Shown: positions 1 through 64,000 of the stretch, piece by piece
Layout of the letters: each line of letters opens with the position of its first letter
Position numbering within the stretch: the first letter of the stretch is position 1
Assembly: GCA_963835065.1 (NCBI GenBank)
Contig: CAWIEK010000060.1
Location: 32,001 to 96,000 of the forward strand
Length of the DNA: 64,000 bases
Reading direction: 5' to 3'
Source: an uncultured Chthonomonadaceae bacterium
GTDB lineage: Bacteria > Armatimonadota > Chthonomonadetes > Chthonomonadales > Chthonomonadaceae
The notes under the pieces: model-generated
Told to the model about the DNA's origin: nothing
What the model saw: only the letters and a program-made list of their open reading frames with translations
Database searches by the model: none
Position numbers and translations under genes: made by a program

Positions 1-1
1 C

Positions 2-1192
2 CGGGGCGGGTTTGTGGCCGGCGTTTTGCGCGACGGCGACTGGAACATCGCGCAAAAGTGGTTAGGCGACAACGGCCTGCGCACCAATCCCGATGAAAAA
101 ACGTATGATCCTGATGCGCTCAACTGGGTCAATGCTTCCGATTACCTGGATGCCGCGCAAAAGTACATCGCGGGCTACGCCGAAGACCGCCCCGTCGTGC
201 GCAACGGCAAGCGAACGGGCGAGACAAAGCATGTGGTTGTAGATGGCGTGGTGACATGGACGCCGGGTGACGTGAACGTGGCCGAAAAGAAGGGCGGGCT
301 GGTATCTATCGTTTCCACGAAGGAATACAGTTCGCAGATGCCGTGCATCATCATCGGCATTGACAAGTGGATGAAGAACAATCGCCCCACCGTAGATGGC
401 ATGCTGATGGCGATTGCCGAAGGTGGCGACGCGGTAAAGTCCAATCCGTCCGCCCTGCAAAAAGCCGCAGCGGTCAGCGCGCAGGTCTACCATGAGTCCG
501 ACCCCGCGTATTGGGAGCGCTACTACAAGGGCGCTTCGGAGCCGGACAAAACGGGAGTGCCAATTGATCTGGGCGGGTCGAGCGCGAGTAACCTGGCCGA
601 AATGCTGCTGACGTTCGGACTGGTGAGTGGGTCGGCAAACCTGTACGAAGCCACGTACCGCGTGTTCGGTGATATTGTGGTCGCGCAGTACCCGCAGCTT
701 CTGCCGAACTACCAGCCGATAAGCGAGGTTATGGATACGACGTACCTTCAGGATATCGTGAAAAAAGCCGCGCCGACAACCGCAACCGTCGCTTCCGCCA
801 AGCCGAAGTACCAGAACACCAAAAAAGTAACCAGCGTGGTCAGCCGCCGCGCCTGGAACATCCACTTCGAAACAGGCAAAGCCGCGCTCGCGCCCGACTC
901 AAAGCGCATGGTGGAGCAACTGGGACGTGAGGCGCTGGTTGCCAGTGGAACCGTCGTTGAAATTCACGGCCATACCGACAATCAGGGAACGCCGTCCGCG
1001 AATATGGCCCTGTCGGAATCCCGCGCCTTTGCTGTGAAGAAGCGATTGGAGCAGGCGTACCCGGTCAACTTCCCGCCGGGGCGTATTCGCGTCTTCGCGC
1101 ACGGTTCCGAAAATCCCATTTCGGAAAACGCCACGCCGCAGGGCCGCGCCCAAAACCGCCGCGTAGAAATCATATTAGGAACAGGCGGGTAA
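2..1192 (+). CDS. ABC-type substrate-binding protein fused to a C-terminal OmpA peptidoglycan-binding domain (5' truncated by window edge)
   Basis: OmpA motifs IHFETGKA..EIHGHTDNQG..N.ALSESRA.AV..NRRVEI; the N-terminal part is SsuA/THI5-like; followed by ABC permease and ATPase genes. Confidence 0.85.
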   Translation, partial: RGGFVAGVLRDGDWNIAQKWLGDNGLRTNPDEKTYDPDALNWVNASDYLDAAQKYIAGYAEDRPVVRNGKRTGETKHVVVDGVVTWTPGDVNVAEKKGGLVSIVSTKEYSSQMPCIIIGIDKWMKNNRPTVDGMLMAIAEGGDAVKSNPSALQKAAAVSAQVYHESDPAYWERYYKGASEPDKTGVPIDLGGSSASNLAEMLLTFGLVSGSANLYEATYRVFGDIVVAQYPQLLPNYQPISEVMDTTYLQDIVKKAAPTTATVASAKPKYQNTKKVTSVVSRRAWNIHFETGKAALAPDSKRMVEQLGREALVASGTVVEIHGHTDNQGTPSANMALSESRAFAVKKRLEQAYPVNFPPGRIRVFAHGSENPISENATPQGRAQNRRVEIILGTGG

Positions 1193-1203
1193 ACGTCTAA
1201 ACT

Positions 1204-2143
1204 ATGAACGAAACCGGCAAAATAAAGACTTCTCCGATTGTGGCGGAAACGGCAGGGGCGCCGACAGCCGACAAAGTGATTGTGGCGGGCGCGCATGGCA
1301 ATGCCGCGCTGAAAGTGGGCGATCTTACGCCCGGTGAGCGCGGGCATGGCGCGGCAGGAAGATGGATTGACATCTTCCTGCCCAATCGCGCCGTGTCGCC
1401 CATGACGATGCGCCTGATCGTGCTGGCGGAAGTGGCGATTGCGCTGCTGATTTGGATACGCTCACCGTTCAAGGTGCTTCCCCTGCCCGGCGAAGTGCTG
1501 ACGGCGCTGCGCTCCCTGTGGTTCACACAGGGGTTGGGGCCGGAACTGTATACCAGTTTCCTGCTCAACGTTCGCGCCCTGGCGTGGTCTTCGGTATCTG
1601 TCATTGGGACTGGCCTATTTAACCGTGATTCCGATTTTTCGCCCGCTTGCCGCAGCAGTATCAAAAGGGCGCTTTCTCAGTCTGGCAGGCTTTACGTTCG
1701 TGTTTACGCTGATGTTTGCGGGCGGCGCGGCGCTGAAAACGTCCCTGCTTGTCTTTGCCGTGACCGTGTTTTATGTCACTTCTATGGCGGCAGTGATCGC
1801 CGCGATTCCTAAAGGCAACTTCGATTATGCCCGGACGCTGCGCATGAGCGAGTGGCAGATTGTGTGGGAAGTGGTGATTTTGGGAACGGCGGACAAGGCG
1901 TTTGAAGTGCTGCGCCAGAACGCCGCTATTGGCTGGATGATGCTGACGATGGTGGAAGGCATTTCGCGCTCCGAAGGCGGCGTGGGGGCCGTGCTGCTCA
2001 ACCAGACCAAGTATCTCCGCCTCCCCGAAGTGTTCGCCATTCAAATCGTGATTTTAATTGTCGGCTTGTTTCAGGATTACGCTATTGGCGCGGCGCGACG
2101 CCTCGTTTGTCCCTACGCCGACCTGACACTGGAAAGAAAGTAG
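1204..2143 (+). CDS. ABC transporter permease (SsuC/TauC-like), split by one frameshift near 1595
   Basis: ORF 1204-1812 (LPLPGEVL) and ORF 1604-2143 (EAA-like DYARTLRMSEWQI, VEGISRSEGGVG) join into one hydrophobic permease. Confidence 0.8.
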
Positions 2144-2149
2144 AAATAG

Positions 2150-2216
2150 CTTCTCCTCGCAGGAGAGGAGCAACAAAATAGCCCCTCTCCTCGCAGGAGA
2201 GGGGTTGGGGTGAGGT
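2150..2216. repeat. REP-like palindromes CCTCTCCTCGCAGGAGAGG (x2)
   Basis: Two hairpins followed by GGGGTTGGGGGTGAGG; related copies at 4092-4139 and 29558-29610. Confidence 0.75.
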
Positions 2217-3038
2217 ATGGCCGCCGTTCAATACGAATATGGAGAAACGCTGCTCAAAGTCTCCGGCGTCAACAAGAAACTTGGCGGCGAAACGATTTTG
2301 CGCGACGTTGATCTGGAAGTGAAAGACATTCTGCGCAAAGGGTTCACGCAGGGGCAGGTTATCGGCCTGCTTGGGCCGTCCGGGGTGGGCAAAACCACGC
2401 TGTTTCGCTTGCTGGCGGGGCTGGACATGCCGGACAGCGGCTCTATTATAGTTGAAAACAAGCCCGTTCACCGGGGAATGGTCGGCGTTGTGGCGCAAAA
2501 CTATCCCCTGTTTGAACATCGGACGGTGCTGTCGAATTTGCGGGTGGCGGGCAGATTGGGGCATCTGCCACAAGCGCAGGCGACAGCGCTGGCACAATCC
2601 CTGCTGGCGCGGTTCGGACTGGAAGCGCAGGCCAACAAGTACCCGGTTCAGCTTTCGGGCGGGCAGCGTCAGCGCGTGGCGATTGCGCAGCAGTTCATGT
2701 GCAGCGAGCATTTGCTGCTGATGGACGAGCCGTTTTCCGGCCTGGATCTGGTGGCGCAGGAAAGCGTCTGCGCCTTAATCCGCGAAATGGCGCAAACCGA
2801 TGAACTGAAAACGTTTGTGATCGTCACCCACGACATTGCCGCCGCGCTGGCCGTCGTGGATACCATCTGGCTTTTGGGCCGGGACCGGGACGCGCAGGGA
2901 CGAATCGTGCCCGGCGCGCGTATTCAAGCCGTATACAATTGCGTGGAACGCGGCGTCGCCTGGCGCGAAGACGGCCCCTCCTCGCCGGAATTTTTGGAAC
3001 TGCTGCGCGAAATCCGAACGGTGTTTGTCAATTTGTAG
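2217..3038 (+). CDS. ABC transporter ATP-binding protein (nitrate/sulfonate-like)
   Basis: Walker A GPSGVGKT, signature LSGGQRQR, Walker B LLMDEPFS, H-loop VTHD. Confidence 0.95.
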   Translation: MAAVQYEYGETLLKVSGVNKKLGGETILRDVDLEVKDILRKGFTQGQVIGLLGPSGVGKTTLFRLLAGLDMPDSGSIIVENKPVHRGMVGVVAQNYPLFEHRTVLSNLRVAGRLGHLPQAQATALAQSLLARFGLEAQANKYPVQLSGGQRQRVAIAQQFMCSEHLLLMDEPFSGLDLVAQESVCALIREMAQTDELKTFVIVTHDIAAALAVVDTIWLLGRDRDAQGRIVPGARIQAVYNCVERGVAWREDGPSSPEFLELLREIRTVFVNL

Positions 3039-3122
3039 GGAACAGGGAACAGCAAATACATAAAACATGAGTTTTAGGTAAGCGCTCATTCCCTGTTCCC
3101 TGTTCCCTGTTCCCTGTTCCCT
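3037..3122. repeat. Inverted heptamer arrays (GGGAACA)n/(TGTTCCC)n forming an intergenic hairpin
   Basis: gggaacagggaacag at ~3038-3052 and about five TTCCCTG units at ~3089-3122, ending directly at the next ATG. Confidence 0.85.
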
Positions 3123-4091
3123 ATGCCAATGCCTAAACATAACCGTATCCTCGAAGCCATGAAGGAAAGCTACAACGCGGTCGGCCTTGCCGGGGCGGTG
3201 GCGCTTTCTGCCGCCCTGCTCAATCCCCTGCCGCTGCTGGCCGCCCTTGTCGCCGAGGCTGCGTATCTCCTGTTTGTGCCGGATTCCAAATGGTACGCGG
3301 ATCGGCTGGCAAAGCGTTACGATGCCGAAATCGAGCAGCAACGCCAACTGATGAAGGCGCAAACGCTGACCCTGCTGCGGCCTGAAATGCAGGAGCGGTT
3401 CGCGCATCTGGAAGATATGCGTCGGCAGATAGACGCGCAATCGGCGGAAGACAAGGCGTGGTTTCGGGAAGTGCTGCGGAAACTGGATTACCTGCTGGAT
3501 AAGTTTCTGCTGTTCGCGGGCAAGGAAGTACAGTTTCGCGCTTATCTGGAACAGCTTCAAAACGAAATTCATCCCTCCGGCGGCACGGGCTACGCGCAGA
3601 ATTGGAATGTGGAGCGTGACCGCAATGCGTCGCGCGCCCATTCCCGTGACGCAGAGCGCGATACGCCCCACGCCAAGCGCAGGCTGGTGTCGGATATAGC
3701 GGGAGTTGGCAATTCGTATTCCACAGACGAGTGGACGCAGAAGGTTGTGGGCGAGATACAGGCGCATTACGCGCAGGAAGCCGACAAATTAGGCCAATCG
3801 CTGTCAGCCGAAACGGATGACGCGACCCGTTCCATACTGCAAAAGCGAACCGACATTTTGCAGCGCCGTAATGAATTTGTCGGCAAAATCGGCAGAATAC
3901 TCGTCAACCTGAACCATCAGCTTCAACTGGTCGAAGATACCTTCGGACTAATCAATGATGAAATCCGCGCCCGCTCCCCCGAACAAATACTGGCCGATGT
4001 GGAAGAAGTGGTTGTCGCAACGGATACGATGGCGTCGTCGCTTCAGGAATTGGCTTCCGTCGAGCAGATGATGGCGCGGCTGGCGTCGTAG
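3123..4091 (+). CDS. Hypothetical membrane-anchored coiled-coil protein
   Basis: N-terminal hydrophobic hairpin (AVGLAGAVALSAALLNPLPLLAALVAEAAYLLF) followed by long helical segments; co-oriented with the ABC operon. Confidence 0.7.
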   Translation: MPMPKHNRILEAMKESYNAVGLAGAVALSAALLNPLPLLAALVAEAAYLLFVPDSKWYADRLAKRYDAEIEQQRQLMKAQTLTLLRPEMQERFAHLEDMRRQIDAQSAEDKAWFREVLRKLDYLLDKFLLFAGKEVQFRAYLEQLQNEIHPSGGTGYAQNWNVERDRNASRAHSRDAERDTPHAKRRLVSDIAGVGNSYSTDEWTQKVVGEIQAHYAQEADKLGQSLSAETDDATRSILQKRTDILQRRNEFVGKIGRILVNLNHQLQLVEDTFGLINDEIRARSPEQILADVEEVVVATDTMASSLQELASVEQMMARLAS

Positions 4092-4166
4092 CCCTCAACC
4101 CCCGGCCCCTTCTCCCAAAAAGCCTGGGAGAAGGGGAGCCATGAACATTTAAGGAAAACGCTTGCT

Positions 4167-4955
4167 ATGAGCCTTCGGAATACATTGCGTAAAGCGGCGG
4201 GACTTTTGGTGGAGTTGCCGCCGGATGAGGAAGAAGCCACGCCCCATGCGCAGGGGAACACGGGCGGTACGAGTGGCGGAAGTGGCGCGACGGATCAGAT
4301 GTGGGCGGAATTGGAAAAGGCCGCGCAGAAGCCGCAGGCATCCACATCCGGCGGGGTTCCGTTCGCGTCGCCAGCCGCTTCCAAGACCGTCGAGCAGATC
4401 GCGCGCGAGGAGCATGGGCCGAATTTAGACCAGATTCAGGTCACGTCGCAGGCCGTACACCCGGACGCGCATTTGAGCGGTACACTGGATTTCAACAGCA
4501 TTTACGAGGCGGCGCATTTGCCTGCCGCGCCGTTCAGCGCCGAGCAGGTGCTTGCCATGTTTGCCGAATTGCCTGCCGAAGTGCCGATGCAAACCAAGCG
4601 GCAGATGATGAAAGTCTCCATCAATGCGATGGGCAAAGCGATTGGCGCATCCCCCGAAAGCATTGTGGCGGACGCTTCGCGCAAACTGGCGGCGCTGACG
4701 GCGTATACGGAACATCTCACCCAAACCACGCAGGAATACACGAACGTTTCGGCGCAAAAAATCGCCGAACTGGAAGCCGAAATAGATAAAATTCGCGTAG
4801 CGGTTGCCACTGCGCAGCAGCGGCAGTTCCGCGAAACGCAGATTTGTACCGAAGAATCGCACCGACTGGACGACGTGCTGGAATTTTTTAGCCTGGACGT
4901 TCCGCCCTCCAAATATGCGGACACGAATCCCAACGGCCTGACAACATCCTCCTGA
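4167..4955 (+). CDS. Hypothetical protein with C-terminal coiled coil
   Basis: 262-aa ORF with AAGGA upstream, in operon orientation. Confidence 0.7.
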   Translation: MSLRNTLRKAAGLLVELPPDEEEATPHAQGNTGGTSGGSGATDQMWAELEKAAQKPQASTSGGVPFASPAASKTVEQIAREEHGPNLDQIQVTSQAVHPDAHLSGTLDFNSIYEAAHLPAAPFSAEQVLAMFAELPAEVPMQTKRQMMKVSINAMGKAIGASPESIVADASRKLAALTAYTEHLTQTTQEYTNVSAQKIAELEAEIDKIRVAVATAQQRQFRETQICTEESHRLDDVLEFFSLDVPPSKYADTNPNGLTTSS

Positions 4956-5001
4956 ATTTGATACCGATGCAATGAGCGTTTTGCTTCACAAACAACACCA
5001 T

Positions 5002-5113
5002 CGTAGGGGCGCAATTTATTGTGCCCGCATTGCTGGCGATTGCGATGGGGATGGGGCAATGTCAGGAGCGGGCGCTTGTGCCGAGAGCGGGCGCAATAAA
5101 TTGCGCCCCTGCG
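5002..5113. repeat. GTAG-type REP doublet (REPIN-like)
   Basis: CGTAGGGGCGCAATTTATTGTGCCC ... GGGCGCAATAAATTGCGCCCCTGCG inverted pair. Confidence 0.85.
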
Positions 5114-5135
5114 AAGGTTTATCACAGAGGGCAGC

Positions 5136-5747
5136 ATGTGGGGACAAGGATTTAAGAACAGCAAAGCCGAAGTATGGAAACAGCTTTCCGATAAGATCGG
5201 GGCGCGATTTGTGGCCGGTGATTTGCTGCATGAGGATCGCGTTGAGGCGCACGTTGACGGCTGGACATTGACCTTAGATACGCGCCGGGAACCGGTCGGC
5301 AGGGCAACGGTGACGTATACTCGGCTTCGCGCCCCGTTCGTCAACAAGCAGGGGTTCCGTTTTTGCATCTACACCCAAACCCTGTTTAGCGGCGTGGGAA
5401 AGTTTTTGGGGATGCAGGATGTTGAAATCGGCGACCCGGCTTTCGACGCGCAGTACATCATCAAAGGCAATGACGAAGCCAGAGTACGCGCCCTGCTTGC
5501 CGATAAGCGCCTGCGCGAACTGATTGCCGGTCAGCCTGCTTTGTATCTGGAAGTAAAAGATGATGAAGGCTGGTTCGGCGCGCGCTTTCCACAGGGCGTA
5601 GACGAGTTGTATTTTCAAACACACGGCGTCATTACGGACGCAAGCCAACTCGAATCGCTCTACGAACTGTTCGCGGAAGCCCTGCATCAACTCTGCCATA
5701 TCGGTTCCGCGTCACCCGACGATCCCCATGTTCCGCATCTCGCGTGA
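5136..5747 (+). CDS. Conserved hypothetical protein (DUF3137-like)
   Basis: GMQDVEIGDPAFDAQYIIKGND motif typical of this family; GAGG RBS. Confidence 0.65.
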   Translation: MWGQGFKNSKAEVWKQLSDKIGARFVAGDLLHEDRVEAHVDGWTLTLDTRREPVGRATVTYTRLRAPFVNKQGFRFCIYTQTLFSGVGKFLGMQDVEIGDPAFDAQYIIKGNDEARVRALLADKRLRELIAGQPALYLEVKDDEGWFGARFPQGVDELYFQTHGVITDASQLESLYELFAEALHQLCHIGSASPDDPHVPHLA

Positions 5748-5790
5748 ACATTCGATGTTCTGTCTCAGCAGACGAAATTAGGGATTAAAA

Positions 5791-6018
5791 ATGTCCTTTC
5801 CGCTTTTGGATGCCTGGCGCAAGTGGCGAAATCGGAGCCGCTACGATTTGAACAAATTGCGCATCGTGGACGAACGGCAAAAAGCGCGCCCGGAAGAGCC
5901 GGAAGCAGACGCGCCCACCGCCGCGCCCCGCAATCACGCCTACTGCCGCCACTGCGATTCGTCCATGTCGCAGGCGTACTCCATTTGTCCTCATTGCGGG
6001 ATTCCGCTTGGGAGTTAA
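5791..6018 (+). CDS. Small zinc-ribbon protein
   Basis: CRHC...CPHCG at the C-terminus. Confidence 0.55.
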   Translation: MSFPLLDAWRKWRNRSRYDLNKLRIVDERQKARPEEPEADAPTAAPRNHAYCRHCDSSMSQAYSICPHCGIPLGS

Positions 6019-6050
6019 ATTATTTCAGGTTGAGCAAAGGAGTTGAACTC

Positions 6051-8777
6051 ATGCCGATTCGCAATTCTGCCGCATGGCTTTTCGGGGCGGGCATTGCCGC
6101 GTTCGGACTGGGCGCGGCGGCGACCCTGCCCCGCTTGCTGGACGCCCACATTACGCACCCGCACACCGGGCAGCCGCTCACGGTTCCGGGCAAGGATAAC
6201 GACGCGACCCTGCTTTTCAACGGCTGGAAAATTACGCCCGCAGGCCGTCCGGCAATTCCTACAGGAGATATGCTGCTCGGCGGAGCCATCAGCCCTGACG
6301 GCAAGCTGCTTGCCATTTGCAACGCGGGCTATGCCAAACACGCGCTGCACATCGTGGACATTGCGGCGGAAAAAGAGGTTGCCAACCTGCCCATTCCGCA
6401 CACGTGGAACGGAATCGCGTGGTCGGCGGACGGCAGTAAAATCTATGTCGGCGGCGGCGTTTCCACTGCGGGAAACGACATTTACACGTTTGAAAAGGGT
6501 GACGCGCAAACCGGCAAGTGGGGCGAAGGCAAAATCCTCAAATTGACCGGAAACGACGCGAAAACTACCTGCGTTGCCGGCCTTGCCCTTTCCCCGGACG
6601 GCAAAACCTTGTACGCGCTCAACAACTCCGACAACAAATTGTACATTCTGGACGCCATTGCGGGCGCTGCAATAGCCACTGTTGAGGTCGGCGATCATCC
6701 TTATGCCTGTCAGTTGGTGGCAAACGGAACCATCCTGTCGGTTTCCTGTCTGGGGGGCAAATCGGGCGTGGCGGTAGATGTTCACGATCCGCAAAACCCG
6801 CGCATCGCCGGCAAAGTGGAAACCGGCGAGCATCCCAATGAGTTCGCGTTTTCCAACGATGGGCGCATCTTCGTGTCGTGCGGCAATGCCGATGCCGTTT
6901 ACGCCTTCAGCCTTACAGACGGCAAGCTGTCGGAGAAGATCCGCACGACCCTTCTGCCCAACGATCCCACCGGCAGCACACCCGTCGCCGTCGCGCTTGC
7001 CCCGGACAGCAAAATCCTGTACGTCGCCAACGCCGACAACAACGACGTGTGCGTGATTGACGTGTCCAAACCCGGCGCAAGCCATGTCAAGGGCTTTATT
7101 CCGACCGGCTGGTATCCCACGTCCCTGCACATCAGCCCGGACGGCAAGAAACTCATCGTCGGCAGCGGCAAGGGCGTCGGCTCCCATCCCAACCCCGGCA
7201 CGGTCAAGCCCGCCGACCCGGTTGCGCCCGCCGATTACAAGTTCCAGTACATCGGGGCGCAGTTGAACGGCTTCCTCAGTTTCGTGGACGTGCCCGATGA
7301 CGCCCAACTCGCCAAATACTCGCAGCAGGTGTACGCGAATACGCCCGGCGTGGTTCAAAAGTCGGCGGCGGCGCAACTCATGGAAACAACCGCCGTGCCT
7401 CTGACAGTGGGCCAGCCTTCCCCCATCAAGCACATCCTGTACATCATCAAGGAAAACCGCACCTACGACCAAGTGTTCGGCGACATTGCCAAAGGCAACG
7501 GCGACCCCAATTTAACCCTGTTCGGGCGCGACGTGACGCCCAACCACCACGCCCTTGCCGAGCAGTTCGTTTTGCTGGACAATTTCTATTGCAACGGCGA
7601 AGTATCGGTAGACGGCCATCAATGGTGCGACGCGGGGATCGTGACGGAGTTTGTGCAGCGGGCGTGGGTGTATTCCTATTCCGGCAAGGGTACGCTGCGC
7701 GAATCGCCGAGCGTCAGCGAACCGCAATCGGGCTATTTGTGGGACGCCTGCAAAAAGAAGGGCTTGACGTACCGCTCGTATGGCGAGTCGTTCAACGCGC
7801 ACAGCAGCGAGGCCGCGCCGGAACCCGTAGAAGCGGCGACCACAAGCCTGATCGGACACGGCAGCGCGAAGTTTGTGGGCGTCGGCTGGCCGAAAGGCAA
7901 ACCGTTTCGAGACACCGACAAGGCCGATATTTTCCTGTCGGAATGGAAGGACTTCGAGCAGAAGAACGCCCTTCCTAACTTCATGGTAATGTCGCTTGGC
8001 GAAGACCATACGCGCGGCACGACACCGGGCGCGTTCACGCCCAAAGCGGCAGTGGCGTCCAACGATCAGGCGTTGGGCAAAATCGTGGACGGCATTTCCC
8101 ATTCCGCCTCGTGGAAGGACACGGCGATCTTCGTCGTGGAAGACGACGCGCAAAACGGCCCGGATCACGTTGACTCGCACCGGACGGTTGCCCTCGTTAT
8201 CAGCCCCTACACCAAGCGCGGCATTGTGGACAGCACGATGTACTCGCAAGCCTCCATGCTGCGCACGATGGAACTGATACTCGGCCTGAACCCGCTCACG
8301 CAGTACGATGCGTCCGCCCCGCCCATGTTCGCCAGTTTCACCCGCAAAGCCGACATGAAGTCATACACGCTGATTGGCCCGCGCATTGACCTTGCCGCCA
8401 AAAACGGCAACAACGCCATCGGCGCGGCCACGTCCCGCACACTGGACTTTTCCGACTATGACCGCGCGGATGAGAACAAACTGAACCGCGTCCTGTGGGC
8501 CAGCATCAAGGGCGAACACGTTCCGTATCCCGCAACAGTAAGGTCGGTTGTCGGAGTCAGCAAGCGCAGGGAAACGCCTCCAAGTCCAGTGATACGGACT
8601 GAATCACGCGCCGCAATACGCTCTCTGCGATTGCGGCTTTTCTCTCGGGTGTTTTTACCCCGATACCCATCACTTCTCTCTGGCTCCCTGCATAAAATAC
8701 TGTTTTTAAGGCAAAAGGGAGCGAAAGTGGCAGTTTGGCCTAAATCTTGCGCTACTATAAATCTTGACGGCTCTTGA
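6051..8777 (+). CDS. Secreted YncE/YVTN beta-propeller fused to an alkaline-phosphatase-like phosphoesterase
   Basis: Signal peptide after AAGGAG RBS; YVAN/IPTGWYP propeller repeats; YIIKENRTYDQVFGD, EDDAQNGPDHVDSHRT; the true C-terminus may end near 8600 if there is a late frameshift. Confidence 0.85.
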   Translation: MPIRNSAAWLFGAGIAAFGLGAAATLPRLLDAHITHPHTGQPLTVPGKDNDATLLFNGWKITPAGRPAIPTGDMLLGGAISPDGKLLAICNAGYAKHALHIVDIAAEKEVANLPIPHTWNGIAWSADGSKIYVGGGVSTAGNDIYTFEKGDAQTGKWGEGKILKLTGNDAKTTCVAGLALSPDGKTLYALNNSDNKLYILDAIAGAAIATVEVGDHPYACQLVANGTILSVSCLGGKSGVAVDVHDPQNPRIAGKVETGEHPNEFAFSNDGRIFVSCGNADAVYAFSLTDGKLSEKIRTTLLPNDPTGSTPVAVALAPDSKILYVANADNNDVCVIDVSKPGASHVKGFIPTGWYPTSLHISPDGKKLIVGSGKGVGSHPNPGTVKPADPVAPADYKFQYIGAQLNGFLSFVDVPDDAQLAKYSQQVYANTPGVVQKSAAAQLMETTAVPLTVGQPSPIKHILYIIKENRTYDQVFGDIAKGNGDPNLTLFGRDVTPNHHALAEQFVLLDNFYCNGEVSVDGHQWCDAGIVTEFVQRAWVYSYSGKGTLRESPSVSEPQSGYLWDACKKKGLTYRSYGESFNAHSSEAAPEPVEAATTSLIGHGSAKFVGVGWPKGKPFRDTDKADIFLSEWKDFEQKNALPNFMVMSLGEDHTRGTTPGAFTPKAAVASNDQALGKIVDGISHSASWKDTAIFVVEDDAQNGPDHVDSHRTVALVISPYTKRGIVDSTMYSQASMLRTMELILGLNPLTQYDASAPPMFASFTRKADMKSYTLIGPRIDLAAKNGNNAIGAATSRTLDFSDYDRADENKLNRVLWASIKGEHVPYPATVRSVVGVSKRRETPPSPVIRTESRAAIRSLRLRLFSRVFLPRYPSLLSGSLHKILFLRQKGAKVAVWPKSCATINLDGS

Positions 8778-8859
8778 GAACAGCTCCGCTTCGGCTGATA
8801 GCCTCATTGTATCAGCGTTGCCTGCTTAGTCGTAATCCCGACACGATAAAGGAATATAC

Positions 8860-9555
8860 ATGCACAACGCGCGAAAAACGGCTTTCCCCTTCGCCTTACT
8901 AATCGCCGGCACATTGGCAGTAAAGCCTTGCGCCCACGCCCAATCCGTACAACTGTTTAGTCCGTTCCCTGGCGCAACCACGCTAACCTTTCCCTTCCCC
9001 TACACGAATACTTCCTACGCGGCAACAGCAGGAGGCGTCACGCTGACGTTCACCACGCCGGGTATGTACGTCTTCACGGATAACAGGGATTTCGTGAATC
9101 AGATAGATGGCACGGCCTTTGTTTTTTACGATTACTTCAACGGACAAGGACAGATTGATTTCAGCCAGGGGGTAAACGCGGTCGGTTTTACGGCTAAACT
9201 TGACCTTACTGGCGGCGGCGGGTTGGTTCCTGAACACTTTATCTTTACAGCTTTCGATGGCGCGACAGCGCTGGGAACATACACTGTTACTGCTGACAAC
9301 AATCAGGGACCTGGGGCGTTTCTGGGAGTGCAGGCAATCAATGGTAACACCATCACGCGGCTTAACATTACCGGATACAACAACGAATCAGGCCCATTAA
9401 ACGGAAATCCGCCTGGCCCCTTCCCCTTTGTAATTGGCCCCGTCGCCTTCCTTGCCCCCGTTCCTGAACCCGGCAGCATTGCCCTCCTCGCAAGCGCTGG
9501 CACAATCGGAGCCGCCTTCCTGCGCCGCCGGAAACAGGCCGGCAAAGCGGTCTAA
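8860..9555 (+). CDS. PEP-CTERM sorting-domain protein
   Basis: Signal peptide; C-terminal VPEPGSIALLASAGTIGAAFLRRRK. Confidence 0.92.
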   Translation: MHNARKTAFPFALLIAGTLAVKPCAHAQSVQLFSPFPGATTLTFPFPYTNTSYAATAGGVTLTFTTPGMYVFTDNRDFVNQIDGTAFVFYDYFNGQGQIDFSQGVNAVGFTAKLDLTGGGGLVPEHFIFTAFDGATALGTYTVTADNNQGPGAFLGVQAINGNTITRLNITGYNNESGPLNGNPPGPFPFVIGPVAFLAPVPEPGSIALLASAGTIGAAFLRRRKQAGKAV

Positions 9556-9587
9556 TCACCACGCGCTGCGCGTTCATACCTCCACAT

Positions 9588-9624
9588 CAGCCACAATCCG
9601 TATGTGCAGGATTGTGGCTGTTTT
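9588..9624 (+). terminator. Rho-independent terminator
   Basis: CAGCCACAATCC...GGATTGTGGCTG stem followed by TTTT. Confidence 0.7.
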
Positions 9625-9717
9625 GCCTCCCGTTCCCTTTTATTTCCTTTTCTCCCCTTTTCGTTTACTTCGTATGTTTCGCGGTTCCTAATCTTCTCTT
9701 CTTCTCTTCTTCTTTTC

Positions 9718-12442
9718 TTACCTTCGGATGGTGAGCAGGACAGGCGGCGCGGCATTAGAGATGCCGCCTTCGGCCTGCGCTTGCAGGAGCAGGGGGCGGG
9801 TTTGGGGCTGCACCCAGGGTTCGCAGTGCAGCACGATCTGGCGCGTGGTTTCCGCTTCGGGCACGAGGATTCCGTTCAGGCCGATGTTTTGAACGCGGAC
9901 GCCGAAGGGCAGGTTGCGGATGTCAATCGGGACGCGCTTGTTGTAGCCGTTCTGCCGCGTGACGGTCAGTTCCAACGTGGCGTCGCTGCCCGGGTGCAGA
10001 ACCAACTCGCGGACATTGGAAACAACGCGCAGGCTTGGGTTGGGAACGAGGGTAATCCGGCGCGCGGGGTCGGGTTCCAGGGCGCGGGTCACGGTTTTGC
10101 CGCCGATTTGCGCTTCGGCCACAAGGCGAATCAGATTGCGGCGCGGTTGAAACGGCTGCGCCGGGGGAAGCGGAAATCAGCAGGGAAGCGCTTGTTTCTC
10201 CCGCTTCAATGGTCGTGCTTGTCGCGCTGAAACCGGGCGGCAAGCCTTCCAGCCGCATGGTAATCGGGCCGTCGAAACCGTCGTAACGCTCGCACTCCAC
10301 ATTAACGGGAAGCGCCCCCTCGTGGGGCACGGCAAAGGCGGGCGGGCTGAGGCTGAGTTTGAAGTCGGGGCGGGGCGCGTGGAGCGTCAGGCGGTATTTG
10401 TAATCCGGCCCGGCCTGACCTCGCGCATCCGATACGCGAACGAGGTAATCCCCGGTGGCGGGCGGGGTAAATTCCAGATAGCTGTCCTTGCCGTACAAAG
10501 GCCCGCCGTCATCGTTTTCATAAAACACGCGCATGACGGGCAGGCCGTTGGACGTGAACCGGGTTCCCGCCGGGTACGCCTGCACCTTGTACACCGATGC
10601 GCCGATGCTGTGAAATTCCGGCGTCGTGCCGAAATACGCAAGCCGCTGGCCGCGAAAAGCGCGCAATTGCGTATCATCATCGGGGCCTTTGGGCATGGCG
10701 ACAATGCGGGTCACTTCGCGGCCAATCAGCAGATAATCGTTCAAGCCGATTTCGTTGAAGGTCAGCAGGCGCAGGGCGGGAATGGCCGAGTCCCGTTCCG
10801 CCAGCGTCAGTTCCATTTGCGCGGTTGCCCGCAGCACCGCCCGCTCGACAGGCTTGCCCTGCGCGTCCAGAACCTCAATCTGCGAGTCTAAGGGCGATTT
10901 CATCCGCCGCGCGTTTACTTCCAGGCAAAGCGTTTGCCCCTTATCGGCATGAAAGCGGAACGTATGCGCGGGCGTACTTGTCGTTGCGCCCGCTTTGTCC
11001 AATATTCCCGCAATGGCGCAGGGAACCGGAACGCGCTGCTGTCCCGTTACAGCTTCGGGCGTCTGCGTTACACTGGTATCTACGGACGCAACGCTCATAT
11101 TGGCTGGCGCGACGGTTCCGGCCTGCCCCTGTTTCAACGCCGTATCTACTTCCGGGTTGATGAAATAGATGGCGGCGGATACGGGCGGCTGTGACGAGTT
11201 CAAAGCGTTGAGCGTTGAGCGTTGAGCGTTAAGAATGAAATTGATGGACGTGGACAGGGGCGCTTTACGCAAGACTCGAAGGATTTTGCCCGTGTTCGTG
11301 TCGTAAAGCGTGAGCGCGCCATCGTGGCAGGCAACTGCAAGCGTGTGGTCATCCGGGCTGATTGCCAATCCCTGCGGCCAATCGGTTTGCGCTGGAAACA
11401 TGCGCTGTTCCGCAAGCGTGTTTGCGTCCCACTGCTTGACGGTTTTATCCTCGCTCGCCGTGTACAACTTCTTGCCGTCCCGGCTGTAAACCACGCGCAA
11501 AACCGCCCCGTTGTGCGCAATCGCCGCACGCGCCAACGTGCCCCCACTTGCGGTCACATTCCACACGCGCAGGCTCTTGTCCGCGCCCGCCGCCGCAATC
11601 TGCCGCCCGCCCGGATGAAACGCAACGCTGTATAATTCCGCCGTTGAATCGTTGAGCGTGTACAGCCGCCTGCCCGTAAGCGCGTCCCACACCTTTACGG
11701 TACGGTCGCCCGCCGCGGAAGCCAGCCATTTCCCGTCTGGGCTGAACGCCACGCCATACACCGCGTCGGTATGGTCGCGGAGGAAGGAGGGGGAAGACAA
11801 GGATGAAGGATGAAGGATGAAGGATGAATCCTCTCCTTTTCTCCTTTTCTCCTTTTCTCCTTTTCTTCCTTCTGTTCCCTTCCCGACGTTCCACAGAATG
11901 ACGCTGTGATTGTAACAGGCTCCTGCAATCTGAGTGCCGTTGGGACTGTAGGCAAGGCTATACAGCGCGTCGCCCGCTCCCGAAATCGTGGAAATGGCAG
12001 GTGAATCGTGTTGTTTTGCTCCGGCAGGCTGTGCATTGCCACGTATTCGTTCCACCACGCTGCTGATACCGGCGTTGCCATGCGCAATCGCGTACTCCTG
12101 ACCGTTGGGAGAATACGCCAGTGCGGAGCAGACTTGCCCGCCGGACAAGGCGCGCGTTTGCAGCCGAACCCCGGTATGCGCGTCGAACGTTTGCGCCCCG
12201 CCCGCGCCACACGCCACAACACGTCTTCCATCCGGGCTGAACGCAACCGTCGTCAGTGACGCTGACGCGCGTATGGGAGCCGGAACGCCACTCCGCGCCA
12301 ATTCCCGCGTTTTCACTTTCCCTGCGCCCTGTTGTCCCATCGTTGCGGAACAAAGCGACATTGCAAGCGCTGTCCAACTCAGTACGCGAACGGGTACACT
12401 CTTATACAAGCCGGTACATTCCATCAATTTTTTTCCTGCCAC
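9718..12442 (-). CDS. WD40-repeat plus pre-peptidase-C (PPC)-like domain protein, frameshift near 10130
   Basis: Repeated HTDAVYGVAFSPDG..D.TVKVWD; DGGPLYGKDSYLEFTPPATGDYLVRVSD; C-terminal part continues in ORF 9718-10122. Confidence 0.8.
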
Positions 12443-12453
12443 GAGGTTCTAAA

Positions 12454-14241
12454 ATGCGTTTTCAACGACAATCCTGCATATTCATTTTGTTTGCCTGCTT
12501 TGGCGTGCTGTTGAGTTCCTGTCCGGGGCGAGCGGACGTGATGATGCAAGGCTTCTATTGGGATGTGCCCTCGCCGCAGACCGGACAGGCCAATGCGCCC
12601 TGGTGGTGGGACCATCTGGCGGAACAGGCGCGGGATTTGCGGATGGCGGGCTTCACGTCGCTGTGGATTCCGCCTGTTATCAAGGGCGCGAACGCGCGCT
12701 ACTCCGTCGGCTACGACCCGTTTGATGATTATGACATTGGGAGTAAAAATCAACACGGGTATGTCTCCTCGCGCTATGGAACGCGGGAACAGTTGGAGCG
12801 CTGCATGGCCGTGCTGCGCGCCAATGGCCTGAGCGTAATCGTAGACCTTGTGGAAAACCACCGCGACGGCGACACCAACCTGTTCTTCCACTACAAAAAC
12901 GCATTGGGACAGCCGGACGGCGGGCGCTTCGCCAAAACGCCGGATGATTTTCATCACGAAGGCATTGCGCAGGACCCCGATGTACCCGAAGAAACCGGCA
13001 AGCAGATCGGCATGTTCGGCCCCGACATCGCCCACGTCAACGGCAAGAACAAGCATATGTTCAACGGCCTGATTGACGCGGGGGACTGGCTGACGCGCGC
13101 TCTGGACGCGCAGGGTTATCGGCTGGATTACGTGAAAGGTATTTCTACGGATTGGCTATTGCCGTTCCTCAACGCCAAAGCCATGCGCGGCAAATTCGCG
13201 GTAGGCGAGTTTTACGACGGCAATCTGGACAAAGTGACGCATTGGGTCAGTGACAGCATGAAGGGACGGGCAAGCGCGTTCGATTTTCCATTGCGCGGCC
13301 TGCTCAAGCAAATGTGCGACCAGAATGGCGCGTTCGATATGCGCCGATTGGATCACGCCGGGCTTGCCGGACGAGACGCGCCCCACGCCGTTACCTTTGT
13401 GGAAAACCACGACACCGACCACGAGCAGGGCAATCAAATCATTCGCGGCAAAATGCTGGCCTACGCTTACATTCTGACAAGCGAGGGACTGCCCACCGTA
13501 TTCTACCGCGATTACAGCATGGATGCAGGCTGCTACCGCCTCAAGCCCCTGCTCGACAAACTGATTGCCGTCCATGAAACATTCGCGTCCGGCGTAACGC
13601 AGCAGCGCTGGAAAGATGAGGATGTGTTTGCTTACGAGCGCATGGGCGGATCGCACCTGCTGACCGCGCTCAACGACAATCCCAACGCGCCGCGCAAGAT
13701 TACCGTAGATACGGGCTTCGCTCCCAATCAATTACTGCATGATTATGCCGATCACGCGCCCGACGTTCGCGCCGATGCGCGGGGCAAAGTGACGCTTACA
13801 GTTCCCGCCAATCAGGATGGAAGCGGCTACGTCTGCTACGCCCCCGCTGTCCGCTACCGCCGCTCTGCTCCCCGTTCCTACAGCGTGACGCAGGATTACG
13901 AGGGCGCGATGGATTTAGATATTCCTCCCGCAGACACAGCCCACGCCGTCACCATCTGCCGTATCTGGGCCGCGAAGGGCAAGCCTATTCGCGCCGCCCT
14001 GTCCTTCGATACAACAGGAAGCGCGTCTGAAACGCGCCTGTCCCTGCAAGTGCAAGGCCCCGACAACGCCCTGCCCCTTGTATGCAGCTACACCCCCGCC
14101 ACATCGGGAACCGCGTGGAATGTGGTTGCCGCGTCAACCGGCTGGCACACGTTCACCGTTTCCGCATCCGACACCGCTCCTGCCAATCCCCACCCCTCCT
14201 ACCGCCTCCGCGTCACCTACACCGCGCCGCCGACGCTTTAG
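12454..14241 (+). CDS. Alpha-amylase (GH13), secreted
   Basis: VMMQGFYW, GYDPFD, GYRLDYVKG (nucleophile), GEFYD, VTFVENHDTD. Confidence 0.92.
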   Translation: MRFQRQSCIFILFACFGVLLSSCPGRADVMMQGFYWDVPSPQTGQANAPWWWDHLAEQARDLRMAGFTSLWIPPVIKGANARYSVGYDPFDDYDIGSKNQHGYVSSRYGTREQLERCMAVLRANGLSVIVDLVENHRDGDTNLFFHYKNALGQPDGGRFAKTPDDFHHEGIAQDPDVPEETGKQIGMFGPDIAHVNGKNKHMFNGLIDAGDWLTRALDAQGYRLDYVKGISTDWLLPFLNAKAMRGKFAVGEFYDGNLDKVTHWVSDSMKGRASAFDFPLRGLLKQMCDQNGAFDMRRLDHAGLAGRDAPHAVTFVENHDTDHEQGNQIIRGKMLAYAYILTSEGLPTVFYRDYSMDAGCYRLKPLLDKLIAVHETFASGVTQQRWKDEDVFAYERMGGSHLLTALNDNPNAPRKITVDTGFAPNQLLHDYADHAPDVRADARGKVTLTVPANQDGSGYVCYAPAVRYRRSAPRSYSVTQDYEGAMDLDIPPADTAHAVTICRIWAAKGKPIRAALSFDTTGSASETRLSLQVQGPDNALPLVCSYTPATSGTAWNVVAASTGWHTFTVSASDTAPANPHPSYRLRVTYTAPPTL

Positions 14242-14397
14242 GGAAGACAGGGAGAGGAGGAGAAGAGGAGAGAGGGAGACAACAACGCGAAGACACACAA
14301 AAACGGCAGGGAAAGGAGCAGAAAGGCATGACAGAAAAACCACAGGAAGCCGTTGCCTCTTTTTGAGAAGTGTACAACATTGCGCTGCTGATTTGCA

Positions 14398-14437
14398 AGG
14401 GGAGGGCGTCAAGGCATTGACGCCCTCCCCTGCTTTG
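14398..14437. terminator. Strong hairpin between convergent genes (likely bidirectional terminator)
   Basis: AGGGGAGGGCGTCAA-GGCA-TTGACGCCCTCCCCT, perfect 15-bp stem. Confidence 0.75.
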
Positions 14438-14461
14438 TTACCGTTCTGCCTTGACAGGGTA

Positions 14462-16213
14462 CTAAATCCCCTTGACAATCACGGGTTTTTGGCCCCAGTA
14501 CACATCTATCCAGCCGTAGATCGGGAAGGGCTGGCTGTTGTCAAGCGAGCCGATGGATACGCCGGGATGAAGCGCCGACAACTCGGACGTGGTGATGTGG
14601 CTGTCCGTAGCGCTTTGCGGATGCGGCGGGTCGTAACTGTCCGTCAGCATCGAGCGCAAGAGCGCAATATCCGCGCCGGGGTCCACAATCGCTGCCAGGC
14701 CTCTGATGGCATCCACTTCCCAGGGGGATATTCCCCCCTGCGCCGCTAAATCCGTGATATTGAGTTCCCTGTCATGGCGCGGCGGCAGCGGCGGCGGCTG
14801 ATACGCGCCGCCATCCAGGGTGATCGTGACCTGAACAGCGTTATTGCCCACCGGACTCAAGGAAATGGAAACGCCGGTTCGGACAGTGAAGTGATACTGC
14901 ACGAACACTTCCGAGAGCGCCGTTATTCCGCCAAGGGGTCCCGATTGAGCCGGGGGGCGCAGCACGTAGGTCATCGTGTGGATGCCCGCGCTGAAAGGCC
15001 GGGGCATGATGTTCGGATGCGCTTCAATCCGAAGGGAGCCAAGAAACGGAATGGGAATTGCCGCCTTTTCGAGTTCGTTTTTCAGGTGCTTACGGAGGGG
15101 GTATTGATCCACCGTGAATGTCTGGGCGACCAGATACGGGCGTCCAATTAGAGTCGAGTGCGTCTTCTTGTCCGGCGTAATCGCCGCTCTTGCCAGCAGC
15201 AGCGGCGGGTGAATTTCCGCGTGGAAATCCTCGTGGCCGCAGTCTATAATCCAGCGCCCCAGAACCGCGATGCGGTCGCCGTCGGCAGGCTGATAAGCGG
15301 GAGGAATGAACGCGGCATCCCATTCGATTCCCATCACGCCCGCAGGAACAGCAAGATGTAAATCATTGCTGGCGTGGATGGCCGCTGCGCCATAATCCTC
15401 CGCGCCGGAACCGCCCTTATTGGACGGAGCCAGCAGGGATTGGTATGGCGGGTCGGGGGCGACGTAACACTCCCAATCATTGCCGAACGGATGCGAAAAC
15501 GGCAGGTCGTTCCCGGATAATTGCGGCAGCAGCGTCGTGCCTGTCAGTCCCACAAGCGGGCTGTCAAAATCCACCATGCGCGCAGCCGAGGTATCCGTCA
15601 CCTGCGTCCATTCGTAGGGTGGCGAGTCATTTGCCAGAAACCGATTGTTCAGGCAGACGTTGTTGGCCCACTCCGGCGAATTGGAATGGGTGGGATTGGC
15701 AAAGCTGGCCGTCAGGATGTATTCCGGCGCGACCACAACGGCGGGAGCGTTTGGCGAAACCACCGACAGGCTGACCCAGGCGGCTCCCTGTCCCTTGCAC
15801 TGGTCGCCCGTGCCATCGTCGTGCGCCGTGTAACCGTTGTCGCCGTAGCCATCATCCTCGTAGCCAAGGGCCAGGGTAAGGTTCGCGGGGTTAGCGTTGG
15901 TTGGAATCGTTACCGTGTGGTTGATGACGGTGTTGATCCGCACCAGGCTGGAATGGACGCCGGGAATTTGTATCAATCCGTGATACAGCCGATCCGCGTT
16001 CGGCCCCTGCGGATCAACGTAGCGCTTCCATGTTTTGCCGTGCCCGCCGGTCTGAACGCATCCGCCCGCCGTAATCGTGATCTGGTCGCCGGGCAGAAAA
16101 CGGATGGAGGGATACTCCGTTCGCGCCTGCTTGACGTTCGGGCTGTCAATGCGCCACACTTTTGTATGGGGAGGGATTATTTGATCTGAAATTATGTCGA
16201 ATGTTTCCGCCAT
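14462..16213 (-). CDS. Hypothetical multidomain protein
   Basis: 583-aa ORF with GGAG RBS; beta-rich N-terminus; GRWIIDCGH..HAEIHPP motif. Confidence 0.75.
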   Translation of the reverse strand: MAETFDIISDQIIPPHTKVWRIDSPNVKQARTEYPSIRFLPGDQITITAGGCVQTGGHGKTWKRYVDPQGPNADRLYHGLIQIPGVHSSLVRINTVINHTVTIPTNANPANLTLALGYEDDGYGDNGYTAHDDGTGDQCKGQGAAWVSLSVVSPNAPAVVVAPEYILTASFANPTHSNSPEWANNVCLNNRFLANDSPPYEWTQVTDTSAARMVDFDSPLVGLTGTTLLPQLSGNDLPFSHPFGNDWECYVAPDPPYQSLLAPSNKGGSGAEDYGAAAIHASNDLHLAVPAGVMGIEWDAAFIPPAYQPADGDRIAVLGRWIIDCGHEDFHAEIHPPLLLARAAITPDKKTHSTLIGRPYLVAQTFTVDQYPLRKHLKNELEKAAIPIPFLGSLRIEAHPNIMPRPFSAGIHTMTYVLRPPAQSGPLGGITALSEVFVQYHFTVRTGVSISLSPVGNNAVQVTITLDGGAYQPPPLPPRHDRELNITDLAAQGGISPWEVDAIRGLAAIVDPGADIALLRSMLTDSYDPPHPQSATDSHITTSELSALHPGVSIGSLDNSQPFPIYGWIDVYWGQKPVIVKGI

Positions 16214-16321
16214 GTCACTTCTCCTTTTCCTTCTTCAATAAACGCCAAAGGCGACGGGTCGAATTGACCGAAACCGGCTTTGCGCTGCGCCACAACTCTC
16301 ATAGATGCTGCACTGCTGCCG

Positions 16322-17287
16322 TTATTGCCGGGATGGGTGCGCGTTTGCTTCAACGACGCGAAAACTTTCCAGCGGCGTCGCTTCCTCTGCCCGGCAGTTC
16401 TGCCGAAAACTGCGCTCCGGGCGCGTTTCATGGCAGACCGTAAGGGTGTGCCGTAACCCGCGCTCCGTTTCCTCGAATTCTACGCGGCTTACCTCCTCTC
16501 CACTTCGCTCCATGCCAACCAGCGTCAGCGCGTCGAGTTGGTTTTCCCGCAATCGCCGCCGCAGAAACGCTTCCGCCGCCTGAACCGCTTTCGGATAGCA
16601 GGTTCGCCCGCGCAATCGTTCCGTCAGAATCTCGTTTCGCCGGTACGCTTCTATGAGGCCGCGCCCCTCGCCGCTTTGAAGGCGTCCGTAACAAAGGCCA
16701 TGCGGGAAACAAAGCGCGTTGGGCGCGAAGCGGTCGCCGCCGATGTGCGAACATTGCCAGACTTCTGCGGGCGCAAACGCCGCCATCTCTTTGTAGATGG
16801 GAAAGCCGAACTTGGCGCAGCATAAATCGCGCTTGCCGTTCAAACACACCAGGAACAGTCGTTCATGCGTTCTGAACTCGTGGCAGGCCGCGCTGTCGCC
16901 GACAAGAGCAGGCAGGTCGAGCGGCAGCAGGTCTTCGTAACCGTCAAGGTGAAAAACGTACATGCGCGGATGCTGCGCGTGATTGATAACCACATAAACG
17001 CGGCGCGTACCGGAGTGACGTTTGTTCTGCTTGATGAACTGCAGGCGAAAGCGCGGCAGACACGCGCTCTGCTCTTGCAGCCACGCATTGACCGCAGCCG
17101 ACAGCAGATTGTCCGCCTGTATTTTGGCGCTCCAGGGCTGAGTGTATTCCAGAAGCAGCCAGACATCCACGCGATTGGCCGTGCCTGCCAGCGGTTCTCC
17201 CTGCGCCAATGAGAGCAGGGAACAAAAGCGGGTGTCTGTTGGCAATGAATTTGCGTCCGAAAAGGAATTTGCGTCCGAATGTGTCAC
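16322..17287 (-). CDS. Sucrase/ferredoxin-like (thioredoxin-fold 2Fe-2S) protein
   Basis: WLLLEYTQPW, LVCLNGKRDLCCAKFG, WQCSHIGGDRFAPN. Confidence 0.85.
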   Translation of the reverse strand: MTHSDANSFSDANSLPTDTRFCSLLSLAQGEPLAGTANRVDVWLLLEYTQPWSAKIQADNLLSAAVNAWLQEQSACLPRFRLQFIKQNKRHSGTRRVYVVINHAQHPRMYVFHLDGYEDLLPLDLPALVGDSAACHEFRTHERLFLVCLNGKRDLCCAKFGFPIYKEMAAFAPAEVWQCSHIGGDRFAPNALCFPHGLCYGRLQSGEGRGLIEAYRRNEILTERLRGRTCYPKAVQAAEAFLRRRLRENQLDALTLVGMERSGEEVSRVEFEETERGLRHTLTVCHETRPERSFRQNCRAEEATPLESFRVVEANAHPSRQ

Positions 17288-17332
17288 GACAACTCCCCGC
17301 CAGGGCGTTTTTACACAGTGGCATAAGGCTAA

Positions 17333-17905
17333 TCAGTCAATACGAAATGCTGCCAGGCAGCCCAGAAGCAGACACATAGCGATGGCGGCATAGCGCAGGC
17401 CCCGGCGCGGCAAACGCCGTCCCAGCGTTAAGCCGAGCGTGAGCGCCAGCGCTCCTTTTGTCGTCATGGCAAGCGTCGCGCCACACCAGACGGTGAGAGG
17501 CGCATGATACCGGGCGGCCAGCGTCGCCGCCGCGATTTGTCCCGCGTCTCCCCATTCGGTGAAAAAGATGGCGGAAAAGGCCGCCAATGCCGCCGTTCCC
17601 CAATGTCGGGGCGCTTCCCTGACTTCTTCTTCCTCTTTCTCCCGGCGCAGCCACAAGACCAGCGCCATCAGAAAGAACGTGGCCGCGCTGATACCGGCGA
17701 CTAGCGGCGCGGGCAGATGCGCGATCAAATCGCCGAAGCCCACGGCAACGCCCATTTTAATCATGAACGCCACCAGTAATCCCAGGAAAACCGGCGCGGC
17801 GCGATAACGGGTCGCCAGGACGCAGACGGAGCAAAGAGTCTTGTCGCCAAGCATTTCCGTAGCGAAAATGATGCTGTATGCGGTAACAAACAGCGAAAAG
17901 TTCAT
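17333..17905 (-). CDS. TMEM165/GDT1 (UPF0016) Mn/Ca transporter
   Basis: Two E-x-G-D motifs (TEMLGDKT, FFTEWGDAGQ) in a hydrophobic protein. Confidence 0.85.
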   Translation of the reverse strand: MNFSLFVTAYSIIFATEMLGDKTLCSVCVLATRYRAAPVFLGLLVAFMIKMGVAVGFGDLIAHLPAPLVAGISAATFFLMALVLWLRREKEEEEVREAPRHWGTAALAAFSAIFFTEWGDAGQIAAATLAARYHAPLTVWCGATLAMTTKGALALTLGLTLGRRLPRRGLRYAAIAMCLLLGCLAAFRID

Positions 17906-17978
17906 GCCATTCCTATCTCATGTTGAATGTTTGCTGAGTGTTCTCAGAGTTCGTAAAAGAACAAGTTCCCGCATACCG

Positions 17979-18051
17979 GTAGGGGCGCTGCTTGCCGCGC
18001 CCAAAATGCTTGCCACGCCCAAATTGGCCGGTAGGGGCGCTGCTTGCGCGG
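17979..18051. repeat. Two GTAG-type REP copies
   Basis: GTAGGGGCGCTGCTTGCCGCGCCC at 17979 and a near copy at 18031. Confidence 0.7.
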
Positions 18052-18183
18052 CATCTGCGTGGCTGTCCGTCCCGCAGCAGAGGACACGGGGAGAGTATCG
18101 CCGCTTGCCGTGTACAAAAACGTGTACAAAAGGAAGGAAAAGCGCGTACGGGGCGGGAATTGGAGCGTGTGGAAAACGAAAAC

Positions 18184-21100
18184 ATGGAAAACGAGAACGG
18201 CGACGCGTCTGAGTGCAGGCTGCAAGCGCAATTGTTTGGTTCCTTTGACGCGCGGATCAATGGCGTACCCATCCCTCCGCTGCGCTCCCGGAAAGTGCAA
18301 TGGCTACTGGCTTTGCTCCTCCTGCGTCACGGCCAGGCTCTGGATCGGGTCTGGCTGGCGGGCACGCTCTGGCCGGAAAGCGCGCCCGGCCAGGCTTTGT
18401 ACAACTTGCGCCAGAGCCTGAGCAACTTACGTCGCGCGTTCGGCAAGGCCGGGCAATGTTTTCATGCCCCGATGGTAAACGCCCTGGCTCTGGACATCCC
18501 CGAGGCGACGGTAGATGTCATTTCCTTCGATGCTGCCATCGCAGCCGGGAAAAAGGCCGATCTGGAACGCGCCATCGCGCTGTATCGCGGCCCCCTGCTC
18601 GAAGGCTGCGCGGAAGAATGGGTGACGGGGGAGCGGCGCGTCCGCGAGGAGAATTACCTGAGCGCCTTGCATAAACTGGGGGAGATGGCTTCTGTCGGTG
18701 GCGACGGCAGCGCGGCTATAAAGTATTTTCGGATGGCGGTTCAGGCCGACCCTTTCCGCGAAACCGCGCAGCGCGCTTTGATACAAGCCCTGGCTTCTGT
18801 CGGCGATTACGGCGCGGCGGCGCAAGCCTATCGAGATCTGCGGCTCCTGCTGCGCCGTGAACTGAACACCGATCCCGACCCCGAAACGATAGCCTTGTTT
18901 CAGCGCCTGCGCAGCCAGGCGCGGCATCAGACACAACCTCGTCCTCCCCTGCCGGACGTTCCCCGCCCCTCTTCCCCGCGCCGTCTGCCCTCGCCGTTGA
19001 CAACGCTGGTAGGCAGAAAATCGGAAATGGAGCAGGCTGTTGCGATGCTGCGAATCGCGCGCCTGCTCACCCTGACGGGGCCGGGCGGCGTCGGCAAAAC
19101 CCGCCTGGCGATTGCAGCCGCCAATGAGATAGCGGAAGAGTACCCGGAGGGCGTCTGCTTTGTGGACCTCGCGCCGCTTTCCAATCCCGATTTGATCGCC
19201 CGAACCGTCGGAGTGGCGCTGCAAGTACGCGAAGAGCCGGGCCGCTCGCCCTGGGCAACGCTGCTGGACTATCTGCAATCGAAAACGCTGCTGCTGCTGA
19301 TGGACAACTGTGAGCATCTTCTGGAGGATTGCGCGCGCCTTGTGGACGACCTGCTGAAAAACTGTCCCGGAGTAAGCGTCCTTGCTACCAGTCGGCAAGC
19401 CCTGGGACTGACGGGCGAGACAGGATGGGCCGTGCCGCCGCTAACCCTGCCGATGCTCACTCGTTTTGCCCCGGCCGGCAAGCCTGCGTACAAAGATTGG
19501 CTGTCGCTGTTGAGCGAATATGAAGCCATTCAGCTTTTTGTGATACGGGCGCAGCAGGCGCTGCCCACCTTCCAAATGTCGGCGCACAATGCCGGAGACG
19601 GTCGCGCAAATCTGCGTTCATCTCGACGGAATACCCCTTGCCCTCGAACTTGCCGCCGCCCGCGTGGTCTCGCTTTCCGTCGAGGAAATCAACAGCAGAC
19701 TCAACAACCGCTTTCGCCTGCTGACCCGAGGCAGCCGCGCCGCTCTGCCCCGTCAGCAGACGCTTCGCGCCCTGATGGACTGGTCTTACGATCTGCTTAA
19801 CGACGAGGAAAAGGCGTTGCTGTGCCGTCTTTCGGTGTTCGCGGACGGCTGGACGCTGCAAGCCGCTGCAGAGGTTTGTACGGAGGAAAGCCTTGCAGGA
19901 GGCGAAGCCTTTGTAGCCTGGGAAACGCTGGACCTGCTGACCTCCCTGGCAGATAAAAGCCTGGTCATGGCTGCGTCGGAAGCCAGTCAGACGCGCTATC
20001 GGCTGCTGGAAACTGTGCGGCAGTATGCGCGCGACCGGCTGGCGGAAAGTGGGAACGACGGCAGGTGGCGCGCGGCGCATTGTCATTACTTCCTGCGTAT
20101 GGCGGAGGAGGCAGCCGGGAAACTCAAGGGGCCGGATCAAGTTCTTTGGCTGCAGCGTCTGGAAACCGAACATGACAACCTGCGCGCGGCCCTGGACTTT
20201 TGTTTGAACGCCTCAGAGGGCGCGACAATCGGGATTGCAGTTGGCCGGGAATTTGCAGCAGTTCTGGTGGATACGCGGACATTGGAGCGAAGGCCGAAAC
20301 CGCCTGGAAGCAGCGTTGAACCGGCCGGAAGCGCAGGAAGCGACAGAAGCGCGCGCCCGCGCGTTGCTTGGGGCGGGATCGTTAGCCTGGATGCAGGGCG
20401 ACTATGCTTCCGCGCGTTCTTTTTATGAAGCCGCCCTGACTCTGGGGCGAAAACTGGAAAACAGGAACGTCATTGCCGGTTCCCTGGGCAATCTGGGCAC
20501 TGTGGCGACTCTGCAAAGCGACTATGCCGTCGCGCGTTCTTGCTTTGAGGAGAGCCTGGCAATCAAACGCGAGTTGGGAGACAGGCGGGACATTTCTAAT
20601 ACCCTGGTCGGTTTGGGCACGGTGGCTATGGAGCAAGGCGATTATGAGTCCGCGCGCTTGCTCGGTAAGGAAAGCCTGGCGTTGGGGCGGGAACTGGAAG
20701 ATAAGGAGAGGATTGCCAGGTCTTTGATTAACCTGGCAAATGTGGCGATGCTGCAAAGCGACTATGCCACCGCGCGGTTGCTTTTTGAGGAAAGCCTGGC
20801 AATCAAACGCGAGCTAGGAGACAAGCGGGGTATTGCCAATGTGCTGAACGGTTTGGGAAACGTGGCGAAGGAGCAGGGAAGTCACGGCGTGGCGCGTTCT
20901 CTCTATGAAGAGAGTCTGGCGCTGCAAAGAGAATTAGGAGACAGGGAAGGGTTGTCCGTCTCGCTGTGCAGCCTGGGGTTTTTGCTGGGCAGGCAGGAGG
21001 ATTATTCTGCCGCGCAGGAGTGTCTGAAAGAGTGTCTTGGCATCTGTCGAGAATTAGACAAAAAACGCATGACAGCCTACGCCCTGGAAGGCTGTGCGGA

Positions 21101-21353
21101 ACTGGCGTACCGGCAGCAGCAGACGGCGCGGGCTGCCCGTTGCTACGGAGCGGCAAACGCTTTGCGCAAAACTATCGGCGCTTCGCTGCTGCCCAACGAG
21201 CGTCAGGAGCAGGAGCGCTATGTGGCTGCGTTGCGGGAAGCGGCAGGGGAGGACATATTTTCGGCGGCATGGGCAGAAGGACAAGCCATGACGCTGGAAC
21301 AGGCAATGGCCTGCGCATTATCAGAATGCAGCGCCGGGTTCGACCCTCTTTGA
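18184..21353 (+). CDS. AfsR/SARP-type regulator: wHTH-BTAD + NB-ARC ATPase + TPR, with frameshifts near 19590 and 20230
   Basis: ALYRGPLL, DPFRETAQRALIQ (BTAD); LTGPGGVGKTRLA, LLMDNCEHL, LDGIPLALELAA, PRQQTLRALMDWSY; TPR repeats; three overlapping ORFs. Confidence 0.88.
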
Positions 21354-21487
21354 ACTGCCGTTCCCCAACCCGGCAGTAGGCGCTGCTCATCAGTATCCGT
21401 GTTAGCCGTACCGGATTCCCGCCCCTCTCCTGCCAGGTTGGCAAAGAGGGGCGAGAGCCGCCATCCTTTTGTCGGACGCGCCTCCTA

Positions 21488-23210
21488 TCAGCGCGCCATC
21501 TGGAAGTGTTCCACGATTGGCCCCAGGGCAAGGGCCGGGAAGAAGCTCAGGCCACCCACAATCAGGGCCGTGACAACCAGCACCGCCCCGAATAAAAGGC
21601 CGTCCGTTGGCAGCGTACCGATTGTTTCTGCGCGCCGTCCCTGCCGCGCCAGGTGTCCCGCCAGCGCCAGAGCAGGGATGGCAAGAAAGAACCGCCCCGC
21701 TATCATTGCAATGGCCGTCGTGATATTGTAGAACGGCGAGTTGGCGGACAGCCCGGCGAAACTCTGGCCGTTGTTGGCGAAACTGGAGGTGTAGGCGTAG
21801 AAAATCTCGGTGAAACCGTGCGCCCCACCGTTTGTTGTCAGGCCCTCCAGCCCCTTCGGAGCGATCACGGCCACTGCCGACAGCAGCAGGACCGCGCACG
21901 GCAGCGCCAGAGTGTACAAAACAATCAGCTTCATTTCCGGGGGACCGATTTGTTTGCCAAGATATTCCGGCGTCCGTCCAATCATTAAGCCCGCGATGAA
22001 GACGCCGATCAAAGCCGTGAACACAATGCTGTAGATTCCCGTGCCCAGGCCCCCGAAGACGATCTCGCCCGACAGCATATTCACCAGAGGAACCATGCCG
22101 CCGATGGGCGTGTAGCTGTCGTGCATGGAATTGGTTGAGCCGGTGGCGGTGTTGGAGGTTGTAATCGCCGTCAGCACGGAAGCGCCCACGCCGAAGCGGG
22201 TTTCTTTACCCTCCATGTTGCCGCCGGACTGTCCATTCGTGGACGCGGCGGCAGCGCCTGACGCGCTGACTTGCGGTATACCGCTCTGCTCGGCATGGTG
22301 ACAGAAGGCGAGGCCGGCGACAAACAGAAAGGTCATCACGCCGAGCAGCATCCAGCCCTGCCGCAAGCGCTCGGTCATGCGTCCAAAGGTGTAGGTGAAT
22401 GCGGCGGGCAGGGCCGTGATCGCAAGCAGTTATAACAGGTTCGTGAGCGGGGTCGGGTTTTCAAAAGGATGCGCGCCATTGACGTTGAAGAAGCCGCCAC
22501 CGTTCGTGCCCAGGTTCTTGATGATCTCCAGGGGCGCGACCGGGCCTTGCGCAATGGTCTGCTTCGCGCCCTCCAGCGTCGTTACCTCCGTATAGGGATG
22601 TAAGTTCGCGGGAACGCCCTGCCAGACCAGCAGCAAGGCTCCCAACAGGGACAGCGGCAGCAGTATCCAGAGGACCGCGCGCGTCATGTCTACCCAGAAG
22701 TTACCCAGTCGTGACGTTTTTTCCCGCGCCAGGCCGCGAATGAAGGCAACGCCGACGGCCAGGCCCGCAGCGGCGGCAAGGAAGTTTTGGGCGGTCAGGC
22801 CAACCATCTGGCTGAAGTAGCTCATGGTGCCTTCGCCGCCGTATGCCTGCCAGGTGGATGTCGTCGAAAAGCTGATGGTCGTATTGGCGGCAAGGTCGGG
22901 CGTCAGGGGCGTGGTGAGGTGCGCGGGATCGGAGAAGGGGAGATGGGTTTGCAGGCGCAGGAGGGCATAAAGCAGCAGGGTTCCCACGAGACTGAACAGA
23001 ATGAAGGCGCTTGCGTATTCGCTCCATGTCATATCCTGTTTGGGATTGATCGTCATCAGGCGGTAGAGTCCGCGTTCAAGCGGGCGCAGGATGGGGTCGC
23101 ACACCGTCGGCTCCCCGGAGAACACGCGCCATGTAGCCTCCCAGCGGCTTGACCAGCGCGAAAACAATCAGAAGGAAAAACACGTACTGACATAAATTTA
23201 CCAGGCTCAT
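21488..23210 (-). pseudogene. kdpA: Potassium-transporting ATPase subunit A, disrupted (frameshift ~23120, in-frame TAA at 22430-22432)
   Basis: MSLVNLCQYVFFLLIVFALVKPLGGYMARV start after GGAGG; WQAYGGE, IKNLGTNGGGFF, NMEGKETRFG, GRTPEYLGK, ANNGQSFAGL, FFPALALGPIVEH. Confidence 0.88.
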
Positions 23211-23237
23211 CCTTGTAACCTCCAGTTACACAAATGA

Positions 23238-23315
23238 CAAAAGGGAGGCCAAAGTCCTGCAAAGCCGCGAGAATGGGTTTAACCATCCTGGCGTTTCTGT
23301 GGACTTCGGCCTCCC
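23238..23315 (-). promoter_or_regulatory. Long leader hairpin with U-tract upstream of kdpA (possible attenuator)
   Basis: GGGAGGCCGAAGTCC...GGACTTTGGCCTCCC followed by TTTTGT on the minus strand, ~30 nt before the ATG. Confidence 0.45.
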
Positions 23316-23466
23316 GCACGACAAAGCGCCCCTTCCTGAGAGTGGACTCCTTCGTTCCGGCAGCCGGAGTTGACGCTCCGAACTTAAAGTTGTTTCTACT
23401 GCGCTATTCTACCACACCATGTTAGACGAATCAACCTCTGGCGTAAATTGTTTTTGCTGGCAGTAT

Positions 23467-24192
23467 TCAGTTTGCGGGGCGGCTCTCGACGCCTGCCAGC
23501 TTACTCGCGCGCTTTACATCGCCGAAAACGAAGCGGGTGAGCAGTTCGTAGCCTGTCGCGTTCAGGTGCAGGTGATCCTCGCGGTACAGTTCCGGGCGGA
23601 TTTCGCCTTTTTTGGAAAGCAAAGCTCTCTCCGGGTTGAGAAAAGTCACCAGCCGATCCTGACGGACAAGGGCGTGAACCAGCCGCGCGGTTTCGTGGTA
23701 CTGTTCGCGCAATTCCTCGCGTATCGGCGCGGGAATAGGGCCGAGGTAGATAAGCCGGGCGTCGGGAAGGGCCGTATGCAGCTTTGTGATAAACTCCTGC
23801 AAATCGGAAGTGATCTGTGAGGGGGAGCGGCCCGCCGCCAGATCGTTGCCCCCGGCGTGGAGAACAACTAATTTGGGATGGAAGGGGGATACAAGGCGGT
23901 CAAAATAGAAAACGCTGTCGGAAAGCTGTGATCCGCCAAAGCCATGATTGACAACGGGCAGGCCGGGAAACGAAGTCGCAAGCGGCCACATGCGGATGTT
24001 GGAACTGCCGATAAACACGATGCCGTTGGAGGGCGGCGGCGTAGCGGCGTCCCGTTTTTCAAGCGCCGTGATTTCGGCGGCAAACCGCGCGGGATCGGCG
24101 GGCGGGTGGTCGGCCAGCAACGGCGCAGGCAGCAAACACAGCATGAGGGCTAAGAAACTTCTCATTCGAGCGGAACGGCCAATGTGCGGCAT
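23467..24192 (-). CDS. GDSL/SGNH hydrolase
   Basis: FIGSSNIRMW, NHGFGGS, HAGGNDL, DHLHLN.TGY. Confidence 0.9.
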   Translation of the reverse strand: MPHIGRSARMRSFLALMLCLLPAPLLADHPPADPARFAAEITALEKRDAATPPPSNGIVFIGSSNIRMWPLATSFPGLPVVNHGFGGSQLSDSVFYFDRLVSPFHPKLVVLHAGGNDLAAGRSPSQITSDLQEFITKLHTALPDARLIYLGPIPAPIREELREQYHETARLVHALVRQDRLVTFLNPERALLSKKGEIRPELYREDHLHLNATGYELLTRFVFGDVKRASKLAGVESRPAN

Positions 24193-24286
24193 CTCAGTTC
24201 GTCCTTTTTCTTCTTCGGGTTATAACCGGATTATATCTATTTAATCTCTTGCCGCTGACGAACCTTCAGATTTTGCGATAGGAGAA

Positions 24287-24620
24287 CAAGACTGTTTCGG
24301 TGACAAAGTTGGTAGAATGTAAGCGCCAACCCACATGCTCACCGAGTTCAACCATGAAACAGCCTTGTACGAATTATGATACCCTGTCAGCGCGTTTGCG
24401 TCTACGTGTGCCTGACGCCAGTGTGCCCCAACTCCACAATCTGGCGCTGTTCATCTCTGGCTTGGTGCTTGCCGGCCATGTCCATGTGCCCAAAATCGCG
24501 TTGTTCTTGCCTATTGCCGGTAACGCGCCCAACGCCTTCCTATTCCCGGTAACGCGCGCAACGCCTTGCAGCGCCTGGAACGCTTTCTCAAGAACAAGGC
24601 GAGTGCGCCTTATTTGAGAT
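24287..24620 (+). mobile_element. Truncated IS4-like transposase 5' remnant
   Basis: LHNLALFISGLVLAGHVHVPKIA...LQRLERFLKN resembles IS4-family N-termini; broken by a 29-bp tandem duplication (24510-24567); no DDE domain follows. Confidence 0.55.
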
Positions 24621-24834
24621 AATTTCTAATCCCACCATGATAACAAAGCCGCTTACGTAGGCGAACAGCCCCGCTATCCCCCTTGAAGGTCCCAATCGGC
24701 AGTAGATTGGAAAGAGGCTGGCTGCGCTGAGTCCCCATATCAACAGTGCGATTAAGCATGTGTCAAATCGGCCTGATTGATAATGGTTCAGATACTTCAA
24801 GCTATTATGTCCTATGAAGTACAAAAAGGAGTAA

Positions 24835-26100
24835 TTAGCGTTGATCGCGCACAGGGTTAATCAGGACGCGATTGTACAGGTCCGTCCATTCTTTTGTGCC
24901 GTCGTCGGCGCGGACTTCCATTGTGACGCCGCGCTCCTGAACCGGGTTGTTGCCGACCCAGCAATCGTCCCAGCACTGGCGCAGACTGGCGTAATGCGCG
25001 ACGCGCCCGCCCGGCCACACAACGGACAGCAGCAGGCGCGGCTTGGGAAACTCGAACGGCGGCTCCATGCGATAGCGCGTCAGGGCGTCCTCGTCTATTT
25101 CAATGCCTAATCCCGGCGCGTCCGGCACATGGGCATAGCCGCCCTTGATTTCTAAGGGCGTGGTCAGCAAATCATCGGCGTAGTTGTTCAGGCAGTTGAC
25201 GCTCGGCCATTGCGCGAACGGCAGCACCGCGCCCAGATGCAGCGACAGGGTTGTGGTCAGTCCCGTTCCCACCATTTGCAGCCAGAAGGGTTTTTCAAAC
25301 GCAGCGGCAAGCGTTCCCTGCCGCATGATACTCGCCACGCCGCCGCCCACGACAAACCCGTCGCACACCTCGTCCCGAACCACAACCGGGAACGGCGGCT
25401 CGCCGAAGTGCAGGGCAATCGGGCGGGTGGTCTTTTGCCTGAGTTGCCGATGCCCTTCCACGTCGCGCTGCATGATGGGCAACTCGTAAATGGCGACCCG
25501 CTCTTCCTTGTCCAACTCCGTCAGCACGGGCGCGGCGTTGCCTGCGTTGAGCAGCATATTGTTCCAGTCCAGATCGAGCCGGAAATGGGGCGGCGTCACT
25601 TTGCTGATGGCGTCCACCTGCGCGTACACGTCCCACCAGGGCCGCGCCTTGATCTTGTACGACGTATAGCCTGCGGCAAGCGCGTCCTGCGCTTCCATTG
25701 CGAACGCTTCGGGCGGCATGTCAATGTTCCACCAACTGATGGGACACCACTCGCGGACGCGCGGCAGTCCCAACAGCCGATAGACCGGAACGCCCATCGC
25801 CTTGCCGACGACATCGTACAGCGCCATTTGCAGCCCCGCGCCCAAACTGTCGTCGCCCAAAAACTCCGCCGGGTTACGCCCCTTCACTTTGGCAATCGCC
25901 TCGTCCGACACGCGCCCCCACGTATAATGCAGAATGGTTTCGCCATAGCCGACTATGTCCGGCACGTCCGTCGTGACCCGTATCACTTCGCTGATGCGCC
26001 ACTGCCACACTTCCCGCGCATTCCACTCCTGACAGCGCGGCGTAAACGGCACGTCCACGACAATACGCTCAACCTCCACAACCCGCACCCCTGCCGCCAT
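24835..26100 (-). CDS. Mandelate racemase/muconate lactonizing enzyme family (enolase superfamily)
   Basis: GLQMALYDVVGKAMGVPVYRLLG, YKIKARPW, LDWN, YELP, VPDAPGLGIEIDE. Confidence 0.88.
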   Translation of the reverse strand: MAAGVRVVEVERIVVDVPFTPRCQEWNAREVWQWRISEVIRVTTDVPDIVGYGETILHYTWGRVSDEAIAKVKGRNPAEFLGDDSLGAGLQMALYDVVGKAMGVPVYRLLGLPRVREWCPISWWNIDMPPEAFAMEAQDALAAGYTSYKIKARPWWDVYAQVDAISKVTPPHFRLDLDWNNMLLNAGNAAPVLTELDKEERVAIYELPIMQRDVEGHRQLRQKTTRPIALHFGEPPFPVVVRDEVCDGFVVGGGVASIMRQGTLAAAFEKPFWLQMVGTGLTTTLSLHLGAVLPFAQWPSVNCLNNYADDLLTTPLEIKGGYAHVPDAPGLGIEIDEDALTRYRMEPPFEFPKPRLLLSVVWPGGRVAHYASLRQCWDDCWVGNNPVQERGVTMEVRADDGTKEWTDLYNRVLINPVRDQR

Positions 26101-26120
26101 AAGTTAGTCTCCAGAAGAGT

Positions 26121-26306
26121 TCACCACAGAGACACAGAGACACAGAGGTTTCACAGAGAAAAACGAAAAAGAGAAGATATAAGATTTAAGATACAAGATA
26201 CTAGCGGGAGGGATCGCAAGCGTGTTCTCTCCTTGAGTAATCCTGTCTATTTCTCCTCTTTTCCCTCCCTCTGTGAAACCTCTGTGTCTCTGTGCCTCTG
26301 TGGTGA
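26121..26306. repeat. Long inverted repeat built from CACAGAGA units, with AAGATAC/AAGATAT heptamers inside
   Basis: TCACCACAGAGACACAGAGACACAGAGGTTTCACAGAG versus CTCTGTGAAACCTCTGTGTCTCTGTGCCTCTGTGGTGA; the same arm recurs at ~44260-44290. Confidence 0.9.
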
Positions 26307-26313
26307 GGATAAA

Positions 26314-27255
26314 TCACTTCTTTGTATCAGACGGGATGCCCACGTCGCGGATGGTTTTGGCGAAGCGCTGCGTGGCGTCCAGGCATTCCTTGATTTGCGG
26401 CATGGGGTTGTCTTCGTGTTCCTCGTATTCCAGCATGATCGGCCCGCGATACTTGATGTCCACGAGAACGCGCATCAGGGCAATCGTGTCGAGCAGGCCG
26501 CCGGTTACGCCGATTTCCGTGAACTCTTTGGCGTTGTTCGCGCCGATTTTCACGTTTTTGAGGTGAATGTCGTGCAGGCGCGGCCCCATGTCTTTGGCGA
26601 CCTGAACCGGGTTGACGCCGCTGCGCAGATAGTGGCCGGTATCGTTGCACGACCCAATGCGCTCGCTATGCCCCTGCACCGCCTTTTGCAGCTTTTCTTC
26701 CGTGTCGTACAAGCCATCGCCCGGTCCGTGATTGTGGATGCCGATGTTGATTTTGTATTCCTCGGTCAGCTTGTCCAGCACGGCAAAGGCGTCGGGTTTG
26801 GGAGATGCCGAAATTACCTGAACGCCCATCGCTTTGGCAAACTCGAACTTCTTGCGCGCGTCCGCCTCGTCGCTGCTGAAGTCAATCACGCCATACCCGA
26901 CCAGCCGAACGTTGTGCGCCTTCAATTTGTCCTGATATTCGGCCAGGACTTTCGGATCGTCGGTCATGGGGAAGTGGGAAGGGAACGCTTCCAGACTGCG
27001 CAGACCCAACTCCTGCGTTTTGGCAAGCATTTCCTCGGTCTTGAAATGGCGCAGCGAGTAGGACTGAATGCCCACCCGAAACGGCGCGTAGGGATTATTG
27101 CGGCGGGGAGTGGCGTTGTTCTGCGCCGGCTGCTGCGCCGCATCCTGCGCTTGGGCCTTAAAGGCTTGCGCCAGAAGGGGCAAACTCAGCGTCGTCAGCA
27201 GTCCATTGCGCAGCAGCGCGCGACGGGACAGCCGTAAATCGTGTTCAAGCGTCAT
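26314..27255 (-). CDS. Sugar phosphate isomerase/epimerase (xylose-isomerase-like TIM barrel) with Tat signal
   Basis: SRRALL Tat motif; GIQSYSLR, IHNHGP, DTGH, IHLKNV, MLEYE. Confidence 0.88.
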   Translation of the reverse strand: MTLEHDLRLSRRALLRNGLLTTLSLPLLAQAFKAQAQDAAQQPAQNNATPRRNNPYAPFRVGIQSYSLRHFKTEEMLAKTQELGLRSLEAFPSHFPMTDDPKVLAEYQDKLKAHNVRLVGYGVIDFSSDEADARKKFEFAKAMGVQVISASPKPDAFAVLDKLTEEYKINIGIHNHGPGDGLYDTEEKLQKAVQGHSERIGSCNDTGHYLRSGVNPVQVAKDMGPRLHDIHLKNVKIGANNAKEFTEIGVTGGLLDTIALMRVLVDIKYRGPIMLEYEEHEDNPMPQIKECLDATQRFAKTIRDVGIPSDTKK

Positions 27256-27497
27256 GGTGTCATTCTCCTTGAATTGGCTCCCATCGTTCCTCCGACAGAA
27301 GCCCTGAGCAGTTGAGAGTTGGAAGTTCGTAGTTGATAGAGATACCGGAACCGCGAACTTTCAACGACTACTCGTTTAGTGAAAAATCAGAGCGGATAAC
27401 GCTGTATTCACCACCAACAAGAAAACGTCCTGCACAACAGCGAACCACTCAGACACGAATTTCACTTATATCTCATATCTTATATCTTATATCTTCC

Positions 27498-28867
27498 TCA
27501 AATGCGTCGGGCGCGTTTGGAAAGGGCTTTTTGCGTGGTCGTGACGGGCTGGCCGGTGGCGACAAAGGCGCGCTGCATCATCTGGAAGAACGCGGCTTTT
27601 TCCGCGCCGCGCACAATCGCCTGCTCGTGCGCTTCGGCCAGCGCGACAGGGTAGCCATCCCCCTTACGCGCCTGATCCCAGCACAGCGTATGCGTGAGTT
27701 GCAGCAGTTCGGGATCGTCACTGACCCATGCGGGGATTTCCACGCGCGCCACTTCCCGCCCGGTGTGCAGGTAAAAGAAGCGGATGCGTTGGGTAGGCGC
27801 GTAAGCGTTGAGGATTTGCGAACGCGACCCGAAAACGGCGGAGCGCTCGCCCGGCTGCAAGCAGGCACGCGAACAAATCGGCATCGCGCACCATTTCGGT
27901 TCCCGCGCACGGCGGCGCGACGTACTCCGGCTTGGGCTTGCTGTGCTGCGGGCAAAATCTATCGCAATTGGACAACTCGTGCGGACACGCAAACACGCGC
28001 AGGGCGTTGACCACATCCCGGCTTTGCGGCGCGCTGATGTACCCCGCAATCGGAACCCGCATTGCTTGCGCCTGCTCCAGTAATCTCTCAAACGCCAGAA
28101 TGGAAGCCGCCCGAAACGCCTCCTGCTCCGTTTCCAGCGGCCATAAGATCAGGCTGCCGTCGAAGAGGGCGATAGTTGATAGTTGATAGTTGATAGTTGA
28201 TAGAGCAGGAAGTGATGAGTGATGAGTGATGAGTGATGAGTGTGCATCCAATTCATCATTCATCATTCCGCGTTCATCACTGTTTTTGCCTGTTCCCTGT
28301 TCCCTGTTCCCTGTTCCCTGTCCTGCTGTCTCCTTTTCTTCTTTTCTCCTTTTCTCCTTTTCTTCCCCTGCTCCCATCAACTCTACCAGCCCTTCCACTT
28401 CAGCGAGCAGGCGGCGGATGGCGAGGCGTTTGGGAACGATGGCGGCTTGTTCGCCTTGAAATTCGTCCAATAGTTCGTCTTCGGGCAGGGCGAGATAGGG
28501 GCGGGAGGTTAGGGTGGCGCGTTCGCCCGTGCCGTAGCGCAGAGCGATCAGGCCGATGTTGAGGAGGTAGCAGAGGGCAATGTCGTGGCGGTCGGAAACG
28601 ATCTGCGAACCATCGGCGGCAAACACGGTGCAGGGCAAAGGGCAAGCAGGAGGCGCGTAAACCACATCGGGCGGCTCGTGCCAGGAAGCGATCAGCCAGG
28701 AGGTTTTGGAGTCGCGGATTTTGCCCCGCGTGGCTTCCCACGTTGGCCCCGAACGCGGTCAAACGCCGCTGCGCTTCCCGCATCGCCGCTTCCAAACGCG
28801 GCAGCGAACTCGCCCGGTCGCTGGCGAAGGTTTGTATTTGCGTGAATACCTGGGTGAAGTCTAGCAT
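27498..28867 (-). CDS. nurA: NurA-family nuclease with frameshifts (~28750, ~27860) and a ~65-aa repeat insertion
   Basis: FAADGSQI, LFDGSLILW, ARVEIPAW, GYPVALAEAHEQAIV spread across ORFs 28400-28939, 27718-28665 and 27498-28091. Confidence 0.85.
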
Positions 28868-28986
28868 AGTTGATAGTTGATAGTTGATAGTTGATAGTTG
28901 ATGTACTAAGCACAGGCTGTTGCGAACAATTTGCAGCAACCTTGCAAATCAGATGCCTATCAACTATCAACTATCAACTATCAACT
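28868..28986. repeat. Inverted heptamer arrays (TAGTTGA)n/(TCAACTA)n forming a hairpin directly upstream of nurA
   Basis: About five TAGTTGA units, a spacer, then about four TATCAAC units. Confidence 0.9.
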
Positions 28987-29556
28987 TTAGTGCAGTATCG
29001 GCCCCCGCAGCGGATCGGCGACGGGGCGGTCCATAATCAGGGTGCCGAGCAGGTGGTCCCAGAAGCGGTTGGCGCGGTCGGATTCTTCGGGCCAGAAGCC
29101 GAAGGTTAAGAAGCCGTATAAGGTGCGCGTTGGGCTGATGCTGTTGGCAAAGGCCATACGCCACACGGCTTCGCGGTTATGCTTTGTATCAATTTTGCGG
29201 TACTCGCCCCAAATGACTTCAATGTCCTCGCGGGGAACGCGCTTTATATCTTCCGCGTCCAGATAATGCCCGGTGTTCACCATCGCGTTTTGCAGCAGCA
29301 GCATGAGGGAAGGATGCCCAGATTTCAGGCCCGGATAGCGCAGAACGGACACGCGCAGGACGCAGTCGTCATTGGGCGGCGGCTTGTCCGTGACTTTAAT
29401 CGCGCTTTGCTCCGGGTCGGGTTCCACATGCCAGTGCTGCGGGTACTCGAACTGCAAATCACCCCGGTCTAAGACGCAGATTTTGTTACCTGGCGCGGCT
29501 TTCCAGCTATGATTGGCCGCCAGCTTATGCTCGCTTTTGTTCCATTTATTTGCCAT
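28987..29556 (-). CDS. Hypothetical protein
   Basis: ATG at 29556 after GAGG; 189 aa; QFEYPQHWHVE suggests a PsbP/DUF1795-like fold (weak). Confidence 0.65.
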   Translation of the reverse strand: MANKWNKSEHKLAANHSWKAAPGNKICVLDRGDLQFEYPQHWHVEPDPEQSAIKVTDKPPPNDDCVLRVSVLRYPGLKSGHPSLMLLLQNAMVNTGHYLDAEDIKRVPREDIEVIWGEYRKIDTKHNREAVWRMAFANSISPTRTLYGFLTFGFWPEESDRANRFWDHLLGTLIMDRPVADPLRGPILH

Positions 29557-29626
29557 GACCTCACCCCCGGCCCCTCTCCTGGACGCTCGTTCCTCGCTAG
29601 GAGAGGGGAGACCTCTAATACATGGG

Positions 29627-30772
29627 CTACTCTCGCATTGCGTCAGGATTAAGACCCATTTGTTCACAGAATTGGCGATAGGCTTGGGGCGCGATTTCGG
29701 AGGGTTTGATTTCGCTTCTGCCGCCCCAAAATACGTTGGTGTAGGAAACGGGAATACCCACGCTTTGCAGGTGCGCGTCTATGGACGCTTTATGCTCCAA
29801 AAGGAGGGCTTTGTCCATGCCGTGCGCCACGCCCATGATGTTGACGTTACGGAACTCGGCTCCGCCTTCGCGCCAGTACGCATGCGTCATGATCTCGAAA
29901 CGCCCGACCTGCTGCCCCGCTTCCAGTTCGCGTCCCGGCGGCACGGCCCAATGGAACAGGGCGTTGTAGCGCGTGACGCGCATGCCTTCCGCAGACGGCT
30001 TGACGTGTTCCAGAAACGTGGAAAAGCGCCCGATAACGCGGCGCTCGGACAGGGAACGGGCAACGGTTAAAAACGTCGGCAAGTCTACGCCCGCTTCGTC
30101 CGCCCGCGCCTGCCACAAATCGCGGCGAATTTCTTCCGGCTCAAATTCCCGCTTCAATGCCACCAGAACCTGCCAGTCCAATTCGCTCAATTCAACGATG
30201 TTGGTGTCCAGCACTTCTGCCGGTTCGTCCGACATGCTGCCAATCGGGGTTCCCTTGCGCCGGATGTGGCCGACGCCCAGCGCGAACAGGCGCTTGGCGG
30301 GCATCAGGCGATAGTGTTCCGCGCCCACTTTTGCGGCCAGAAAATCGGCGTGTTTGGTAAGCGAATAGCCCTGCGGCGCTTTCAGGGTCGTCCACAGCCG
30401 GTAATTGCTGCCGGGTGTGGCGGCGTCCGTCGAGCGCAAAACGACATGCCCGGAAAACGGGTCCCGCTCAAACATAAATTCAAAGGCGGCGTCCAATTTG
30501 TCGGCGGGAACCTGCCACGCGGCAAGCGCGCCCTGCGCCAGATTGGTCGCCATCAGGGTTTGCCGGACGCGCCGAATGGTTCCCGCTTCCAGCATCGCCT
30601 GGATACGCTCGATAACAACCGCAGCAGGCGTTTCGGAGCGCGCGGCGATTTCCCCTATCGGATCGGCCAAAAAGCCCTGTATCTGATCTTCCGAAACGGC
30701 CAAAATCGCCGCATTGGTCGGATCGTCAATTTGCGTGGGCAATGTTGTTGTGGTACTGGCTGTCTTGCTCAT
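29627..30772 (-). CDS. Fused AhbA/AhbB (NirDL-like) siroheme decarboxylase, Lrp/AsnC-like
   Basis: Two HTH + AsnC halves; GALAAWQVP, SGHVVLR, NALFHWAVP, MTHAYWR, MGVAHG. Confidence 0.75.
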   Translation of the reverse strand: MSKTASTTTTLPTQIDDPTNAAILAVSEDQIQGFLADPIGEIAARSETPAAVVIERIQAMLEAGTIRRVRQTLMATNLAQGALAAWQVPADKLDAAFEFMFERDPFSGHVVLRSTDAATPGSNYRLWTTLKAPQGYSLTKHADFLAAKVGAEHYRLMPAKRLFALGVGHIRRKGTPIGSMSDEPAEVLDTNIVELSELDWQVLVALKREFEPEEIRRDLWQARADEAGVDLPTFLTVARSLSERRVIGRFSTFLEHVKPSAEGMRVTRYNALFHWAVPPGRELEAGQQVGRFEIMTHAYWREGGAEFRNVNIMGVAHGMDKALLLEHKASIDAHLQSVGIPVSYTNVFWGGRSEIKPSEIAPQAYRQFCEQMGLNPDAMRE

Positions 30773-31100
30773 AAGTTTATTGTACCCCAACCGTGTCCGT
30801 AAATCCTCCAGGTAGTGTACACTTCTTTCTGTAAATAGGATCGGGCTGTCACGTGCAGCGAGGCCGCTTATGGTGTCTCCTTTTGGTTGCCACACCAACC
30901 AAGGAGATCAATAACATGGCGATCCTCATCGCGTGGGGCGCAGACAAAGCAGGCAAGCGCCTGTTGCATCAATAACAAGTTCTTTCGTTCGCAGTCAAAG
31001 AAAGAAGTGGAAACTGTCTTTCCGCTTCCTGAGTGTCCGAGAGAGTAGCAGGAGTGGATAATGGGGGATAGAATTTCGTTTGTGAGCAGAGGAGAACAAC

Positions 31101-31523
31101 ATGGAACGAGTGACCGGCATCGGTGGCATCTTCTTCAAGGCGCGCGATCCCAAACAGATGATGGCGTGGTACAGCAAGCATCTGGGTATCGGCGCAGGCG
31201 ACAACACGGAAGAAACCTATACAGAGTTTACCTGGCGCGATCCCGACAATCCTCAACTTCCGGGTTCCACTGTCTGGTCGCTGTTTCCCCACGACACGCG
31301 CTACTTCGATCCCAGCACATCACCCTTCATGGTCAACTACCGGGTGGCTGATCTGGATGCGTTGTTGGCGCAGTTGCGGGCAGAAGGCGTACAGGTAGAC
31401 GAGCGCATCGAAGAATACGAGTACGGACGTTTCGGCTGGATCACCGACCCGGAAGGCAACCGCATCGAACTCTGGGAACCGCCCAAAGGAACCGCAGGCA
31501 GACCTACAGAACAGGAGGAATGA
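31101..31523 (+). CDS. VOC/glyoxalase family protein
   Basis: RVTGIGGIFFK, FMVNYRVADL, GRFGWITDPEGNRIELWEP. Confidence 0.92.
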   Translation: MERVTGIGGIFFKARDPKQMMAWYSKHLGIGAGDNTEETYTEFTWRDPDNPQLPGSTVWSLFPHDTRYFDPSTSPFMVNYRVADLDALLAQLRAEGVQVDERIEEYEYGRFGWITDPEGNRIELWEPPKGTAGRPTEQEE

Positions 31524-31906
31524 TGTCAACGACACACAAAGATGCTGAAACAGATTTCGCGGCTGTATTTGCGGAATTGAAGAAGATACTTCAAGTCCAT
31601 GCGTCACATCTTGTCGTTGCTGCGGATGAACCAGGCAACTACTATCTCAACACCTCGCGCATTCAGAAGAACAAACAGCCACTTTTCTTCGGCGCAGCGC
31701 AGATCAAGAAGAACTACGTCAGTTTTCACCTGTTTCCCATTTATGTCCATCCTGAACTTCTCACAGACATTGCGCCGGAACTGAAAGCGCGGATGCAGGG
31801 TAAAGCGTGCTTCAACTTCAAGAAGGGTGATCCTGCCCTCTTTGCGGAACTCGCTCGACTCACGCAAGCGGGCTTTGCCGCGTTTGAGGTGAAAGACTGG
31901 ATATAA
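31520..31906 (+). CDS. DUF1801 (YdhG-like) protein
   Basis: FFGAAQIKKNYVSFHLFPIY, RMQGKACFNF. Confidence 0.75.
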   Translation: MMSTTHKDAETDFAAVFAELKKILQVHASHLVVAADEPGNYYLNTSRIQKNKQPLFFGAAQIKKNYVSFHLFPIYVHPELLTDIAPELKARMQGKACFNFKKGDPALFAELARLTQAGFAAFEVKDWI

Positions 31907-31952
31907 GGGATTGCCCGAATACCTGAACACCGAACACCTGAACACCTACTCG

Positions 31953-33524
31953 TCAATCGAAATCACCCGTGCCCACGAGAACGCGCCGGCCATCGTAAAG
32001 GGGCTGAATGGACTTGTGGGCGCGGACATACGCGAGGACGGTTTCCAGTCGCGGCGTGGTGGTTTCCGTTTTGTTGGTGATGTCCGCGAGAATGAAGCGG
32101 GCGTAATAGTTGTTGGTTGCGCCGGAATACACGCGCTCGTCTTCGATGGGCTTGCCGCCAATCGTGGCTTCGGTCAACGCGCCATTTTCGTAACGATAGC
32201 GGATGCCGGATACGGCGGGGCGGTTCTTTGCCAGCATATCTTTGAGCTGTTTGCCCGTTGCGCGGAACGTGACGATGGTGTTGCCGAACGGGTCCATGCT
32301 TACCATGTCCGCATAGGTGATCGCGCCTTTTGCCAGGGGAGCGCGAACGCCGCCCATGTTTTCGATGTCGAATTCAAGGCCAAGCTGCTCCCGTATGGCG
32401 TCCGCAACCAGATTGTACTCGGCGTGATCCGCGCCTTTTGCCGCGAAATCCCCCGCCGCCTCGCCCACGACAACCCCGTACTTCGCTTTGATCGGGTTCC
32501 AGAAACCGTCTACCACACTGCGGGTTTGCGCGTCTTCGGGCGTTGCCGACGTGACCGGCAGAAGTTTGCCTTTGTATTTGGCGATGTGCCAGCTTTTATC
32601 TTCGTTGCGGCGCAGGGTCAAATCCAATCGTCCCAATGTTCCCGCCCATTGAAAATCCTGCACAACAATGGTTCCATGCACGGAGTTGGGCATGGTTTCG
32701 GAAGGGTGCGGAATCAGCAGGGGTTCGGGCAAAAGCGTGTGGGAGTGCCCGCCGACGATCAGGTCAATGCCCGGCACGGTTGCGGCCATTTTGATGTCCT
32801 CGTCCACGCCGATGTGCGTAATGGCGACGACTAAATCGGCCTGCTTGCGCAGTTCGGGAACCAGTTTTTGCGCGACGGGAATGGGTTCGGCCATTTCCAG
32901 ATCGTTGCGGGCGGCGGTGTACGTGCGCGCGTCATACGTGAGCAGGCCGAAAAACGCGACTTTCACGCCCTCGATTTCGCGGATGATATACGGCTGATAC
33001 AACAGTTTTCCGGTCGCCTTGACAGTGGAATTGGCGGACAGCAGGGGAAACTTGGCTTCGCTGATGAGTTTTTGTACCTGCGTGAGCGTGTTGCTGTACT
33101 CGTGGTTGCCGGGGCAGGCGAGGTCGTAGCCGACGGCGTTCATAGCCTGTATGTCGGCGTCACCGTGATACTCTGTTGAAAACGGCGTCCCGTCGCACAC
33201 ATCGCCCGCATCAATCAGCAGCGTGGCATGGTCTTTTTCGCGGCGAACGGCGTTGACAAGCGTGGCCCGCCGCGCCGCGCCGCCGATGCTGCGCCGGGTT
33301 TTCAGCAGGGCAACGGGATTGTTCGCGTCGAACGTATCAGGATAACTGTAGGGCAGCAAATGCCCGTGCGTATCATTGGTATGCAGGATCGTCAGATGCA
33401 CCTCTTTGGCGGCAGACGCGGCATTGGCGCGAGGCTTGTCGGCCCACGCAGAAACGGAAAGCAGGGCAGGCAGCGCGGCAAGCGTAAACAGCATTGGCAC
33501 ACAGCAGAAACGGCGAAACGGCAT
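31953..33524 (-). CDS. Bifunctional metallophosphatase / 5'-nucleotidase
   Basis: LTILHTNDTHG, LIDAGD, GNHE, THIG, GGHSHT, NMGGVRA, PFGN; signal peptide. Confidence 0.92.
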   Translation of the reverse strand: MPFRRFCCVPMLFTLAALPALLSVSAWADKPRANAASAAKEVHLTILHTNDTHGHLLPYSYPDTFDANNPVALLKTRRSIGGAARRATLVNAVRREKDHATLLIDAGDVCDGTPFSTEYHGDADIQAMNAVGYDLACPGNHEYSNTLTQVQKLISEAKFPLLSANSTVKATGKLLYQPYIIREIEGVKVAFFGLLTYDARTYTAARNDLEMAEPIPVAQKLVPELRKQADLVVAITHIGVDEDIKMAATVPGIDLIVGGHSHTLLPEPLLIPHPSETMPNSVHGTIVVQDFQWAGTLGRLDLTLRRNEDKSWHIAKYKGKLLPVTSATPEDAQTRSVVDGFWNPIKAKYGVVVGEAAGDFAAKGADHAEYNLVADAIREQLGLEFDIENMGGVRAPLAKGAITYADMVSMDPFGNTIVTFRATGKQLKDMLAKNRPAVSGIRYRYENGALTEATIGGKPIEDERVYSGATNNYYARFILADITNKTETTTPRLETVLAYVRAHKSIQPLYDGRRVLVGTGDFD

Positions 33525-33850
33525 TGCAAACTCCTTCTAAAAACAATTTCCAACCAACAAATTCCGAGGCAAACGCTTGAATCGCGCGTTTCCCGAAAGT
33601 AGTATACCGCAGGCGCAAACAAGTCTTTATGCCATAGAGAAAGCATTATGGCCGAATGGCCGCTTGTGCCGAACAGGTTTTTTGATGTATCCTGTAATTA
33701 GACTATGCGGCGCGTTGCGGTCACATTTTGCCTTCGCGCCGCGTAAAGTTGTTATAGAACGACAACCATTTTTGTGAAGGTTCTTGCTTGGAACCTTGAT
33801 AGCGCAGGCTGCGCAGAGATGCAGTGTAGTCAGAAGGAAAGGATGTTACT

Positions 33851-34315
33851 ATGCGAAGTTCGTACTGGAATGGAATGCTGGCGGTACTCGCGCTGGCGAT
33901 GCCGGTGATCACGGGAGCGCAGGGTGCGCCGCAGGGTGGGGGTGGCGGCATGGCTCCGCCGTTTGCGGGTGGGGCAGGCCACAAGTCCATGACCCTTGAC
34001 GAAGCCGTGAAGATGGCTCCCCAGCAGGACAAGAGCCTGGAACCGCTTGCCAAAGCCGCCACTGCCGCCGAAACCAAAATGAAGAAATCGCCCAAGGACG
34101 CGGGCGCGAAGAAAGCGTTTGTGGAAGCGGCGTACAAGTTCGGCCATGCGGCGGAATATGGCGACAAATTGCCGCCCACTGTCCGCTACCGCGCCGCGCT
34201 CGCCATGTACCGCAAGGTACTCGCTGTAGACCCCAAGCACCAGCCGAGTTTGGCGGAAAAGCAGCAGATCGAAGCCATCTATAAAAACATGGGCATGCCT
34301 GTTCCGAGCAAGTAG
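33851..34315 (+). CDS. Secreted hypothetical protein with TPR-like helices
   Basis: Signal peptide; YRAALAMYRKVLAVDPKH. Confidence 0.7.
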   Translation: MRSSYWNGMLAVLALAMPVITGAQGAPQGGGGGMAPPFAGGAGHKSMTLDEAVKMAPQQDKSLEPLAKAATAAETKMKKSPKDAGAKKAFVEAAYKFGHAAEYGDKLPPTVRYRAALAMYRKVLAVDPKHQPSLAEKQQIEAIYKNMGMPVPSK

Positions 34316-34412
34316 GAAGGGTGTTGGGGGTTGGGTATTGGGTGTTGGGAGAAGGATGTTTCTTATCCTTTACACCCTATCCCTTGATGTTGAGAGGAGA
34401 GCGGTGAATGAG

Positions 34413-35000
34413 ATGCAGTATCGAATAACACGGCGTTCGATCTTAGCAGTTGGCGCAATGGCTTGCATGGCGTTGGAAGGGGGCGTTGTTTTGGCGCAGT
34501 CTTCAGAGGATAAGGCGCAGGCCGATGCCAAAGCGCATGACAAGATGGGACAAAAGGCTATTGTGAAGAAAACGGCTCCTCCGGTTAAATCCACGCCTGC
34601 GCCCAACCCGACTCAACCGCTGGCATTGACAGTCACAACGGACAAAAAGACGTATGCGGCGGGAACGGTTATCCAGATGACGCTGACGGCGAAGAATACA
34701 ACGGCTGCGCCCATGAACCTCAACTTCAACAGCGGACAACAGTACGACTTTGCGCTGCGCGAAGGAACCAAACCGGACGGCAAAATCGTGTGGCAGTGGG
34801 CCAAAGGCCGCATGTTCGCGCAAATGATGGGGAACAAAAAACTGGAACCGGGCAAATCCCTGACATTCACCGAAACCTACGATCCCAAAGCGCTTCCCGC
34901 CACAAGCGAAGCCCTCAAAGCCGGAACCTACACCCTGACCGCAACGCTGGCAACCTTCGGCACACGCCCGTTCGCCAGTACGCAGGTGACAATCAAGTGA
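34413..35000 (+). CDS. BsuPI (intracellular proteinase inhibitor) domain protein, exported
   Basis: LNFNSGQQYDF, VWQWAKGRMFAQ; TRR signal. Confidence 0.78.
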   Translation: MQYRITRRSILAVGAMACMALEGGVVLAQSSEDKAQADAKAHDKMGQKAIVKKTAPPVKSTPAPNPTQPLALTVTTDKKTYAAGTVIQMTLTAKNTTAAPMNLNFNSGQQYDFALREGTKPDGKIVWQWAKGRMFAQMMGNKKLEPGKSLTFTETYDPKALPATSEALKAGTYTLTATLATFGTRPFASTQVTIK

Positions 35001-35054
35001 AGAGTGAAGAGTGAGAGTGAGAGAATTTTTCTCTCACTCTCACTTAGCGCCTAT

Positions 35055-35407
35055 CAGCAAACCTCCCGCAAAACCAATCCCACAGGAAAAAAGCTAAAAA
35101 ATTAGCGAAAAAGAGCCTTACAACGCCAAAAAAGGTGAACCTTTTACCCCATTCACTCTGTCTATATAGTACAAACGTCTGCTATACAGACGGGAAGGTT
35201 GAACGCTGGTAGTTCCTATCAACTATCAACTATCAACTACTTACTCAGCAAAGGAGGTACAGGCCCATGTCCCACCCCTCCCGTTCGCCCTGACGCCCTT
35301 GAGGTCACGACGCCTCTCTCCTACAACCTGACACAACGAGACATCGGGCTGGAAGCGCTGTATTGCCAAGATTTCGACGATGCCTCTACATACTTCCTTT
35401 TTTCTAC
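35055..35407 (+). other. Dispersed ~355-bp element, copy A (ECF-like promoter, RBS + 8-codon ORF, conserved core; candidate sRNA)
   Basis: Homologous to 55946-56309 (inverted); 35306-35394 is identical to the reverse complement of 55957-56045. Confidence 0.7.
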
Positions 35408-35414
35408 ATACTGT

Positions 35415-37295
35415 TTATCCTCCCACCGCCCAATTCAGCCCCGTATAGCGGCGGTAGCCATAACAGCGGGCGATATGAACGTAGCGGATAGGCGTGGGGC
35501 TGCCGGCGCGGCGGATGGGGAAGGGCGGGTCCCATTCGACGCGCTCAAAGATTTGGCGCAGGTCGTTTACATCGGATTCGCCGTCGTTGAAGAAAATCGC
35601 GTTGTCGCCAAGATGCGCTTCCAATCGTTCCACGTGCGCGGCGTACATCGTCAAGCGCCAGTGCAGGAACATATCGTAAGTGGGCGGATGATCCGGCAGG
35701 TAAAACCCCATCAGGGCGCAATACTGGTAGCCGTTGCCCGCAATAAACACCGGCTGCCCGCTTTTTGCCATGTCCTTCCGAACTTCCTGCACATGCGCCG
35801 CCAAATCGCGCCAGCCATACATCTGCGTAGTCACATCATCTTTAGGCTGCAAGCGTATGCCAACGGCTGACCGCAATTCCGGCGACAGCATCAACACGGT
35901 CAGCAGGGCGCTCGTGAGGAAGATAGTTGATAGTTGATAGTTGATAGTTGATAGAACAGGAAGTGATGAGTGATGAGTGATGAGTGATGAGTGTGCATCC
36001 AATTCATCATTCCTCATTCCGCGTTCAGCATTGTCTTCTGTTCCCTGTTCCCTGTTCCCTGTTCCCTGTTCTTCTGTCTTCTCTTCTTCTTTTCTCTTTT
36101 TCTTCTTTTCTTCCAAGCGAAGCGCCGCCCACCCCGCCCACAAAATAGTCGGCGTGATCCAGGCGCAGGGGGCCCAGTTGGCCTGTACCTGTGACCGCAG
36201 CGCCATCAGACAGAAGAACAGGAGGACGGGGAAGCCGTGACAGAAGAGGAACAAGGTTTCAGGTGTTCGGGTGTTCAGGTGTTCAGATATTGGGTATTCG
36301 GTATTCGGTGTTGCATCGTAGAGTTTGTTTGCTCTGACTTCTTCTGAGGAGGCGCGTGAATACCTGAACACCTGAACACCCGCCGCAACACACGCAAGAA
36401 ACAAGCCGGGGCCGAGCAGGAGGGCTTGCGAACCGATGAATTCACCTAAGCGGGATAGCGGCGTATGTTTGGTTTTGTAGGCCAAGTAGCCCAGATGCCC
36501 GAACGTCCACCAGTGGTGATGCGCGTTCCACCACAGGACACCCACGTACAGCAGCAGGGTTATCAGAAAGGCGGCGTAGGGTTCGGGACGGCGCAGCCAT
36601 TTGCGATGCGGGGGCGAAATCAGCAGGAACAGCAGCAGGCAGGGCAGGAGGAGCAGCATTGTGTGCTTGCTGAGAAACCCCAGCCCGACGGCAAGCCCCG
36701 CCCACAGCCACGCGCGTTTTTGACCGGCTTCGTTGGTTCCGAACAGGGCGCGTTCCAGAAACACGAGCGCCAAAGCCCAGAAGAACACAAGCGGGGGATC
36801 GTAAGTGGCGATAAGGCTGCCGACGGTCAGGAGCGGGGTTGCGGCGAGAAGTACCACCGTCAGAAATCCGGCGAGCGGCGAGAAAATGCGCTTCGCCAGA
36901 ATATACGCGCAGATTAGTGCGCCCAAACAAGAGGCCCATACCCCAATTCTTACCCCGAATTCGTTGGTTCCGAACAGCAGGGTTGTCAGGCGAATCAGAT
37001 AGGCGATGAATGGCCCCTGATCGTAGTATCCCCACGCGAGATGCCGCGACCAATCCCAATAGTAGGCTTCATCCGGCGCGAGTTCCACGCGCCATAATTG
37101 CGTCAGCCGCAGCAGGGAAGTGATTAGCAGGAACCAGAACGTGGCGCGTTCCCAACGGCGTGTTTCGGTGTTCAGGTGTCGGGTGTCGGGTGTCGGGTGT
37201 TCAGGTATTCGGGTGTTCGGGTGTTTGGTATTGGGTGTTTGGGCGTTGTGAAACTCTTTACCGGGATTGATGTTTGTGATTTGGCGTGAAGGCAT
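35415..37295 (-). CDS. ArnT/PMT-like glycosyltransferase (GT-C) with three repeat-derived insertions
   Basis: ELAPDEAYYWDWSRHLAWGYYDQGP, GLGFLSKHT, QANWAP; the ATG overlaps the upstream gene's TAA. Confidence 0.88.
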   Translation of the reverse strand: MPSRQITNINPGKEFHNAQTPNTKHPNTRIPEHPTPDTRHLNTETRRWERATFWFLLITSLLRLTQLWRVELAPDEAYYWDWSRHLAWGYYDQGPFIAYLIRLTTLLFGTNEFGVRIGVWASCLGALICAYILAKRIFSPLAGFLTVVLLAATPLLTVGSLIATYDPPLVFFWALALVFLERALFGTNEAGQKRAWLWAGLAVGLGFLSKHTMLLLLPCLLLFLLISPPHRKWLRRPEPYAAFLITLLLYVGVLWWNAHHHWWTFGHLGYLAYKTKHTPLSRLGEFIGSQALLLGPGLFLACVAAGVQVFRYSRASSEEVRANKLYDATPNTEYPISEHLNTRTPETLFLFCHGFPVLLFFCLMALRSQVQANWAPCAWITPTILWAGWAALRLEEKKKKRKEEEKTEEQGTGNREQGTEDNAERGMRNDELDAHSSLITHHSSLPVLSTINYQLSTIFLTSALLTVLMLSPELRSAVGIRLQPKDDVTTQMYGWRDLAAHVQEVRKDMAKSGQPVFIAGNGYQYCALMGFYLPDHPPTYDMFLHWRLTMYAAHVERLEAHLGDNAIFFNDGESDVNDLRQIFERVEWDPPFPIRRAGSPTPIRYVHIARCYGYRRYTGLNWAVGG

Positions 37296-38128
37296 TAGCG
37301 TGGCAGGGCGAACAGGTCGTCGGAAAGCCCTTGATTTACTTTCACGTCGTTGATGGTGGTGATGGCCGCGCTGATGCCCTCCGCGTTCTTTACTTCTACT
37401 TGTGAGGGCAGCCAGATGCCGTCCGCAACCTCTTTGGGATTTTGATAATAGAAAGTGGCTTTCAGTTTGCCTTCCGCTCCATACCATTCCCGTTTGATGG
37501 TCAGGCGCGTTTTGGAATCGAACCACACGCGGAAATGGGAGCCGACAGCCGCGCCCTTGTAGGTCAAATCAAACACGGAAGCCGGCTGGTCATCCACCAT
37601 TTCCTGCCGAACGAATTTGCCCCGCATAAACGTCAGAGTTTCGGGCGCAAGCAGGCCACCATACTCCAGAATAGATTGGCGCTTGCCGGGCGAGTCGGTC
37701 AAGTCTTCCACCTTTTTGGGCTGAAGCGGAGCGCGAAAGTAGCGGTACGGGCCGTTCATTAAAATGGACGCATTGCCAAGCAAACTTTTGCCGGAAAGCC
37801 GCATCTTGTCCGGCTGCTTGTATTGCAGCGTCACGGTACGCAGAAGGTTCTGGAATTGATAGGAACGCGCAAAGTCGCCGCCGATTTTCTCCAGTTCTTT
37901 CGTATCGCTTGTCTGGACTCGAAGCGTCGCCTGTAAGTCCGTGATTCTGGTAGTCATGTCCGCCAGCGTGGCGCTTTCACTGGCAGCCGCGTTTGCGCCG
38001 GAAGGTTTGGGCGCGACATCGCCATGCGCTCTGCGAATGGACACGGCTGTGACAACGCACACCGCGCTCAACAGCGCCATGGAAAGCAAGGCACAACTGC
38101 GGTTATCGTATTTGCGAAGGGAAGACAT
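37295..38128 (-). CDS. LolA-like outer-membrane lipoprotein-sorting protein
   Basis: YKQPDKMRL, VWFDSKTRL..KRE, GIWLPSQVEV, KVNQGLSDDLF. Confidence 0.78.
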   Translation of the reverse strand: MSSLRKYDNRSCALLSMALLSAVCVVTAVSIRRAHGDVAPKPSGANAAASESATLADMTTRITDLQATLRVQTSDTKELEKIGGDFARSYQFQNLLRTVTLQYKQPDKMRLSGKSLLGNASILMNGPYRYFRAPLQPKKVEDLTDSPGKRQSILEYGGLLAPETLTFMRGKFVRQEMVDDQPASVFDLTYKGAAVGSHFRVWFDSKTRLTIKREWYGAEGKLKATFYYQNPKEVADGIWLPSQVEVKNAEGISAAITTINDVKVNQGLSDDLFALPR

Positions 38129-38333
38129 AGATAGTTCCTTCTTCATGGTTGCCTGACTGTCTGTAACTCTCTTCAACCCACAACCTGTCGGCGTGTTTGC
38201 GCAGAAACTTGAAAAATTGCTGACTGTCACAGCATGGCTTGTTTGTTCGTGCTGTATAATGATACCACTGGTTCGGGCGAAAAGTCGTAGCTAAAACAGG
38301 ATAACCCAAATTACGCCCAAAGTCAAAGACCAG

Positions 38334-39272
38334 ATGCAAGTCTCACGGAGAAAAGTGAACACAAAACGTTTTCAACGCGCTGCCTTTTTCGCAGCCCTTT
38401 TAACAATGTATGCGGCGGGATCGCATGTCGCCGCGCAAAATAAGTTTGCTAGTAAGGCTTCCAAGACCAGCATACCCCTGATACATATACCGGCGTTGAG
38501 CCAAAAGGAAGCCGAACCGCCTGCCGATGTTACCACATCCGACGCGCATCACCTGTTCCCCTGGGAACAACATGCGCCGGGCGGGAAGCCGGACTCCCTG
38601 GGCGGTTTCTCGATGGTCAATGTAATCGCGGGAGATAAGCAGCACGGCTTGTCCGTCGTGCAGCTTGTGCGCGGCGATGAGCATCTCAAAGAGATCGCGC
38701 TGACATTTGACGACGGGCCGCATCCGCCGTTTACCGAACGCCTGCTGGACTTGCTCAAGCAATTAGATGTGCGGGCAACCTTCTTCGTTGTCGGGCGCAA
38801 GGTGGACGCCGCGCCGGAGATTCTGGCGCGGATGGTGGCGGAGAAACACGATGTCGCCAATCATACGTATCATCATGTAAACCTGAAAACGTTGCCCTAC
38901 GGACTGGTGGAAAACGAGATTCGGCTGGACAATGACGCCATTCGCCGCGCCTGCGGGAAAGAGCCGGTGTTTTTCCGCCCGCCCGGAGGCCAGCGCAACG
39001 GCGAAGTGGTAGAAATCGCCCGCCGCCTGGGGATGAGTACCCTGTTGTGGACGGACGATCCCGCCGATTATGCCAATCCGGGAGCCGACATTATCGAGGA
39101 AAAACTGCTGCAGCATGTGCGCCCCGGCGCGGTCATCCTGCTGCATGACGGCGTAGAGCAGACCTATCAAATGCTGCCCGACTTGGTTGCCAAATTGCGG
39201 CAGCAAGGCTATAAATTCGTCACCGCCACCGAAATGGCGCAGCACCTGGAGGCGTCCAGTCAGACGAAGTGA
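38334..39272 (+). CDS. Polysaccharide deacetylase (NodB/CE4)
   Basis: IALTFDDGPH, ANHTYHH, FFRPPGG, VILLHDG. Confidence 0.92.
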   Translation: MQVSRRKVNTKRFQRAAFFAALLTMYAAGSHVAAQNKFASKASKTSIPLIHIPALSQKEAEPPADVTTSDAHHLFPWEQHAPGGKPDSLGGFSMVNVIAGDKQHGLSVVQLVRGDEHLKEIALTFDDGPHPPFTERLLDLLKQLDVRATFFVVGRKVDAAPEILARMVAEKHDVANHTYHHVNLKTLPYGLVENEIRLDNDAIRRACGKEPVFFRPPGGQRNGEVVEIARRLGMSTLLWTDDPADYANPGADIIEEKLLQHVRPGAVILLHDGVEQTYQMLPDLVAKLRQQGYKFVTATEMAQHLEASSQTK

Positions 39273-39282
39273 TGAGTGATGA

Positions 39283-42200
39283 ATGATGAATGATGAATAT
39301 AGCGAACAGAAAAATGATGAACGAGGAGTGATAAATGATGAACAAAATACAAATTCCAATTCATCACTCATCACTCATCACTCATCACTTCCTACGTTGC
39401 CTGTCTTTTACGACGAGCAGAAACTGCGCTGGCCCTGGCTGAAGCGCATGGCGGTTGTCGGCGGATTGGTGGGGATTTTGGCGGCTGTTGTATTGGCCGT
39501 CAGTGTTTTTGCGCCTGCGCTGCTGCCGCGCAATCCCCTGCCCCGCGCTACAACCGTGCGCGAAATAGGCAATCAAGACCCGATTCTGTCGCATTTTGAA
39601 CAGCGCCCGCACTTGGCGCAAACCAATCCGCCCATGACGCGCCTGCAGCGTCGGCAATTGGGCGTTAAGTTTACGCGAGACCGCCAGAAACTGGAAGCCT
39701 ACACCCGCCGCGAACAAAGCAAAGCCGCGGAAAACGCCCGCCGCGCGCAGGCGTTCCTCCAGCAATGGCCGAACCAGATAAAAGGGCAGGGCCTCACCGC
39801 CGGCGGCGTCATGCCGTTTGGCTACGAGGACGAAGGGAACAGGGAACAGGGAACAGGGAATAGAAAAGAAGAAGAGAAGAAGAGAAGAGAAGAGAAGGCT
39901 CAACACCCGACACCCGACACCCGACACCCAACACCCGTTGTCGCGGCGTTTTACGTGAACTGGGAAGAAACGTCGTGGGCGTCGGCGCAGCATAACATGG
40001 CGCATTTGACGCACTTTTTGCCGGAATGGCTGCATCTGAAACAAAAGGGCGCGGATGTGGGCAGTTCCAATCCCAAAACCCTGCCGTTTCTGGATGCGCG
40101 GGACGACAAGGACAAAACGGACGTTGTCAATCTGGCGCATAGCAACAGTGTGCCGATTGTGGTTTTGCTCAACAATTATACGCGGCCTAAGAACGAGGAA
40201 GAGGGCGAGGGCAAGTGGGATACGGACGCGGTACACGCGCTCGTTTCTGACCCGAAAGCGCGGCGCAATTTTGCGCGGCAGATGCGCGACTGGCTGCTTG
40301 CCAACAAATTGCAGGGCGTCAACATTGATTTTGAGGAAGTGGCGGAACAGGATCGCGACGGCCTGACGCTGTTTATGCGCGAATTGTATACGGCCCTGCA
40401 CCCCGCGAAATTGCTGGTGACGCAGGACGTGCAGGTGGAAGGCGGGGCGTATGACTTTCCCGGTTTGGCGAAATGGAACGACTGGCTTGTGCCGATGTTC
40501 TACGATGAGCATGAGTCCAGCAGCGGGCCGGGCGCAATCGCGGGCATAGATTGGACGCACAAGCATCTGGACGCGCTGCTGTCGCAGGTAGACCCATCTA
40601 AAGTGGTTATGGCGGTGGGACAGCAAGGCTACGATTGGACAAAGGGCGTGGCGGGAACCGAGTCGCTGCGCTACCAGACCGCAGTGGTTACAGCCAAAGA
40701 GTCTTACGACGGTAAGGGCATGGATGGCGTGATTCGCATGGACCCGGCCAGCCTGAACCCGATGTTTACCTATTCCGAGGATACGCTCGACAAGAACAAT
40801 CAGGCGCGGCAGGAGGAGCATACCGTCTGGATGCAGGATGCCGCCAGCGTGTACAACCAATTGCTGCTCGCCCGCCCGCATGGAATACGCGGCGCGGCGT
40901 TGTGGATGCTCGGCGCGGAAGACCCGACGATTTGGAGCTACTACGACAAAAACCTCTGGAACGGCGATTGGAAGCAGATCGTTGCCGGGGGCGCGCTAAA
41001 TACGATTTCTTACGGCGGAACGGGTGAGATTGACTTCACGGCGGAGGGCGAATTGCTCCAGCCCGTTGCCGAGCCGACAAGCGGACAGCGGACAATCACG
41101 CAGGACCCGAAAACGGGCATGATTACGGCGGAAGCGTACAAGATTGACCCCATAACCAACCGGCCCTTGATGCCGTCTTCCTACATCGTGCGTCGCTACG
41201 GGGGCAAAACGGGCAACCCGGCCAAGCAAATCGTGCTGACGTTCGATGATGGCCCCGACCCAACATATACGCCGCAGATACTCGACATTTTGAAGCGGTA
41301 TCACGTTCCCGCCGCGTTCTTCGTTGTCGGCAAAATGGCGGAAGCCAACCCCAACATCGTGCGGCGGATGTGGGATGAGGGGCACGAAATCGGCAACCAT
41401 ACGTGGGATCACCGCGACCTTGCCGAACTGACGCCCACCCATCAGCAGATTGAATTGACGGCAACGGAGCGCGTGATTCAAGCCCTGACCGGACATTCGA
41501 CAACGCTGTTTCGCCCGCCGTATGGCAACGACGTGGAGCCGACAACGGGGGCGGAAGTGCGCCCGCTCGATCTCGCCGCGCAGATGAACTACCTGACAGT
41601 CGGGCAAAAGATTGATCCGCTGGATTGGGCGCTGTACAAGTTCAAGCCGGGAACCGAGGCTTTTGATTACACGCAGCCCAAAACCGCGCAGGATATTGTC
41701 AATGGCGTGTGGGCGGAAAAGGATCAGGGCAGCATCGTTTTGCTGCACGACGCGGGCGGCGACCGAACGCATACGGTTGCCGCATTGCCGCAGATTATCG
41801 AAAAACTGCGGGCGGGCGGCTATACGTTCGTATCCGTGTCGCAGTTAAGCGGCATACCCCGCGAAAAACTGATGCCACCGATTACGGGTAAGGACATTTA
41901 TCTCGCGGGCGGCGACCGCATGACGTTTGAAGCGGCGTATCTGTTCCAGATTACGCTGACGACCCTGTTCATGCTGTCCATCGTGCTTGGCACTTCGCGG
42001 GTGCTGCTGTTCGTGGGATTGGCGCTGATACAGCGGCAGCGCGAAAAAAAGCGCGTGTTCCCCGTGGGGTTTACGCCTTCCGTGTCGGTCATTATCGCCG
42101 CGTACAATGAGGAAAAGGTCATCGGGCGCACGATACAGGCATTGCTCGACAGCGGCTATCCGAATCTGGAAATCATCGTCGTAGACGACGGCAGCAAGGA

Positions 42201-43149
42201 CAATACAAGTGAAGTGGTGCAGACGCTTTACGGCGACAATCCACTGATAAAATTAATCGTCAAGCCGAACGGCGGCAAAGCGTCCGCCTTGAATCAAGGC
42301 TTGACGGTGGCGACAGGCGACATCATGGTGTCGCTGGACGCGGATACCCTGTTTACCGCCGATACTATCGGGCGGCTTGCGCGGCACTTCATCAACCCGA
42401 AAGTGGGCGCGGTGTCGGGCAACGTGCGCGTGGGCAACACCAACAACATCTGGACGCGCTGGCAGGCCATTGAGTACACGACGAGCCAGAATTTTGACCG
42501 GCGCGGCTATGACCTGCTGAACTGCATCACGGTTGTACCCGGCGCAGTGGGAGCCATGCGGCGCGAGGCCGTGCTTGAGGTCGGCGGGTATACGCACGAC
42601 ACGCTTGCCGAAGACACCGACCTGACATGGAAACTGCGGCGTTCCGGCTGGCGTATCGTCAACGACAACACCGCAATGGCGTACACCGAAGCGCCCGAAT
42701 CGCTGAAGAATCTCGCAAAGCAGCGTTTCCGGTGGGCGTTCGGAACCCTGCAATGCCTGTGGAAGCACCGGGGCGCGTTGGGACAGCACGGCGCGTTCGG
42801 CTGGCTGGCCCTGCCCTCCCTATGGGTGTACCAGATATTGTTCCCGGCCATTTCGCCGTTCATGGACATCGGTATGGTCTGGTCGCTGTGCGCGGGCAAC
42901 GGGGCCAAGTTCGCGCAGTTTTATGTCGCCATGTTCGCGCTGGAGTTTACCGCCGCGCTGATCGCCCTGCGCATGGACCGGGGCAACCTGCGGCTTTTGC
43001 CCTGGCTGTTCTTCCAGCGGTTCTTGTACCGACAGTTGATGTACTACGTCGTCCTCCGCGCCCTGTGGTCGGCTCTGCGCGGCAACGCGGTGGGCTGGAA
43101 CAAATTCGAGCGCACGGGCACGGCGCGGGTGGAAACCAAAACGGCGTAG
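39283..43149 (+). CDS. Trifunctional GH18-like / CE4 deacetylase / GT2 exopolysaccharide synthase
   Basis: GVNIDFE, MFYDEH (GH18-like); LTFDDGPD, GNHTWDH, LLHDAGG (CE4); AAYNEE, DDGSKD, LDAD, AEDTD, QRFRW (GT2). Confidence 0.92.
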   Translation: MMNDEYSEQKNDERGVINDEQNTNSNSSLITHHSSLPTLPVFYDEQKLRWPWLKRMAVVGGLVGILAAVVLAVSVFAPALLPRNPLPRATTVREIGNQDPILSHFEQRPHLAQTNPPMTRLQRRQLGVKFTRDRQKLEAYTRREQSKAAENARRAQAFLQQWPNQIKGQGLTAGGVMPFGYEDEGNREQGTGNRKEEEKKRREEKAQHPTPDTRHPTPVVAAFYVNWEETSWASAQHNMAHLTHFLPEWLHLKQKGADVGSSNPKTLPFLDARDDKDKTDVVNLAHSNSVPIVVLLNNYTRPKNEEEGEGKWDTDAVHALVSDPKARRNFARQMRDWLLANKLQGVNIDFEEVAEQDRDGLTLFMRELYTALHPAKLLVTQDVQVEGGAYDFPGLAKWNDWLVPMFYDEHESSSGPGAIAGIDWTHKHLDALLSQVDPSKVVMAVGQQGYDWTKGVAGTESLRYQTAVVTAKESYDGKGMDGVIRMDPASLNPMFTYSEDTLDKNNQARQEEHTVWMQDAASVYNQLLLARPHGIRGAALWMLGAEDPTIWSYYDKNLWNGDWKQIVAGGALNTISYGGTGEIDFTAEGELLQPVAEPTSGQRTITQDPKTGMITAEAYKIDPITNRPLMPSSYIVRRYGGKTGNPAKQIVLTFDDGPDPTYTPQILDILKRYHVPAAFFVVGKMAEANPNIVRRMWDEGHEIGNHTWDHRDLAELTPTHQQIELTATERVIQALTGHSTTLFRPPYGNDVEPTTGAEVRPLDLAAQMNYLTVGQKIDPLDWALYKFKPGTEAFDYTQPKTAQDIVNGVWAEKDQGSIVLLHDAGGDRTHTVAALPQIIEKLRAGGYTFVSVSQLSGIPREKLMPPITGKDIYLAGGDRMTFEAAYLFQITLTTLFMLSIVLGTSRVLLFVGLALIQRQREKKRVFPVGFTPSVSVIIAAYNEEKVIGRTIQALLDSGYPNLEIIVVDDGSKDNTSEVVQTLYGDNPLIKLIVKPNGGKASALNQGLTVATGDIMVSLDADTLFTADTIGRLARHFINPKVGAVSGNVRVGNTNNIWTRWQAIEYTTSQNFDRRGYDLLNCITVVPGAVGAMRREAVLEVGGYTHDTLAEDTDLTWKLRRSGWRIVNDNTAMAYTEAPESLKNLAKQRFRWAFGTLQCLWKHRGALGQHGAFGWLALPSLWVYQILFPAISPFMDIGMVWSLCAGNGAKFAQFYVAMFALEFTAALIALRMDRGNLRLLPWLFFQRFLYRQLMYYVVLRALWSALRGNAVGWNKFERTGTARVETKTA

Positions 43150-43278
43150 GGGATGTTGAACCACCAAGAAATACAAAGAAGACATAAACCACGGGGAACA
43201 CGGGGGACACGGGGAGGATAAGGGGAAAGCAGGGCTATGCGTTAGTCCTGCTTTCTTCTTTATCTCATAAATAGAGGA

Positions 43279-44238
<960 letters not shown>

Positions 44239-44315
44239 AAATTTACCACCCGCTACGCTAGAGACACAGAGACACAGAGGTTTCACAGAGAAAAGAAGAA
44301 AAAGAGAGGAGAGAT

Positions 44316-44492
44316 GGGAACCGCGAAACACACGAAATAAACGAAAAAAAGAACAAAAGGGAAGTGAAAAGCATTAAAGCACTTCAGGCAGTCACTGCTC
44401 TTCTTTGCTCCCTTTGCCTCTTTGCGGTTCTTTAGTTTTGTCTTTTTTGTTTTTTCCTTTTTTCGTCTTGGTTCGTGTGTTTCGCGGTTCCC
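44316..44492. repeat. Long inverted repeat GGGAACCGCGAAACACACGAA / TTCGTGTGTTTCGCGGTTCCC
   Basis: Direct reading; a single related arm also lies at ~9659-9688. Confidence 0.85.
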
Positions 44493-44516
44493 AACTCTCC
44501 TTCTTTTCTTCGCGGT

Positions 44517-46031
44517 TCAGACGGCGAGGAGTTCCAGTCGTTCGCCGCTGGTTTGCTCAACTTCGGCGTGGAGGCTGCCACCCCAACTGTCCATGGTGAC
44601 GACGGCGACGAAGTTCTGCGCATTAAGATGCCAGAGGGCTTCCGGGACGCCGAACTCTTCCAGAAAGTCCACGCCTGTTACCGCTGTGATCTTGTCGGCG
44701 TAAAACTGTGCCGCGCCGCCAATCGCGTTGAGATACACCGCGCCCGTTTCCTGCAAGCCCTGCGAGGTTTTCTTGCCCATGCCGCCCTTGCCGATGACCG
44801 CGCGGACGCCGAACTTGCGCAGAATATCGGCCTGATACGGTTCCTCGCGGATGCTGGTTGTCGGGCCTGCCGCTTTCACGTGCCAGTTGCCGTCCTCGTC
44901 CTTGAGCATGACCGGGCCACAGTGGTAAATCACCTGGCCGTTCAGGTCAACGGGCGAGTCGTGCGTGGAAAGATATTTGTGCAGGGCGTCCCGTCCCGTG
45001 TACAGCGGCCCACTCAGCATCACCACATCGCCCACATGCAATTGCCGAACATCGGCTTCGGAAAGCGGCGTGGTTAGGCGGAACTCGCGCCCGGTTGTCG
45101 GGATGCCTTCCGCTTCAGCCATGCGGGCGGGATTCTCGTCCCGGAACAGCCAACGGTTGATAGCGCCGCTTGTCGCGTCGAGATGAACGCCCAAACGCCG
45201 GTACGCCCAACAGTTATACGCGACAGAAACGAAGAAAGACGCGGGAAGCCGGTTTAATGCGCCGATTTTACAGCCGAGCAGCGTAACGCCGCCGCCGAAG
45301 CCCATGGTTCCGATGCCAAGTTGGTCGGCATGCGCCATGACGCGGGCTTCCAGTTCGGCAAGTGTAGGGTCGGGGTTGGTGTCTTCCACGTCGCGGAACA
45401 ATTGCTCTTTCGCGCCCGCGTAGCCGCTCGTGCGGTCGCCGCCGACGCACACGCCCAGAAAGCCCGCGCTGCATCCCTGCCCCTGCGCCTGCCAGATGGA
45501 GTGCAGGATGCACTTGTACACGCCTTCAATGTCGCGCCCCGCTTTGCCGACGTGTTCCAGTTCGGCGGGCAGGGAATACTGAATGTTCTTGTTTTCGCAG
45601 CCGCCCCCTTTGAGGATCAGCAAGACTTCGATCTCGTTGCGCTCCCATTGCTCGAAGTGGATAACCGGCGTTCCCGGCCCTAAGTTCAGGCCGGAATTTT
45701 TGCCCGTAATGCTGTCCACGCTGTTGGGGCGCAATTTGCCCCTCCGTGTCGCTTCGGCAACGGCTTCCTGAATGGCTTTGCGAATTTCGATCTGGTTCGT
45801 GCCGACGGGCGTATGGACATGAAACGTGGGCATGCCCGTGTCCTGGCAGATGGGCGAAACGTTGTCCTTTGCCATATCCACGTTGAGGCTGATGATTTGC
45901 AGCGCTTGCTTGGCCTGCGTATCGGGCTGTTCGCGCTTGTTGGCGCGGGCCAAAGCGCGGCGCACATCGGCGGGTAAATTCGTTGCGGTTTCCGTTATCA
46001 GTTGAATCAGGCTGTCGCGCAGTTGTTCCAT
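44517..46031 (-). CDS. Class I (Fe-S) fumarate hydratase, fused alpha/beta
   Basis: PICQDTG, KGGGCENK, YNCWAYRR, TGRDALH, AAGPTTS.R, IGKGG. Confidence 0.92.
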   Translation of the reverse strand: MEQLRDSLIQLITETATNLPADVRRALARANKREQPDTQAKQALQIISLNVDMAKDNVSPICQDTGMPTFHVHTPVGTNQIEIRKAIQEAVAEATRRGKLRPNSVDSITGKNSGLNLGPGTPVIHFEQWERNEIEVLLILKGGGCENKNIQYSLPAELEHVGKAGRDIEGVYKCILHSIWQAQGQGCSAGFLGVCVGGDRTSGYAGAKEQLFRDVEDTNPDPTLAELEARVMAHADQLGIGTMGFGGGVTLLGCKIGALNRLPASFFVSVAYNCWAYRRLGVHLDATSGAINRWLFRDENPARMAEAEGIPTTGREFRLTTPLSEADVRQLHVGDVVMLSGPLYTGRDALHKYLSTHDSPVDLNGQVIYHCGPVMLKDEDGNWHVKAAGPTTSIREEPYQADILRKFGVRAVIGKGGMGKKTSQGLQETGAVYLNAIGGAAQFYADKITAVTGVDFLEEFGVPEALWHLNAQNFVAVVTMDSWGGSLHAEVEQTSGERLELLAV

Positions 46032-46430
46032 AGCTATGTTTTCCTTGCGGGTTAAAGTGTTGGTTTGTACTTCTATTGTACCGCAAGGCCGTTGATTCAG
46101 GCGGCAAAGTTTAGCGGCAGCAGTGGGCTGTGTGGCAATGCCGTTTCCTGTTTGCCCGGCGGCGCACAGCGGCGCGTAGAATGTCCATGCTGCGCCTTTT
46201 TCGGCACGATTTTTCTGCTACAGAACTTCTGCTACGAACTAATTATTAGCTGCTGCCAGTCCTACATAATGTTAAAGGGTGGGATTCTGCATCAAAAATG
46301 CGCTTTGAAAGCGCGCTTTGTGGCGGCTTCGAGGACTTCAAAGCCATGCCTTAACCATTTTTCTCTCCATTATTGTTAGCTAGCCAAACGAGATGCCGAA
46401 CAGCCCGCTTACCGTGTAGGAGATTGTCCC

Positions 46431-48797
46431 ATGCCTGAAGTTCTGAAAACTGCTTCGGACGCGAGAGGATTTACCGTCAAAGACGGACTTGCTTTCCACG
46501 AATTCTGGGGGCGCACACCGGTGGATTTGTCCTCGGATGGTCGTTTCCTCGCTTACACCACGCACAACTATCTTCAGCAGTTTCAGGAGAGCGCGGATCG
46601 CGTAGAAAACCATGTGCCCCGCGTACAGGTGGGCTGCATGGCGCATGTTCTCGACATAGAGCAGAACACTTCCCGCGTCCTGACAGAGACAGGAACCAGT
46701 TGGGGCGGACGCTGGTCGCCGGACGGAGGGCGTCTGGCCTTCTTTTCTGACCACACAGGCGAGGCGCGTCTCTGTGTCTGGCACCGGGACACCGATCATA
46801 TACAGGTCTTTTCCGAGGCCATCGTCTACGTCTTTTTCGAGTTTGAAACAGTCCGCTGGTCGCCGGATGGCAGCCGCGTCTTCTTCAAAGCGCTTGCGGT
46901 TCCACAGCGCGAAGCGCCTCCTCCGTCTACTGCGCCTGCGGAACCAGAGCAGCCTGTGCTTGCGGCATTGGAGGGGGCTGCGCCTTCAGTGCAACTCTGG
47001 GAATCACCGGCGGCCCGCAAAAAGCGGGACCCAATGGCAGAGCCGATACCGATGCGCGGCGGCGGCGCTACCGCCTTCGGCGGGGCCACGGACCTTGCGA
47101 TGGCCGATGTGCGAACGGGGTTAGTTCATCGTATACAGAGTGGCGCCAGCATCCGCAGTTTTGAAGTCTCTCCTGATGGCAGGCAGGTTGCTGTCAGCGG
47201 AAATGTTCGTTTTGAAGATATGAGCCGCGTCGAGCCAATTTTCGATCTCTGCCTGGTTCCTGTTCCGTCTGACCCGCTCCCAGCCTCACCGGAGGTCCAG
47301 ACGCCCAATCATCCTCCCTGCATAATCGGCCTTCCCCTGGGATACGGCGTTTCTTTCGCCTGGTCACCGGACAGCGCCCAGATTGCTTACACGACCGGCG
47401 GCGGCGAATCAACGGAGCCACAAGACGTTGTTGTGATAAACATACGGAGAGGCGCGTCACGCTCGCTCACGCAGCAAGCCGCCAACAGCCCGAAGGAACA
47501 GCCGTGCCGCATTGAGGTGGAGGGAACGCCCCTGCCGGGGTTCAACAACGACTACGAGCCGCCGCTCTGGACGCCCGACAGCAGGCATCTTCTCTGCGTG
47601 GGCGAGGGCGAGGTGTGGCGGTTCTCCCTGGATGGCAGCCCGCCCCAAAACCTCACGCAAGGCTTCGATAAGCGAGTCGAGATGATCCTTAGCCCGAACG
47701 TAAGCGGCACGGCTCAGACGGTGGACAGTGGCGAGGCGATTGTGGTCTTCGCTCGCGATGCCGCAAAGGGCAAATTTGGCTTCTACCGAATACCGCTGTC
47801 AGGTGGCGATGCGACCCCGTTGCTCGAAATGTCGGACTGTCTTGTTCGGGCAGATCGTTACTTTCTGGATGTTGCCGGGGAGACGGGGGCGTTCGTCTTT
47901 CATAAGGAGAGCGCGACAACGCCTCCCGACCTCTATCTGTGCGATCCGGCCACCCATGCGATGCGGCAAGTCACCTGGGTCAACCCCGCTCTGCGCGATG
48001 TCCACTTCTCCCAGCCGCAGATGCTGGAATGGAACCTGGAAGAGAACCGGACAGCGCGGGGCATTTTGCTCCTCCCGCCAACCGCGACACCCGAAGCGAA
48101 AGCGCCTCTGATTGTCTGGGGCTATCCGGGCGCTATCGTATCCGGGTACATCCACCATTTCAACCGGGCGGAGGCTTCCGTTGTATTGAACCCGGAGTAT
48201 TTTGTGGCGCATGGTTATGCCGTGCTGCACCCCGATATTCCCCTTATTGGCAACGAGCCGTTACAGGAGATCACCCATACCGTTTTGGCGGGTCTTGATG
48301 CCGCGATTGCAACCGGGATGGTGGATGGCGAGCGGCTCGGCGTCATCGGCCACAGTTACGGGGGCTATATGGTCAACTGCCTGATCACACAGACGCAGCA
48401 GTTCAAAGCGGCGGTAAGCAGCGCTCCGATTGGAAACCTGGTGAGCTTTACTCTGGGCGGCGGCGATGCTGATGGCAATGTCACAATGGGCTGGGCCGAG
48501 GGAGGACAGGGTAGAATGGGCGGCACACTGTGGGAGCAGCAAGACCGTTACATCCGCAATTCGCCCGTCTTTTATCTCGACCGCGTTGAGACGCCCCTGC
48601 TGCTAATCGCCGGAGAAGAGGATCACGGCTGTGCGCAACAGGCGGTAGAGATATTCTGCGGTCTGCGCCGCCTGGACAAAGAGGTGGTGTTGGCCCGGTA
48701 CAAAGACGGGGTGCATAGCTGGTTTTCGTGGTCGCCCCGACAGATCGAGGATTTATGGGAGCGTATGTTCGGTTGGTTTGACGCGCATCTCAGCTAA
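46431..48797 (+). CDS. S9 prolyl oligopeptidase family peptidase
   Basis: WSPDG propeller repeats; GHSYGG nucleophile; TPLLLIAGEED; GVHSW. Confidence 0.9.
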   Translation: MPEVLKTASDARGFTVKDGLAFHEFWGRTPVDLSSDGRFLAYTTHNYLQQFQESADRVENHVPRVQVGCMAHVLDIEQNTSRVLTETGTSWGGRWSPDGGRLAFFSDHTGEARLCVWHRDTDHIQVFSEAIVYVFFEFETVRWSPDGSRVFFKALAVPQREAPPPSTAPAEPEQPVLAALEGAAPSVQLWESPAARKKRDPMAEPIPMRGGGATAFGGATDLAMADVRTGLVHRIQSGASIRSFEVSPDGRQVAVSGNVRFEDMSRVEPIFDLCLVPVPSDPLPASPEVQTPNHPPCIIGLPLGYGVSFAWSPDSAQIAYTTGGGESTEPQDVVVINIRRGASRSLTQQAANSPKEQPCRIEVEGTPLPGFNNDYEPPLWTPDSRHLLCVGEGEVWRFSLDGSPPQNLTQGFDKRVEMILSPNVSGTAQTVDSGEAIVVFARDAAKGKFGFYRIPLSGGDATPLLEMSDCLVRADRYFLDVAGETGAFVFHKESATTPPDLYLCDPATHAMRQVTWVNPALRDVHFSQPQMLEWNLEENRTARGILLLPPTATPEAKAPLIVWGYPGAIVSGYIHHFNRAEASVVLNPEYFVAHGYAVLHPDIPLIGNEPLQEITHTVLAGLDAAIATGMVDGERLGVIGHSYGGYMVNCLITQTQQFKAAVSSAPIGNLVSFTLGGGDADGNVTMGWAEGGQGRMGGTLWEQQDRYIRNSPVFYLDRVETPLLLIAGEEDHGCAQQAVEIFCGLRRLDKEVVLARYKDGVHSWFSWSPRQIEDLWERMFGWFDAHLS

Positions 48798-48980
48798 AGG
48801 AACCTTCCTTGAGGTTGTGGGCGAATCCCTTTTCTTCATTTGGAGGAGCCATGCTATCCCGTTTTGACAGGCTATGTAATCTGCATCGGTTAAGGCAGAA
48901 GATTGGAGGTACATTGACTGGCTGCCGAAAATGCTGTAAAATGGCGGAAAGAATATTATACTTGCGCAGGAGTAACGCTT

Positions 48981-49226
48981 ATGACCGTCACGCTGGAATT
49001 GACAAGAGATGATGAGGAAAGACTGGCAACCGCCGCCGCTCAGGAAGGGCTGGAACCACACGATTACCTGCTGCACTTGGTGCGCCAGTTGCCGGCCTCA
49101 CGAAATAAGCGCAAATTGCAGGGATATGGAATGTTGGCCCATCTTGGCGCAACCGTCGAGGAGTTCCATCAGGAGCGGCAGAAAGACCGTGTTCGTGAAA
49201 ACCGGGCAGAGGGAGCCGAAAACTGA
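48981..49226 (+). CDS. Putative antitoxin (VapB-like)
   Basis: Small ORF MTVTLELT..RL...AAQEG immediately upstream of, and overlapping, a PIN toxin. Confidence 0.7.
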   Translation: MTVTLELTRDDEERLATAAAQEGLEPHDYLLHLVRQLPASRNKRKLQGYGMLAHLGATVEEFHQERQKDRVRENRAEGAEN

Positions 49227-49633
49227 CAGCCACCATTCACATTCTGGATGCCGGGCCGATGATTGCCTATCTGGAAGCGGAACGCGGCGGCGATGTTGTG
49301 AAAGACATGCTGGATTCTCCTGATGATTCCTGCTATGCCCATGCCGTCAACATGGCGGAAGTGCATTACCATGTGCAGCGTCGTTCGGATGAAGCAACTG
49401 CTGACAAGGCCATAGACACGTTGATTGCGGACGGTGTAACTATCTGCGAAGACATGGATATGGCTTTTTGGAAGAGCATCAGCCGCTTAAAAGCGCGAGG
49501 CAGTCTTTCCATTGCGGATTGTTTCTGCATCGCGCTTGCCCTGCGGTTGGAAGGCGAGATTGTCACGACGGATCATCACGAGTTTGACGCGCTGGTTCCC
49601 CTCGGCTTATGCCCGATACAATTCATACGCTGA
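49223..49633 (+). CDS. vapC: VapC-family PIN ribonuclease toxin
   Basis: HILDAGPMIAYL (extends upstream of ATG 49259), VNMAEV, LSIADCFCIALA, IVTTDHHEF. Confidence 0.85.
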   Translation: MTATIHILDAGPMIAYLEAERGGDVVKDMLDSPDDSCYAHAVNMAEVHYHVQRRSDEATADKAIDTLIADGVTICEDMDMAFWKSISRLKARGSLSIADCFCIALALRLEGEIVTTDHHEFDALVPLGLCPIQFIR

Positions 49634-49654
49634 TCGCAAAATGTTCCAACAATA

Positions 49655-49702
49655 GCGAAGAAGCAAGGAACGGATACAGTACCCGTTCCTTGCTTCTTTC
49701 GC
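49655..49702. terminator. Hairpin between convergent genes
   Basis: GCGAAGAAGCAAGGAACGG..CCGTTCCTTGCTTCTTTCGC. Confidence 0.65.
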
Positions 49703-49733
49703 GTAATACCATTAAAAACAGCAAAGCGAGTAA

Positions 49734-49964
49734 TCAGTTGCCGCTATCGGTGCTGGCGCTCGTACCCGATGTGCCTTTGTCCGTAGTGTTGTTCGGGTCG
49801 TTCAGCAGGTCTACGATCTGGTTGAGTTCATCTTCGCTGATCTGGTCGCCTTCCCGTTGTGAGCCGCGGGACAGGTTGGGCAGCAGGCGCTCCAGCGTTT
49901 CGGGGCTGATGTTGAGTTCCTGAGACGCTTGCTCCAATGTATACGTGCGTTTGGGTTGATTCAT
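49734..49964 (-). CDS. Small hypothetical protein with an HTH-like N-terminus
   Basis: YTLEQASQELNISPETL; GAAAGGA RBS. Confidence 0.55.
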   Translation of the reverse strand: MNQPKRTYTLEQASQELNISPETLERLLPNLSRGSQREGDQISEDELNQIVDLLNDPNNTTDKGTSGTSASTDSGN

Positions 49965-50208
49965 AAGAAATTGTCCTTTCCGGTTTGTAGGACCGCTGTG
50001 CGCGGCGAACGCGCGGGCGGCATTTGAAAGCGCGAAGTCCGCAAATTGTTGCGCGTTCCACGCTTCTCCACACTACAAGAACGCAAAAACGCCTTTCAGG
50101 TTCCCTGCAAATAGTGAATATGTTAGACCTGAAAAGCAGCATGAGAGTTAAGAGAGGGCGGGACTGAATTCGGCAGGAACCAGCATCGTCCTGCGCGAAT
50201 AATCAGTT

Positions 50209-52635
50209 ATGGAAAATAACACCAACCCCGCTCTCTCAGCAACGCCCGCGTTTACGCCGCTCACGCTGAAAGCCGTTTTTGAAGACAAGATTTTCGACGC
50301 CAAACAACTGCGTCAGCCGCATTGGATGAAGGACGGCAGGCGATTTTGTTTTCTGGACATTCTGCCCAATACCGAAATCGTCACCGTCTGGATGTACGAC
50401 GTGGATAAGGGCGAACGCGCCCCCCTGATTTTTGCCGACGCGCTGAAACAGGCGTGGAAAGCAAATACAAGTCAAGAGGCGATAGCTAACCAACAGGAAG
50501 CGAGCCAACAAGAACTAAATCAACAAGCAACAAGTCAGCAAGCCGAAGCGAGGCAGCAGGAAGCAAATCAGCAAGACGTCAGCGTCGGTCAAGAAGCAAG
50601 CGCCGGTCAAGATGGAAAAACGGACAAGGGCAAGGAAGACGCGCTTGTCATTCACGGCTACCAGTGGTCGCCGGATGAAACGCGCCTGCTGTTGGCGCGT
50701 CTGCCGCGCCCGCACGATGCAGAAGGCGATAAGGCGCTGTACATCTACACGCCTGTCGCGCAACATCTGGAATGTATCGCGCAAACCGAGCAGGAATACC
50801 GCAACGTGAAATGGTCGCCGGACGGACGCTGTTTGGGTTACGTAAAGGCGGATGACCTTTACCTGCTCGATCTGGAAACCAAAACCGAAACCCGGCTTAC
50901 CGACACGGCCTCGCCGAGCCGGTACAACGGACGCTTCGGTTGGGTGTATCAGGAAGAACTCGATCTTGTAGACGGCTGGGCATGGTCGCCGGACGGCAAG
51001 TGGATCGCGTACTGCGAGTGCGACGAAAGCGCGGTTCCCCTCGTTCCCCTCACGCGCTACGAAACCCTCCACCTCGAACCCGAACTCCAGCGCTACCCCA
51101 AAGCCGGCGACCCGAACCCTGTTGTGCGCGTCGGCTGCATCAACGTAGGGAACCGGATAAACCACGGGGAACACGGGGAACACGGGGAGGAAGAAAAGGG
51201 AGAGATACAAGATACAAGATATAAGATACAAGAAGGGCACTCCCTATCAACTATCAACTATCAACTATCAACTGAAGACTCTTCCTCCTCTGACTACCTT
51301 GCCGGATTCCATTGGACGCCGGACAATCAACTGCTGGTACAGCGGATTCCCCGGCTGCAAAATACGCTGCATTTGCTGCGTCTCGATCCGGCGACGGGCG
51401 AAAGTACGCTCCTGCTGACAGAAACGGACCCGGCGTGGGTGGATGCGCGGGGCAAGATTGTGTTTGTTGGGGAGACAGGGGAATGGCTGTGGCCTTCGGA
51501 CCGGGACGGGCACAATCACTTGTATTTATATGACCGTGATGGCGCTTTGCTACGGCAAGTGACGGCGGGGGCGTGGGATGTGGAAGCGCTGCTCGGCGTG
51601 GATGCCGAACAAAGGACAGCGTTCTTCAGCGCGGCGCGGCAGAACGTTTCTCAGCGCGAATTATGGGCTGTTTCGCTGGATGGAAGTGAACCGAAGCAAA
51701 TTTCGCAAGCAGCAGGCTTCCATCGCGCCCTGTTTGCCCCGGACGGCAAATTGTACTTGAATACCGTTTCCACGCGGGCTGCGCCGCCACATACGGATTT
51801 GCGGCAGGCGGATGGAAGCCTGATTGCGCAAATTCTGGACAATCCCCTGCCGCAGTTGGAAGCGTATCGCGCCGGAATGGGGCAGTGGGAGTTTACTTCC
51901 TTTCAAACTGCGGACGGCATGACGCTGAACGCCATGCTGCTGCGTCCGCCGGATTTCGATCCGTCGCGCAAGTATCCCGTTTTGATGTACACGTATGGCG
52001 GACCGAACTCGCAGGTGGTATTGGATACATGGGGCAGCAGGGTGGGATTAGAGCAGCTATTGGCGCAGCAAGGCTACATTCTTGCGCTTGTGGACGGGCG
52101 CGGTTCCGGGATGCGAGGGCGCGAGTTCAAGAAATGTACCTATCTAAACCTGGGCAAGTATGAAGTGGAGGATCAGATTGCGGGCGCGAAATGGCTGGCC
52201 CAATTGCCGTATGTGGATGAAGAGCGCATCGGTATCTGGGGCTGGAGTTACGGCGGCTACATGACGTGCCTGTGCCTGCTGCATATAGCGGACGTGTTCA
52301 AAGCAGGCGTGGCGGTTGCGCCCGTGACCGACTGGAAACTCTACGACAGCATTTACACGGAACGCTACATGCGCCGCCCCGAAGACAACCCGGACGGCTA
52401 CGCGCAATCTGCGCCGCTCACCCATGCCGAGCAATTAAAAGGCCGCTTCTTGCTGATGCACGGCCTGGACGACGACAATGTACACTTCCAAAACGCCGCG
52501 CAACTTGCCGCGCTGTGGCAACAGCGCAACAAGCCCTTTCAAATGATGGCCTATCCCGGCAAGCATCACGGCCTGGAAGACGTCGCGCCGCACTGGTCAC
52601 AGATGTTTACCGAGTTCATTCTGGCGAACCTGTAA
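50209..52635 (+). CDS. Dipeptidyl peptidase IV (S9B) with low-complexity and repeat insertions
   Basis: WVYQEEL, YPKAGDPNP, YGGPNSQ, GWSYGG, YDSIYTERYM, HGLDDDNVH. Confidence 0.93.
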   Translation: MENNTNPALSATPAFTPLTLKAVFEDKIFDAKQLRQPHWMKDGRRFCFLDILPNTEIVTVWMYDVDKGERAPLIFADALKQAWKANTSQEAIANQQEASQQELNQQATSQQAEARQQEANQQDVSVGQEASAGQDGKTDKGKEDALVIHGYQWSPDETRLLLARLPRPHDAEGDKALYIYTPVAQHLECIAQTEQEYRNVKWSPDGRCLGYVKADDLYLLDLETKTETRLTDTASPSRYNGRFGWVYQEELDLVDGWAWSPDGKWIAYCECDESAVPLVPLTRYETLHLEPELQRYPKAGDPNPVVRVGCINVGNRINHGEHGEHGEEEKGEIQDTRYKIQEGHSLSTINYQLSTEDSSSSDYLAGFHWTPDNQLLVQRIPRLQNTLHLLRLDPATGESTLLLTETDPAWVDARGKIVFVGETGEWLWPSDRDGHNHLYLYDRDGALLRQVTAGAWDVEALLGVDAEQRTAFFSAARQNVSQRELWAVSLDGSEPKQISQAAGFHRALFAPDGKLYLNTVSTRAAPPHTDLRQADGSLIAQILDNPLPQLEAYRAGMGQWEFTSFQTADGMTLNAMLLRPPDFDPSRKYPVLMYTYGGPNSQVVLDTWGSRVGLEQLLAQQGYILALVDGRGSGMRGREFKKCTYLNLGKYEVEDQIAGAKWLAQLPYVDEERIGIWGWSYGGYMTCLCLLHIADVFKAGVAVAPVTDWKLYDSIYTERYMRRPEDNPDGYAQSAPLTHAEQLKGRFLLMHGLDDDNVHFQNAAQLAALWQQRNKPFQMMAYPGKHHGLEDVAPHWSQMFTEFILANL

Positions 52636-52765
52636 GCGCGTTTGCGGTTCGTGTTTGTTGGGCGGTGCGGGAAATGGAATAGAGGTATAATGACGATGGC
52701 AGCCGCCACTCAACCGGAAGAAGCAGCAGAGAAAATAGCCGGTGTGCAATGCCGGGGACTCGAAA

Positions 52766-54175
52766 ATGCCCATGACTGAGCCTGAAATCCTGGCCGCGTT
52801 TTACAATAACTGTGATCCGGTCAAACCCGCCGACGCGCCGTTCTATGTGGACTGTACGGATGTGCGGGGCGGGGCGGTTTTCGCCATTAAACTTTATACT
52901 GAACTGTCGCAAACGAATGGGCGCATCCATTCGCTGTTTACGGGACACATTGGGTGCGGCAAATCCTCCGAACTAAAGCATCTTGCCGACAAGATGAGCC
53001 ACAAAACGCTCCTGTCCGGCCAAAAGCGCTTCTTTCCTGTCATCGTGAATATGTCGGAGTATCTGGATGAATACGATGTCAGCACGACGGATATTCTGCT
53101 GTCCGTTGTCACGGAATTAGCCGACGCGCTGCGAAAACAGGAAGGTATTGAGATCGCTCCCTCCTACCTCAATCGCCAGTGGGACGAAGTGAAAGACTAT
53201 CTTGGCAGCGAACGTGAGATAAAGGAAGGGGAACTGTCACTGCCGTTTATCAAGACCAAAATGCAGCGTCTGCGCACGGACCCTGTTGCGCGGCATAAGG
53301 TGCGCGAGAAACTGCTTCCGCAAACCAGCAGCCTGCTGGAAGAGATCAATCTTGCTTTTGTGGCCGCGCGGACGGCTCTGCTCAAAAAAGCGCCCCAGGA
53401 CGGCGGCCAGCGTTACTCGGATTTTGTGCTGATTCTGGACAACCTGGAAAAGGTACAACGGCTTGTGGCAAACGCGCCGGGCGACGCTTCACAGCGCGCG
53501 TTGTTTATCGAAGGAGCGCCACAACTTACCGCGCTTGACGCGCACGTTGTTTTTACCGTGCCCCTCGCTCTGGTTCGCAGCGAGGGAAATTTGCTGATGC
53601 AGAAGTACAGCAAAGAGTTATTCGTGCTGCCCATGATTAAAACCGAACAGCGGGGACACGCGCATCTGCCCTTTGAAACAGGACGCGAGAAACTGGTGGA
53701 GTTGCTGGAAAGGCGCGTACCGTCCGGCGTATCTCTTGCCGATGTATTTGAAAAGGACGCGCTTGACTTTCTGATTGAATACTCTGCCGGCCATGTCCGC
53801 AACCTGATGATGTTTGCCCGCGAAACCACGCTGTATGTCAATGGTAAACTTCCGATTCCCCTCATTGCCGTACAGCGCGCGATTGCGCAGACGGTAAGTA
53901 TCCTTGTGCCCTCCGTCCGTCCTCACGATTGGGAATTGCTGGCGCAACTCGAACTGTCGGAATTGCAGGATTGGAACAACAACGGCCTGGAGGAACGTCG
54001 TTTGCTGGAAAATCTATGCGTGATGGAGTACATCAACGGTGGTGACGATGAACCGCTGATTGAATCATCCCCATGGTACGCCGTGAATCCTGTTCTGCGC
54101 ATACAGCGCGCCTTCAAAAATGCCGTCAAAGCCGAAAAGCAAAAACAGACATTGCCGCAAATCGTCACGGCATAA
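52766..54175 (+). CDS. P-loop ATPase (STAND/KAP-like)
   Basis: Walker A GHIGCGKS, Walker B LILDNLEK, YSAGHVRNLM, EYING..WYAVNP. Confidence 0.8.
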   Translation: MPMTEPEILAAFYNNCDPVKPADAPFYVDCTDVRGGAVFAIKLYTELSQTNGRIHSLFTGHIGCGKSSELKHLADKMSHKTLLSGQKRFFPVIVNMSEYLDEYDVSTTDILLSVVTELADALRKQEGIEIAPSYLNRQWDEVKDYLGSEREIKEGELSLPFIKTKMQRLRTDPVARHKVREKLLPQTSSLLEEINLAFVAARTALLKKAPQDGGQRYSDFVLILDNLEKVQRLVANAPGDASQRALFIEGAPQLTALDAHVVFTVPLALVRSEGNLLMQKYSKELFVLPMIKTEQRGHAHLPFETGREKLVELLERRVPSGVSLADVFEKDALDFLIEYSAGHVRNLMMFARETTLYVNGKLPIPLIAVQRAIAQTVSILVPSVRPHDWELLAQLELSELQDWNNNGLEERRLLENLCVMEYINGGDDEPLIESSPWYAVNPVLRIQRAFKNAVKAEKQKQTLPQIVTA

Positions 54176-54184
54176 AGTGAGCAT

Positions 54185-55150
54185 GTGGTGGACGTACAAC
54201 AATCCTCTCTCTTTGACTTTCCGCCCGATCTGGAAGGCCAGAAAAACGCTCTGACGACGGCCCTGCAAATTGTGCAGGACTTTGCGCTGTACATCGTTGT
54301 CTCGGAACCGTCGCGCGTCCGCCCGCGCCTGATGCGCGAAATGGAGGCGCGGCTTGGCGGCAAGACTATACAGCATATTGTCGTTCCAAAAGAAACCAGA
54401 AACCTCCTCCATCTGCTTGCCGACAATCTGACCGACCCTTTGCCCGACATCGTGTTTGTCTACGGCCTTGAAAACAGCATTTCCGCGTCCGCAGAACCCC
54501 GCTCTCATCCCCTGCTTCTAAACCTGAACGCTGCCCGAAACAATTTTTATGCTCTGCTGCCGCGCCCCATGGTACTGTGGATTCCCGCCTTTGTCTTAAA
54601 GGCTATTGTCGAGGCCGCGCCGGATTTCATTTCGGTGCGAAGCGGCGTGTACACGTTCCCCTTAAACTCTGATGAACGCCGGGAAATGGCTGATTCTGCC
54701 TTAATCATTGGTCAAACAAAACTGCTTGGTTTAGAATACATGGAGGGGGAAGCCCGAATCAGAGAGATGCTTAGTCTCTTATCAGAATACCGTTCGCTCC
54801 CGACACACGCGCGCAGTTCACAGGACGAAGCGCGAATTTTGAATCAATTGGCGCTTGCTTATCATGCTATAGGTAACTACTCGGAAGCGGAGCCATTGTT
54901 CACCGAAGTATTGGCAATACGGCGTCAGAGGTTGCCTGAAGGACATGCGGACATTGCAAACAGCCTCAACAACCTGGCAGCGCTTTACGATGCACAGGGG
55001 CGCTATCAGGAAGCGGAGCCACTATACAAGGAAGCTTTGAAGATTATTCGTAAGATTTTGGGAGAGGAACATCCACAAACAAAAAGTTTTATTACAAACT
55101 TGGAGAGGTTCCTTGCTGACAAAACCAAGCGTGATTTTGCTTCTGAATAA
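54185..55150 (+). CDS. TPR protein with an N-terminal degenerate P-loop-like domain
   Basis: VFVYGLE..LNLNAAR..AAPDFISVRSG followed by kinesin-light-chain-type TPRs (SLNNLAALY.AQGRY.EAEPLY). Confidence 0.8.
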   Translation: MVDVQQSSLFDFPPDLEGQKNALTTALQIVQDFALYIVVSEPSRVRPRLMREMEARLGGKTIQHIVVPKETRNLLHLLADNLTDPLPDIVFVYGLENSISASAEPRSHPLLLNLNAARNNFYALLPRPMVLWIPAFVLKAIVEAAPDFISVRSGVYTFPLNSDERREMADSALIIGQTKLLGLEYMEGEARIREMLSLLSEYRSLPTHARSSQDEARILNQLALAYHAIGNYSEAEPLFTEVLAIRRQRLPEGHADIANSLNNLAALYDAQGRYQEAEPLYKEALKIIRKILGEEHPQTKSFITNLERFLADKTKRDFASE

Positions 55151-55197
55151 TCTTATCAAACTTCCGGCTTCACAGGAGAACGAAAGGAAATCAGCAA

Positions 55198-55725
55198 ATG
55201 CCTGACCGGATTATACGCGAAATACCCTTGATTGAACGCTATGCGCGTCAGAACGAAAACGAAGACTGGCGGTTTCGCGCCCATTTGAAAGGCGAACTGG
55301 ACCTGTCCAACGAAGAACTCGACGCGGTTGTGAGGGAAACGACGGATGAAGTATGGAAGCAGATTGATTGTACGACGTGCGCCCACTGCTGCAAAACGCT
55401 GGAAATCGTCGTGGACAACAAAGATATAGCCCGCCTGGCGCAGCATTTCAACGTATCCGCCCGTGAGTTTACAAACCGCTACGTGAAGGTTACGGAAGAC
55501 AAAACAAAGATTTTCTCGTCCCTGCCCTGCCCGTTTTTAGGAGAAGACAACCGCTGCACCGTGTACGAAGACCGCCCATTGGCCTGCCGCGAATATCCCT
55601 ATCTGTATGAAGAGCATTTCCGTTCCCGCACCATCAGCATGATTGGAAACGCGGCCTGCTGCCCGATTGTATTCAACGTGTGGGACCGGCTCAAGCGGCA
55701 GTTCAAACCCCGCCGCAGACGTTAA
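55198..55725 (+). CDS. YkgJ-family cysteine-cluster (CxxCxxCC) protein
   Basis: CTTCAHCC, CPFL...CTVYEDRP.ACREYP. Confidence 0.88.
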   Translation: MPDRIIREIPLIERYARQNENEDWRFRAHLKGELDLSNEELDAVVRETTDEVWKQIDCTTCAHCCKTLEIVVDNKDIARLAQHFNVSAREFTNRYVKVTEDKTKIFSSLPCPFLGEDNRCTVYEDRPLACREYPYLYEEHFRSRTISMIGNAACCPIVFNVWDRLKRQFKPRRRR

Positions 55726-55945
55726 GGGTTCGTAGCGCCAAATCCGCGCTGACAAAAGCAAAGTCTATTCTCTCTGTCGTTCCTTTCACCCGCGCCAACA
55801 CTGCCGATAGACACCACCGCACACTTACATGAAACCGCTTCCACCGCAACCCTTGTCTGAGATGTCTATTAGTACCGCTGCGACATCCTGTTGGCCGCCA
55901 CCCGTATTGCAACGGGAAGTCCTGCAAGCGTTGGAAGAGCGGTAA

Positions 55946-56309
55946 GTAGAAAAAAGAGTATGTAGAGGCATCGTCGAAATCTTGGCAATACAGCGCTTCC
56001 AGCCCGATGTCTCGTTGTGTCAGGTTGTAGGAGAGAGGCGTCGTGGCCTCGAAAGCGTCAAGGCGGATGGGAGGGGTGAAACATAGGACTGGCACCTCCC
56101 TTCTTGGTTAGGGTTTTAGGGTTCTAGGGTTTTAGGTTGATAGTTGATAGGAACTGCGAACGTTCAGCCTTCCTGTGTGTCTAACATCTGAATAACAGAC
56201 CTTATTCTACTGTTTAGACGGCTATACGTGGCAAAGGGTTCACAGATTTCGCGTTGTTTTGCTCTTTTTTCTATCTTTTTTCTGGATTGTTTTTGCGGGA
56301 GGGTTGCTG
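55946..56309 (-). other. Dispersed ~355-bp element, copy B
   Basis: Inverted homologue of 35055-35407. Confidence 0.7.
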
Positions 56310-56508
56310 TTGGCGTCGCGCGGGGAACGAGGAAGGGGCACTTGCTAACTTACCAATAATGGTAATTGAATATTGAGCAATTACATAAGAATTAAGTTGC
56401 GTTAGCCCTGTTGTCTTCGCCGCTTCGCCCGAAGTTGGGTACGAAATACGGGTATAATATTAAGTAAGCAACAATTCACAACAGGGGTAAAAGGACACAG
56501 AAGTCGTT

Positions 56509-57201
56509 ATGAGCCAGAACGCCACTCCGGGAATAGGGACTCGCGCCTTCATCAGCCACAACAGCAAGGACAAACCGTTTGTTCGCACTCTGGAAGCCGA
56601 TTTGCAAGCGAATGGTTGCACGGCCTGGGTGGACGAAAACCAGATGTATGCGGGCGATTCGCTGCTGCAAGGAATTTCAACCGGCCTGCAGAACAACGGT
56701 TACGTACTTGCCGTATTTTCAGCCCATTTTGCGGCGTCGAATTGGGCGCAACAAGAAATTTCGGCAGCAGTTGCTATGCAAAACAGTGGCAAGGGAATCA
56801 AAGTCATTGTCTTGCGGCTCGATGATACACCTTTGCCTGCTTTGCTGCAAGGCAGTATCTACGTTGATTTTCGCGGCGATTATACTGCCGGCCTGAACCA
56901 ACTCCTCCGCGCGCTCACCCGTCCCGTTGCCACACCCATACAAGCCCCCGTCACTTTGTCTGTAGACCGTGCCAAACTTGTTGCGGTACTCAATAGTTTG
57001 GATAGCGTGTCGCTAACAAGCGTCATCAATCACATTGCTGGTGCGGGTACGCATGACAGTCCTCTACAGCCCGTGCCAATACGAGTTCAGGCGTTGCTCG
57101 GATTTGCCGAAGGCGCAGTCGGGCCTGGCCTGAACGCGGTTGCATCCGTCGTTGTGCAGTTGTTCCCTAATACGGCCTCTAAAATCGGCCCTTTCCGTTA
57201 A
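56509..57201 (+). CDS. TIR-domain protein with a C-terminal helical (effector-associated/Death-like) domain; 0-frame product
   Basis: AFISHNSKDK, WVDE...GDS, SNWAQQE (catalytic Glu), YVDF; C-terminal RVQALLGFAEGAVGPGL helical unit. Confidence 0.88.
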   Translation: MSQNATPGIGTRAFISHNSKDKPFVRTLEADLQANGCTAWVDENQMYAGDSLLQGISTGLQNNGYVLAVFSAHFAASNWAQQEISAAVAMQNSGKGIKVIVLRLDDTPLPALLQGSIYVDFRGDYTAGLNQLLRALTRPVATPIQAPVTLSVDRAKLVAVLNSLDSVSLTSVINHIAGAGTHDSPLQPVPIRVQALLGFAEGAVGPGLNAVASVVVQLFPNTASKIGPFR

Positions 57202-57231
57202 GCCCTGCCGTTTCCGGCACAACGACAGGGC
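57189..57231 (+). promoter_or_regulatory. Candidate -1 programmed ribosomal frameshift signal
   Basis: In-frame X XXY YYZ heptamer C CCT TTC (57189-57195), 6-nt spacer containing the TAA, stem-loop GCCCTGCCGTT-tccggcac-AACGACAGGGC (57202-57231); the -1 frame is open into NB-ARC. Confidence 0.65.
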
Positions 57232-58986
57232 GTTCGACACTGCCAACATTCAATGCGTACTTTACGGGACGTGAATGCCAGATGAACGACTTGCGCACTG
57301 CTCTGACAAGTGGCGGATCGGCGGCGGTGACGCAGGCGATCTCCGGTTTGGGCGGCGTGGGGAAAACCGCGCTTGCCGTCGAGTACGCGCATATTTATCG
57401 TGACCACTACGATACGCTGCTTTTTGCCCTCGCTGACTCCATTACCTCGCTGAACAGCGCTTATAAAGCTATCGCCGCGCAGTTGGGATTGCCGCAGGCC
57501 GCAAGCGATGATTTTGAAGTTGTGGCACAGGCGGTAAAACACCATCTGAACACGGCAACGCCCTCCCGCAAAGGCATTACACCTTACCTGTTGATTTTGG
57601 ACAACGCCGACTTTGGCACAACGCTCAAGCCCAACGATCTAAAAAGATTTCTACCCAATACCCCGACCGGTCATGTGCTGCTGACAACGCGCGCTCAAGT
57701 CCTGCATGGCGGGTTGGGTGTAAAGCCAAACCACGTCCTGCGCCTGGACGTAATGGTGGAGGAAGAGGCGTTTCGTTTTCTGGCAGAGCGCGTAGGCGGC
57801 GAGGGCGCGATACGGACGGGCGATGAGGCAACAGCGGCCTCAGAACTGGCGCGTGAGTTAGGGTATCTGCCGTTAGCGCTGGAGCAGGCGGCGGCCTACA
57901 TCGCGCAGCCAAGTCGTACCTTTCGCAACTACCTGAACCTGTACCGCAAGCGTTCGATTGAGGTTGTGGAACGCAACGCGCCGGAAACGGGAGATTATAA
58001 CAAAACAGTAGCGACGACGTGGCAAATCAGTTTTGATGAGGTAGAGCGCGAATGTTCGGCGGCGGCGGACTTGCTGCGCCTGTGCGCGTTTGTTGCCCCG
58101 GACTCTATCCCCATAGAAGTGATTTTAGCAGCAGCGAACGGTGAGGTGGAAAGCATTACGACGTTCTTTGGAATTTTGGAAGATACTGAAGTCAACAAGG
58201 ACAATGGCAATACTTTGCTGCAAGCGCTGGCACGTTACTCCCTGATAATGTGGAAGCATGAGTCGCATACGTTCAATGTGCATCGGTTGGTGCAGGCTGT
58301 AACACGCTGGCAGATGAAAGCGGATATACGGCAAGCATGGATAAAACAAGCAGTAAACGTCTTGAACTTGGCATTTCCGAACTCTGATTTTGAGAATTGG
58401 ACACGATGTGAACGACTAACTGCTCACGCACAAGCACTAGAGAAATTGTCTCAGAAAAGACGAGCATTGCAGCGACTCGGTAACACTGCTGGGCCGCATC
58501 GCTTCTTACTTGTATCAGCGTGGGCGCTATGAGGAAGCGGAGCCACTTTATAAAGAGGTATTAGCAGTTTATCGGAAAAATTTACTCTCAAATCACCGAG
58601 AATTTGCTGTTTATCTTAACAATCTGGCAGTGCTTTATAATACGCAGGGGCGTTATGTAGAGGCAGAAGCACTAATCAACGAAGTGTTAGCATTACGGCG
58701 TAAGAACCTGCCGGAAAATCATCCCGATGTTGCAAACAGTCTTAACAATCTGGCAGCAGTTTACCATAAGCAGGGGCGCTATGTGGAAGCCGAGGTTTCC
58801 TACAAAGAAGCCGTAGTTATTCTGCGCATTAAATTTGGAGATGACCATCCAAATACAAAATTTGTCGCTGAGAACCTGAAAACATTCCTTGCTGAGAAGA
58901 AAGAGCGTACTGCCTTTGTGCAACATTTCAAACTGCCGACTTCACTTTCAAAACAGCGGCAATACCGTTTGAAACGGCCCAAATAA
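57189..58986 (+). CDS. NB-ARC (STAND) ATPase + TPR (-1 frame continuation of the TIR ORF; additional frameshift near 58450)
   Basis: LPTFNAYFTGRE lies upstream of ATG 57282 in the same frame; GLGGVGKT, LILDNAD, LLTTR, GYLPLALEQAAAY, VHRLVQ; TPRs in 58510-58986. Confidence 0.85.
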
Positions 58987-59005
58987 AACTGGCGGGAGTA
59001 AACCT

Positions 59006-59400
59006 ATGTCCTTAACCATCACGCTGCCGAATGAATTGGAACAGTTTCTGCAAAACCATGCGCAGCGCGCCGGAATTCCCGTTGAAACGCTGCTTGCGCG
59101 CACGATTGTCGAGCGGTGGGAGAGTGTCCGTCGCGCTCCCGGTCTGCCGAACCGCGAAAGTGAACTGTTGCTGCGTTTGCAAACCCTGTTCCCTCCGAGC
59201 AGACGGACGAATATCGCGCGCTTTGTGCCAAAAGCGATGCCGGAACGCTCGCCCCGATGGAGCGGGAATGGTTGTTTGCGCTCCTCGAACAGCGCGACCA
59301 TCAGAACGCTGAACGCCTCGAAATCGTCGCCGAACTCGCGCATCTGCGCGGCATTTCCTTGCGCGAAATGATGGCGCAATTAGGAATTCGACCGGAGTAG
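59006..59400 (+). CDS. Small antitoxin-like protein (frameshift near 59190) preceding the HNH gene
   Basis: MSLTITLP..ESELL; the shifted frame gives ERLEIVAELAHLRGISL..MMAQLGI. Confidence 0.6.
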
Positions 59401-59406
59401 CGCTGT

Positions 59407-59829
59407 ATGGCGGTTGTTTCCGAAGCGATACGCGCACAGGTCGTGACGCAGGCTGGCGGCGTTTGCGAATACTGCCGCTACCCGGAGGAGTTCAATTCCG
59501 GGCGGTTCGCTGTAGACCACATCCTCCCGCGCGTTCTTGGCGGCGCAGATAACTTGAACAATCTTGCGCTTTCGTGCCGCAATTGTAACAAGCGCAAGCA
59601 GGACGCGACGGAAGCGCAAGACCCCTTGACGGAAGAAAGTGTCCCGCTGTTTCACCCACGTCGAGATCGTTGGGAAGACCATTTCGCATGGAGTGACGAT
59701 TTTCGTCATATTATCGGCCTGACCCCAACCGGACGCGCGACCATTGCCCGATTACAAACAAACCATAGTGGCGTCGTCCGGCAGCGCGAAGTATTACATC
59801 AATTGGGATTGCACCCCGTACCCGAATAA
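59407..59829 (+). CDS. HNH endonuclease
   Basis: CEYC, DHILP, NLALSCRNCN, LFHPRRDRWEDHF, GLTPTGRAT. Confidence 0.9.
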   Translation: MAVVSEAIRAQVVTQAGGVCEYCRYPEEFNSGRFAVDHILPRVLGGADNLNNLALSCRNCNKRKQDATEAQDPLTEESVPLFHPRRDRWEDHFAWSDDFRHIIGLTPTGRATIARLQTNHSGVVRQREVLHQLGLHPVPE

Positions 59830-59966
59830 AGCAAAAACAAAACGATGCTCACCCTTTGTGGCTTGATGTGGCTGCCGCGCTTCCTGTACTGCTGTTCATA
59901 GCAGGACTTCACCACTCCTTTCGCTAATCTCTCCTTGTTGAAATCTAACGACAAGGAGATTGTTTT

Positions 59967-61530
59967 ATGCCCCTCAAGATTGCCATGATTGGAGCCGGTT
60001 CTATCGGCTTTACGCGCCGCCTGATGGCCGATTTGCTTACCGTGCCCGAATTTGCCGACACCACCTTTGCTTTCACCGACCTCAACGCCCACAACCTGGA
60101 TATGGTGAAGCAGTTGGCGGAACGCGACATTGCCCACAACAACCTTCCCGCTAAAATCCAGTCCACGACGGATCGCCGCGCCGCTATTGCCGATAGCGAT
60201 TACGTGATCTGCATGATCCGGCAGGGCGGGCTGGAAGGCTTTCAAACCGACATTGACATTCCGCTCAAGTACGGCATTGACCAGTGCGTGGGCGACACCA
60301 TTTGCGCGGGCGGCATCATGTACGCGCAGCGCGGCATTGCGGCCCTGCTGGACTTCTGCAAGGATATACGGGAAGTCGCCAAACCCGGCGCGTTGTTCCT
60401 CAACTATTCCAACCCGATGGCGATGCTGACGTGGGCGTGTAACAAATACGGCGGCGTGAAAACCGTCGGCCTGTGTCACGGCGTGCAGGGCGCGCAGCAC
60501 CAGATTGCCGACTGCGTGACCCATTGGGCAAAGGGGCAGAAACTCATCGGGGAAGACGAGAAAGTCCACCGCCGCGATATTGAGTTCACGTTCGCGGGCA
60601 TCAATCATCAAACGTGGTGCCTGAAAGCGCAGTGGCGCGAGTATGATTTAATCCCCATGCTGCTCGGCCTGTTCCAATCCCATCCCAAGTACCCGACAAC
60701 CGAAAAAGTCCGCATTGACGTGCTGAAACGCTTCGGCTACTATTCGCACGGAAAGCAACGGGCATTTGTCCGAGTACGTGCCCTGGTATCGCAAGCGCCT
60801 GGACGAAATCAACAAGTGGATTGACCTCAGCACCTGGATCAACGGCGAAACGGGCGGGTATCTGCGCGTCTGCACGGAAGGCCGCAACTGGTTCGAGACG
60901 GACTTTCCCAATTGGCTGCAGCAGGAACCGCCCACGTTCACGCCCGACAAGCGCAGCGACGAACACGGCTCTTATATTATCGAAGGGCTGGAAACCGGGC
61001 GGACGTACCGGGGCCACTTCAACGTGCCGAACACGGGCATCATCACCAACTTGCCCGATGGCTGCATCATCGAATCATTGGGGTTTGTGGATCGAAACGG
61101 GATGCACATGGCGCACATCGGCGAACTGCCCTTAGCCTGCGCCGCAACCTGCAATGTCAGCGTCAGCGTACAGCGCATGGGCATGGAAGCCGCTGTTCAT
61201 GGCGACGTGACGCTCTTGAAGCAGGCCATGCTCCACGACCCCCTTGTCGGAGCCGTGTGCGACCCCGAAGAAGTGTGGCAAATGACGGACGAAATGCTCG
61301 TGGCGCAGGCGGAGTGGCTGCCGCAGTACGAGGCAAAAGGGGAAAGTGAAAAGGCGAAAGCCAGACTTGCCGAAGCGGAAGCGAACGGAACCCGCGTCAA
61401 GACGATGGAAGGCTTTGCAGGCATGGCGCGGCTGCACACCAAAACCGTCGAGGAGATGGCCGCGCAAAAGGAGGAAGCCCGCAAGAACGCGCAGGCTGCC
61501 GACAAAGGCAAAATGACGCAGAATGCGTAA
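59967..61530 (+). CDS. melA: Alpha-galactosidase, GH4 (frameshift near 60747)
   Basis: IGAGSIGF, DQCVGDT..AGG, NYSNPMA, GLCHGV, AGINHQ, (TES)NGHLSEYVPWY, AMLHDPL. Confidence 0.85.
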
Positions 61531-61735
61531 AAGCCGGTGGGTATAGCAGTTGGGTGTCGGTGCAGATGGAGTGCGAGAGATTGTCGAGAAGGAATATGAA
61601 ATGTCGGGTGTCGTGAAGGAAAATAGAGAAGGAATCCGTTACTCGGCGTCGAATGATACCGATAACGAAGTCGCCTGACGTGTCCCGACACCCGACACCC
61701 GATACCCGACGACCCTTCCTAAAGGACAGCCGTAA

Positions 61736-64000
61736 ATGACCCCCACAGTACCGAAGCAGACGAGTCATTTTACATCACGGGGGGAACGCTTCCGCCCGAT
61801 GCGCGTTCCTACATCGCCCGCGATGCCGACGACGCCCTGTACAACGCCCTGCTTGCCGGCGAAACCTGCTACGTCCTCAACAGTCGGCAGATGGGCAAAA
61901 GCAGCCTGTGCGTTCGCGCAATGGGCAGGCTGCAAGACGCGGGGGCGCGTACCGTTTTCCTCGATCTGTCCAAGTTCGGCGCCAATAACCCGACCGTAGA
62001 ACAATGGTACTTTACGCTCCTCAACGAAATCGGCAGGGAACTCGATTGTCGCCCCGCCCTGTTCGCGTACTGGAAGCAAAATGACGCCCTGCCGTTCGTG
62101 CAGCGCGTGTTCGGCGCTCTGACCGACATCGCGCTGCCCGCCGCCCCCTCCTCCATCGTCGTGTTTGTGGACGAGATTGACATCACGCGGACGCTGCCGT
62201 TCGAGACGGACGAGTTCTTTGCCGCGATACGGCAACTCGTGGTGGGCAGAGCAACGGACGCGAAGCTGAAGAAGTTGGCGTTCTGTCTGTTGGGAACCGC
62301 CGCGCCGCAGGACCTCATTCAAAACACGGCCATCACGCCCTTCAATGTCGGCAAGCGCGTGGAAGTGACGGACTTTACCCCGCAGGAAGCCGCGCCCCTT
62401 GCAGAAGGATTGAACCACGGGGGACACGGGGAACACGGGGGAAAGCGGGAAAGGGAAAGCAGGGGAGAGAAACTGCTGCAACGGGTATTGTATTGGACCA
62501 ACGGCCACCCCTACCTGACGCAACGCCTATGCAGCGCCATAGTCGAAGCCCAAACTCCTCCTCCGACACCCGACACCCGAAACCCGATACCCTCTCCTCG
62601 ACACCCGACACCCGACACCCGACACCCTCCGTGGACTCCCTCTGCCACAACCTCTTCCTCTCCCACGCGGCGACGGAAAGCGACGACAACCTTGCCAATG
62701 TGCGCAACCGCCTGCTCAAAAACGACGCGGACATGGCTTCGCTGCTCACGCTGTACGGGCAGATACGGGAAGGCAAGCGCGTACCGGATGACGAAACCAA
62801 TCCCCTCTGCGCGTTGCTAAAGTTGAGCGGCGTGGCGAAAGTGGAAAACGGTTTGTTGAAGGTACGCAACCGCATCTACGCGACCGTGTTCGATGCGAAG
62901 TGGGTCACAACCCACATGCCGGACGCCGAACTGCGACGGCAGAAGGAAGCGTACCGCAAAGGCGTGACGCGAACAGGAGCGTGGGCGGGAGCGATTATCA
63001 CGTTGTTTGTCTGTCTCGCCGCGTTCGCCTTCTCCAAAGCCAACGAAGCCCAAAGCAATGCAAGAGAGGCTCACAAACAGACCAGGTTGGCGCAGCAAAA
63101 TGCGCAGTTGGCACAACGAAATGCTGAGAAGGAGACTGCTGCCCGCGCCGACGCCGACAAAAGCGCGCAGCAGGCTCGTAACAATGCGCAGAAAGCACAG
63201 AAGCAGACACAACTCGCCAAACAACGTTTGAAGGACGTACAAAAAGCCAACTCGGCTACCCAAAAGGCTCTCACGAAAGCACAGCAAAATGCCATAGAAG
63301 CTAGGAAACAGGCACATCTTGCCTCCGACAACGCCCGTCGCGCGGAGCAGGCCAACGGCAATGCTTCCAAAGAGAGCGCGACACGCTCGCAAGGCAGAGC
63401 AACTCGCGCTAGAAGAGAAAGACAAAGCCAACCACAACCTGTACGTTGCCAACATGAACCTGATACAAAGGGATTGGGACAACAACAATGTCGGGAGTGT
63501 ATTGGAGTTGTTGGAAGCGACACGCCAACGATACTCCCACGAGTTCGAGTGGGGATACTGGAACCGCCAGTGTCATCTGGATTTGAAAACGCTCAAAGGG
63601 CATACAGACGATGTTGATGCCGTCGCCTTCTCTGCCGACGGCAAGCGGATTGTCACGGGCAGCAGCGACAAAACGGCGAAGGTATGGGATGCGCAAACCG
63701 GACAGGTAACACTTACGCTCAATGGGCATACGAACTTTGTTACTGCCGTCTGCTTCTCTCCCGATGGCAAGCGGATTGTCACAGGCAGTTGGGACAAAAC
63801 GGCCAAGGTGTGGGACGCGCAAAGCGGACAGCCACTGCTCACGCTCAAAGGGCATACAGACAATGTTGATTCCGTCTGCTTACTCTCCCGATGGCAAGAG
63901 GATTGTCACGGGAAGTAGGGACAACACAGCGAAAGTGTGGGATGCGCAAACCGGACAGGAAATACTTACGCTCAAAGGGCATACTCCCAGTTACTATGCC
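61736..64000 (+). CDS. AAA_35/STAND ATPase + TM + coiled coil + WD40 protein (several frameshifts; runs off the window)
   Basis: FYITGGTL, SRQMGKSSL, VFVDEID, TPFNVG, WTNGHPYLTQ, TM segment, LKGHTD.V.AVAFS.DGKRIVTGS.DKTAKVWD repeats. Confidence 0.82.

Follow-up and report, generated by a model that had tools for sequence, protein, structure and literature searches.

The DNA analysed here is a 64-kb stretch, called the window below, in which short tandem arrays of 7-, 8- and 9-nt words are found both between and within genes; an exact-run scan detected 29 period-7 runs (at least 17 nt), 3 period-8 runs (at least 19 nt) and 1 period-9 run (at least 21 nt). Some of the arrays face each other as inverted pairs. 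The pair AGGGAAC (3037-3052) / TTCCCTG (3089-3122), identified by Tandem Repeats Finder and the exact-run scan, fills the gap between the ORFs 2217-3038 and 3123-4091 (3037..3122), and the RNA of 3030-3128 is predicted to fold with -37.8 kcal/mol (z -6.0). The 8-mer pair CACAGAGA / CCTCTGTG (26125..26302; Tandem Repeats Finder) sits between ORFs 24835-26100 and 26314-27255. The intergenic pair ATAGTTG x5.3 / CTATCAA x4.3, separated by a 54-nt spacer (28866..28986), lies in a region (28860-28992) whose two strands are each predicted to fold with -63.2 kcal/mol (z -10.3). On the plus strand, the pair TGATGAA / TCATCAC (39270..39389) lies across the boundary between ORF 38334-39272 and ORF 39283-43149 and gives the peptide SSLITHHS, with a predicted fold of -47.9 kcal/mol (39265-39395; z -8.0). 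A worn heptamer hairpin of 73 nt with AGTTGAG-type arms (27304..27376) is missing from the related-strain contigs of two metagenome runs (X1 and X3), where 27303 is joined directly to 27377.

Within genes, the WD40 ORF (9923-12442, minus strand) carries in frame AGCGTTG x3.9 (11204..11230), read as NAQRSTL and detected by Tandem Repeats Finder, exact-run scan and peptide search, as well as AAGGATG x4.3 followed by the 8-mer TCTCCTTT x4.9 (11799..11878), read as SFILHPS and EKEKRRKGE. A composite block is in frame in the NurA-like ORF (27718-28665, minus strand; block at 28171..28363), in the order GATAGTT x4.7, AGTGATG x4.6, ATTCATC, a non-repeat linker, CCTGTTC x4.7 and TCTCCTTT. A second copy, 92% identical and also in frame, is found at 35922..36113 in the PMT_2 ORF (35415-37526, minus strand); the composite block is common to both, although the glycosyltransferase is unrelated to the NurA-like protein. 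The same PMT_2 ORF contains the 8-mer inverted pair AGGTGTTC / TGAACACC (36254..36380) and, in its N-terminal part, GGTGTTCG / GGTGTCG arrays giving the peptide HPTPDTR (37167..37247). AGGGAAC x3.9, a purine-rich run and ACACCCG x5 (39834..39937) are in frame in a GH18/deacetylase/GT2 fusion ORF (39283-43149, plus strand), while GATTGCC, CTGTTCC and CTTCTGT arrays (43672..43779) constitute the linker joining the two CbiX domains of ORF 43279-44331 (minus strand). Finally, the DPPIV_N propeller of the DPP-IV ORF (50209-52635, plus strand) holds CACGGGGAA x2.9, AGATACA x4.4 and CTATCAA x4.3 (51163..51273), and CACGGGGGA 9-mers with CCGACAC arrays (9.3 copies, imperfect) are located at the end of the AAA_35 ORF (61891-62820, plus strand; arrays at 62416..62629). 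A sequence-only reading of the window had named these recurring units, and Tandem Repeats Finder recovers them where it had placed them. Of the units taken for heptamers, the AAAGGAG-type and CCTGAACA-type ones are 8-mers and CACGGGGAA is a 9-mer. The ten stereotyped peptides that it had assigned to at least seven proteins were all found, in seven or more ORFs (WD40, NurA-like, PMT_2, GT2 fusion, CbiX, DPP-IV and AAA_35).

The host is a soil bacterium of the Armatimonadota, Chthonomonadaceae-like and related to Chthonomonas. In its 8.0-Mb genome (assembly 92% complete), the genome-wide period-7 enrichment that the sequence-only reading had proposed to look for is evident: an exact scan for arrays of at least three copies returned 1,330 of period 7 vs 32 of period 6, with 31, 123 and 6 for periods 5, 8 and 9, respectively. 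The period-7 excess is real and far above chance. The run-length curve of period 6 declines steadily from the 14-nt threshold, and that of period 7 peaks at 23-27 and 30-33 nt (the mode) and collapses at 35 nt, with a sharp stop at ~34 nt. Arrays comprise ~4 to 4.9 words, arranged as inverted pairs and mixed strings. The vocabulary amounts to 68 words, the top five of which (AACAGGG, the commonest; AACTATC, AATGCCT and AAGGATG; and ACTACTG, the fifth) account for 702/1,330 arrays (53%); the commonest 8-mer is AAAAGGAG.

Heptamer repeats of cyanobacteria are known as STRR, a name that reportedly dates from a source of 1990. Like these and other heptanucleotide simple-sequence repeats, the arrays described here show a period-7 excess over other periods, consist mostly of ~4 units, are mainly intergenic and in some cases form stem-loops as inverted pairs. 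They differ from STRR in the size of the vocabulary (dozens of words, against one to three), in the copying of mixed strings and of a 115-nt composite as whole units, in the frequent in-frame use within genes and in the link with S23p cassettes. A cyanobacterial host, which the name STRR needs, was rejected: the closest named relatives are Chthonomonadales/Chthonomonadaceae metagenome assemblies. Since the host belongs to the Armatimonadota, STRR is an analogy here and not the host range of these repeats. Long heptanucleotide repeats are reported from Calothrix and Nostoc, among the cyanobacteria, and from Xanthomonas (GGGAATC) (PMC4692102, in excerpt). Direct repeats of another heptamer, TAACTGA, occur patchily among taxa (Beggiatoaceae, Cyanobacteria, Bacteroidetes), with 2-6 copies immediately before the start codon; one word dominates there and inverted partners are rare, with one 'indirect repeat' (PMC4679880), whereas here the words are many and pairing is the rule.

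The intergenic copies had been described as inverted pairs, which is true of many and not of all: in the whole genome, 228 same-word inverted pairs were counted among 2,066 arrays of at least 18 nt. At a spacing of 45-75 nt, 208 inverted same-word pairs are found vs 2 direct ones; arrays otherwise adjoin arrays of different words. The spacers measure ~57 nt (peak 54-58 nt; GC 44%) and are unique in 178/228 cases. In the ACTACTG hairpins (n=64) the inner palindrome is common to all, though worn, and the arms are perfect. The composite element, of 115 nt, combines mixed arrays with a conserved non-repeat linker that has 55 occurrences in this genome and none in 40 relatives; nhmmer returned 442 matches, 152 of them near-full. 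The spreading units are ready-made elements, namely the composite with its conserved linker and the hairpins with their conserved inner palindrome, and they often enter slots already holding arrays.

MITEs and REP/BIME mosaics are small non-coding palindromic elements with inverted ends, located between genes and spread in lineage-specific bursts. The elements of this genome share these traits, the same-word inverted pairs representing the terminal inverted repeats, but their interiors are mostly unique, no target-site duplication is visible by eye at the 64 ACTACTG copies or at the junctions of an S23p cassette (C8), and no transposase partner with matching ends was found in the genome. The Y1/RAYT-like genes have other ends, the RAYT-like ones being flanked by their own REPs and not by arrays. 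The sole ORF with ends matching the arrays encodes S23p, which is no known transposase.

Selection for translatable arrays, as proposed in the sequence-only reading, is borne out by the copies inside genes. Genes were called by our own codon-score test, which scores only 51% of random 28-mers as coding, so that in-coding counts are lower bounds; by this test 256/1,329 arrays (19%) lie in coding sequence, vs 1,533/3,000 random sites (51%). Words with stops on one strand occur in coding sequence on the open strand only (AACTATC 34:0, ACTCATC 23:0, AAGGATG 0:22), in agreement with the proposed stop-free rule, which is forced because three units cycle through all frames. For words that are stop-free on both strands, the hydrophilic strand is the coding one in 154/160 arrays (154:6), compared with 47:29 outside coding sequence. 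Furthermore, length differences between species are multiples of three in 7/7 coding clusters. A translation filter acts on the in-gene arrays: only open and hydrophilic strands are read, fewer arrays are coding than random sites, and the frame is kept.

Rickettsia palindromic elements are dispersed palindromic repeats of 100-150 nt that have entered numerous unrelated protein genes in frame, the additional peptide being tolerated. The composite is tolerated in the same way, one dispersed family being in frame in unrelated genes (68/152 near-full copies are coding, 64/68 of these in a single orientation); here, in contrast, the host is not Rickettsia and the elements are modular, made of tandem 7-nt words that turn over at a fixed site. 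In Borgs, the units of in-gene repeats are reportedly multiples of three. The 7-9-nt units described here, in short and capped arrays, allow one word to be read in all three frames, unlike those of Borgs. Borg tandem repeats evolve fast, lie between and inside genes and give disordered low-complexity peptide regions (bioRxiv 10.1101/2022.05.18.492195, in excerpt).

Comparison with relatives supports a recent, lineage-specific process that spreads the arrays, with some families multiplied in this species alone. This genome has 88 ACTACTG arrays, vs only 2 loci in the congener G002 (matched as CAGTAGW x3) and 1 in the congener G001; array density differs 20-fold between congeners with the same genes, and arrays are absent in two sampled relatives. 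Empty orthologous sites were found in G002 for 2/7 mapped pairs and 1/4 mapped composites, and in G001 for 1/8 mapped pairs. Judged by eye, about 15/19 mapped G002 clusters coincide in position with arrays of G000, and the shared slots often hold another word, with both arms changed together. The DPP-IV insert measures 189 nt in G000 and G002 and 105 nt in G001, with different words; the CbiX linker slot is 153 nt in both genomes compared, again with different words. At the corresponding gaps, G001 contains non-repeat sequence of similar length (106 vs 106 nt in one case), a finding as compatible with in-place overwriting as with insertion. Of the active process that had been supposed to write mixed arrays, the recent spread is confirmed; what spreads are the ready-made elements, and nothing in the data shows fresh writing.

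The search for an Avd-like four-helix-bundle gene flanked by arrays was positive outside the window. No S23p gene (PF05635) lies within the 64 kb, but three are present on other contigs, scoring 112-136 bits against a PF05635 cut-off of 33.8 and above the cut-off of TIGR02436, with a match to PDB 2gsc_A (E 1.5e-18). To our knowledge, no catalytic function is known for S23p. Each of the three stands between inverted arrays, as do 20/21 S23p genes examined across 14 genomes, with heptamer stems of ~28 bp; the words that frame the three (AACAGGG, ACTACTG and AAAAGGAG) are among the commonest of the host. G023 has two S23p cassettes, whose words are also the two most frequent in that genome, and G005 has a single word, that of its cassette. 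In 280-400-kb samples of seven related, hence not independent, genomes, period-7 arrays per Mb and S23p gene counts were 166/3, 72/2, 60/2, 2.5/1, 7.5/0, 0/0 and 0/0. Identity between S23p proteins follows the similarity of their arm words, and the cassettes with 8-mer arms form one protein cluster. The C8 cassette (~465 nt) is an insertion relative to both congeners, G002 having 22 nt in its place and G001 33 nt. The agreement of words between cassette and genome could also arise if S23p genes were merely framed by common arrays. Three of the five commonest words (AACTATC, AATGCCT and AAGGATG) have no S23p cassette in the 92%-complete assembly; the PF05635 search gave no match in G015, which has GGGAACA arrays (51 pattern matches), or in G001, which has few arrays. 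Moreover, the inner ends of the ACTACTG hairpins are unlike those of the ACTACTG cassette, so the hairpins are not its simple deletion derivatives. The suggested link to an HUH transposase or a reverse transcriptase failed: no transposase, HUH enzyme or reverse transcriptase tracking the arrays was found.

A related arrangement is the ORF-bearing intervening sequence of 23S rRNA in Coxiella burnetii (helix 45) and Leptospira, regarded as a selfish element, in which a PF05635 ORF lies between terminal inverted repeats; in Coxiella the stem is of 28 bp, the GACAGAT heptamers vary in number and RNase III cleaves (PMC4990558, in excerpt). The cassettes of this genome share the PF05635 ORF, the stem of ~28 bp and the variable heptamer copy number. 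Here, however, all three cassettes with an ORF are located between protein-coding genes, and the 23S rRNA genes hold an ORF-less AACAGGG hairpin of 131 nt at another helix, in place of an 8-nt loop of the 23S model. Hundreds of ORF-less relatives accompany them, and the predicted stems would be candidate substrates of RNase III.

The explanation that we favour, at somewhat better than even confidence, is that the arrays are the arms of hairpin elements, likely gene-less relatives of the S23p cassettes and likely spread by copy-and-paste. New copies would favour the gap between stop codon and ribosome-binding site and slots already carrying arrays. Within genes, a copy would survive only if it leaves the frame open, lengthens the gene by a multiple of three nucleotides and is translated into a hydrophilic loop or linker, presumably a disordered one. 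Slippage by 7 nt at a time, together with copying from arm to arm, would keep the repeats of an array identical even as its word drifts or gives way to another. The predicted RNA stems of ~28-33 bp would be substrates of RNase III, by analogy with published rRNA intervening sequences. S23p might bind the arms and aid copying, which is the least supported step.

Two other explanations appear unlikely. According to the first, the arrays are simple-sequence repeats that arise in place when the polymerase slips by 7 nt on chance heptamer duplications (a hypothesis attributed to a 2007 survey cited in PMC4692102, in excerpt), and S23p is a bystander. Slippage homogenisation predicts arrays that stay perfect while neighbouring sequence decays, as observed, but array lengths are peaked and capped instead of decaying. 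Several gaps are equal in length with and without arrays, and the G002 DPP-IV array CCCTCTC resembles the ancestral local CCCTCTA seen in G001; against local origin stand the restricted vocabulary, the copying of non-repeat linkers and inner palindromes along with the arrays and the near-exclusive inverted pairing. A heptamer excess occurs in many unrelated bacteria (PMC4692102, in excerpt), yet congeners with the same genes differ widely in array density and two relatives lack arrays.

The second, selection by the host for hairpins acting as RNA processing sites, terminators or translation insulators, with the in-gene copies as side effects, is also improbable. The pairs do occupy the space between a stop codon and the next ribosome-binding site, and 176/228 lie between co-directional genes, but the proportion is comparable among all junctions (4,191/5,825). 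The stems are very stable by predicted fold, and in the intervening sequence of Coxiella the heptamer stem is cleaved by RNase III (PMC4990558, in excerpt); the composite, however, folds worse in its mRNA-sense than in its antisense strand (-26.4 vs -38.8 kcal/mol), and many copies lie within enzymes, where a processing site would harm. AATGCCT and ACTACTG have stop codons in all frames on both strands, and TAACTGA repeats upstream of start codons have been proposed as regulator sites (PMC4679880, in excerpt), but orthologous sites here hold different words, and gene junctions of G001 and G013 work without these hairpins. Very unlikely, lastly, is a retroelement working like the diversity-generating ones, in which words would be copied from RNA into DNA by a reverse transcriptase together with an Avd-like S23p. 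In its favour, the content of the slots changes at constant length and PF05635 proteins are homologous to Avd (PMC10053308, in excerpt). The three S23p proteins, however, match the Avd model weakly (27-33 bits, equivalog cut-off 80 bits), neither of the two reverse transcriptase genes of this genome shares a contig with any of the three S23p genes, and a search for RVT_1 found none in G005 or G023, both with cassettes and arrays, but did in array-poor G001.

Beyond the favoured origin of the arrays as arms of hairpin elements, a broader proposal is offered tentatively, as a possibility that we consider doubtful: S23p, a pentameric, Avd-like four-helix-bundle protein, might be the mobility factor behind a hitherto unrecognised class of bacterial mobile elements, whose ends would be made of up to five 7-9-nt words, whose gene-less offspring would be the heptamer repeats (STRR and kin), and which would continually add and rewrite disordered enzyme loops. 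If this were true, heptamer repeats, a puzzle since 1990, would be explained as the gene-less offspring of S23p elements, and the disordered loops of ordinary enzymes would be constantly gained and rewritten by such elements.

The repeat places and units named in the sequence-only reading were recovered in the window both by Tandem Repeats Finder (103 rows) and by a scan for exact runs, which gave 29 runs of period 7 (at least 17 nt), three of period 8 (at least 19 nt) and one of period 9 (at least 21 nt). The vocabulary is heptameric for most units, but those of the AAAGGAG and CCTGAACA types have a period of 8 nt and CACGGGGAA one of 9 nt. All ten stereotyped peptides ascribed to the repeats are present, in seven open reading frames with ordinary Pfam domains (WD40, NurA, PMT_2, a GH18/deacetylase/GT2 fusion, CbiX, DPP-IV and AAA_35), and a search of the window for Rfam families gave zero matches. 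Two other repeats were seen in the window: a 126-nt tandem repeat at 63589-63984, where the window ends (3.1 copies, 81% matches), whose unit has the length of one WD40 blade (42 codons), and a 29-nt unit present twice at 24510-24567 (93% matches), which has no relation to the heptamer words.

Judged from sequence comparison, the host is an Armatimonadota soil bacterium and not a cyanobacterium; the class I fumarase encoded in the window shares 79-83% identity with proteins of assemblies labelled as Chthonomonadales or Chthonomonadaceae, and the next best matches, from other phyla, reach 60-72%. Its genome (8.0 Mb in 71 contigs, 57% GC), with the window at C60:32001-96000, bears out the predicted genome-wide enrichment of period 7, with 1,330 exact arrays of at least three copies versus 32 of period 6; the corresponding counts are 31 for period 5, 123 for period 8 and 6 for period 9. 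Plain slippage was considered as an explanation of this excess, and the run lengths speak against it: those of period 6 fall steadily from the threshold, and those of period 7 cluster in two peaks, at 23-27 nt and at 30-33 nt, with a collapse at 35 nt, so that five full units are almost never reached. When rotations and reverse complements are merged into one word, the arrays comprise 68 words, of which the five commonest (AACAGGG, 192; AACTATC, 174; AATGCCT, 149; AAGGATG, 99; ACTACTG, 88) make up 702 of the 1,330 arrays. Some array loci are duplicated with identical flanks on pairs of contigs (C43/C69, C55/C26, C27/C29, C26/C62 and C49/C51); these may be real duplications (rRNA operons, in the case of C49/C51) or assembly redundancy, and copy counts may be slightly inflated.

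The spacing of 2,066 arrays of at least 18 nt revealed a regular anatomy, with two peaks in the distance between successive arrays, at 5-24 nt and 45-75 nt. Neighbours at the shorter distance carry different words in 246/269 cases; at the longer distance the same word is found inverted in 208/274 and direct in 2/274. The genome holds 228 such inverted pairs, with a median span of 113 nt and spacers of 44% GC, 178 of which have no relative among the other spacers. The predicted stems are highly stable (-63 kcal/mol, z -10, for that at 28860-28992 of the window) and would be substrates of RNase III. The 64 pairs made of ACTACTG have in common a worn inner palindrome between perfect arms, which measure about 2.7, 3.7 or 4.7 units; slippage, together with copying from arm to arm, would keep the arrays perfect. 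In a G.U test for a stem at the RNA level, single mismatches between arms were compatible with wobble on the antisense strand in 30 cases versus 8; these counts are not independent, because most come from copies of one composite, and were given no weight. By eye, no target-site duplications were seen at the 64 ACTACTG copies or at the junctions of the C8 cassette described below. On contig C3, two AATGCCT hairpins (220000-220116 and 223917-224034), whose spacers are mutually reverse-complementary, bracket about 3.8 kb, possibly an inversion or a composite element.

Inside genes, several words are combined in one recurrent block. The blocks at 28171-28363 and 35922-36113 of the window are 92% identical; the first is read in frame in a NurA-like protein and the second in the unrelated PMT_2 protein, and a profile of their 115-nt core gave 442 matches in the genome, 152 of them near-full. 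This composite core comprises four copies of AGTGATG, ATTCATC as a short partner for a hairpin, a linker that is not repetitive and four copies of CTGTTCC, and is optionally bordered on either side by other arrays. With a conservative coding test (the frame open and the codon score positive over 150 nt on each side), 68 of the 152 near-full copies lie in coding sequence, a share equal to that of random 205-nt spans (835/2,000), and 64 of these 68 share one orientation. The linker occurs in 55 copies in the genome (with at most two mismatches) and in none of the 40 relatives searched, both congeners among them, which indicates that the composite family multiplied after the species split.

Translation acts as a filter on the arrays, which are depleted from coding sequence (256/1,329, versus 1,533/3,000 random sites). 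As had been claimed, a word that carries a stop on one strand is read in genes solely on the opposite strand, which is unavoidable once at least three 7-nt units follow each other. Words without a stop on either strand show a bias of almost the same strength: it is the strand encoding the hydrophilic peptide that is translated in 154/160 arrays, and in 28/30 when isolated arrays are taken; for arrays not called as coding, the ratio is 47:29. The expected constraint on length modulo three was likewise found, since differences in length between the genome and its congener G002 are multiples of three in 7/7 coding clusters (14/19 overall), by which the host genes are kept intact.

Inverted pairs fill the entire interval between one gene's stop codon and the ribosome-binding site that precedes the next gene, and host-selected signals were considered as a further explanation of the arrays; comparison of orthologous sites shows that these persist as slots and that their content turns over, by insertion or overwriting. 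In the DPP-IV propeller, the interval from NPVVRVG to the conserved W-T-P block measures 105 nt in the congener G001 and 189 nt both here and in G002, with CACGGGGAA, GATACAA and CTATCAA here and a AAGGAGAA-type unit, GCAATCG and CTCCCCT in G002. The CbiX interdomain linker measures 153 nt in these same two genomes, with three arrays of different words in each, and consists of 171 nt of ordinary sequence in G001. From a 400-kb sample of G002 with 35 array clusters, 19 were mapped, and about 15 of them, judged by eye, have arrays at the same place in the genome under study, often with another word or one that is 1-2 bases off; both arms change in step (AGATACG/CGTATCT versus AGATATA/TTATATC; CAGTAGA versus CAGTAGT). 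In the reverse direction, seven inverted pairs mapped in G002 correspond to two empty sites, four arrays of other words and one worn pair, eight mapped in G001 to one empty site and seven non-repeat sequences of similar length, and four composites mapped in G002 to one empty site and three other arrays. Among relatives about 95% identical, one 73-nt presence/absence difference was seen in Logan contigs of four metagenome runs, which are short and end at arrays. DPP-IV also carries a Gln-rich insert (QQEASQQELNQQATSQQ..., residues ~88-135, window 50470-50620) that is missing in 10/10 aligned orthologs and includes a loose CAACAAG run of period 7 at 50521-50543; it may be an old, decayed string of arrays.

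Closely related genomes differ in how densely they carry period-7 arrays. The density per Mb is 166 in the whole genome under study and, in 280-400-kb samples, 72 in G002, 60 in G023, 7.5 in G001, 2.5 in G005 and 0 in G013 and G014 (G005, G013, G014 and G023 being further relatives); three copies of GGGAACA gave 340 matches here, 7-51 in five relatives and 0 in 35 others.

A 23S rRNA gene contains one AACAGGG inverted pair (C49:339096-339193; C51 holds an identical copy), and 131 nt there stand in place of an 8-nt hairpin loop at ~1892-1900 of the 23S model. The gene (C49:338082-341304; positions 2583-5805 of the extracted locus L251, minus strand) measures 3,223 nt against a model of 2,925 positions, the extra sequence being this 131-nt hairpin and ~170 further bases. 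Intervening sequences of 23S rRNA are known from Coxiella, where an S23p open reading frame, a 28-bp terminal stem cut by RNase III and GACAGAT heptamers in variable number are described, the heptamers being noted there solely within the intervening sequence (PMC4990558). S23p (PF05635) is the four-helix-bundle protein of such sequences; those of this genome match TIGR02436 and PDB 2gsc, which is reported to be a pentamer, made of four-helix bundles and with homology to Avd (PMC4990558, PMC10053308).

Among the genes proposed as neighbours of arrays, the four-helix-bundle type proved to be flanked by them, outside the window, and the HUH transposase and reverse transcriptase did not. The genome has three S23p genes, all outside the window and all in cassettes, i.e., between inverted arrays: ACTACTG on C8 (the fifth commonest 7-mer), AACAGGG mixed with AACCTGT on C25 (AACAGGG being the first) and the 8-mer AAAAGGAG on C33 (the first among 8-mers). 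Over 14 genomes of the order, 20/21 S23p genes are framed by inverted arrays, each with its own word; the exception, on contig C49 of the relative G039, has purine-rich direct repeats. In the sample of G023 the two commonest words match its two cassettes, one of them on a different contig, and in that of G005 the sole cassette shares its word with 9/9 arrays, at two loci separated by 15 kb. S23p gene counts (three here, two in G002 and G023, one in G005, none in G001, G013 and G014) follow array density across the seven sampled genomes with exceptions: G001 and the relative G015 have some arrays and no S23p match, and no cassette goes with three of this genome's five commonest words. Pairs of S23p proteins with at least 70% identity have arm words differing by a mean of 1.4 bases, versus 3.3 below 35% (Spearman's coefficient -0.28 over 120 non-independent pairs), and the 8-mer-armed cassettes form a single protein cluster; gene and arms thus descend together as a unit. 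One insertion of a cassette is visible on C8, where ~465 nt lie between conserved flanks that are separated by 22 nt in G002 and by 33 nt in G001. The C33 site measures ~200 nt in G001 and 231 nt in G002 (L244, C14, 2234-2465), where, without S23p, the 9-mer inverted pair CACGGGGAA / TTCCCCGTG surrounds ~150 nt with further short repeats.

Same-word inverted arrays 200-900 nt apart form 26 pairs in the genome, and the non-S23p genes between such arrays are ordinary ones, rpsG and rpsH among them, whose two ends each have a hairpin of their own. The four PF01797 (HUH/RAYT) matches include two full Y1/RAYT-like genes (C42:76532-76870 and C51:103107-103445), each bordered by its own inverted REP-like palindromes, which bear no relation to the heptamer arrays; a single array, of AATGCCT, comes closer than 1.5 kb, lying 1.4 kb from the gene on C51. 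A retroelement as writer of the arrays was also considered, but RVT_1, present in this genome and both congeners and not found in G005 or G023, shows no tie to them. We infer that the gene-less hairpins and strings would be offspring or kin of S23p cassettes; more speculatively, S23p itself might drive the copying, and the limit of fewer than five words might reflect a pentamer.

Cyanobacteria, Xanthomonas and other bacteria have been known for more than 30 years to carry heptamer repeats, and to our knowledge no origin or function has been established for these. The repeats, their four-unit habit and the inverted pairs have already been published (PMC4692102), as have repeats ahead of start codons (PMC4679880). 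In a literature search whose coverage did not extend to subscription journals, no work was found that links genome-wide heptamer arrays to PF05635 genes or describes such repeats in Armatimonadota. What this genome adds, besides a new phylum, is the composite found in genes, the rule of the hydrophilic strand, the agreement between cassette and genome words, the proof by empty sites and the 23S copy. The behaviour of the repeats is that of mobile hairpin elements with a modular build, some families of which burst in a single species, and the design and words that they have in common with S23p cassettes, known as ORF-bearing intervening sequences in rRNA, provide a candidate protein for testing. 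The arrays also steadily supply enzymes with new stretches of hydrophilic peptide, sister species having different words in the same loop or linker. Through these three results, mobile hairpins, features shared with S23p cassettes and new peptides, the origin and function of heptamer repeats become testable.

Follow-up and report, generated by a model that had tools for sequence, protein, structure and literature searches.

A dispersed RNA gene with an Arg-x-Pro-stop micro-ORF, partly spread as transposon cargo and bordered on one side by accessory DNA in a Chthonomonadaceae genus

The 64,000-nt stretch of Chthonomonadaceae DNA analysed here (the window) contains two similar intergenic segments on opposite strands. 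The first-pass annotation had listed the same order of motifs for both, namely upstream blocks, an ECF-like promoter, a ribosome-binding site with a micro-ORF, a hairpin, an invariant core and a T-rich end, and all of these parts are present where it had placed them, in copy 1 on the + strand as well as in copy 2 on the - strand (55946-56309). Likewise, the annotated 89-nt core is exact, the longest identical stretch between both copies comprising precisely 89 nt (35306-35394, corresponding to 56045-55957); this 89-mer is borne by these two copies only, out of the 162 of the family described below. The copies and their surroundings are composed as follows.

35055..35136, + strand: copy 1, 5' spacer and UP-element-like A-tract, common to the transposon-borne subfamily (pairwise identity 0.70, below that of the core)
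35137..35164, + strand: copy 1, putative ECF-like promoter with a GAACC-type -35 (35137-35143) and a GTCTA -10 (35160-35164)
35176..35184, + strand: copy 1, second GTCT(A/G)C motif, 11-15 nt 3' of the -10
35193..35237, + strand: copy 1, optional linker hairpin and (CTATCAA)n filler (20/162 and 48/162 copies)
35251..35257, + strand: copy 1, Shine-Dalgarno (SD) sequence AAGGAGG (9-10 nt to the ATG in 145 of the 158 copies with both found)
35267..35293, + strand: copy 1, 8-codon ORF MSHPSRSP-stop with Arg-x-Pro-stop end (Pro at -1 in 160/160 own and 43/45 relatives' copies)
35301..35316, + strand: copy 1, hairpin P2 with compensatory stems, 7 nt 3' of the stop
35317..35337, + strand: copy 1, A/C-rich unpaired linker (20-24 nt)
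35338..35386, + strand: copy 1, long irregular hairpin P3 with the invariant apical AGCGCTGYATTGCCA at 35354-35368 (pairwise identity 0.97)
35387..35405, + strand: copy 1, CATA end and pyrimidine tail, adjoining the stop codon (35415) of a convergent PMT_2 gene
56214..56345, - strand: copy 2, 5' spacer, A-tract and ECF-like promoter (-35 at 56234-56241, -10 at 56214-56220)
56058..56100, - strand: copy 2, SD (56095-56100) and ORF MFHPSHPP-stop (56058-56084)
55959..56050, - strand: copy 2, P2 (56035-56050), linker, P3 (55965-56013) and CATA end
55907..55958, - strand: copy 2, 3' extension, an inner remnant of an ISAzo13-derived MITE at its end (the same sequence stands 5' of the right terminal repeat in cassettes)
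56509..58986, + strand: accessory islet upstream of copy 2, outside the repeat, with TIR, NB-ARC and TPR ORFs (Pfam)

Rather than a duplicated element, as first annotated, the copies belong to a dispersed family. A genome-wide BLAST search with positions 35280-35400 (E ≤ 1e-3) retrieved 162 intergenic copies of 80-100% identity from the 8.0-Mb genome holding the window (G000), a number well above any chance level, with four pairs of copies lying inside longer duplicated segments. Gene calls made with our own caller, in which 13 copies were wrongly taken for ORFs, place a divergent gene upstream of 98 of 158 copies and a convergent gene downstream of 90 of 161, while the downstream genes lack a common family (230 singletons) and a search for a partner gene next to the copies found none. 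The +1 frame scored as coding by the caller was rejected, its conservation extending to third positions and the frame being broken. For comparison, two congeners (G001 and G002) were used. A covariance model (73 candidates scored per genome) detected at least 46 full copies and one fragment in G002 and 13 copies in G001, but no copy in a further 38 genomes from the family and, with strict filters and 19 candidates each, none in 150 genomes of the phylum; a weak DNA match in one genome (G053) was not confirmed by covariance model R1. Among the genomes searched, the element is restricted to one genus. A pattern search of genome contigs gave at least 43 matches, 30 labelled Chthonomonadaceae and 13 being chance matches to the motif only, and among the matches listed those with the full pattern are all labelled Chthonomonadaceae. 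The full pattern had no match in viral contigs and none in metagenomes, where the short motif gave 98 matches and none of the 80 fetched fitted model R1. In Rfam, no match was obtained for the window at gathering score, and E ≤ 10 gave only chance matches outside the core. A 197-nt contig from one soil metatranscriptome covers a relative's copy from linker to P3, but is not counted as evidence, being unstranded, of depth 5.6 and from a single study, at a place where the repeat would break a contig anyway.

The short frame could be parsed in 160 own copies (two remained unparsed) and 45 distinct copies from relatives. The invariably (own) or almost invariably (relatives) final Pro is encoded by CCC, CCT, CCG and CCA alike, and the third-last codon is Arg in 149 of the 160 own and 40 of the 45 relatives' copies, with all four CGN codons in use, and otherwise His or Leu. 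Stop codons of the 205 parsed copies are TGA (177), TAA (27, with 22 in the 45 relatives' copies) and TAG (1), an in-frame ATG stands 8 or 9 codons upstream in 192 (153 own, 39 from relatives), and the spacer between stop and P2 measures 7 nt in 200. Indels in the ORF come in 3-nt units, those in the linker after P2 in steps of 1 nt. Among 5180 ordinary genes, only 0.7% terminate with R-x-P-stop. As the changes at Pro, Arg and stop are synonymous, selection acts on translation; the ORF is under selection as protein code, and the frame is very probably translated, giving peptides of 8-9 aa rich in Pro, Ser and His.

The first-pass annotation had missed this Arg-x-Pro-stop rule as well as two features described below, the transposon ends and the association with accessory DNA on one side only. 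Two of its proposals for the ORF were not borne out. Sequestration of the SD by the ORF is not general, with a pairing probability above 0.5 in 42% of the 162 own and 15% of 48 relatives' copies, and the suggested product of +1 slippage has no common stop, its frame being broken in 28 of 160 own copies and the linker carrying 1-nt indels. SECIS-dependent readthrough was rejected likewise, given TAA in 27 and TAG in one of the 205 copies and linker indels breaking the frame. When the Pro codon occupies the P site, the first base of P2 is at +14, which is about where the leading edge of a ribosome lies. Pro-stop slows termination and R/HxPP stalls ribosomes, as outlined in 10.1101/751305 and PMC10951233, and by analogy stalling at the Arg-x-Pro-stop of the element is likely. 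In G001, a subfamily of five of the 13 copies (L007, L010, L013, L016, L022) has another promoter region and a different, longer and structured leader with GTG, CTG or TTG starts and 15 codons; an R-P-P-stop end is kept in four of these and the frame is broken in the fifth.

For the RNA following the ORF, 48 copies were compared. Here, 97.6% of the cells are paired and 4 of 18 pairs are altered on both sides. Four different stems were seen for P2, namely GAGG/CCUC, GUGG/CCAC, UCGGC/GCCGA and GAGGC/GUCUC. Covariation reached 0.116, with shuffles at 0.074 (0 of 500) and slid controls never above 0.064, although the independent events are few and phylogenetically clustered, as most of the double compensations stem from a single small subfamily. 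Folding energy is ordinary (z values of -0.61 and +0.43). On this comparative evidence, the two-hairpin fold is in all likelihood real. The invariant 15-mer AGCGCTGYATTGCCA has neither match nor complement outside the copies in the genome searched. That P3, a weak and irregular stem, is so conserved in sequence suggests a putative protein-binding surface.

Upstream of the frame, the motif AAC-N15-19-YGTCTA is found in 145 of the 162 copies, and another motif, GTCT(A/G)C, follows the -10 at a distance of 11-15 nt; the GAAC-N16/17-GTC pattern seen here we take to be an ECF sigma consensus. A multicopy, promoter-bearing and structured RNA with a real micro-ORF, as initially suspected, is corroborated by promoter, codon pattern and covariation, the latter observed in few clustered events and with no Rfam match. 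Genome-wide, 137 of 199 strict promoter matches coincide with elements, compared to 28 in a base shuffle, and with about 70% of them at copies, induction of the corresponding sigma factor would mostly yield this RNA. No cognate ECF sigma factor was found, the loose upstream matches at 3 of 49 sigma genes being close to the background of 72 in 1453. About 28 intergenic sites in G000 show the GAAC...GTCT pattern 5' of several apparently secreted-protein genes, possibly an envelope regulon, at counts near chance. In one promoter-only copy (L131:200-400, G000:C54:109104), the 5' half is intact, and REP-like sequence stands in place of SD, ORF and core. The linker between promoter motifs and SD is of very variable length and consists of optional modules and simple repeats. 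Accordingly, the upstream blocks annotated as conserved do occur in both window copies, but the CAGCAA block (30/162 copies) and GGAAGGYTGAACG (20/162), like CTATCAACTATCAAC (48/162, with 314 genome-wide matches), are optional subfamily or filler sequence. At the opposite end, the annotated T-rich stretch is present but does not constitute a canonical intrinsic terminator, none being found on the + strand at the tail.

A motif common to both flanks of the element turned out to belong to a MITE of 78-108 bp with TAA/TTA as target, of which it forms the arm; a circular or LTR-like unit was therefore rejected. The same ends border two intact 1361-bp IS copies (L126, G000:C53:451924-453284; L127, C41:162053-163413), one having a 99.6% identical fragment elsewhere, with a transposase of the ISAzo13 family (PF07592, E 7e-105) encoded by two ORFs joined at an A-run frameshift site. 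A match of the core to a known IS end, named at first as a refuting condition, was negative for the core itself, whereas IS ends do flank one subfamily. The right terminal repeat was found at 36 of the 162 copies, 140-325 nt downstream, with TAA or TTA next to it in 24 of these 36; 11 copies have a 5' MITE remnant, six are enclosed in units of 437-644 bp, two of the six with perfect TTA duplications, and 122 show no transposon end. The latter include both window copies; at copy 2, the terminal repeat itself is lost, the terminal-repeat search giving no match there. In 32 co-moved cassettes, identity declines from P3 (0.97) via P2 (0.93), ORF (0.81), promoter (0.79) and terminal repeat (0.70) to the sequence outside (0.56). 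The IS is present in G000 (162 copies of the element) and, with the same ends, in G002 (at least 46 copies), but PF07592 was not found in G001 (13 copies). As the element exists there without the IS, the gene is older than the IS, by which one subfamily was amplified, and the ISAzo13 ends and target triplets in that subfamily argue for spread as transposon cargo. Most probably, therefore, it was moved as ISAzo13 cargo, the ends decaying subsequently while promoter, ORF tail and hairpins were kept. The cassettes consist of a passenger between IS ends with target duplication and have an intact partner transposase, trans-mobilisation being putative; the transposon part is thus of a known kind, and the cassettes of this subfamily classify by their sequence as mobile insertion cassettes. 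About 30 IS-derived 78-108 bp MITEs occur as well, several holding REP-like GTAG hairpins. Other mobile elements were rejected as partners: for an IS110 bridge RNA, PF01548 was not found in G000 or G001, and a Y1 transposase is present in 5 of 5 genomes tested, with or without the element. At seven orthologous sites of G000 and G002, the orthologue ranks only 56-95 of 160 in six cases, so that copies have been overwritten in place by paralogues; promoters upstream of the RNA are also converted.

The two sides of the element differ in their DNA. At copy 2, the upstream TIR/NB-ARC/TPR genes were not found in G001 or G002 by DNA at 1e-30 and the downstream gene is found, with different DNA beyond it in both relatives. 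The copy 1 site is empty in G002, the same two genes facing each other there over REP-like repeats. The TIR, NB-ARC and TPR domains of an NLR-like protein are distributed over three consecutive ORFs (56509-58986), and a further TPR gene is located at 54185-55150 of the window. In G000, GC content is 0.026 higher downstream than upstream, with this sign at 107 of 146 copies (0 of 20000 sign permutations). The upstream dip spans about 4 kb, and the polarity is seen in all four gene-orientation classes, is about zero at control intergenic sites and is the same with and without the terminal repeat (0.027 vs 0.026). For the 45 of 46 full G002 copies whose orientation could be assigned, G000 shares 32% of the 3 kb on the upstream side compared to 76% on the downstream side (36/45, p = 2e-6), the values being 35% and 65% for the 26 copies not pre-chosen (19/26, p = 0.003) and, in the same direction without being significant, 21% and 41% in G001 (7/13, p = 0.11), with the significance overstated by these p-values because the copies are kin. 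The G002 flanks have GC contents of 0.538 upstream and 0.591 downstream. Of 62 upstream ORFs at 14 pre-chosen G002 loci, 56 were scanned against Pfam, omitting 6 short ones; the scan gave no family for 32 and, for others, DNA methylases, AbiEii-type ATPase, caspase-FGE, CHAT/TPR, IrrE-HTH and QueC, besides dehydrogenases, a transporter and a glycosyltransferase. Altogether, the upstream side is low-GC, species-specific DNA, often with conflict-type genes.

Spacing of the copies is likewise non-random. Neighbouring copies less than 10 kb apart were observed 4 times versus 27 expected (0 of 2000 simulations), compared to 18 versus 10 and 15 versus 16 for two control repeats. Median gaps amount to 47.5 kb for back-to-back, 36.3 kb for tandem and 21.2 kb for face-to-face pairs (n = 20, 58 and 27; p = 8e-4), as if each upstream side added about 10 kb. 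The polarity is explained by none of the structures looked for, namely an integrase, a left transposon end or split copies, with six tyrosine recombinases for 162 copies and no upstream excess of the left terminal repeat (9 vs 6 downstream). An integron or integrase attB site, which should have an integrase next to it and split copies at the ends of islands, was rejected, one promoter-only fragment being seen. For polar T6SS arrays, the published model combines an anchor providing homology with an illegitimate joint at the far end, an event described as rare in the accessible text of PMC5361080, and we extend it to the element by inference.

In comparison with known systems, the element resembles prokaryotic MITEs and cassettes (Correia, QMITE1/2 and MIC, as outlined in PMC10969869, PMC5896051 and PMC5444012) in being short, intergenic, of high copy number and without transposase, and one subfamily is framed by IS-derived terminal repeats with target duplication, for which an intact partner IS of the ISAzo13 family exists. 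In contrast to a MITE, for which membership features are given in the accessible text of PMC10969869, its core has no IS origin and is present in G001 without PF07592, it thus predates the IS link and outlives the ends (none in 122/162 copies, with only 6/162 enclosed by terminal repeats), and it is selected at codons and base pairs. With the RAPP/RxPP peptides ApdA, ApdP and SecM, it shares R or H two residues before the P-site Pro, and with the termination stalls of TnaC and PepNL the Pro-stop ending. Unlike in RAPP peptides, the A-site position is taken not by Pro or Gly but by a stop in 205/205 parsed copies, the peptide is stand-alone with 8-9 residues, a conserved RNA domain follows, and the 160 copies are not leaders of a regulated gene of the secDF/yidC type, the downstream gene being convergent in 90/161 and of no common family. 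Multicopy sRNAs and type I toxin-antitoxin mRNAs, too, exist in several copies with their own promoter, a short ORF and a structured 3' part, and the latter are defined by a hydrophobic toxin peptide and an antisense antitoxin RNA. The element differs by its tenfold higher copy number, hydrophilic, Pro/Ser/His-rich peptides of 8-9 aa and the lack of an Rfam match at gathering score, and no conserved antisense unit was seen, the 3' flanks being variable. Toxic minigenes (lambda bar; PMC2490762, accessible text) are similar in strong SD, very short ORF and possible drain of one tRNA as peptidyl-tRNA, but have 2-8 codons, exert their effect mostly under limiting Pth and lack a conserved downstream structure. 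Fixed-anchor recombination, as outlined for V. cholerae T6SS arrays and Rhs in PMC5361080, likewise places new DNA on one side of a conserved stretch; here, in contrast to T6SS and integron accretion, the anchor would be a dispersed RNA gene at about 160 sites without adjacent integrase or cassette repeats. Retron ncRNAs are described in the accessible text of PMC7736814 and PMC13712802 as RT-adjacent and closed by a1/a2 repeats, to which the element does not conform, the SD-tail duplex of a copy reaching -8.35 kcal/mol compared to -8.31 kcal/mol with another copy's tail. The RNA gene and its polarity fell outside each of the classes tested. A literature search over listings and the beginnings of abstracts, in which subscription journals are largely absent, found no description of the element.

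Combining these lines, the ECF-like promoter would likely drive an RNA of 150-250 nt under stress, the 8-9 codon frame would likely hold a ribosome 7 nt before a two-hairpin domain predicted to bind protein, and incoming accessory DNA would likely use the copies as recombination anchors on one side. This entire reading of a stress-induced RNA, with a ribosome held at Pro-stop before a predicted protein-binding domain and with copies as anchors, is put forward tentatively, as a good possibility. Homology among all copies would allow a donor to recombine in, overwrite a resident copy and carry its upstream islet along; recombination of donor copies could in this way explain both the overwriting and the one-sided accessory DNA, an account we regard as nearly probable. 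Element RNA might additionally serve as a dose-dependent sink for ribosomes and tRNA-Pro and thereby as a stress brake on translation, which is conceivable but rather doubtful; a tRNA drain by minigenes is, in the accessible text of PMC2490762, not seen in wild-type Pth backgrounds. A still wider reading, in which a new class of dispersed, ribosome-loaded RNA gene parks ribosomes at Arg-x-Pro-stop, binds a protein by the invariant loop of its RNA and at the same time steers the uptake of foreign, often defence-type DNA to its upstream side at about 160 spaced sites, as an integrase-free, genome-wide counterpart of the integron, appears unlikely. Altogether, the data suggest a so far undescribed element, acting as RNA and likely assisting the entry of genes into the chromosome.

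Alternatively, the element might be selfish at the RNA level, ribosome and hairpins serving its own stability and spread and the 3' end being the fixed end of a one-ended mobile unit with upstream cargo, which would yield the polarity with no gain for the host. Such a unit would fit the joint insertions of cargo and element seen, in comparison with G000, at L306 (7.2 kb), L303 and L301, the presence of a G000 copy at only 10 of 36 orthologous junctions, the empty copy 1 site in G002 and a copy number tracking the IS, yet the left terminal repeat is not in excess upstream, the GC polarity does not depend on the terminal repeat, no cargo is common to copies beyond the four duplicated segments, and an IS91-type transposase was not found in a search run without positive control; we consider this explanation unlikely, albeit a serious one. 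In attenuation of the TnaC type, control is exerted via Rho loading. Being a tnaC-like cis boundary or attenuator, the element would have the stalled ribosome cover a C-rich Rho-loading stretch and so control transcription into, or antisense to, downstream core genes, and its Pro-stop end, the C/A-rich and G-poor linker, the failure to find an intrinsic terminator and the orientation of copies towards conserved core DNA are compatible with this, as is the description of TnaC in the accessible text of PMC11890864 as preventing termination and hence controlling a downstream gene. However, the gene downstream of the element is convergent at 90 of 161 copies and belongs to no common family (230 singletons), and an invariant 15-nt loop would be needless for attenuation, making this role quite improbable.

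An ordinary MITE-like repeat, with promoter, ORF and hairpins as passive remnants kept alike by gene conversion, would account for transposon ends on 40 of the 162 copies, for conversion at orthologous sites and for a genome rich in small repeats. It is contradicted by the exclusively synonymous changes at Pro, Arg and stop, by ORF indels of 3 nt as opposed to linker indels of 1 nt, by compensatory stems and by the family in G001 without the IS, so that this very improbable reading is already largely refuted. No more credence can be given to a base-pairing trans sRNA blocking the SDs of targets with CCTCTCTCCT, which had been annotated as an anti-SD seed: the motif is found in both window copies and in 80 of the 162 own copies, but its first four bases are paired in the P2 hairpin, it varies freely in relatives, and the invariant loop lacks a 15-nt match or complement elsewhere in the genome. 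Finally, the copies might be non-autonomous substrates of a genus-wide type XIII retron RT whose cDNA converts them. The RT occurs in all three genomes, and two words of 10-11 nt are common to the core and the retron ncRNA array; against this, the retron has its own tandem msr-msd-like units, where model R1 gives a best E of 2.2, one word varies among the retron units and the other among element copies, 4 genomes lacking the element likewise have the RT, and conversion includes promoters upstream of the RNA, which renders the idea extremely improbable.

Arrest peptides have so far been single leaders of one operon, and high-copy repeats are usually taken as inert MITEs. In contrast, about 220 natural variants of a selected, stand-alone frame of 8-9 codons provide a ready mutational scan of whether R-x-P plus stop stalls termination and of what a hairpin 7 nt on contributes, and the one-sidedness offers a testable answer to where new and defence genes land in genomes without integrons.

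Several other features were noticed in these genomes. A type XIII retron operon (ARM, SWIM-BRCT, RT) is located at L271:5950-6950 (G000:C50, about 59.7-60.6 kb) and also at L272 and L273; it is preceded by tandem msr-msd-like units, three in G000, three in G002 and two in G001, with conserved branch-site and closing arms and differing long hairpins. At L260 (G000:C49:680160-683777), a second RT is found next to a Cas1-like ORF and is likely CRISPR-associated. The window itself contains many tandem repeats of 7-8 nt, often as inverted pairs, within and between genes, for example at 28165-28366, 35916-36114 and 39257-39393, with a 122-nt block occurring at both 28165 and 35916.
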